From a virus (Duplodnaviria; Caudoviricetes), in IMG/VR virus record IMGVR_UViG_3300020044_001178, positions 1 through 30,719 of that record: a DNA stretch of 30,719 bases; one strand, written 5' to 3'. Both the position numbers and the translations under genes were made by a program. Numbering within the stretch: position 1 is the stretch's first letter; every line of letters begins with the position of its first letter. Positions 1-30,719 of the stretch are shown here, piece by piece. The notes under the pieces are model-generated. The model worked only from the letters and a program-made list of their open reading frames with translations. It was not told the DNA's origin and did no database searches.

Positions 1-2
1 CA

Positions 3-191
3 TTTAACGCCATGAAGGCAAAGGGTTTGTACGTTGGGGCAGAAAATAAGCGCATGTCCAAGGGCATGAAAGTCAACACGGTGCCGGTGCAGTCGCTAAT
101 CTTCGACGCTAATCACCCTGACTTCAGCGGCATTACCGACTTGTTCAACAATGCAATCACGGCTGTGAAGCCGGACGCCGACGAAGAGTGA
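3..191 (+). CDS. 3' end of a gene entering from the left; resembles the C-terminus of phage DUF927-type primase/helicase proteins
   Basis: Hand translation of frame 3: FNAMKAKGLYVGAENKRMSKGMKVNTVPVQSLIFDANHPDF...ADEE*. TGA at 189-191 overlaps the next GTG (GTGA). Family assignment rests only on recall of the KRMSKGMK-like tail. Confidence 0.55.
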   Translation, partial: FNAMKAKGLYVGAENKRMSKGMKVNTVPVQSLIFDANHPDFSGITDLFNNAITAVKPDADEE

Positions 192-388
192 AGGTAGCTG
201 GGGTCAGCTACGATATAAACTGGCGCGCCTTTACTAAGGGCGCGTCACTGTTCTTCCCATGCCTAGACCCCAAAGCTGCAAAGAAAGAAATACGCCCTGT
301 GCTACGTAGGCTGAAGCTAAAAGTAGTGTATCGGAGCGTAATAGACCCTAAATCTGGTATTAGGGGTTTACGTATCTGGAGAATGTGA
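188..388 (+). CDS. small basic conserved phage protein, possibly DNA-binding
   Basis: 66-aa ORF coupled by a GTGA overlap; INW...G.S.F.PCLD...G.RIWR pattern; ends just before the hairpin pair. Confidence 0.7.
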   Translation: MKVAGVSYDINWRAFTKGASLFFPCLDPKAAKKEIRPVLRRLKLKVVYRSVIDPKSGIRGLRIWRM

Positions 389-395
389 CTATACA
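367..395 (+). promoter_or_regulatory. putative sigma70-type promoter for the candidate sRNA
   Basis: TTTACG (367-372), 17-nt spacer, TATACA (390-395, preceded by C as in alphaproteobacterial CTATA -10 elements). Predicted start near 401-402 coincides with the first hairpin. Confidence 0.45.
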
Positions 396-400
396 TGACA

Positions 401-469
401 CCGGAAGACGCTCCTTCCGTTTGGTTGATACTACCCCCGCTGGCGCTCCTCCCCGGCGGGGGTTTTTTA
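401..469 (+). ncRNA. candidate two-hairpin small RNA with CGCUCCU (anti-SD-like) loops; cuckoo/alpha-r14-like
   Basis: Hairpin 1: CGGAAG(402-407)/CTTCCG(414-419). Hairpin 2: ACCCCCGCTGG(433-443)/CCGGCGGGGGT(453-463) with loop CGCTCCTCC. Both contain CGCTCCT. Upstream promoter-like site and downstream T-tract. Confidence 0.5.
433..469 (+). terminator. Rho-independent terminator at the convergence of the two transcription units
   Basis: 11-bp GC-rich stem (one G-U pair) followed by TTTTTA; the T-tract overlaps the stop codon of the convergent 2185-aa gene. Confidence 0.8.
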
Positions 470-3400
470 TTCTACCACTGGTTTTCTACTCTCGTAGGGG
501 AAGAAGTATTCTTCCTCACCGTCGTTATACTCGACGCCACGATAGGACTTTTCTTCCAAGTTTTCTGCGCTCTGCAGTGACCGCTCTAGGTCTTTACCTT
601 CGATTAGATATGTGCCTAGAGGTGTGCCGTCCCTACCCAACGCCACCTTGGGGTTAAACTTGCGCATCTTCTCAAACGCTGCTTCCAGCCCTTCCCTAGC
701 CCCGTCTCCGTAAACCGAGCGGAACTCTTGGAACAACTCGCCGCGCTCTTTCTTCATGCTGCGCTGCCACTGGTTAGTAGTCCGGTTAATTTCACGCACA
801 CGTGATAGTTCGTCTGGAGTGAAGCCCAGCACCTGACCAACCAACTCTCCAGTAGTAAACTCACCAGCACCGCGTGTGATCTTGCCGGTCTTAGTGGTAT
901 CGCCTTCACGTGCCTGACGCTCTGCGGTGACGGCACCGCGCACAGCTGCCGGTACAATCTTAGAGAAGCCCTTAGACCACTCGCCCCGTGCGAAGTCGTC
1001 AACACCGTCAATCATGTTGGCGCTCTGCGATACCTGCGGTGCAAGGTTAGCAACGAGGAAATTCACTACGTCGTCCCGTGTGCTCTCGCCTTCCCTGCCT
1101 TCACGTAACCATAGGCTACTCTGACTTAAGCGTGTACTCCAGTCCCACCCGGTTAGTTCCGACAGTAAGCCCTTCTGCATAACCCTAACAGCTGTGGAGT
1201 CCGCACCAAAGTTCTCGGGTAACCACTGGAACCGGAACCTATAGTCTGCATCGTCTGCGCCAAGCGGGTCTTTCTTGCGCCACTCTTCCATCTCATCTTC
1301 ACCCAGCAGTGCTGGGAGCATGAGGTCGAGCATACCGGTTATGAAAGAGTAACCGAAGTTAGCAGATAAGCCCGCCGCTGCCGATGTGAAGACAAGCACC
1401 ATGGATAACTCGTTGAACGCCTGTAACTTAGTCTGCGTCGGGTCATTTTTAGTCAGTGCCCCCAGCATGCGGAAATAATACGCAGTGCGCTGCACCGAGT
1501 AGGTACGCAGGAAGCCAATCATACGCCGCAATGGACCACCACGGAATACATCGAGTTTTTCTAGCTCCGTGTAGTTACCGATAGTCTCGTTGGTGTTATT
1601 AACTGCGGCCTCAACAGCACCCTCGATGGCAGCTTCATGCGACTTACCAGCTTTAATCAGGCGGTTATACTCGAGCTCAGCAAACGACATGCCAGAGACT
1701 TCACGTGTAATTTGGTCAGCCGAACTGAATATCGCACCAGACTTATCTACGAGCGTTTCATAGGCACCGCTTAGCTTCTGTAGCCCTGTGTCCCGCGCCG
1801 TGCTCTTAGTCGGCCTATCGCGTAGGAGCATATCGGTCTGCTTCTGCGAAAACAAATCCCGTTTCAGGTTGAGTTCGTCCCACAGCCGTGCACGTAATGG
1901 GTTGCTTTTGATGAACGTCGTGTTCCCTATGGTCGGCGCTACTAACCTCCGCGCACCAGTAACTGGGTCTATGTCTACCGATGCTTCCACCAAGCTGAAT
2001 ACTGGGGTGTACTTACCCACTGCAGCGAGGGTGGGGCCAAACCCATAACGGGCAAACATGCGGGGCATAACCTGAAACGGTAGCGTGAGCGGCTGCACCG
2101 CAGCAGACGCTATGGACGTCATAAGCGATAAGAACGTGAAGCTGCTTATGAACTGCTCTATAGGTCCATATGCCTCGCTATCGGCAGTAGCACGGACACG
2201 AGAAACAAACGCATCTACTTGGGCCGTTATCTTGGCACGTTCCGCAGGGTCCATCTCAGTGCTGATGCTGTCATACGCAGCTTCAATTTGTTTCTGTATT
2301 TGTCCACCATACACCACTTTAGGTAGCTGGGCTGAATACTGCGCTACAGATGTACGGAATACGTTCAAGACGTCCGCAGACTGTCCGGGTACTAACTTAG
2401 CATGGATGAGCTGCTTCTGCAGGCTACGCTCTGGTAGTGTAAGCAAGTATGTCTGATACAGCTTATTCTTCAGGCTTTCGGTTGCTATGGTGCCACCACC
2501 TGTCTCGTTCGTAGCTTCGGCTTTCGCTTTGTCTATGACGTCAAACATACGCTTTAGCATGAAGCCTTCGTTGTTCGCTACATCATCACGTAAGTTTTCT
2601 AGGCCGTCTATACGTTTGAAAGTGCTATTATACGCACTGCTGCCGCGCTGCAGCCCCAGCTTCTTTGCTACTTGCAATTCGAATAAGTTACGCTCTCTCA
2701 TCGTGTCAAAGTGATAACGCTCACGCTCAGTGCGCTTACCTTCCTTTACGATAAGCGCATATTTACCGAAGCGGCGGAAAGGGAAATATTCTTTGGGGAA
2801 CAGCTTCTGCGGCACTCCGGGGTTATCGTCGTCCTTATCCGTAACCGTATCTTCGTCCATGTCGCCACGCGCTTCGCGTATAAGCTTATCGGTAGCTTCT
2901 TTGCTTAGCCCTAGGTTACGGATGTCTTGGTCCTGCGCTGCGCGCAGTGCAGTGTGCATATCTTTGTAGAACTGACGGACCTTTTTGTAGAGGGCATGCC
3001 CACCCGGCTGCTTACCTAGTGCTTCCCATGCGTCCCATGCGGTGTTTACTGCTTTCTCGCGCTTACGTATGCCCTTGATGTTGTTGCGGGTTTTTTCGAA
3101 CCGTATAACAGGGTCGTTAGCCAAGGCTTCAGCACGGGTATCATATGCAGTTACGTCAACGCGGTTCACACGGGCAATGGTCATCATGCTAGCCATAGCA
3201 CCCTGACCGTTCTTATTTACAAAGTCTTCAAACTCCGCAACGCGCCGAGATAGCGCAGTGCGCATGGAGGTGCGCATACCGCGCATATTCTGCTCTAGCT
3301 TGTCAATGCCGTTAATTATGGAGCCCAAGCCGGGAAGCTTTTTGGTTATGTTCTCACGTATCCATGAGGTAGGTTGGAACGGTAGAATTACAGAGCCTTT

Positions 3401-6400
3401 ACCCGCATCAAGTGCTTCAAACGTCGCACGACGTTTTTCTTTACCTGTAAGTTTTGCACCTGCAACAGCTTCGTCAATGCCTTCAAGAAGGCCGGTGGCA
3501 GTGTTGGACATCTGGGCCTTGTATAACCCACGGTCCATCTTCTCTTCAGCGCGGTTTACACCCTCACTGGCAGGGCTTGTTGACTTCGCCTTTGCACCTG
3601 CAACAGCTTTATAGTCGGCCTTGGTAGCTTCAAACAGCGGGTTTACGATTTCAATAAGTCGGTTAAGGGCAGATGTGTCGCCATCGGGTATATCTAGCAA
3701 TGCTTTAAACATGGCTATAAACCGCGTGAACAGCGTATCCTTCGGCCCAACTTTAATACTGCGTAGGTACTCTTGTGCCTTATCGTTGGTCATACCCCAC
3801 GCTAAGAACTCATCGAGGTCGGCAAAGACATTGCTGTCACGGTTGTACCACGACGTTTCTAACTCTGTAAGTTCGGCCCCAGATTTTACTCGTTGGTTGA
3901 AGTGGTCTACGACTGCGTTCCGCAGGTCGCGCAGGTCACCAACAAACTTCGATATTTTAGGTGTATTGCGGCCCAGCTTCTCCGCCACGATAAGCGAAGA
4001 AGACACAGCATGCAGTGCTTCATGCAAAACAACCTCTGAGGTATTTCCTGCACGGTTCTCGCCCAACTGCGAAGAACGTAGATATACATCTACTGTCTTC
4101 TTATTGAGGCTAACAGAAACTGCTCCGTAGGCACTACCGGTAGCCACACTAGTTGGTGCACGGTCGCCCTTCTGGATGATATGCAGTTTAACATTTAGCC
4201 CAGCAGCTTCAACTTGGGGCAGCAGGTTTGCGATACGCCCAGCTAGATACGTATCATACTCACTGAACTTATTGTCCGCGTTCCTAAATATTTCTTCTAG
4301 GAGGTCAGAAAGGGTGCTACCACGGTACTTATCAATGTCCATAGTGGCACCACCCATGAGGCCACCGGGTTCAACACGGGATATGTTTAGCTCACCAAGT
4401 TGTACACGACGCTCACGCTCGGTTATCTTACCAGATTTAAAGTCTTCTTCAACCTTCTGACGACCTGCTACACGTGAAGTCCGTGCCGCATCGAGCTTGG
4501 CGCGGGCGTTATTTACAATGTCCGTTTGCGCTGCGTTAAGATTGGTCTTTAACTCGTCTAGTACAGCTTGTGCAGCGGGCCTAGCTTTGTCTCTAGTAGG
4601 CAAGTCGTATACAAGCTGCTGCTGAAGTTCTACTTTGTCGCTCAGGTCCAATACTTTACGCCACTGTGGACGTATATCTTCGGGTTTATCACGCAACTGC
4701 AACCGGTTTTCTGGCGCACGCATATAGTCTACTACTTCACGCATCTCGGCGTTGGTAATCTCTTGGTTATCAAGTGCTGCTTGCAGGTCGGTGTTTAATG
4801 CCCCCTGTGCCCGCATACCATCGGTTAGCTCGGCAGCGCCCTCTACGGGACGGCCTTTCTTATTACCTTGTTTACCGCGCTGTACGGGTTTGGTACCGCT
4901 AGCCGCTGCAGCAGCTACCTTTTGTATTTCCAACCCTCTTGCTACCGCTTCGTCTACTGTTTCCTTAAACGGTACAGGCCCCCGTACAGGTTCCTGTACA
5001 GCAACTTGCATAGGTTCTGGCACGGTTTCAGCCTGCGCAAACTGAGGTTCTTTAAACTCAGGGGCAGGAACATCGACGAAAGCGGGGGCAGCTTCGGGGG
5101 CGGTAGCAACATCTTCTACACTTGGCGCGACCGGTTCGGGTGCTGGTGCGGCTTCAACAGGATTAGGAGTTACACCGCTGGCTGTCAGCGCACGGGTAAC
5201 GATTTGCACAGGGTCAAAAGTTTGCTGGTTGGCAGCAAGTCGGGCTATCTGGTTAGCTGCTGTACTTACTAACTTAGTTGGAACCTTTACGTCCGCCATG
5301 CCCGGGATAGACTCGATAATGTTAAACACGATTGGTTTAGCAGCCGCAACACGAGCGGCCATATTCGGTGCTTCATATACCGAAGCTAGCGGCGCAGGGG
5401 CAGTTTCTACAGTAGGTGCAGGGGCAATTTCTATAGTAGGTGCAGGGGCAATTTCTATAGTAGGTGCAGGGGCAATTTCTATAGTAGGTGCAGGGGCAAT
5501 TCCTGCAGGAGGTGCGACATTAGGTGCGGTAGGCGCAGCGGCGGTAGGCGCAGCGGCAGTAGGCGCGCGTGAAGCAAACTCTGTCTCAACCGCATCTATA
5601 TTGTTTGTTACGTACTGCTGTAGTTCAAGGTCAAACGGAGAGTCACCGCGACCTGCACCTGCTAGATACAGGTCTACTACGGACTTAGGTGTAAACTCTT
5701 CGGATGGTATGGGGGTGAAAGTAGGTGCAGCTTCCTCTACGGCTGGAACAACCGCTTCAATGGGTGCAGCTTCTTCAGCTTCTTCGGCTACGCCTGCTTC
5801 TAAGTCCGCTTCTTCAACTTCTTCGGTCACACCTGCTTCACGAGCCTGCTGCGCACGCTCCGCCTTCTTACGTTCAGCTATTGTGCTAAGTGCGTACCGC
5901 TTTGCTTCTTCCTCAGGTATACCACTACTAACAGACAGACGCGTAACCAGTTCATCAAACTCGGCTTGGTCTTCGGGGGTTGTAATAACCTGCGCTGCCG
6001 CAGAGTCCAGCATCTCTGTAGGTATGTTGTTTAAGGGTGTAGCTTCTATATCGGCTGGTTTGAGTTCTGTGTCAGGACGCCTGCTCTCCAGACCGCCACT
6101 AACTGCACCGAAGCCGCCGCCTAGAAGCGCAGCGCCAATAGCGGCTTGTTTATATTCGCCCAGTGCTTCGTCATCAGACAAAGACAAGCCAGCCTGCCAC
6201 CGCTCCAGACTAGTCTGTGCTATTTCCTGCGGTATTTCAAACGCGACACCTTTTCCAGTGCCCACCGCTACACCCTTAGTGAAGCTAACAGTGCCCTTCT
6301 CAAAGGCATCAGCCAGCACGTCACCAGTGTTCTGTGCAGCTTTCTCTCCAGCTTCCCCTAAGAGAGGTTTAGCAAACGGGAATAGTTTAGCGATACCTTT

Positions 6401-7024
6401 GAATACCGGTCCAGCAGCTACGTCTAAACCGGTCTGACCTGCAGCGGCAGTGAGTGCTTTAGTTACGGACGTTTCTTCCGGTGCTTTACCTTCGGCAATA
6501 GCTCGCTCTTGCTCTTGCGCCTGACGCAGTAAGTTATTGATGGTGTTTTGTGCGCCTGAAGTAGCAGTCGCTGCGGCGAGACCCGCGATTGGAGTCCCCA
6601 CAAAACTAGTACCAAACCCTGCAGCAAGAGGTGCAAGCGCTTCGCCTAGAGAGCCACCAAGAGCCTGTTTAAAAGCTACCCAGTTGGCACCTTCACCGAA
6701 CTCAACACCGGTACGCCCGGAGTCACCTGCGGCTACTAGCTTCTTACGGTTTTGCTCTGTGGGGTTTGCTGCAAACGCAGCTGCTTCATCAGCCAGTCCA
6801 AACTTCGTAGCACCCTCTATTAGAGTACTCCAGAAGCCAGCTTCTTTATCCACGTCGCTCCAGCTGTTGGGGTCAGCAGGGTCTTTACCTACAAAACGAA
6901 AACCATCCTCTACCGCCCCTTTCTTAGGGGGTAGGCGTTTCCAGTTGTTTGGGTCAGCAGGGCTACCGCCCGTAAACCGAAACCCATTGTCTACAGTGCC
7001 GACTTTCGGGGTGGGTGGTGGCAT
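467..7024 (-). CDS. very large internal virion/DNA-ejection (polyvalent-type) protein with HExxH metallopeptidase motif and PLxRFG-like motif
   Basis: 2185 aa; last gene of the virion operon; GAGGT SD; VVLHEALHAV (HEALH at 4010-4024) with downstream DEFLAW; YFPFRRFGKY (~2765-2783); Ala/Pro/Glu-rich linker; Gly/Ala-rich hydrophobic N-terminal region. Confidence 0.8.
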   Translation of the reverse strand: MPPPTPKVGTVDNGFRFTGGSPADPNNWKRLPPKKGAVEDGFRFVGKDPADPNSWSDVDKEAGFWSTLIEGATKFGLADEAAAFAANPTEQNRKKLVAAGDSGRTGVEFGEGANWVAFKQALGGSLGEALAPLAAGFGTSFVGTPIAGLAAATATSGAQNTINNLLRQAQEQERAIAEGKAPEETSVTKALTAAAGQTGLDVAAGPVFKGIAKLFPFAKPLLGEAGEKAAQNTGDVLADAFEKGTVSFTKGVAVGTGKGVAFEIPQEIAQTSLERWQAGLSLSDDEALGEYKQAAIGAALLGGGFGAVSGGLESRRPDTELKPADIEATPLNNIPTEMLDSAAAQVITTPEDQAEFDELVTRLSVSSGIPEEEAKRYALSTIAERKKAERAQQAREAGVTEEVEEADLEAGVAEEAEEAAPIEAVVPAVEEAAPTFTPIPSEEFTPKSVVDLYLAGAGRGDSPFDLELQQYVTNNIDAVETEFASRAPTAAAPTAAAPTAPNVAPPAGIAPAPTIEIAPAPTIEIAPAPTIEIAPAPTVETAPAPLASVYEAPNMAARVAAAKPIVFNIIESIPGMADVKVPTKLVSTAANQIARLAANQQTFDPVQIVTRALTASGVTPNPVEAAPAPEPVAPSVEDVATAPEAAPAFVDVPAPEFKEPQFAQAETVPEPMQVAVQEPVRGPVPFKETVDEAVARGLEIQKVAAAAASGTKPVQRGKQGNKKGRPVEGAAELTDGMRAQGALNTDLQAALDNQEITNAEMREVVDYMRAPENRLQLRDKPEDIRPQWRKVLDLSDKVELQQQLVYDLPTRDKARPAAQAVLDELKTNLNAAQTDIVNNARAKLDAARTSRVAGRQKVEEDFKSGKITERERRVQLGELNISRVEPGGLMGGATMDIDKYRGSTLSDLLEEIFRNADNKFSEYDTYLAGRIANLLPQVEAAGLNVKLHIIQKGDRAPTSVATGSAYGAVSVSLNKKTVDVYLRSSQLGENRAGNTSEVVLHEALHAVSSSLIVAEKLGRNTPKISKFVGDLRDLRNAVVDHFNQRVKSGAELTELETSWYNRDSNVFADLDEFLAWGMTNDKAQEYLRSIKVGPKDTLFTRFIAMFKALLDIPDGDTSALNRLIEIVNPLFEATKADYKAVAGAKAKSTSPASEGVNRAEEKMDRGLYKAQMSNTATGLLEGIDEAVAGAKLTGKEKRRATFEALDAGKGSVILPFQPTSWIRENITKKLPGLGSIINGIDKLEQNMRGMRTSMRTALSRRVAEFEDFVNKNGQGAMASMMTIARVNRVDVTAYDTRAEALANDPVIRFEKTRNNIKGIRKREKAVNTAWDAWEALGKQPGGHALYKKVRQFYKDMHTALRAAQDQDIRNLGLSKEATDKLIREARGDMDEDTVTDKDDDNPGVPQKLFPKEYFPFRRFGKYALIVKEGKRTERERYHFDTMRERNLFELQVAKKLGLQRGSSAYNSTFKRIDGLENLRDDVANNEGFMLKRMFDVIDKAKAEATNETGGGTIATESLKNKLYQTYLLTLPERSLQKQLIHAKLVPGQSADVLNVFRTSVAQYSAQLPKVVYGGQIQKQIEAAYDSISTEMDPAERAKITAQVDAFVSRVRATADSEAYGPIEQFISSFTFLSLMTSIASAAVQPLTLPFQVMPRMFARYGFGPTLAAVGKYTPVFSLVEASVDIDPVTGARRLVAPTIGNTTFIKSNPLRARLWDELNLKRDLFSQKQTDMLLRDRPTKSTARDTGLQKLSGAYETLVDKSGAIFSSADQITREVSGMSFAELEYNRLIKAGKSHEAAIEGAVEAAVNNTNETIGNYTELEKLDVFRGGPLRRMIGFLRTYSVQRTAYYFRMLGALTKNDPTQTKLQAFNELSMVLVFTSAAAGLSANFGYSFITGMLDLMLPALLGEDEMEEWRKKDPLGADDADYRFRFQWLPENFGADSTAVRVMQKGLLSELTGWDWSTRLSQSSLWLREGREGESTRDDVVNFLVANLAPQVSQSANMIDGVDDFARGEWSKGFSKIVPAAVRGAVTAERQAREGDTTKTGKITRGAGEFTTGELVGQVLGFTPDELSRVREINRTTNQWQRSMKKERGELFQEFRSVYGDGAREGLEAAFEKMRKFNPKVALGRDGTPLGTYLIEGKDLERSLQSAENLEEKSYRGVEYNDGEEEYFFPYESRKPVVE
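5394..5501. repeat. 24-nt coding tandem repeat, about 4.5 copies (IAPAPTIE)
   Basis: GCAGGGGCAATTTCTATAGTAGGT exact x3, plus one variant copy and a partial copy. Confidence 0.95.
5526..5566. repeat. 15-nt coding tandem repeat, about 2.7 copies (APTAA)
   Basis: GCGGTAGGCGCAGCG x2 plus a partial variant. Confidence 0.85.
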
Positions 7025-7041
7025 TATATATAACCTCGGAG

Positions 7042-8730
7042 TTATTGGTATCTAAACGCTGGGTTCTGCTTTTCTTTAGGTTTAAGCGCCTCGTCGAACG
7101 GCTTAGGCCCTTCGCTGTCCCCCGATTTATATCTAGCTGCAAGATATTCAGTAGCAGCCTCTTTAAGCGGTCCGCCCTTGAGGAACATCTGGAATACCAT
7201 CTGGTCAACGTCAATACCTTGATTTTTAGCAGCTTCGATACGCATGTTAAGCTCGTCACGACGTAGTTTAAGCTCTTCTTGTTTTACCTTAACCTCTGCC
7301 TTGCGGTTCTCAATACCCTCGTTAAGTGCAGCCACCCTGCCGGTGAGGTCAACACCCATCTGCATGACTTCCATCTTCTCTTTACGGCTGAGGTTTGCCA
7401 GCTGGGTACGTTCACGCTGCATCTCACGGATGCGCGCTTTATCCGCTGCTAAGCTTTCTGCAATATCTCCAGCACCAGCACCGAGAGTTTCAGCCAGACC
7501 ACCTAGTAAGGTGGGGCTCTTTGAGGCCCCAAGGCGCTTTGCAAGCTTACCTAGGCCTTCGAAAAACGCGTCTTTTTGCCCCCGTGCTTGGCTCTCAGGA
7601 GAGAGTTGTTCTTTTAGGCTTTCACGGTGTTCAATCTGCTCAGCAGACTCCTCTGGCATCATGCCAGTGAGCATGTCGATATTACCTTGTAGGTTCGTAG
7701 GTAGGCCATAGAGAGTATTAGACTTCTGCGCAGAACCTGCTAGTTCTTTGCTATTTTTAAACCTACCCGAAGCAACTTGCGGTGCAATGTTCTTAAAGAA
7801 CTCCATCGGGTCCATACGGTTACCTTCTGCGTCACGGGCACCAAAGTGCAGGTGATGACCTCCGTTTTTACCGCGTACACGACCGGTATTACCCGATAGA
7901 CCTATAACTTCACCCGGACCTACTTCCTGTCCCGGTGCGACGGCAATTTCCGATAGGTGGGAATACGACGAGCGCGTACCATCAGGGTGTTCTACAATCA
8001 CAAAATTACCGTTAATATTATCAGTGGAGGCAGTAACCACTTTACCCGGCGCTGGACTTCCAATCGGGGTTTTATTACCCACCCCAAAATCCGTTCCTTT
8101 ATGCGTACTCGCGCCGCGTTTTACTCCATATGGAGAAGTAACCGCAGACCGCATCCAATCCGTGGGACTAGCAGTGCCACCACCGGAAAACGCAACCATA
8201 CCACCACCTGCGTAGCCGTCGCCGTCGTCAAAGCCACCATTACGGGGCTCATCAAACATTGTGTCGGGTATAGGTAGCTCAGAAAGGCCACCACCTGCGG
8301 CGTAAGGAGGCACCATGCCGCCTTCAGCCATCATCGGCATTTCACCTTGTGGCGGAGCCATTTCCTGTGGTGGCGGAGCCATTTCTTGTGGGGGCGGAGC
8401 CATTTCTTGTGGTGGAGGCGCACCTTGTGGCGGAGGCGCACCCATAGGCGGCATAGCACTCTGCATTTGTGCAGCTTCTGGTGTAGCACCAAGACCGGCG
8501 GGTGGTTGTTGTGGCGCTGGAGGAGCAAAGACTTGCTGTGCTACCGTCTGTTGGGGAGCGCCTTCTTGCATCGCAGCGGAGCGCATACGGTCAATAAACA
8601 TACCCGCCAAGGTGCCAGCGGTAGGGTCAAGAATACCCATCTGCATAGCTTCAGCAATTTTCTGCTTGTTGCCTGCATAGTCCTTAGCAATTTGCTCCGG
8701 GGACTGTATGGTGAACGGTTTAGTTTCCAC
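7042..8730 (-). CDS. probable ejection protein with M23-family peptidoglycan endopeptidase domain
   Basis: HKGTDF (HxxxD), YSHLS, IGLSGNTG and HLHF motifs; Pro/Gln-rich N-terminal ~180 aa; coiled-coil C-terminus; lies just upstream of the giant gene. Confidence 0.88.
   Translation of the reverse strand: METKPFTIQSPEQIAKDYAGNKQKIAEAMQMGILDPTAGTLAGMFIDRMRSAAMQEGAPQQTVAQQVFAPPAPQQPPAGLGATPEAAQMQSAMPPMGAPPPQGAPPPQEMAPPPQEMAPPPQEMAPPQGEMPMMAEGGMVPPYAAGGGLSELPIPDTMFDEPRNGGFDDGDGYAGGGMVAFSGGGTASPTDWMRSAVTSPYGVKRGASTHKGTDFGVGNKTPIGSPAPGKVVTASTDNINGNFVIVEHPDGTRSSYSHLSEIAVAPGQEVGPGEVIGLSGNTGRVRGKNGGHHLHFGARDAEGNRMDPMEFFKNIAPQVASGRFKNSKELAGSAQKSNTLYGLPTNLQGNIDMLTGMMPEESAEQIEHRESLKEQLSPESQARGQKDAFFEGLGKLAKRLGASKSPTLLGGLAETLGAGAGDIAESLAADKARIREMQRERTQLANLSRKEKMEVMQMGVDLTGRVAALNEGIENRKAEVKVKQEELKLRRDELNMRIEAAKNQGIDVDQMVFQMFLKGGPLKEAATEYLAARYKSGDSEGPKPFDEALKPKEKQNPAFRYQ
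8348..8442. repeat. 21-nt coding repeats (PPPQEMA x3, flanked by PPPQG variants)
   Basis: TGTGG(C/T/G)GGCGGAGCCATTTC-like unit repeated; the protein reads APPPQEMAPPPQEMAPPPQEMAPPQG. Confidence 0.85.
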
Positions 8731-8731
8731 G

Positions 8732-10741
8732 TTAAATTACCCCTGCCCGGTTAGCTGTGTTGTATATACTAGCTGCGCCCAACCCGCCAGCAAGCAGCTG
8801 TGAGCCTATCGAAGGAGAAGGAGCACTTTGTGTTTGTGTGCTGGTCATAGCCTGCGGTACACCGCTCATAATATTCATGTACTGCTGAAGCTGCGTATAC
8901 GGGTTATTGGCCTCCCGCATGAAGTCTGCATAGTCAAGGTCGATCATCTGCTGGTTAAGCGCCTGCTGTTGCGCAGCGGTGCTTTGCTGCATACCAAGTC
9001 GTGCTAGGTCCGCCTGCTGCTGTGCCGAACCAATGTTGCTAAGTGTCTGACCCATCTGGCCAGCCTGTGCTAGACCTGCAAGTCCTTGCTGCGAACCAAA
9101 CTGACGCGACTGCTCGGCCATACGCTGCATATCAAGGTTGGCCTGCTGGTTAGACTGAAGCGCAGCAAGACCCGTTTGAGCACCCAGCTGCTGTGTCTGT
9201 AACGCAGAGCTAAGGTTCTGTTGGCCGACCGTAAGTCCGGTCTGTTGGTTAGCCAGTGCAGCGCGCAGAGCGTTTTCGGCGTTCATACCTTGTGTCTGTA
9301 ACTGCGCTGCGAGGTTCTGGACGTTAGCCTTCGAAGCAGAGTCAAGATTAGCAAGTGCCGTCTGCATACCCGCCTGAGTACTAAGCTGTTGAGCCTGCAT
9401 CATAGCCTGCTGGTTTGACTGTGCACGAGTGACGTCCACACCTTGGTTGGCTAGTGAAGCGCGCAGAGCGTTTTCGGCGTTCATACCCTGAGCTTGTAAT
9501 TGCGCAGCTTGGTTGTTGACCCGCGCCTGTTGCTCGTTGGTTAGGTTAGCAAGTGCCATCTGCGTACCCGTCTGAGTACCCAATTGTTGCACACCTAGTT
9601 TAGCCGCGAGGTTCTGTTGGCCTATGGTGAGTCCCGCCTGCTGGTTGGCCAGTGCCGCCCTCATAGCATTGTCGGCGTTCATACCCTGAGCTTGGAACTG
9701 CTGCGCTTGGTTGTTGACCCGCGCCTGCTGCTCGTTGGATAAGTTAGCAAGTGCAGCCTGCATACCAGTGCTAACGCCAAGCTGCTGCTGCCCTAGTGCG
9801 GCCTGTAGGTTTTCCCTATCGGTAGTCATACCCGCTGCGCGGTCACGCTCAAACTGAGCTTGCGCATTTTCATACGCCGCTTGCGAACCACGTGCTTGGA
9901 TATCACCTAGTTGCGTACCCAGATTGCGCTCACGCTCAAGACCAGCAAGTAGCTGACGGCTACCACCATAAGTACCCTGACGCGCAGCGCCTAGGTCTTG
10001 AACAATCTGGCCCTTTTGTGCGTCACGAATAGCTTCGCGTTTCTGTATGTCCGTAACATTTTGCTGGAAGGGGGACATATACCGCTCGGCTTGCACACCA
10101 CCAAACTGCTCAGGACCTTCCATGCGGAACTGCTCAAGTGGGTCTTGACCAAAAGAAGTTTGTGCACCCTGCATATCGGATGCCTTAACTTTTCCAGCAC
10201 TAACATTACCTGCTTTACCCATCTGGAAGTTTTGGAGTTTTGGGTTGTACCCACTCTTTGCAGCTTGCATTGAGGACGCGCCTACGCCTAGTGCACCCAC
10301 ATCACGGGTATTACCCATCATGTAAGCTTGTACCTGCGGATTGAAGCCGGTCTGAGCAGTACCCATCTGGGGCGTGCCGTACTGCTGAGCTTGTACATTC
10401 TGCGGCGCGGTCATGCTATATTGTTGCAGGTTGGGCATACCAATCTGCTGCGAGCTAAACTGACCGGGAGTATACTGGCCCGCCTGAAGAGAACCAAGGC
10501 CCGCAGCGGTAGCTAGTGTTGTAGCGTCGCCAAACTGACCCGGCGTCTGCATTCCAGCGACTTGGTTCTGTAGGTTCTGCTGCTGCTGGGTAAACCCAGC
10601 AAGACGGTCTCGGTCGTAGATAGGAGTCGGAGCAGTGAGCAGAGAACTGGCCCGCTGCATCGCCATGTTATAGTAGGGCTGTTGAGACGGACCAATGTTC
10701 GATGTGGTCTGAACAACGTTCTGTGTGGTAGTTTTAGCCAT
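8732..10741 (-). CDS. Gln/Ala-rich probable ejection (DNA transfer) protein with internal repeats
   Basis: 669 aa; GTYGGSRQ motif; three imperfect ALANL..QQA..N..AQ.QAQGMNA(D/E)NA.RA.LANQ repeats; Gly-rich hydrophobic C-terminus; TAATG coupling to the upstream gene. Confidence 0.75.
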   Translation of the reverse strand: MAKTTTQNVVQTTSNIGPSQQPYYNMAMQRASSLLTAPTPIYDRDRLAGFTQQQQNLQNQVAGMQTPGQFGDATTLATAAGLGSLQAGQYTPGQFSSQQIGMPNLQQYSMTAPQNVQAQQYGTPQMGTAQTGFNPQVQAYMMGNTRDVGALGVGASSMQAAKSGYNPKLQNFQMGKAGNVSAGKVKASDMQGAQTSFGQDPLEQFRMEGPEQFGGVQAERYMSPFQQNVTDIQKREAIRDAQKGQIVQDLGAARQGTYGGSRQLLAGLERERNLGTQLGDIQARGSQAAYENAQAQFERDRAAGMTTDRENLQAALGQQQLGVSTGMQAALANLSNEQQARVNNQAQQFQAQGMNADNAMRAALANQQAGLTIGQQNLAAKLGVQQLGTQTGTQMALANLTNEQQARVNNQAAQLQAQGMNAENALRASLANQGVDVTRAQSNQQAMMQAQQLSTQAGMQTALANLDSASKANVQNLAAQLQTQGMNAENALRAALANQQTGLTVGQQNLSSALQTQQLGAQTGLAALQSNQQANLDMQRMAEQSRQFGSQQGLAGLAQAGQMGQTLSNIGSAQQQADLARLGMQQSTAAQQQALNQQMIDLDYADFMREANNPYTQLQQYMNIMSGVPQAMTSTQTQSAPSPSIGSQLLAGGLGAASIYNTANRAGVI

Positions 10742-12234
10742 TATGCAAGCCCCCTAAGGATATTCCGTTGCTGCCCTCGTTTAGTTGCCTTGTGGGCTTC
10801 GTTCATCATAGCATATAGTTTGTTAGCGCCGCGCTTAGGGTCCCCTTTACCGATACGACGCACAGCTTCTGGTGGCATATATACTTCACCCGCAGCAACA
10901 CGAGCAGGCTGATTATTGCCTATACGGGCAGGGATACTATCACTTACACCGTCACCGGGACCATTAATTGGGACGCCGCCCAGTGCTTTAAACCGTTCCT
11001 GACCTGCCTGATTTAAACCATTACCAGCTTCGGCTGTTGAACGGGCATCTACTATAAACCCACCGTTAGCAATTTGTAGTTCTCCACCTGCGGAGTAACC
11101 CATGCCTTCTTCCTCTTCGGGGGCGACCATAGCCTCCTCAGGGTTAACCATACCTTCATTAGGGTCAACACCGCCCATATAGGTAACGGGTTGGAAGTTA
11201 TACATGTTCTGGCCCTTCTTAGCATTAGGGTTCAGCACTGGCTGCATTATCTGCGTACCGCGCACTGTGTGGGAACCCGGCTGTACGACCTGACCCATTG
11301 TGTTATAGATTTCAGGCATATCTACATCAAAATACTTTTGCTGGCCACCGTCGCCCGCAAGTATGTCTTCAGTCGTACCTGAATATATTTGCTTACGAGG
11401 CTGCGCATAGTACGGACCTTGGAAGGAGTTATCAACTTGACCAGCCGGTCCTGCTACACTGCCACCCGAAGGAGCCATTGCGCCGCTAACACCCTGCATA
11501 AGACCAGAAGCAGCCAGCATAGGTGCGGCTTTACCAATGATACCGCCCGGAAGTCCGGCACCAGCAGCTTGACCAAACCGTGACATTATACCGCCTGTGA
11601 ACTGAGGTGCAGCCGCCGAAGCATTAGCAGCACCGTATTTAGTGGCATTAGCCGCAACTTCACGCGCCATGTCAGCAGATGATCCAAAACCACTAACGGC
11701 ACCACCAGCAACATTAGTAGGAATAGTACCTAGGCCCATATTAGCGCCGAAGATACCGGAATTGCCACTCAGTGTCCCGAACCCAGTCTTCGAGATGGCA
11801 CCACCAAGACCAGCAGCGCCAGCAAGTGAAGCGCCGCCATATGCGCCGAGACCAGCCATTAGACCTTTCTTAAGGCTACCTGTTTTAAGTACAGAGCCAG
11901 CAGCGACAAGACCCGCAGCAAGCGGGGCACCGACGCCAGTAGCCGCTAGGAGTCCACCGATAAGCGTAGGAGCTAGTTTCTTAAGTATCTTGCCTAAGAA
12001 ACCAGCTTCGGGAAGACCTGTTTCTGGGTTAATGGTAAGTGAGCCGCCATGTGCCATGGCCAGACCCTGAAGACTGTTAATCTCACCGGGAGTCATGTGC
12101 ACGAGCATCGTATCTTCGCCGCGACCTTGCGCCTGAACTTGCTGGGCCATAGGGGCCATAGGGGCACTAAGAGCGGCTAAACCGCCCTCTGCCATCCCGT
12201 ACGGCTGCTCCATCTGTTGAAAGTCCATTGTCAT
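10741..12234 (-). CDS. probable ejection/pilot protein
   Basis: GRGEDTMLVHMTPGE...TINPETGLPEA motif followed by a Gly/Ala-rich hydrophobic segment; C-terminal GPGDGVSDSIPA...GEVYMP module of the type also seen in tape-measure proteins. Confidence 0.72.
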   Translation of the reverse strand: MTMDFQQMEQPYGMAEGGLAALSAPMAPMAQQVQAQGRGEDTMLVHMTPGEINSLQGLAMAHGGSLTINPETGLPEAGFLGKILKKLAPTLIGGLLAATGVGAPLAAGLVAAGSVLKTGSLKKGLMAGLGAYGGASLAGAAGLGGAISKTGFGTLSGNSGIFGANMGLGTIPTNVAGGAVSGFGSSADMAREVAANATKYGAANASAAAPQFTGGIMSRFGQAAGAGLPGGIIGKAAPMLAASGLMQGVSGAMAPSGGSVAGPAGQVDNSFQGPYYAQPRKQIYSGTTEDILAGDGGQQKYFDVDMPEIYNTMGQVVQPGSHTVRGTQIMQPVLNPNAKKGQNMYNFQPVTYMGGVDPNEGMVNPEEAMVAPEEEEGMGYSAGGELQIANGGFIVDARSTAEAGNGLNQAGQERFKALGGVPINGPGDGVSDSIPARIGNNQPARVAAGEVYMPPEAVRRIGKGDPKRGANKLYAMMNEAHKATKRGQQRNILRGLA

Positions 12235-12255
12235 CTACCCTACCTTATCACTACG

Positions 12256-12284
12256 CTTATAGCGGCAATCTGCTCAAAACTAAA
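12256..12284 (-). promoter_or_regulatory. possible promoter for the ejection-gene block
   Basis: Minus strand TTTAGT-17 nt-TATAAG (GCTATA context) in one of the few intergenic gaps; weak -35. Confidence 0.3.
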
Positions 12285-12295
12285 GCCCTTACACG

Positions 12296-13003
12296 TCATA
12301 CAGACCTCGACACAAAATTAACATCTATAATGGCAGACGGTGTAGCTGGGATAGCTGGGGTCACACCTGCGGAATAAGTTACTGCAGGGAGATGTTCCAT
12401 AACAACGCTTGTGCTTGTAGTGCGCCACATAACCTCAACCCATACACCTGCGGCTTCAGCAAAGCCTGTGAACGGCGTCACGGTCACAAGATAAGACGGA
12501 GAGCCAGTTGATTTACGCGGGGGGATGGTAAACTTGCTGTTGGAGTTGGGCACGTCGGTCGTCGTCGTGCCGTTATAGTAGCGGAACCAGATGTCCACTT
12601 CCTGCGTATCGTTGGTTGGGTTGGCGAACGACAGGCTATAGGTCATCGTGTATATGCCGGGTTCCGTAAAGGTAATCTGCGTGTCGTTTGCACCTGAGGT
12701 GTATATGCCGTTAGTGAAGCTGGTCTCTTCCAACTTAACTGCATAGGCTTGGTCGATAGCCGCAGCAGTCTGGTCCACCATGCTGTAGAACTGATTATAG
12801 GGGACGTAGACGTCCACCCCGTTACCATGCAGGTTACCACCAAAAAAGTCGTCAGCCGTATAGCTCTCGGCAAAATTGGGTGTCTTCGAGTCAAGCTGCG
12901 AGAAGTAGCTCTCCAACACACGGATAAACTGCCGTATATGCTGCGGGTCATATTCTGCCGGTGGCTGGGGCAAAGGCGCGGCGCGGAACCTAGTAAGGGC
13001 CAT
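12296..13003 (-). CDS. tail-associated virion protein with beta-rich C-terminal domain (C1q/BclA-like guess)
   Basis: LPQPPAEYD..I.Q..R.LE.YF N-terminus directly after the nozzle gene; ITFTEPGIYTMTYSLSF strand pattern. Confidence 0.6.
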   Translation of the reverse strand: MALTRFRAAPLPQPPAEYDPQHIRQFIRVLESYFSQLDSKTPNFAESYTADDFFGGNLHGNGVDVYVPYNQFYSMVDQTAAAIDQAYAVKLEETSFTNGIYTSGANDTQITFTEPGIYTMTYSLSFANPTNDTQEVDIWFRYYNGTTTTDVPNSNSKFTIPPRKSTGSPSYLVTVTPFTGFAEAAGVWVEVMWRTTSTSVVMEHLPAVTYSAGVTPAIPATPSAIIDVNFVSRSV

Positions 13004-13005
13004 GG

Positions 13006-14925
13006 TTACCTCTTACCATCCGGACGTGCGTCAACACGCGGAGTTCCAAGCTGCCACTGCACACCAAGTGCATCTGAGGAAATCTTGAAGGCCATGGCGC
13101 GGGCACGGGCACGGATGAACACCTGCGGAGTGAACTGGGTTATAGAGGTAGATATAACCCGCTGCGAGTCTGCAGCGTCATTGGAGACCGGCCCACCGGG
13201 GAAGCTACGGGGGAAGAGCGTCATCGTCGCTTCTGGAGCACTAGCAGATGAAGTGGCAAAGTTAACATCGGGGATGACGCGCCGCGTCAACATAAACTGG
13301 TCACCCTCACCGAGTTCGAAATCGGACGAGAGAATGTAGCTATCCATCGCTACTCCGTCGTCATCTGTGCCGACTTCGTGCGAATAGAGGTAGCCAATAC
13401 TGGTGCTCAGGTCGGTGTTTGCCGCTTGTGGCGCAGGGCGTAGGGCCGTGTCCAGCCATGCCGTACGGTCAATGCTACCATAATACCAGATGCGCTCAAG
13501 GTGGTTATAGACAACATAAGCATCGTTATAGTCGCTCTGCGCGGTTGGGTAGAACCACCATATCTCGTTCCACTGCTCGTTGGTGCCGCAGACCACTTGA
13601 CCTGCTTGGTCTACGTTGAAGTTCGTAAAGACATGGTTACGTAGGGTGCAGGGGAGTGTCTCGACGCGACCAGTGTATGTGTAGAACTTGTCTTGGCCCA
13701 TCCAGTAAGTGACGCTGGCCGCTGTAGCCACGGCGCGGGGGCTCATGATCGAGATGTTATCCGCGTACTCCTGAAGCGCAAAGACGTCAGTCGTGCCAAG
13801 AAACTGGAGTGTGTATAGGTGTGTATCGGTCCAGACCAAGATTTCCTGCCGAGTAGGCAGTGCCCGTACGATACGCGAGCCGCGTGAAACCCGAAGGTCA
13901 CCTGCGGTATTTGTTTGGGTCGGTGTCCAATCGCTTGGAGTATCTTGGTCTGCCCACCGGATAAGCATAGGGTCAAAGTCAGCCGTGCTTGTCGAACCGA
14001 AAGGAACCGCACCAAAGGCAATAAGGTGCCTGTCTTGCTGAGAGACCATAAGCTGCATGATCTGCGCTGGGACTGCGTCGGGGTCGTGCCCGTTTGCAGT
14101 GGCGTATGCCTTCAGTGAAATCGCTCGGATAGCCAAGGGCACCCCGGGGTCAGCATTGGTACCGCGTTCCCACCAGTAGCCCGCCCCGTTGCGCACGTTT
14201 GCAACAAGGTCATTATCAAAATTGTCGAACCACCAGTCGCGCTGGGGTAAGAATATCGGCGCACCGGTAGTACCAAGACCCCAAGCGTCGCGTCCCCACG
14301 CACCAACACCCCAGCCATAACCCTCTGTAGCAACTGCATTTCCGGACTGAAGTAGGAAGTCGATATCTATTGCCGTGCCGCCGCCGCCTGTCACCGTCGA
14401 GGTTGCGCTAGTAGCAACAGTAAAAGTAAACGATGTAGAAGACGTTTTCGTAACTTTGTGCTCAGCATTAATCTGTGCGTCTGGAACCCCACCCACGTCA
14501 CCGGCAACACCAGAGATAATTACATAGTCTCCGGTTTCCGCCCCGTGGACTACACTAAGCGTCACGGTTATAGTATTAGAGCCGTTCGTGGTAAATATGC
14601 AGTTGTCGGTGCTTGGAGAAGATATGGTGGGGGTGGTAGACCGCAAGGGGGTGATGTCGTAGTAGTTTCCCCCCGCCTCGATATAGAGCTTCTCGTTGGT
14701 GCCTACCGCCAGAAAGTTGTCTGAGTAGGTTGTAATCCAATTCCACATCTGGCGACATACGCCGACGAACGGGATATTCGAACTCTTAACCCAGCCCCCT
14801 AGCTTCTCAGGATAACCAGAACGGAACCTAATTTTGTCGCACTCGTTCCACCCACCCGTGTTGGTGTAGTTAGTCTGGTCTCGGTTCACACCGGGCCGGA
14901 AAGTGAGTTTTATGAGCTGGCTCAC
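13006..14925 (-). CDS. tail nozzle / DNA stabilisation protein (P22 gp10 / T7 gp12-like position and size)
   Basis: ~640 aa with Trp/Gly-rich propeller-like repeats (IRWADQ, EILVWTD, YWMG, EIWWFYP). Start placed at GTG 14923-14925 because it overlaps the stop of an upstream mini-ORF; the ORF track start is 14940. Confidence 0.75.
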   Translation of the reverse strand: MSQLIKLTFRPGVNRDQTNYTNTGGWNECDKIRFRSGYPEKLGGWVKSSNIPFVGVCRQMWNWITTYSDNFLAVGTNEKLYIEAGGNYYDITPLRSTTPTISSPSTDNCIFTTNGSNTITVTLSVVHGAETGDYVIISGVAGDVGGVPDAQINAEHKVTKTSSTSFTFTVATSATSTVTGGGGTAIDIDFLLQSGNAVATEGYGWGVGAWGRDAWGLGTTGAPIFLPQRDWWFDNFDNDLVANVRNGAGYWWERGTNADPGVPLAIRAISLKAYATANGHDPDAVPAQIMQLMVSQQDRHLIAFGAVPFGSTSTADFDPMLIRWADQDTPSDWTPTQTNTAGDLRVSRGSRIVRALPTRQEILVWTDTHLYTLQFLGTTDVFALQEYADNISIMSPRAVATAASVTYWMGQDKFYTYTGRVETLPCTLRNHVFTNFNVDQAGQVVCGTNEQWNEIWWFYPTAQSDYNDAYVVYNHLERIWYYGSIDRTAWLDTALRPAPQAANTDLSTSIGYLYSHEVGTDDDGVAMDSYILSSDFELGEGDQFMLTRRVIPDVNFATSSASAPEATMTLFPRSFPGGPVSNDAADSQRVISTSITQFTPQVFIRARARAMAFKISSDALGVQWQLGTPRVDARPDGKR

Positions 14926-14966
14926 GGTTTCGTTGACCACACTATGTTGAAGGGATCGGACTGCAT
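14922..14966 (-). CDS. 14-aa mini-ORF (MQSDPFNIVWSTKP)
   Basis: TAAGGA SD 6 nt before ATG; its TGA overlaps the GTG of the nozzle gene (GTGA). Confidence 0.4.
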   Translation of the reverse strand: MQSDPFNIVWSTKP

Positions 14967-14975
14967 GGGATGTCC

Positions 14976-15704
14976 TTATGCTGGGCGAAGGGCTAAAGTG
15001 ACTGAGGCTGAAGAGTAGGTGGTGCTGTCTGCTTCACTAAACGTAAATTGCGCGGGGTCAAATGATCCAAAAGTCCAAATTTTATATCCAACCCCGATGG
15101 TGACATCGTTTGTGTCACCTTGTCCAACGGAAGTAAATCCAGTCAAGTCTGAACTTGAGAACGTTTGACCCCCTCCCTCGTTGTGTGCGCCAGCGCCGCC
15201 AGAAATGATGATAGCGCCTCTTGTTATTGGCGTGATTGCCGGTGGGTCGCAAAGGACACTGTTTGTTGTGGTTGCCGTTGTCGATGTTACATCAAGTGGA
15301 GTAACTGCATCGACACCGCGCCAGACCTGAACAATGGCAGCGCCAGCATCGTTGGTGCTAAGTGAGCCGCCCGTGAATGTAAGGAAAATAGTATCAGAAG
15401 AGGCTCCTGTTAAACGTCTGTATGCAACGGCAAGGTTGGTGTCAAAAGTGCTATTGGCGTGAAGTTCAGTAACTTCGGTGTATGGGATGCTGGCGCTACC
15501 AATGACTAGATTGCGGTCAGCAGTAGACCCAGTGCCGAAGTAGACAATAACGAAATCACCAACGGACGGCGATGTATTCGATCCGCCAGTTAAAGTACCA
15601 CTTAGCGATACAGTTACGTTACTTGTCGTCCCTTCAAAAGCAACAGTGCGGCCACCAACATACTGAATGGCGCTACCTACTCCTAATAGTCTCTGAAATA
15701 GCAT
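14976..15704 (-). CDS. Ser/Thr/Gly-rich beta-structured tail fibre-associated protein
   Basis: ATG at 15702-15704 overlaps the upstream TAA (TAATG), giving 242 aa starting MLFQRLLG; ends SVTLALRPA. Confidence 0.7.
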   Translation of the reverse strand: MLFQRLLGVGSAIQYVGGRTVAFEGTTSNVTVSLSGTLTGGSNTSPSVGDFVIVYFGTGSTADRNLVIGSASIPYTEVTELHANSTFDTNLAVAYRRLTGASSDTIFLTFTGGSLSTNDAGAAIVQVWRGVDAVTPLDVTSTTATTTNSVLCDPPAITPITRGAIIISGGAGAHNEGGGQTFSSSDLTGFTSVGQGDTNDVTIGVGYKIWTFGSFDPAQFTFSEADSTTYSSASVTLALRPA

Positions 15705-16993
15705 TAGGCCACCTGCCCGACCAGTGAGCCGTAGACAGTCGTGCCGACCTTCCAGAGTGTGATGACGGTAAACCCGCCAGAAGGAAGCAGAGATGGAGGA
15801 GACCCACCAACCCAGACAACGCCAATGGTTGTCCAATCGACCGTAAAAGCGGAAGCCGTGTCATTAACCATCAATGTAATTGACTGCCCAGCCGCCCAGC
15901 TTGCCTGAGTCGGTGTCCTGTTCGCACCCAGTGTCCATGTCTGAATGCTACCATTGTTTGGGTTAAGCACCGCGCCAGCGGTATCGACGACAGCAAATAC
16001 CTCTTCAGTGTAACCGTCGTTCAGGACAGCGCCTCCGATGGTCTTGTTCGTTAATGTCTGTGTGTCAGTGGTGCCGACCACGGCACCTGACGGGATAACT
16101 TTCTGCGCCGCTGCACCGTCGATGTTGCCGCTTGCGTTGGACAAGACAAAGCTGGAGGCCGCAATGCCGCTAAGTGTATTGTCGTCTGCACTGATGGTCT
16201 TGTTCGTCAGCGTCTGGATGTCAGTCAGGCCAACTGCACCAATCTCTGTACGTGCGACTGCGGCGTTAGTTGCAGTGAAAACATTTGAGCCAACTGCCGT
16301 TGCACCGAGCTCTGTACGTGCAACTGCGGCGTTAGATGCAGTAAAAACATTTGAACCAACTGCCGTTGCACCAATCTCCGTGCGCACTACTGCGGCATTA
16401 GCCGCTGTAAAAATGTTGGAGCCAGTTGCCGTTGCACCGATCTCCGTGCGCACTACTGCGCCGTTAGCTGCAGTGAAGATGTTTGAGCCAGTAGCAGTAG
16501 CTCCTAGTCCTGCCTGCGCAGTTGCCTGCGTATTTCCACCAGTACCGCCCGAAGCGACTGGGAGCGTAGTGCCAAGAGTAAGCGAGGTGAGGTGGTTTGC
16601 TACGTCTACGACGTTTGTAGCGTCGCTGTATACCCACATGGTTTTACCCGCAGGGACGGTGATGCCAGTGCCAGCACTTGTCTTGACTACTACCGAGTCT
16701 GCGCAGTCGTTCTGTACAATATAAGGCTTCTCGACATCAGGTACGACAAGGTTCCGCGTAGACCCACCTGTGGCCCCTGTGCAGCGCAAGCGCATATTGC
16801 GCGCAGGTTGCGAAGAGTTGGTATCGGTCAACGTCAGCGTCTGGTTGTTGCTGGCAAAGGTAACATCAGCAGAACCAACAATGGCTTCCTCAAGCGCAGT
16901 GCCGAGGTTGACGTTAGTGACGTTGCCCCACGTTGTGGAGTTCTCGCCTGTGGCCATCAACTGAATTTTAAGGTTGCTATATGTACTTGGCAT
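15704..16993 (-). CDS. tail fibre/spike protein
   Basis: MPSTYSNLKIQLMATGENSTTWG N-terminal attachment-type domain; 22-aa repeats; two QTLTNKT motifs; AAGGA SD. Confidence 0.78.
   Translation of the reverse strand: MPSTYSNLKIQLMATGENSTTWGNVTNVNLGTALEEAIVGSADVTFASNNQTLTLTDTNSSQPARNMRLRCTGATGGSTRNLVVPDVEKPYIVQNDCADSVVVKTSAGTGITVPAGKTMWVYSDATNVVDVANHLTSLTLGTTLPVASGGTGGNTQATAQAGLGATATGSNIFTAANGAVVRTEIGATATGSNIFTAANAAVVRTEIGATAVGSNVFTASNAAVARTELGATAVGSNVFTATNAAVARTEIGAVGLTDIQTLTNKTISADDNTLSGIAASSFVLSNASGNIDGAAAQKVIPSGAVVGTTDTQTLTNKTIGGAVLNDGYTEEVFAVVDTAGAVLNPNNGSIQTWTLGANRTPTQASWAAGQSITLMVNDTASAFTVDWTTIGVVWVGGSPPSLLPSGGFTVITLWKVGTTVYGSLVGQVA
16235..16505. repeat. 66-nt coding repeat x4 (GATA(T/V)GSN(I/V)FTAxNxAV(V/A)RTE(I/L))
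   Basis: Visible in both protein and DNA, with many third-position differences. Confidence 0.9.
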
Positions 16994-17002
16994 CTTAGTT
17001 CC

Positions 17003-20000
17003 TTACGTCGGTATCTGAGTCCAGATTACTGTATTTCCGTCATTGATCTGCACCCAGTTCCCAGACTGGGCATCGTTGACTGGTACCCAGTTGGGTGTTT
17101 GATTATCATTCACTTGGGCCCAATTCCCCGTCTGGCTGTCAGCAACTGGTACCCAGTTAGGTGTTTGGTTATCATTAATAACACCCCATACTAACGGAGT
17201 TGTGACTACTGCAACGGCTTGTACACCAACGACAAAGACTTTACAACCAGCTACTACGCTAGTGGTTCCTATCTGGCCGGTAGCCGAAACACCTGTGAGG
17301 TAGTAGGCTGATTGAGTAGTCACCGTGCCTACAGCGCCTTGTGCCCCTACACCCGTTGGCGTGACGTTAGCAGCACTTTTCTCTCGGGTGTCTCCAATCG
17401 CACCGGAGGCCGCAACCCCCGTAAGGGAGACCTGACCCTTAGACTCGACTACTACTGTGCCTACATCATTAGCCGCAGACAACCCGGTGATGGATACCTG
17501 CTTGGGTATAGATATTACAACAGTGCCAACGGAGCCGGTAGCCGAAACGCCTGTGACTGGGAACTTACCGCTAAGGGAGAAACTAGGAGTACCGACTGCA
17601 CCAGAGGCTTGCACGCCTATTGGACGCACGTTCGCCAGCCCGGTTGCGTTAGCCGTGCCGACTGCACCGGAGGCTTCTACACCTGTGACCGAGACCTGCT
17701 TAGGCAAAGAAACCGCAGCGGTGCCAACTGAACCTGTTGCTTCGATACCAGTAAGCGTAGTTTGTGCCGCACCAGAGGTGAGGACTGTGCCAACTGCACC
17801 CGTGGCTTCAATACCTGTAACTTCTATGAAGACAACTGACCTAGCTACAACAGTACCAACGGAGCCGGTAGCTTCTACACCAGTAAGCGCGGTTTGTGCC
17901 GCACCGGAGGCAAGGACTGTGCCAACAGCTCCCGTAGCTCCTACGCCAGTAACCGAGAACTGCGTAGGGATAGAGGCAACGACTGTGCCAACTGCACCAA
18001 GGGCTTCTACGCCAGTAACTGAGAACTGCGTAGGTATAGAGGCAACGACTGCGCCAACTGCACCAAGGGCTTCTACACCAGTAAGACTTACCGTTGCGCC
18101 GGTACGAACCGACACAGTGCCGATTTCGCCCTCTACCGAGTCTTCAAAGACGGGAGTTGAAATATCGCCGCTAGCAGAAACACCTACACCGTCGTCGATG
18201 GCTTCGGCAGACACACCAGTGGGTATCACGTTCGCAAGGGCCGTGACGTTTACGGTGCCAACTGCACCAAGGGCTTCTACTCCAGTAAGCGTGGTTTGTG
18301 CCGCACTGGAAGTAAGGACCGTACCGACTGCACCCGTGGCTTCGACGCCAGTAACCGAGAACTGCGTAGGAAGAGAAACGACGACTGTGCCAACTGCACC
18401 CGTGGCTTCTACACCAGTGGGGGGTGCTCGAGCACTAGCTACGACCGTACCTATACCAACTGAACCAATGGCTTCAACGCCCGTTACATTAACATTAACA
18501 TTAACATTACCACCCGGTGACGCTGTGAATATCACGTTGCTGTTATTGCCGCCGTCCGTTGAGTTTACACCGACATAGAAACGGTTTGCTTGGTTCACGC
18601 CAATGTCCGTGACGCTCAGATAGTCAATGCCAGTGGTGACGTTGGTCAGGCTAAATGTGCGGCGACTTCCTACAGTAAAACTGTTTACCGTAACGACATT
18701 ACCTACTGTCCCTGTGATGCTCCATGTGCCAATAGTGCCTAAGTTGCTATCAAAGCGGACAGTGTGGGCTACCGTCTTGGTAGACGCAAGTTCAGTGAAT
18801 GTGTATGTGCCAAGCAGTGCTGTTTCCGACGTTCCAGTTGCCCCACCGATAGTCAATTTATTGAATGACAGACCCCCAGAACCAGCAGCAAAACGCCTTG
18901 CAGTAGTCGAGACATTGGACAGCAGAATGTTAGCGGTGTCTTTGTTGAACGTAAGACCTGCTGTCTGGTTAGTAGACCAGACCGTCCCCGTCCCGCTTAG
19001 TGTCCATAGCCCAGACCCCATTGTGATTGTTCTGGTATTAGTGTTGTTGGAGTCAAAAGTCGTGCAAGTCAGGTTGTAGTTAAATGCGTCAAACGTGCCG
19101 CGAGTGAGAGAAATTGAGCTGGTCGAAGTAAACGCATCCCCAAGCCGAAACGTGCCGCTAGGAGGATCAATCGTAATCGAAAACGTTATTGTCTTACCTG
19201 CACTGGTGAACACCGTGGTGCTGCGACCAGAGAAGATTTGCGTTGCGCCTCCTGATACAGTTACACCAGAGCCAAGGGTGTAAGAGCCGTAACGGGTTTG
19301 GCTCACGTTGTGGTTAATCGTAATGCCTATAGTTCTAGTAGAGCAATCAAGAGTACCGATGTTGTAGGCATTTCCTAATGCAAGCGTTCCTGTTAGCGTG
19401 GTGTCGTTGTTAATTACAGCCGTGTCTTGAGCCAGTGGGAAGTAAATTGTATTTGCGCTTCCGCCAGAGGTGTCCGACCACGAAGTGTTGTTCCAGCTTG
19501 TACTCGTCCCAACGCGATAAACCGTCTTAGCCGCAGGAAATGTAATCCCGCTATTGCCCCCGCAGTCACCACCACGGGTAGGTGAGATAGGCGCAGCAGC
19601 CCCAGCAATCGTAATGTCTTGGAAGTCGCAGTCGGTAGCAGATACAGCCGCACAGGTTAGGGTGCGTGTTGTGCCGACGACGCTGGAACGAACGAAGCCG
19701 CGAGCAATAGAAGACGAACCAGCGCAAGTAAAAGTGCCGTTTACGGTTTGATTGGCGGAGATGGCTAGTTGGGTCAGGCCCGCTGTACTAACGGGAAGCG
19801 TCAGGTCGTTGAAGGTGTTTGTGCCATTAATTGTGCGAGTGCCAATTCCTGTGTTGGTAAAAGAAAGATTGTAAAAAGTTTTGCCACCTCCAGAAAATGT
19901 GGGCGATGCTGTAGTGCAGTTTATTGTTGACGTTCCCGCATTAACAGTCAGGTTTGTTGAGGTTAAAAAATCAACGCCGCCAGCAATAGTTAGCGCGCTA

Positions 20001-20509
20001 GAGCCTAAATTAATGGTTCTAACATTAGTGTTGGTAGAAATAAGCGACCCAGCCGCCACAGCAAAGTTTGCCGTAGTAAACGTCCCCTGCGTAATCGTTA
20101 ATGCTCTGGAAGTGGTGTTTAACGCATCACCAAGCGTAACTGTAATACCGGAACCATTGACTGTTACTGCGCTAAACGTCTTACCCGCAGTTGTCAGCGT
20201 CCCCGTGCCAGTTAACGTCATCGTGCCTGTGTGGGTGTAGGTCATAAGCGCACTGAGCGTGACGCTGCCAGCTACAGTGATTGCCGCCGAACCAGCAATA
20301 GTGCCTGTAAAGCCCGTGCAGTTAATCGACTTTGCGCCAGTGTTACCAGCGGCAATCGTGCAAGTGCCAGTGGATAAGGCGCTAAAAAACACATCGTCAG
20401 CGGTAGTTGGAACGGACGCGCCACCGCCACCGCCAGAGGTAGTTGCCCACTTAGTCCCCGCAGTGCCGTCCCAAGATGCCGTGCCGCCTACCCAATAACG
20501 ATCAGCCAT
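17003..20509 (-). CDS. large Thr/Gly/Val-rich virion fibre protein: beta-solenoid-like N-terminal region plus TGVEATGAVGTV-repeat region
   Basis: 1168 aa; MADRYWVGG start with an internally duplicated unit; about 20 TGVxAxGxVGT repeats; C-terminal W..V.D.QT.NW repeats. Confidence 0.8.
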   Translation of the reverse strand: MADRYWVGGTASWDGTAGTKWATTSGGGGGASVPTTADDVFFSALSTGTCTIAAGNTGAKSINCTGFTGTIAGSAAITVAGSVTLSALMTYTHTGTMTLTGTGTLTTAGKTFSAVTVNGSGITVTLGDALNTTSRALTITQGTFTTANFAVAAGSLISTNTNVRTINLGSSALTIAGGVDFLTSTNLTVNAGTSTINCTTASPTFSGGGKTFYNLSFTNTGIGTRTINGTNTFNDLTLPVSTAGLTQLAISANQTVNGTFTCAGSSSIARGFVRSSVVGTTRTLTCAAVSATDCDFQDITIAGAAAPISPTRGGDCGGNSGITFPAAKTVYRVGTSTSWNNTSWSDTSGGSANTIYFPLAQDTAVINNDTTLTGTLALGNAYNIGTLDCSTRTIGITINHNVSQTRYGSYTLGSGVTVSGGATQIFSGRSTTVFTSAGKTITFSITIDPPSGTFRLGDAFTSTSSISLTRGTFDAFNYNLTCTTFDSNNTNTRTITMGSGLWTLSGTGTVWSTNQTAGLTFNKDTANILLSNVSTTARRFAAGSGGLSFNKLTIGGATGTSETALLGTYTFTELASTKTVAHTVRFDSNLGTIGTWSITGTVGNVVTVNSFTVGSRRTFSLTNVTTGIDYLSVTDIGVNQANRFYVGVNSTDGGNNSNVIFTASPGGNVNVNVNVTGVEAIGSVGIGTVVASARAPPTGVEATGAVGTVVVSLPTQFSVTGVEATGAVGTVLTSSAAQTTLTGVEALGAVGTVNVTALANVIPTGVSAEAIDDGVGVSASGDISTPVFEDSVEGEIGTVSVRTGATVSLTGVEALGAVGAVVASIPTQFSVTGVEALGAVGTVVASIPTQFSVTGVGATGAVGTVLASGAAQTALTGVEATGSVGTVVARSVVFIEVTGIEATGAVGTVLTSGAAQTTLTGIEATGSVGTAAVSLPKQVSVTGVEASGAVGTANATGLANVRPIGVQASGAVGTPSFSLSGKFPVTGVSATGSVGTVVISIPKQVSITGLSAANDVGTVVVESKGQVSLTGVAASGAIGDTREKSAANVTPTGVGAQGAVGTVTTQSAYYLTGVSATGQIGTTSVVAGCKVFVVGVQAVAVVTTPLVWGVINDNQTPNWVPVADSQTGNWAQVNDNQTPNWVPVNDAQSGNWVQINDGNTVIWTQIPT
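17200..18485. repeat. about 66-nt degenerate coding repeats (TGVEATGAVGTV...)
   Basis: Recurrent GTGCCAACTGCACC...GGCTTCTAC units; a near-identical adjacent pair at ~17946-18080. Confidence 0.85.
18486..18509. repeat. (ACATTA)4 microsatellite encoding NVNVNVNV
   Basis: Four exact hexamers at the junction of the two halves of the fibre gene. Confidence 0.9.
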
Positions 20510-20510
20510 T

Positions 20511-20753
20511 TCAGCCCTCCACAGGCTTCAGCACATCCTGACCGCCAATCTCAACGCGCTCATAGGTCACGCCGTCAATCTCAATGGTTTCTGGCTCAGG
20601 TGCTGGCGGGTTCTCTACAGCGAACAGCCAGTTGTCCAGCCGCTCTTGCTTCATGGCCGCGATTTCTTCTTCTGTGAACGTGTGGTCATCAGGAAAATAC
20701 AGCGCATCACGAAACACGCCGTAGGGGGTTGTAAATTCAAAATCTATTTTCAT
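20511..20753 (-). CDS. small acidic protein, possibly a fibre-associated chaperone
   Basis: 80 aa; ends 1 nt before the fibre start; G-rich SD. Confidence 0.7.
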   Translation of the reverse strand: MKIDFEFTTPYGVFRDALYFPDDHTFTEEEIAAMKQERLDNWLFAVENPPAPEPETIEIDGVTYERVEIGGQDVLKPVEG

Positions 20754-20781
20754 GACGCCCCCCTACGGCGGACTTTCTTAA

Positions 20782-20955
20782 TTACTCAGGTTTGGCTTTT
20801 TCGGCCAAGATAAATGCAACCAAACCGGCTACGCCAGCAACAGCAGTGGCAGCGACGCTATAGAGCTCGGTCGAAATACCAAAAGCTAAAGCAATACCGG
20901 ACAGACCTGCATAGCTCGATGGCTCTTTGAGTCGCGAAAGAACAAAATTCAACAT
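20782..20955 (-). CDS. holin-like small membrane protein (57 aa; not in the ORF track)
   Basis: Hand translation: MLNFVLSRLKEPSSYAGLSGIALAFGISTELYSVAATAVAGVAGLVAFILAEKAKPE*; AAGGAG SD; two hydrophobic segments and a charged tail; directly follows the endolysin. Confidence 0.8.
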   Translation of the reverse strand: MLNFVLSRLKEPSSYAGLSGIALAFGISTELYSVAATAVAGVAGLVAFILAEKAKPE

Positions 20956-20966
20956 AGTTAATCTCC

Positions 20967-21449
20967 TTATGCTTCGTTAGTGGAAACTTTTCCATCTTTC
21001 ATAAAAACATACTTGCCGATAACCGGCTCGCCCTTAGGCCAGCGCGACGCAACAAGACGGCTCTTACCAAGCTTCATTACGTTTACAGCATTACCTTGGT
21101 TGCCGCCAAGCACATAATAGTGCCCAGCATCTTCGCCAACATAGAAGCCAACATGCCCACCACCTGCGCGGTCAAAGACAAGTATAGCCCCCGGAGCTAG
21201 CCTATCACGACGTAGCAGAGAGCCGTAAGTAGCCCACTCTTTCGCACGCATGTAGAGCTTAGGGTAAGGTAGATCAGCTTCATCCATGCAGTGTGCAACA
21301 AACACGCCGCACCAAGGAGTCTCATCATTCCGCCACCAAGCACGCAGCTTTGCTAGCCACCCAAGGATAACCTTGTTGTGGGCTGGGCCGGGTATTTCCT
21401 TAAGGCCTTCATAGTTTTCAGCTATGGTCAACCAACGAGGGTCAGCCAT
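20967..21449 (-). CDS. endolysin candidate, TIGR02594-type CHAP/NlpC-P60 cysteine peptidase
   Basis: DETPWCGVFV (catalytic Cys), GGGHVGFYVG (catalytic His), VLGGNQ. Confidence 0.88.
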   Translation of the reverse strand: MADPRWLTIAENYEGLKEIPGPAHNKVILGWLAKLRAWWRNDETPWCGVFVAHCMDEADLPYPKLYMRAKEWATYGSLLRRDRLAPGAILVFDRAGGGHVGFYVGEDAGHYYVLGGNQGNAVNVMKLGKSRLVASRWPKGEPVIGKYVFMKDGKVSTNEA

Positions 21450-21922
21450 TACGCAATCCGAATAATAGCTGTGGTGTTAGTAGCCGTTGGGAAGATGATG
21501 GTGAAGTCGCCATCTGTCGATGTTTTGTCCGAACCAAAATCCAGAGAGGCTACAGCGGCGTTCGTCAGCGTGGTGTTCGCGTTCGAGTTAGCCGAAGGCG
21601 TCGTGTTATAAATAAGCGCGCCGCGAGCCGTGATTGTCGAGTTAGCAAAGGTCAGGTCCGAGAAGTCGGTGAAGCCCGTGCCTGTTGAAGCCGAGTTGTT
21701 CGAAGTTACAACGCCGAGGTTAACCAGTGTTCCACCGCCTGCGGTGTAGTTTGTGCCTGTTACTTCGTTAGACGCGGTGTATGCAGTGGTGTTGGCGTCA
21801 ATAGAAGCTGACGAAGTGTAGAGCGCGAGCTTGAAGGTGTCGCCACCGGTTGCGCGGAAATCGTGTACGGCGAGCATTAGCTCGGCCTTGAACGACGTGG
21901 TCATTGCTTGAGTAATTGCCAT
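21449..21922 (-). CDS. conserved virion structural protein
   Basis: MAITQAMTTSFKAEL...FKLALYTSSA...ARGALIYN...LDFGSDK pattern; AGGAGG SD. Confidence 0.78.
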   Translation of the reverse strand: MAITQAMTTSFKAELMLAVHDFRATGGDTFKLALYTSSASIDANTTAYTASNEVTGTNYTAGGGTLVNLGVVTSNNSASTGTGFTDFSDLTFANSTITARGALIYNTTPSANSNANTTLTNAAVASLDFGSDKTSTDGDFTIIFPTATNTTAIIRIA

Positions 21923-21934
21923 CTTAAGGCCTCC

Positions 21935-22219
21935 TTATGTATCGAGTATGGCGGTTAACTCTGGGTACCCCGCCTGTTTAAATTTGTTCACCAGAGTTAC
22001 GTTATGTGACCGCACGGCTTCATGCATATAATGCACTAGCACTCCACGGATGCTGTCTTTGAAAGCTTCCGCTTGGTCACGGATAGCCGGATGTGCGTTG
22101 CTACCGACATAGATAATCTTATCTAACGCACGCTCGGCAACCTCCTCTGGCGTGAAACCACGGCCTTCGGTAGCCATAACCATGACGTTGCCAATAGTAC
22201 CTGAAACGGGGTCAAACAT
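21935..22219 (-). CDS. conserved hypothetical phage protein
   Basis: 94 aa; RGFTPEEVAER..DKII...HPAIRDQAEAF; AGGAG SD. Confidence 0.75.
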   Translation of the reverse strand: MFDPVSGTIGNVMVMATEGRGFTPEEVAERALDKIIYVGSNAHPAIRDQAEAFKDSIRGVLVHYMHEAVRSHNVTLVNKFKQAGYPELTAILDT

Positions 22220-22228
22220 CTATAGCTC

Positions 22229-22888
22229 CTACTGGACCGGATATCGGGCTTGGGGAGTGCGGTACATATCTTGACGGTTTTTGCCTTCGCCAAGCTGTTT
22301 GAGCATACCCATCGCATCGTCATAGCGTTTTTGATATCCAGCAATGATATCAGCTTCGCCCTTCATAAACGTATACGCCTCGATAAGCGCACCATAAAGC
22401 AACGCGCTGTCGAAGTTATCGCCTAGCCAGCTTGTACCCGCAGTCACGATGGACTCTGGGTAGTAGAAGTAGTGTAGTTCGACTGCATAGTTGGCGTCTG
22501 GCGTCGGCCCTAAGATGTACGAGTTCTCGTCAAAGTAGGCATAGTGTGTGGGTATGCCGGTCGTACTTGGGTTTGGAAACGACTGCCGAATGTAGCTCAC
22601 ATCCTTGTTAAGCAAATACTCGTAACGTCCAGTAGCGTCGATAACAGCCATGGAGAAGTTAGCCAGCCAGTCTGAAGGCACCGAGAGGTACTTGTTACCT
22701 GACGTCATGTTACCCGTCACGTTCTTACGCAAGTCAAGCAACTGCACCGTGTTAAAGATGCGCTGCTCAGCCTGCTCGATGAACGTGTTGATCTGTTCGG
22801 CAGACGTCATTCCGCCCGACCCCGCCGTGTCCGGGAAGTCGTTTTCGGTATAACCCTTGATTGTCTCGAACAGTTCAGCGTAGTTCAT
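22229..22888 (-). CDS. head-to-tail adaptor-like protein
   Basis: FIEQAEQRI, G.PTHYA, GPTPD..Y.VELHY, LLYGALIEA pattern of podovirus adaptor proteins. Confidence 0.72.
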   Translation of the reverse strand: MNYAELFETIKGYTENDFPDTAGSGGMTSAEQINTFIEQAEQRIFNTVQLLDLRKNVTGNMTSGNKYLSVPSDWLANFSMAVIDATGRYEYLLNKDVSYIRQSFPNPSTTGIPTHYAYFDENSYILGPTPDANYAVELHYFYYPESIVTAGTSWLGDNFDSALLYGALIEAYTFMKGEADIIAGYQKRYDDAMGMLKQLGEGKNRQDMYRTPQARYPVQ

Positions 22889-23028
22889 TAGGCCAGTTTC
22901 TTGCTGCTATGCGTACCTTTGGTAGCCGCACCCGTACCGCGAGTTTTCACAGTCTGAGTGTTAGCTACGTTGTTAGGGTAACCCGAATTGTTCTTCACAA
23001 TCGGCACCGTCTTTGGCTTGTAGTCCAT
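22888..23028 (-). CDS. 46-aa basic peptide with RGTGAATKG motif (not in the ORF track)
   Basis: Hand translation: MDYKPKTVPIVKNNSGYPNNVANTQTVKTRGTGAATKGTHSSKKLA*; fills the gap exactly; TAATG coupling to the adaptor gene. Confidence 0.78.
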   Translation of the reverse strand: MDYKPKTVPIVKNNSGYPNNVANTQTVKTRGTGAATKGTHSSKKLA

Positions 23029-23029
23029 A

Positions 23030-23224
23030 TTATTTACCCCGCGAAGATTTCTTCTGGTTAGCGATTTTGGCTAAGTTACGACCCATAGCGCCCATCTGTG
23101 CGTTGGTCTTGCCGCCCTTGGCTAGCTTAGTCAGAGGCTTACCCTTGTGCATTGCGCGCTCGTGCTTATGCACGGCTTTCGCTGCAGTAGCCTTATCTTG
23201 CTTCAAATCTTTCTTATCCATCAC
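23030..23224 (-). CDS. small Lys-rich protein with LAKGG motif
   Basis: 64 aa; overlaps the upstream stop; GGAG SD. Confidence 0.78.
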   Translation of the reverse strand: MMDKKDLKQDKATAAKAVHKHERAMHKGKPLTKLAKGGKTNAQMGAMGRNLAKIANQKKSSRGK

Positions 23225-23616
23225 TAATTCTCCGTCTCAACTGTTACGGTCCCTACTTGACCACTACCTAATAGCGTATTTGGAAGCCCAAATAAACCCA
23301 AAGGATTATTTAACCCCACTGGGTCCCACCCCCACTGAATTACGCGACTACCATCAGTAGGGTTATTGTTCACGTTTAGACCTGCTTGGTTATAGCTATT
23401 GTCTGGACGTGGGTCGCGCAGTGCCTGTGGGTCATCCACTGGATACATACCCAACTGAAGCTGCGGCTGATCTGGTTCCCAGCAAGTGGGGCACACAAGA
23501 ATGTTGATATTCTTGGTCTTAATGACGAGCCGCTTGAGTTCCTTAAGCTTGTAGCGAAAGTTACAGCGGTCGCACTGGGCGATTGCCCACTTACCAGAGG
23601 CGAACCGATTAGGCAC
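23224..23616 (-). CDS. conserved protein with a CxxC...CxxC zinc-ribbon-like motif
   Basis: CDRC and CPTC followed by PQL and DPQALRDPRPD. Confidence 0.8.
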   Translation of the reverse strand: MPNRFASGKWAIAQCDRCNFRYKLKELKRLVIKTKNINILVCPTCWEPDQPQLQLGMYPVDDPQALRDPRPDNSYNQAGLNVNNNPTDGSRVIQWGWDPVGLNNPLGLFGLPNTLLGSGQVGTVTVETEN

Positions 23617-23619
23617 GTA

Positions 23620-24330
23620 TCACCGGAAATACTGACGAGGTGCGATGCGCAGTGGCGCTTTCTCACGGTCCTCATCAGCAGCCTGCTGCCAGAGTTCTTC
23701 GTATTCTGCTTTGAGCATTTGGCTGCGGTCAAGCGCGCCGGGAACCTTCAAGGATAGGTGATACGCGAGACCAGCCACCAGACAAGGGAGGAACCTAAAC
23801 GGTATATCTTGCGTAGTAACACCATCACCAGCATCCTGTAAACGGCGCAAGCGCCAGTAGACAAAAGTATAATAGTTGCTCTGGTCTGGCGCTGGCCAGA
23901 CGTTAATGTTCGGGTTTGCAACACCATCTACCGGATAGTCTGCACCTGACTGGCGGTTAATCCACACTTGGATAGGCCGACCCTGCGCGTTTTTATTTGG
24001 GATAGTCGAGTATGTGTCGATGCTGATACGGTTAATAGTGATATCAGTCTGCTGCTGCCCTGTCTGGGTGCGCACAACATGCTCAAGCAAGTCTATAGTG
24101 TCGATAGGTAAATCGTAAACAATCTGCCCCTGCACCAAGGGGATAGAGCCTTGCTCGATGGTCCACAGGTTAATACCACGGTTAGCCCACTCAATAGTGA
24201 GCAGGTTCAAGCTACGGCGCGCAGTGCGCAAGTCATAGCCCGTGCGAAGCTCAGCCCCACAACGCTCAAAAGCCTCTTCGACTAGGTCGTTGAGGTTGAG
24301 ATTAAATGCTGTGGTTCCGCTAGTGGTCAT
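23620..24330 (-). CDS. second adaptor/head-completion-like structural protein
   Basis: VEEAFERCG, EWANRGINLW, GRPIQVW, VWPAPD, LVAGLAY pattern; ATGA overlap with the upstream gene. Confidence 0.7.
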   Translation of the reverse strand: MTTSGTTAFNLNLNDLVEEAFERCGAELRTGYDLRTARRSLNLLTIEWANRGINLWTIEQGSIPLVQGQIVYDLPIDTIDLLEHVVRTQTGQQQTDITINRISIDTYSTIPNKNAQGRPIQVWINRQSGADYPVDGVANPNINVWPAPDQSNYYTFVYWRLRRLQDAGDGVTTQDIPFRFLPCLVAGLAYHLSLKVPGALDRSQMLKAEYEELWQQAADEDREKAPLRIAPRQYFR

Positions 24331-24722
24331 CGGTACTTAGCTGCCTTCTTTGCTATGGCTTTCGGCTGCTTAACGAATTGCTTGCCCGCCTTGATGCCTG
24401 CACGTTTCGCCTTGCTTGTAGCAGAGTATTCCTGAGAACTCAAAGCCTCACGTGCTTTCTTAGGTAAGTAGCGCTCACCCGTAGCTTTTGGCCCTTGAGT
24501 AGACGGCTTGCCTGACTTAGTGCCCCAGTCTTCCTTACCCCATTTGGACAAAGATTTCTGCGCTTCTGTCTTCGGGCCGCTGTAGCTGCCGCCAGACTTC
24601 TTATACCGCTGCGTAGCAAGCTGGGCTTTACGGGCGGACCATTGACCTGCGTTTCCACCCTTGGTGCCAGCTTTTACACTGGCAACAATGCGCTTCCACT
24701 TAGGTTCGTCCGACCGAGCCAT
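24327..24722 (-). CDS. basic protein, DUF5872-like
   Basis: GQWSARKAQL...YKKSGGSY...L.KW.KEDW.TKSGK...GERYLP motif string; family name from recall. Confidence 0.7.
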   Translation of the reverse strand: MARSDEPKWKRIVASVKAGTKGGNAGQWSARKAQLATQRYKKSGGSYSGPKTEAQKSLSKWGKEDWGTKSGKPSTQGPKATGERYLPKKAREALSSQEYSATSKAKRAGIKAGKQFVKQPKAIAKKAAKYR

Positions 24723-25907
24723 TTACCCTCCGAGGTTCATCATCTGCATACGGCGCATGGCTTGCATACGCGGGTCTTCTTGACCTATTTGCTGCTCGTA
24801 AGGGTTAGGCGGAGCCACAGACCCACCCATAGCCATACCCGGTGCAGGAGGCTGACCTGCCTGCTGCATCATTTGTTGGTACTGCTGTAGTTGCTGCTGT
24901 GAAGGCTGACCTTGCTGCGGCACTCCGCCCAACTGTTGACCACCGAGTTGAGCCGCAAGAGGGGCTGCTTGCTGTAACGCACCGAAGCTCGGGTACTCAG
25001 CAGCAATCTGCTGAGAGAGCTGCGCCTTCCTATCTATCTCCTGCTGGGTTAGTGGCTGACCTCCGCTCATATCAAAGCCCGGACCTCCATCATATGGACG
25101 CGGAGAAGTCTGCTGCGGATTAAAACCACCTTGCATAGGCTGACCGCCCTGCTGTGGCACAGTACTCATTAGTTGCCCGTAGCGCTGCATATGCTGCATT
25201 GGGTCGGGTGGGGGCGGAAGCTGACCACCTTGCATAGGCTGACCTTGCTGCTGCGGAGGCTGACTATAAAGAATGCTGGGTGAACCATAACTAGGAGGCT
25301 GACCGCCTGCCCCTGCCTGTTGCTGCCGTGCTAACATCTGCTGCTGACTCATACCACCAAACATCTGGCCTATTCCCATACCGCCACCCTGCTGCATTGG
25401 GTTCGACTGCATAGGCTGACCCGGTCGCATCTGCGAACCACTTGGTTGAAGCTGTTGCTGATACTGTTGCGTATATCGGCGTTTCTGCGGACCATTATAC
25501 TGACCAAGCAACGACTGTATATGCTGCTGCTGCTGCTGATATGCTGGGCCACCCGGTGTCATACCCTGCAAGCTTTGTATCTCGTCGGCCATACTAGGAT
25601 TACCGCCTTGCCCCGGTCGCATTTGCTGACCGCCTTGCTGCATAGGGGTTTGCTGCTGTCCACCAAAACCACCAAAACCACCAAAACCACCAAAACCACC
25701 CATAGGCGGTTGAGTCATAGGTCGTGGAGGCATACCAGTACCACCGCCTGCAATACCCATAGGCGGATTGGGTTGAGTCATAGGCTGCTGGGGTTGACCA
25801 CCAAAACCACCCTGCATAGGCGGCTTGGGTTGAGTCATAGGCATGGTTTGCTTACCGGGCTGCATAATAGGCCGACCGCCAAAACCACCTAGAGGGGGCA
25901 TACTCAT
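24723..25907 (-). CDS. Gln/Gly/Pro/Met-rich low-complexity (prion-like) protein, 394 aa
   Basis: Long open frame; ATG at 25905-25907 lies 1 nt after the upstream stop; GGF and QPMQ repeats; MAMGG near the C-terminus. Confidence 0.8.
   Translation of the reverse strand: MSMPPLGGFGGRPIMQPGKQTMPMTQPKPPMQGGFGGQPQQPMTQPNPPMGIAGGGTGMPPRPMTQPPMGGFGGFGGFGGFGGQQQTPMQQGGQQMRPGQGGNPSMADEIQSLQGMTPGGPAYQQQQQHIQSLLGQYNGPQKRRYTQQYQQQLQPSGSQMRPGQPMQSNPMQQGGGMGIGQMFGGMSQQQMLARQQQAGAGGQPPSYGSPSILYSQPPQQQGQPMQGGQLPPPPDPMQHMQRYGQLMSTVPQQGGQPMQGGFNPQQTSPRPYDGGPGFDMSGGQPLTQQEIDRKAQLSQQIAAEYPSFGALQQAAPLAAQLGGQQLGGVPQQGQPSQQQLQQYQQMMQQAGQPPAPGMAMGGSVAPPNPYEQQIGQEDPRMQAMRRMQMMNLGG
25660..25700. repeat. 9-nt tandem repeat x4.5 encoding (GGF)4
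   Basis: CCACCAAAA x4 plus CCACC. Confidence 0.95.
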
Positions 25908-25908
25908 A

Positions 25909-26196
25909 TTACTTACCTTTCTTGAAGCCCTTGAGCATTTGCGCAAAACGGGCACGTTGACCTAACTTACCGGGGGCCTTGGCGGCTTTGGCAAGTTTTC
26001 CTGCTGGGATTTTCTTACCCGCAGGAGTGCCAAGCTGCGCACGGAGTGCGCCGGGTTTCTTGATCGCTTTGGAGATGTCAAGCTTCCCACCTTTAGCATA
26101 CATAGTCACTTCGTCGGGGTTATCCTTACGACGAATTGTTTTCGCCCCCGGCATTTTAGAAGGGTTTATGGCCCCCATACCCCGACAAGCGCGCAT
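25909..26196 (-). CDS. small basic protein (RGMGA and YAKGG motifs, KKPGALR domain)
   Basis: 95 aa; TAATG coupling. Confidence 0.78.
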   Translation of the reverse strand: MRACRGMGAINPSKMPGAKTIRRKDNPDEVTMYAKGGKLDISKAIKKPGALRAQLGTPAGKKIPAGKLAKAAKAPGKLGQRARFAQMLKGFKKGK

Positions 26197-27467
26197 TAGC
26201 AGTAGCCGCCTTTTTTCATTGTGACGCGCTTAGCTTTGGTTTTGCCCTTGACAGCGATACCATCAATCGAGCCACCCTTAGCATAGCACTTGCCGCCACC
26301 GGCCTTCTTGACCATCGCACGACCTTTAGTGTCTGCCGACTTCTTCATCAGCGCAGCGCCGAACTTAGTTGCTGCAAATGGCTTACCCTTGGCTTTGCCG
26401 CCCTTTTTGTAGCCCGGACCTTCGGAACGGTTTGCGCTTGCAACTACCTTACCTTCTTCAGCGGAAGGCTTGAGTTTCTTGAGTTCATCCAGATGCTTCT
26501 TACTACGGGCACGGTCCGCAGCTGAAGGTTTTGGAGGTGTAGAACCACCCTTAGCATATTTCATAGTCTTTCCTTTTTCTTTAATTTTACCACCCTTGGC
26601 ATACATACCAGATGATGCGGCGTCTTTGTATCTGTCCTTGGCAACCTGGGTTGCACCGGGTGCTTCTGCGGCTTTCTTTAATGTAGCTAGTTTGGCCGCA
26701 CGCGCAGGATCATTAGCAATATCCTTGCCGAAACGAAAAAGAGGAGTACCACCGGGCTTACCGCGTAGTGCAGTACCGCCAGTTGTCGCTACAGTTTTAG
26801 CTGTAGTGGAAGCCGGAGCACCATTACGCCTTGCTTGCATGGCTTTTAAGTCTGCTTGAGCCCTGCTGTCTGTCTTAGTAAACGGCTCTTTCTTAGCTGC
26901 TGCGTCTATTGCCTTGCGTTGCTCAGGGCTAATTTTATAGTTTCTATTCAGCTTAGTAGGTTCCGAAGCTGCCGCAGTTGTACCGGTTCCTGTACCAGTT
27001 TCTGTACGGCTCGCACTTTTGCCTTCGCCAGCAATGTTTGTGGTGAAGCTCTTACCGTTATAGGTAAACGTCTTACCTGCACCTAGGCGCGAGCGCGCAT
27101 CTTTAAACGCTGCGCCGAAGCTCTGTGGCTTAGCCTTTGCCGGTTCTGATGCTTTGGCTGGTTCTGGCGTGCTAACTTTAGCAGGTTCCGCTGCGGCTGC
27201 GGGTTTATCCGCGCCAAACTTACGGGTTCTACTTAAACGCTGTTCTGCGTCATACTCTGCTTTGCGTGTAGCAGTGCGGTCTAGCCCCATACGCTTGGCG
27301 CGGTCATCTTCTGCGTCTGCTTTGCGCTGTGCGGCTTTCGCTTCAACTACATCTGCGTTTTTACCTTTGGCAAGAGCAATTTTGCGGTCTTTATCAATGT
27401 CCTTCATGCGGCGGTCGTAACGACCTTGTGCGCCACCTGCAGAAAACTTTTTCATTGCACGTGCCAT
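26196..27467 (-). CDS. Lys/Ala-rich protein with six phi-[AKS]-x-GG motifs
   Basis: 423 aa; contains an SFGAAFKDAR...KTFTYNGKSFTT module; FSAGG, YAKGG x3, YKKGG, MKKGG. Confidence 0.8.
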   Translation of the reverse strand: MARAMKKFSAGGAQGRYDRRMKDIDKDRKIALAKGKNADVVEAKAAQRKADAEDDRAKRMGLDRTATRKAEYDAEQRLSRTRKFGADKPAAAAEPAKVSTPEPAKASEPAKAKPQSFGAAFKDARSRLGAGKTFTYNGKSFTTNIAGEGKSASRTETGTGTGTTAAASEPTKLNRNYKISPEQRKAIDAAAKKEPFTKTDSRAQADLKAMQARRNGAPASTTAKTVATTGGTALRGKPGGTPLFRFGKDIANDPARAAKLATLKKAAEAPGATQVAKDRYKDAASSGMYAKGGKIKEKGKTMKYAKGGSTPPKPSAADRARSKKHLDELKKLKPSAEEGKVVASANRSEGPGYKKGGKAKGKPFAATKFGAALMKKSADTKGRAMVKKAGGGKCYAKGGSIDGIAVKGKTKAKRVTMKKGGYC

Positions 27468-27469
27468 AA

Positions 27470-27712
27470 CTATACCTTCCTCATCTCATCTACCTTGGCT
27501 TCAAGGCGCTCGAAGGCCCGATCAAACCGGTCCCCTAACTTATCAACTAGTGTGGTCATCTCCGAACGAGTTACATGCTCGCGGGCGATTTCTTCGCGGG
27601 TCTTATTGAGCAAAATACCGAGACGGTCCAGCTCGTCAATCTTGCCCTTAAACAAGAAGCCCATAACCGCTACCACTGCTGAAAGAAGAATATTCCATAT
27701 CATCATTTCCAT
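27470..27712 (-). CDS. single-TM plus coiled-coil small protein (possible holin-like or membrane accessory protein)
   Basis: ATG at 27710-27712 lies 1 nt after the upstream stop; MEMMIWNILLSAVVAVMGFLF hydrophobic N-terminus; heptad-patterned C-terminus. Confidence 0.7.
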   Translation of the reverse strand: MEMMIWNILLSAVVAVMGFLFKGKIDELDRLGILLNKTREEIAREHVTRSEMTTLVDKLGDRFDRAFERLEAKVDEMRKV

Positions 27713-27713
27713 G

Positions 27714-27968
27714 TCAGCACTTCCAAGCTCTGAGGCTTTTGTTGATACGGCTATTAGGGTCATTGGCGGTCTTCTTCGATGTGAGCTTCTTCTTCATACC
27801 CGACATCCGTGCGCAGAATGACTTCTTACGCGGACCACCTTCAGGCTGCGGTGCCTTGAGACCGGGCTTACCCGGGTTGGCTTTATTGTAGGACGCACGA
27901 CCCTTGGCGTTCAGCCCGCCAGACTTCGCTTTGCCTTCTTTGCGTGTCCAAGCAGGTGTCTTAGCCAT
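27714..27968 (-). CDS. basic protein, DUF6321-like
   Basis: GGLNAKGRASYN...RKKSFCARM.GMK...DPNSRINKSLRAWKC; family name from recall. Confidence 0.72.
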   Translation of the reverse strand: MAKTPAWTRKEGKAKSGGLNAKGRASYNKANPGKPGLKAPQPEGGPRKKSFCARMSGMKKKLTSKKTANDPNSRINKSLRAWKC

Positions 27969-28411
27969 TAGACCATCTTCCCTTTCGTCTTACCCTTGGT
28001 AGCGCAGCCATCGGCACGCTTAGAAGCAGCTGAACCACCAGCAGCCATCTTCTTGACCTTGCCGCCCTTTTTGAAAGGGAATGAAGCCGTAGCGCCTATT
28101 TTGCCGCCATCAAAAGGACTTGCGCCAAAACCTACGCTACCCTTACCTACAGGGATACCCTTAAGCCCATAGACCTTACCGACGGGAGTTGACATTTTAC
28201 CAATGCTTGCTTTGGGGGCACTGGGTTTAGAAGAGCCACCGCCACCGATGCGACCGCGACCGCCACCGCCACCGCCACCGCCACCGCCACCATCTATATG
28301 TGGAAGCTTGTATCCCCCTAGTCTATCTAGACCAGCTATACTCGGTCCGGAACGGCTACCGCTTACAACAATCTCGTCACCAGCAGCATATCGTTTTACC
28401 TTCTTGGCCAT
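27968..28411 (-). CDS. Gly-rich protein with TonB-box-like segment, beta-strand segment and shared 35-aa basic C-terminal tag
   Basis: 147 aa; TAATG overlaps at both ends. Confidence 0.78.
   Translation of the reverse strand: MAKKVKRYAAGDEIVVSGSRSGPSIAGLDRLGGYKLPHIDGGGGGGGGGGGRGRIGGGGSSKPSAPKASIGKMSTPVGKVYGLKGIPVGKGSVGFGASPFDGGKIGATASFPFKKGGKVKKMAAGGSAASKRADGCATKGKTKGKMV
28260..28291. repeat. (CCGCCA)5 microsatellite encoding poly-Gly
   Basis: Five exact hexamers; Gly11 run. Confidence 0.92.
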
Positions 28412-28815
28412 TACACGAACCGCCCTTTGGTTTTACCCTTGGTAGCGCAGCCGTCGGCGCGCTTGGAGGCAGTGGAGCCACCCTTGGCCATCTTCTTGAC
28501 CTTACCGCCCTTTTTGAACGCTTGGATGTTCTGCATTTTCGGCTTTGTACCCATATCAAGGGCACCCATACCTACAGGGCCTTCTTCAGCCACCATGATG
28601 TCTTCTACCATAGGGCGATTACCCATAGGGCGGTTGCCCATATTCGCACGTGCCCGCTCCGCCATTTCCGCCATCATTTTTGGGGGCATCATACGGGAAC
28701 GTGAAAAAATTCCGGACAAACCTTTAGGACGCTCACCAGCTTGTGCTGCCTCAAACTTTCTCATTGCCTTTGCATCAAGCTTGGCGCGTAATTTGGGTGG
28801 TAGTTTTCCAAACAT
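28411..28815 (-). CDS. Met/Lys-rich protein with the shared 35-aa basic C-terminal tag
   Basis: 134 aa; last 35 aa are 31/35 identical to those of 27968..28411; TAATG overlaps. Confidence 0.78.
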   Translation of the reverse strand: MFGKLPPKLRAKLDAKAMRKFEAAQAGERPKGLSGIFSRSRMMPPKMMAEMAERARANMGNRPMGNRPMVEDIMVAEEGPVGMGALDMGTKPKMQNIQAFKKGGKVKKMAKGGSTASKRADGCATKGKTKGRFV

Positions 28816-29552
28816 TATGCTGCTTCCTTCTGTGAGGGGGCAATCATCGGATAAAGAATATCTTCACCGTAGTTACCGATATACTCCTGTACGCCCATGT
28901 GGCCCAGTGTGATTGTGGGGTCTACCCACACTTCGAAGCCAAGTTCCCGTGCACGGTCGCAGAAGAGGAAATCTTCTCCGATATATCCTTCTTCGGTAAC
29001 AAGGAAATCAAACATAGCGTTTAGCATGCGGTCGGACCGCGTGTCGTAGTAGCTCCACTCTGGGTGGGCTGCTGACATCTGCTCAAACACTTCACGACGC
29101 ACGAGCATAAAGGCAGTCGCCACGCGCTTTGCACGGACTAGGCCCATCTGGTTCATGGTGAGTTGGTTGTTCTCGTCGTGGTCGAGAGTAGCGATGTAGT
29201 TTTTGGTTTCGCTGCGCGTACGGGGTACAGCAGCTACAATACCCTTCTTAGGGTCAGTGCCCCACGCCATAAGGCGGAACACATCTTCTGGTTCGAAGTT
29301 AATGTCCGAGTCGATGAACATTAAGTAGTCGCACTTAGACTCAAGCAGGTCTTGCGCCAGCAGGTTGCGCGCACGAGAAACAACCGAACACCCGCATATG
29401 CTGCCGATGTGGATTTCAACTCCGTGCTGCGCAGCCTGCTGAGCAAACCGTGCGAGAGAAACAGCTAGCTTCAAGGACACCTTGAAGTCGTACGCTGGGA
29501 GAGCGATGAAGACGCTCTTACCAGCTAAGTCGTAGCTTTGTTCCTGCTGCAT
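28815..29552 (-). CDS. GT-A fold (family 2-like) glycosyltransferase
   Basis: VFIALPAY, ARN, LMFIDSD (DxD), GEDFLFC, WVDP...LGHMG. Confidence 0.82.
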   Translation of the reverse strand: MQQEQSYDLAGKSVFIALPAYDFKVSLKLAVSLARFAQQAAQHGVEIHIGSICGCSVVSRARNLLAQDLLESKCDYLMFIDSDINFEPEDVFRLMAWGTDPKKGIVAAVPRTRSETKNYIATLDHDENNQLTMNQMGLVRAKRVATAFMLVRREVFEQMSAAHPEWSYYDTRSDRMLNAMFDFLVTEEGYIGEDFLFCDRARELGFEVWVDPTITLGHMGVQEYIGNYGEDILYPMIAPSQKEAA

Positions 29553-29555
29553 ATA

Positions 29556-30029
29556 TCACCCGTAAAAGACGGTGGCGTGGACGTTGGCGTCTACAAACGT
29601 TCGTATGCCATTCTCTGCCAAGATACCTTCGCCGGGAATAACAATGCTGTATGCCGTAGCGTTCTGTGAGTCAGCTTGGAGCAACACACGAGGCCACACA
29701 ACTGCGGCACCGCTAGTTCCACCGCTATTAGCTACAGTGACGGTGAACGTGTTGGCGTCTGTAACGGTGACCTGATACGGGTCATCCGTCAAGTCCCAGT
29801 CAATATAAGCCCACTGCCCAGTTGAAAGGCCGTGGTTAGCAGCCGTTATAGTTGCTGTGGTGGTAGTCCGTGCATATGTCCCAGTCACCGAAACATCGTC
29901 AACAAATGTTGAATAGCGTGTAGCAGTAACGAGGGGGAAGATAACCGCCCCCTTGAGACGTGTGCGATATCCTACCGACAGCCCACTAACCGAGGCGTGG
30001 ATAGATTTGACATCATATTGCATACCCAT
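29556..30029 (-). CDS. virion accessory protein with an inserted beta-sandwich (FCCH-like) module
   Basis: MQYDVKS...TRLKG N-terminus and IPGEGIL...TVFYG C-terminus flank TATITAANHGLSTGQ...YQVTVTDANTFTVT; AAGGAG SD. Confidence 0.7.
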   Translation of the reverse strand: MGMQYDVKSIHASVSGLSVGYRTRLKGAVIFPLVTATRYSTFVDDVSVTGTYARTTTTATITAANHGLSTGQWAYIDWDLTDDPYQVTVTDANTFTVTVANSGGTSGAAVVWPRVLLQADSQNATAYSIVIPGEGILAENGIRTFVDANVHATVFYG

Positions 30030-30060
30030 CAGTATTCTCCTTCTTAGAGGTTGTTACCGA

Positions 30061-30426
30061 TTACGATGCAGTAGTTACGGCAATCCAAGTGGTACCGCCA
30101 TCCGATACGTACAAGCGTGTCGAAGCAGACGAACCGTCGCTGCGCAGGTAGATCGAACCCTTAGCAGCGGCAACAGTCGGAGCGCCCGAACCGACATACA
30201 CGCCCATACCGCCAGCAGCGGTAGTTGCGAGGAACGCAGAAGCACCACCAGCGACAAGAGCCGAAGCGCTGTCAGCAGTGACGTTGCCGGTAGCGGCCAA
30301 AGAAGTAACCGAAGTAGCAGAACCGAAAGTACCAGTTACGGTTACAGTGCCGGTTGTGGCGTCGGTTGAAATTGTTTGGAAGCCGTTCTCAGAACGAACT
30401 GGACCATTAAATGTAGTATTAGCCAT
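30061..30426 (-). CDS. probable capsid decoration/head fibre protein
   Basis: MANTTFNGPVRSENGF start directly downstream of the capsid gene; GSGAPT...GSIYLR..G motif; AGGAG SD. Confidence 0.7.
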   Translation of the reverse strand: MANTTFNGPVRSENGFQTISTDATTGTVTVTGTFGSATSVTSLAATGNVTADSASALVAGGASAFLATTAAGGMGVYVGSGAPTVAAAKGSIYLRSDGSSASTRLYVSDGGTTWIAVTTAS

Positions 30427-30450
30427 GACTTATCTCCTGTGTAGTAGCAC

Positions 30451-30495
30451 TCGTACGTACCGTCTCTACTAAGTCCGCTGGGCCGGTCGGTACGA
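30451..30495 (-). ncRNA. structured element downstream of a gpT-like capsid gene; candidate Mu-gpT-DE RNA motif
   Basis: Minus strand CGTACCG-ACCGGCCCAGCGGACTTAGTAGAGA-CGGTACG: 7-bp outer stem and inner CCG/CGG stem; the context matches that described for the Mu-gpT-DE motif. Not checked against a covariance model. Confidence 0.55.
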
Positions 30496-30525
30496 ATAAT
30501 ATCCCTAGTGACGTAGATATAGCAC

Positions 30526-30563
30526 AAACAAAAAAGAAGGGAAGAGATTTCTCTCCTCCCTTC
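30526..30563 (-). terminator. Rho-independent terminator after the major capsid gene
   Basis: Minus strand GAAGGGAGGAGA-GAAA-TCTCTTCCCTTC-TTTTTTGTTT: 12-bp stem, GNRA loop, U-tract. Confidence 0.9.
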
Positions 30564-30600
30564 CCCCCGTTCCCTTGAGCTACGCTCTCGGGGAAACTTA

Positions 30601-30719
30601 TTAGGCTGCGCCTTCGCTGCCGTACATACCCAGAGGGTCTGACCAGCCGAACGAATAACGCTCACGAGCCTTGTAACGTACGTTACCAGTATCGAAGTCA
30701 CCGTCCATGCCCGTCGCCA
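30601..30719 (-). CDS. 3' end of major capsid protein, Mu gpT-like family (partial)
   Basis: Hand translation: ...ATGMDGDFDTGNVRYKARERYSFGWSDPLGMYGSEGAA*, followed by a second TAA and a terminator. Confidence 0.88.
   Translation of the reverse strand, partial: ATGMDGDFDTGNVRYKARERYSFGWSDPLGMYGSEGAA

Follow-up and report, generated by a model that had tools for sequence, protein, structure and literature searches.

The tape-measure protein pb2 of phage T5, which is ejected during infection, is cut after R1127 into pb2* and pb2C, as mapped by intact-mass spectrometry in PMC10038345, whose text names no protease for it. The cut site reads R↓AEGGMM (arrows stand before the Ala of A-x-G-G) and is one of three [AK]xGG sites among the 1219 residues of pb2. 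In phage lambda, gpH is cut during assembly near its Gly-rich C-terminus to give gpH* and gpHC, at a site and by a mechanism stated as unknown in the text of PMC12617516. Residues 733-782 of gpH contain an F↓ATGG...GEFV...Y↓ATGG module, and further AxGG candidates lie at 707-718. The crAss001 cargo protein gp45 (C1; PDB 7QOG chain M; Pfam PF25725) is virion-internal and is treated by the authors as a single uncut chain; in the published model the domain on the portal begins with residue 425, which is the Ala of N↓AFGG, and motifs at 207 and 261 flank the tail-bound piece 214-245 (text of PMC10172136). We found 8 AxGG sites in gp45 against 1.4 expected, and none in 17 other late proteins of this phage. 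None of the four gp45 peptides named in the text of PMC10172136 spans a motif, and a PHROG of 69 aa that exists as a separate protein matches one segment between motifs (E 7.5e-6). The modelled start at residue 425 could be a mere border between order and disorder, which speaks against taking gp45 as evidence for a cut. Finally, P22 gp7 is trimmed by the host protease OpdA to a mature N-terminus Lys-Gly-Gly-Lys-Gly (text of PMC8402733; BK000583 note), and this processing is largely dispensable, the burst being ~60% when 20 residues are deleted (text of PMC8402733).

The window, by which we mean the whole 30,719 nt stretch of viral DNA analyzed, covers the late region of an HTVC023P-like podophage. 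HTVC023P itself, a cultured relative, is a podovirus; the window contains SU10-type adaptors and a nozzle-like gene, and it gave no match to a tail tube, that is, no sign of a tape-measure carrier of the long-tail kind. The pattern searched, [MYFL]-[AKS]-x-G-G, was derived from this same window and hence was chosen after the fact. It matched 21 times in the 30 window ORFs, 20 times in the eight proteins named by the first-pass annotation and once in the large fibre. Residue shuffles gave 4.0 expected matches and shuffles with fixed Gly positions 5.0 +/- 2.2; the maximum in 2000 of the latter was 14, and 21 was never reached. The features are as follows.

7042..8730, minus strand: putative ejection protein, 562 aa, with four motifs (8317-8331, 8290-8304, 8200-8214, 8176-8190); motif in 36/36 homologues
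7807..8106, minus strand: Peptidase M23 domain, cargo behind the last of these motifs (Pfam PF01551, E 2e-24)
8732..10741, minus strand: Gln-rich putative ejection protein, 669 aa, without motif
10741..12234, minus strand: first putative ejection protein, 497 aa; motif in 63/67 homologues
12181-12195, minus strand: MAEGG of 10741..12234 (residue 14), not conserved (1/60 homologues)
12043-12057, minus strand: MAHGG of 10741..12234, within a conserved N-terminal domain
11083-11097, minus strand: YSAGG of 10741..12234, at the start of the C-terminal domain
10744..11094, minus strand: C-terminal GEFV domain, 1.5 copies of a unit, without Pfam family
19883..19897, minus strand: FSGGG in the large fibre (17003-20509); 1/60 BLAST homologues, 0.48 expected in the protein
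23030..23224, minus strand: small basic protein, 64 aa, LAKGG at 23111-23125; motif in 34/35 homologues
24723..25907, minus strand: Gln/Pro/Gly/Met-rich protein, MAMGG at 24822-24836; doubtful member
25909..26196, minus strand: small basic protein, 95 aa, YAKGG at 26086-26100 ahead of a conserved module (62 aa, net charge +17); motif in 50/64 homologues
26196..27467, minus strand: Lys/Ala-rich protein, 423 aa, with six motifs (27432-27446, 26589-26603, 26544-26558, 26397-26411, 26271-26285, 26205-26219); motif in 30/30 homologues
27968..28411, minus strand: small basic Gly-rich protein, 147 aa, FKKGG at 28061-28075 and MAAGG at 28034-28048, C-terminal module as in 28411..28815; motif in 5/5 homologues
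28411..28815, minus strand: small basic protein, 134 aa, FKKGG at 28504-28518 and MAKGG at 28477-28491; motif in 25/26 homologues
28414-28488, minus strand: conserved 25-aa basic C-terminal module of 28411..28815

The carriers had been described as eight mostly unrelated proteins, a description that needs correcting. Proteins 26196-27467, 27968-28411 and 28411-28815 have a C-terminal basic module in common and are partial paralogues; the motif stands immediately ahead of this module in 48 of its 67 copies. In addition, the MAMGG of 24723-25907 is weak, being absent from the sole BLAST homologue and present in 2/12 compositionally similar genes. The motif is conserved in most carriers, but this MAMGG and the MAEGG of 10741-12234 are not. 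The fibre FSGGG is a chance match outside the system, as had been suspected. The six motifs of 26196-27467 delimit seven segments, every one of which is net positive. The YAAGD variant of 27968-28411 corresponds to residues 8-12, near the N-terminus, and the translation of ORF 24327-24722 has no motif match. Cultured phages had no tblastn match to the basic module. By eye we suspected homology between the basic module of 25909-26196 and residues 370-424 of crAss gp45; an HMM comparison of the two gave no hit, and the idea was rejected.

A fairer test was provided by ten related genomes (G001-G010, analyzed with our own ORF caller), which are related to each other and not independent. In these, the small basic genes of the cluster from capsid to second adaptor contained 54 motifs against 5.6 in shuffles, and the small ejection genes 48 against 10.0. 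Elsewhere the numbers were 11 against 16.8 (tail, fibre and lysis genes), 0 against 6.0 (giant ejection protein, 0 in 10), 0 against 0.8 (the ten capsid proteins), 2 against 4.3 (terminase, portal and scaffold) and 12 against 10.4 (early genes on the opposite strand). Likewise, no motif was present in homologues of the nozzle (0/73) or of the adaptors (0/88 and 0/87), in line with what had been noticed in the window. In these genomes the motif is confined to two gene groups, and its counts in tail, head and early genes are those of chance. Such sites are also present in cultured relatives, namely Y↓AEGG, Y↓ADGG, Y↓AVGG, Y↓AKGG and Y↓ASGG in MinM2/Pag-Yong1/Pra-JY27, and, with Lys in place of Ala, F↓KRGG in HTVC023P gp43 and F↓KEGG in gp82.

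More completely, the consensus reads [YMFL]-A-x-G-G-[KS]-[VATL]. The position two before GG is Ala in 82% and Lys in 12%, an aromatic residue or Met is held ahead of the Ala, and residues past GG are also conserved, position +2 being mostly V/A/T/L. Motifs are often doubled with a spacing of 8-9 residues (47 of the intervals). They head non-homologous modules and also occur alone in disordered stretches. Synonymous codons are free to vary at every motif position, GGA is rare, and a Shine-Dalgarno-like word accompanies 1/172 Met-type motifs against 860/1904 gene starts. Conservation is thus at the protein and not at the DNA level, and internal ribosome-binding sites or internal starts were rejected on the codon variation together with the scarcity of a Shine-Dalgarno-like word. 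Together these results show that the motif is real, enriched and conserved as protein. In a search of the open-access literature we found no description of it in print.

The position of 10741-12234 after the nozzle-like gene, together with synteny, suggests that it is an ejection protein. The whole protein gave no tblastn match among cultured phages, and its N-terminal domain has no detectable homology to GEFV. The GEFV domain starts at S381-A-G-G, and at this start the homologues have Ala in 64/70 and GG in 69-70/70; the motif is found at the head of the GEFV unit in most of them. This unit is also present in annotated tape-measure proteins of several phages (tblastn E 2e-7 to 7e-3, 40 records; the 8zdo TMP, E 0.004). 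Invariant residues of the domain include Ser63, Asp64 and Glu82 in our numbering. The match to the module of the tail protein lambda gpH was weak (hhalign E 0.003, probability 10%), and GEFV profiles gave no hit to T5 pb2C. A model of the 1.5-unit domain has a confident fold with the motif just outside it, residues 5-15 including the motif being disordered; the single-unit model, with a pLDDT of 52, was of too low quality for fold searches. With the 1.5-unit model no PDB fold match was obtained at E<=0.001; a wide search had a best Z of 4.1, with KH-like matches that were weak and are not trusted. All BFVD matches at E<=0.001 were uncharacterised phage proteins. No protease fold matched the GEFV domain, which speaks neither for nor against GEFV being the protease itself. 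7QOG was absent among the matches listed in both fold searches. Neither did GEFV and crAss gp45 match in profile (HMM) comparisons, and PF25725 gave no hit at E<=10 to the window GEFV domain or a single-unit relative (control gp45, E 2e-66). The nearest named ESM cluster to GEFV was crAss001 gp45, at 0.85 and then 0.85 and 0.84, which is below 0.9 and only a lead. A complex prediction of the G001 portal (residues 50-600) with the GEFV domain scored 0.00 and is evidence neither way. Some GG pairs are structural: an internal GG of GEFV is invariant though without motif, and at the MAHGG site of 10741-12234 GG is kept in 64/65 homologues but the full pattern in 57 only.

In 7042-8730 the four motifs directly precede a swappable cell-wall-enzyme cassette. 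According to regex classes, the 36 homologues carry at the M23 position 2 M23, 16 lysozyme-like and 3 M15-like domains, and 15 have none recognised. The motif thus marks the point of enzyme cargo swapping. The M23 domain itself was rejected as the cutting enzyme because it is present in only 2/36 homologues (regex). Homologues of 8732-10741 start with M-A-x-G-G in 5/40 distinct N-termini, versus 1/779 in other families, and with M-[AGS]-x-G-G in 17/40.

The reading that we prefer, at about even chances, is that the motif is a conserved signal at module joints of likely head-packed proteins and serves in maturation, being cleaved between the bulky position and Ala. Gene position, charge and analogy to crAss001 gp45 suggest that the carriers are head-internal. 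A cut before Ala and not after GG is likely because of the R↓AEGG site of T5, the N↓AFGG start of gp45 and the homologues starting with M-A-x-G-G. A protease acting during assembly would read mainly the residues after the cut (A-x-G-G-x-V/I/L), tolerate many before it and split the precursors. This would release very basic peptides of 9-60 aa, which may condense or buffer DNA, and would also free the GEFV domain and a fragment with the cell-wall hydrolase; every product would begin with A-x-G-G. In a gene starting M-A-x-G-G, removal of Met would give an equal end. The cutter may come from the host, be a phage protein not recognised as a protease, or be the precursor itself. The absence of the motif from the giant ejection protein and from window 8732-10741 speaks against the cut model, as do the structural GG pairs and the largely dispensable processing of P22 gp7.

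The best precedent is T5 pb2, rather than T4 or phiKZ. Its A-x-G-G string is in the same register as that of the window, and x↓A-x-G-G at the start of a module is common to T5 (R↓AEGG), lambda (F↓ATGG) and the window GEFV domain, as a domain start at such a site is to gp45 (A425) and GEFV. There are differences: in pb2, a tail protein of a siphophage, a single site is mapped, whereas the window has ~20 sites in 7-8 podophage proteins, and gp45 is one fused protein whereas the window has separate small genes. The residue before Ala also differs, being Y/F/M/L in the window, Arg in T5 and S/F/K/N in gp45, so that one shared enzyme would need a loose P1 specificity. As profiles gave no hit, the link to T5 pb2 and crAss gp45 consists of a motif of 4-5 residues and its context. 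A wider and more tentative proposal, possible in our view, is that all tailed-phage morphologies share one X↓A-x-G-G code for cargo maturation, in which a protease or self-cleavage would make the cut and the new N-terminus would position or thread the pieces for ejection.

T4 gp21 and phiKZ gp175, the model invoked by the first-pass annotation, are prohead proteases with Glu before the cut and the capsid among their substrates. These and SPN3US gp245 resemble the window in having a short site common to many internal or ejected, polyprotein-like proteins. The window motif however has no conserved Glu, and the capsids of window-type phages are without motif (0 in 10), whereas those of T4 and phiKZ are processed by their own prohead protease. 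Prohead-protease Pfam families were absent at E<=0.001 from the 78/83 ORF pieces scanned of complete relative G002 and the 35/93 of complete relative G003, the scan returning only an early-strand DUF2201 and an M15 protein. The co-occurring head protease was thus not found in these pieces, where a divergent enzyme may have been missed, and the T4/phiKZ model is not directly transferable; restriction to gene classes, conservation and cargo swapping do favor a shared signal, and a putative cutting or packaging role is partly supported. The first-pass statement that P22 gp7 is processed ahead of KGGKGG was right. This ejection protein also has a Gly-Gly leader, but its processing is a single N-terminal event by a host protease without internal sites and is one residue out of the A-x-G-G register, leaving gp7 as an analogy only.

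A serious rival, although we hold it to be rather unlikely, is that the motif is never cut and acts as a docking tag. The peptide would bind portal, scaffold, capsid or a GEFV pocket and so load the prohead or order exit, with repeats adding avidity; the 8-9 residue doubling suits this, as cutting there would yield pointless 8-9-mers. Packaging tags are known, for example the N-terminal 30 residues of P1 DarB (text of PMC9024508), the AFGG start of gp45 is ordered on the portal (text of PMC10172136), and the G002/G003 scan found no protease. Such a tag leaves the mapped T5 cut at Ala and the giant ejection protein without motif unexplained. In addition, the motifs of T5 and lambda belong to tail proteins, and tails assemble without portal or capsid.

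Alternatively, the motif may be only a structural joint, a flexible leading edge of mobile modules spread by duplication and recombination and read by no partner. The module shared by three carriers, the GEFV unit headed by the motif in most homologues and the exchange of cargo at the motif agree with this. We consider it unlikely, since motifs precede modules that are not homologous to each other and also occur by themselves where the chain is disordered, Ala at 82% and the preceding aromatic residue or Met exceed the needs of a linker, and the model places the motif disordered outside the GEFV fold.

It is very unlikely that the motif is processed behind Gly-Gly, in the way adenovirus basic core proteins are, by a protease of the adenain/Ulp1 or JAB type. 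GG-fenced basic peptides do resemble adenovirus pVII and mu, and AVP cuts (M/I/L)XGG↓X (text of PMC4246237), but the P4-equivalent here is Ala (82%) or Lys (12%) and not M/I/L, the residues beyond GG are conserved, the T5 site maps four residues earlier, and no protease of these families, clan CE (adenain/Ulp1-type) included, gave a Pfam hit in the scanned G002 pieces and part of G003. Finally, chance arising from a Gly/Lys/Ala-rich composition, or a DNA/RNA element such as an internal ribosome-binding site, is hardly credible: the carriers are of low complexity, the pattern is post hoc and two sites are not conserved, but Gly-fixed shuffles never reached 21, enrichment was about tenfold and fivefold in two gene classes of other genomes and at chance level elsewhere, and codons vary with GGA rare.

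If the wider proposal of one shared code is true, it would explain the long-unexplained cuts of lambda gpH and T5 pb2, and crAss001 gp45 would be divided between head and tail instead of forming a single 420 A chain stretched through the portal. HTVC023P-type phages would, like adenovirus, pack their heads with basic peptides set free by a protease. The predicted sites are exact: F733↓A734 or a nearby AxGG (707, 711, 718 or 779) in lambda gpH, Ala207, 261, 330, 425 and 560 in gp45, and ~18 in the window. A cut before Ala would, if true, account for a cluster of unannotated basic genes, provide a plug-in point for swapping injected enzymes, and constitute a new processing rule for a large group of aquatic phages, one marker gene of which is matched by ~3,500 stored IMG/VR stretches.

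The minus strand of the window, a virus record of 30,719 bases with a completeness of about 50%, holds late-region genes from a phage with a short tail:

Minus strand, late gene content: two SU10-type adaptors, a nozzle-like gene, fibres and lysis genes
Minus strand, further genes: three mid-sized ones after the nozzle and one for a 2185-aa DarB/LPD39-like protein

The capsid protein of G002, a complete relative, shares 62-73% identity with its counterparts in MinM2/Pag-Yong1/Pra-JY27, DSL-LC04 and HTVC023P/027P, and HTVC023P-type phages are described as podoviruses (bioRxiv 2019.12.14.876532). Where the post-nozzle genes lie, their synteny and the order of genes in P22 lead us to infer that they encode ejection proteins, a label that has no database match behind it. 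In eight related genomes (G001, G002, G004-G008 and G010) a gene of 139-147 aa lies between the first two ejection genes, at the position of P22 gp14; it is absent from the window (10741 junction) and from the related genome G009. A beta domain is inserted in the nozzle-like protein (13006-14940, minus strand); it matches E1_FCCH weakly (E 0.004, below the cut-off). OQ594354, OL906435 and PP438419 were deposited with different cyanobacterial hosts, yet all three are 65,014 bp long and score identically in matches; a single phage may underlie them, with some doubt as to its host.

The motif [MYFL]-[AKS]-x-G-G is real. The first-pass annotation had claimed about 20 matches, and the recurrence was borne out: 21 are present across 30 ORFs, against 4.0 expected after residue shuffling or 5.0 +/- 2.2 with Gly fixed. 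Because the pattern was drawn from the window itself, ten related genomes were tested. Using our own simple ORF calls on these genomes, which are related to each other, we counted 54 motifs versus 5.6 expected (about tenfold enriched) in the small genes that lie between the capsid and adaptor genes, and 48 versus 10.0 (fivefold) in the small ejection genes. Numbers at or below chance were seen in genes of the tail, capsid, packaging, giant-ejection and early classes. Conservation of the motif positions held in part: seven carriers keep the motif in 78-100% of homologues, but two of the sites first listed, MAEGG (residue 14 of 10741-12234) and MAMGG (24723-25907), are not conserved. Nozzle and adaptor homologues never have it. 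The consensus over 433 contexts is [Y38 M37 F15 L11]-A82-x-G-G-[K/S]-[V/A/T/L]. Since the motif codons vary synonymously and no ribosome-binding signal is found at the motif, selection acts on the peptide.

In the basic gene cluster the motif divides strongly basic blocks; the predicted pieces are 9-62 aa with a net charge of up to +17, plus one of 281 aa and +26. The carriers, said to be eight mostly unrelated proteins, include three with a common C-terminal module. The Lys-rich protein at 24327-24722 (minus strand) matches two separate PHROGs, 14910 and 17747, and in relatives the first part of this type of protein is joined instead to a 25909-26196-type leader; basic modules therefore shuffle between genes. 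The DUF6321 basic protein at 27714-27968 (minus strand), without the motif, may be further cargo. HTVC023P gp43 (L102:13021-13338), by eye its relative, has F|KRGG (bars denote mapped or proposed cuts) ahead of a basic domain.

Among homologues of 7042-8730 the cargo behind the last motif, classed by regex, alternates between M23, lysozyme-like, M15-like and no recognised enzyme. In 10741-12234 the motif opens a C-terminal domain, GEFV (10744-11094, minus strand; 1.5 units in the window), which has 5,795 relatives among 50%-identity representatives and matched no Pfam family. Its predicted fold is confident (pLDDT 81.5), with residues 5-15, motif included, disordered ahead of it. Relatives of the unit occur within annotated tape-measure proteins and, at a weak level of similarity, in lambda gpH. 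Fold searches with the model matched no protease fold. The unit contains a helix-IGxG-x-G-helix element and gave weak KH-like fold matches (Z about 3, not significant), a faint hint that it might bind nucleic acid. The first ejection protein has a conserved N-terminal domain (12001-12126, minus strand; G-R-G-x-D...L-x-H...N-P-x-T-G-L-P-E) with invariant Asp, His and Glu and no matching Pfam or PHROG family; this domain may be the protease sought, or may serve in binding. The protein at 8732-10741 (minus strand) is Gln-rich with long internal near-repeats, and its full-length homologues range from about 320 to 770 aa, which suggests a variable repeat number.

Several observations bear on a cut before Ala. 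T5 pb2 is cut after R1127, as placed by MS (PMC10038345). The bond lies in R|AEGGMM, and the 1219 residues of the protein contain three [AK]xGG sites, this one included. CrAss001 cargo protein gp45, linked to the GEFV domain by an ESM similarity of 0.85 (a weak lead), has 8 AxGG sites versus 1.4 expected, and 17 other crAss001 late proteins have none. The model of its portal-bound domain begins with residue 425, the Ala in N|AFGG, and the helix that binds the tail falls between two of the motifs (PMC10172136). By our arithmetic each of the two coincidences, T5 and crAss001, would arise by chance with a probability of roughly 0.3-2% when taken singly, but both were spotted after the fact. Our profiles matched neither T5 pb2C nor crAss gp45, so that these links rest on motif and context. 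Of 40 distinct N-termini among homologues of 8732-10741, 5 read M-A-x-G-G and 17 read M-[AGS]-x-G-G, against 1 of 779 in other families. Initiator Met is removed before a small residue, so that M-A-x-G-G would end up with the N-terminus that cleavage ahead of Ala would leave.

In the T4/phiKZ type, too, internal head proteins are matured at a motif; the window motif, however, matches neither the site of that family nor its processing of the capsid. Closest are the unexplained tape-measure cuts: the cut site and catalysis of lambda gpH are stated to be unknown (PMC12617516), and PMC10713586, in which C-terminal tape-measure helices are modelled, reports that they have no conserved motif in common; these helices lie downstream of the motif described here. 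A targeted literature search found no description of the motif.

The reading we favour, at about an even chance, is that the carriers would be cut before Ala during assembly to give pieces starting A-x-G-G; cut, virion location and enzyme are all presumed, and the crAss001 authors read gp45 as uncut (PMC10172136). An uncut docking tag is a less probable account, favoured by the frequent doubling of the motif at 8-9 residues. That the motif is a structural joint seems unlikely. A cut after Gly-Gly is more doubtful still, as the sites depart from the adenain P4 rule (PMC4246237), and chance, given the enrichment over shuffles, is hardly credible. The earlier remark was that no head protease gene is obvious in the window; among 78 of 83 ORF pieces of G002 and 35 of 93 of G003, another relative, no family of head proteases turned up. 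Lysis proteins aside, a peptidase label is carried by a single set among the proteins scanned in these two genomes, a conserved early pair, a MoxR-like AAA protein and DUF2201 (putative metallopeptidase and VWA), in the 50k and 48k regions of G002 and the 34k and 33k regions of G003.
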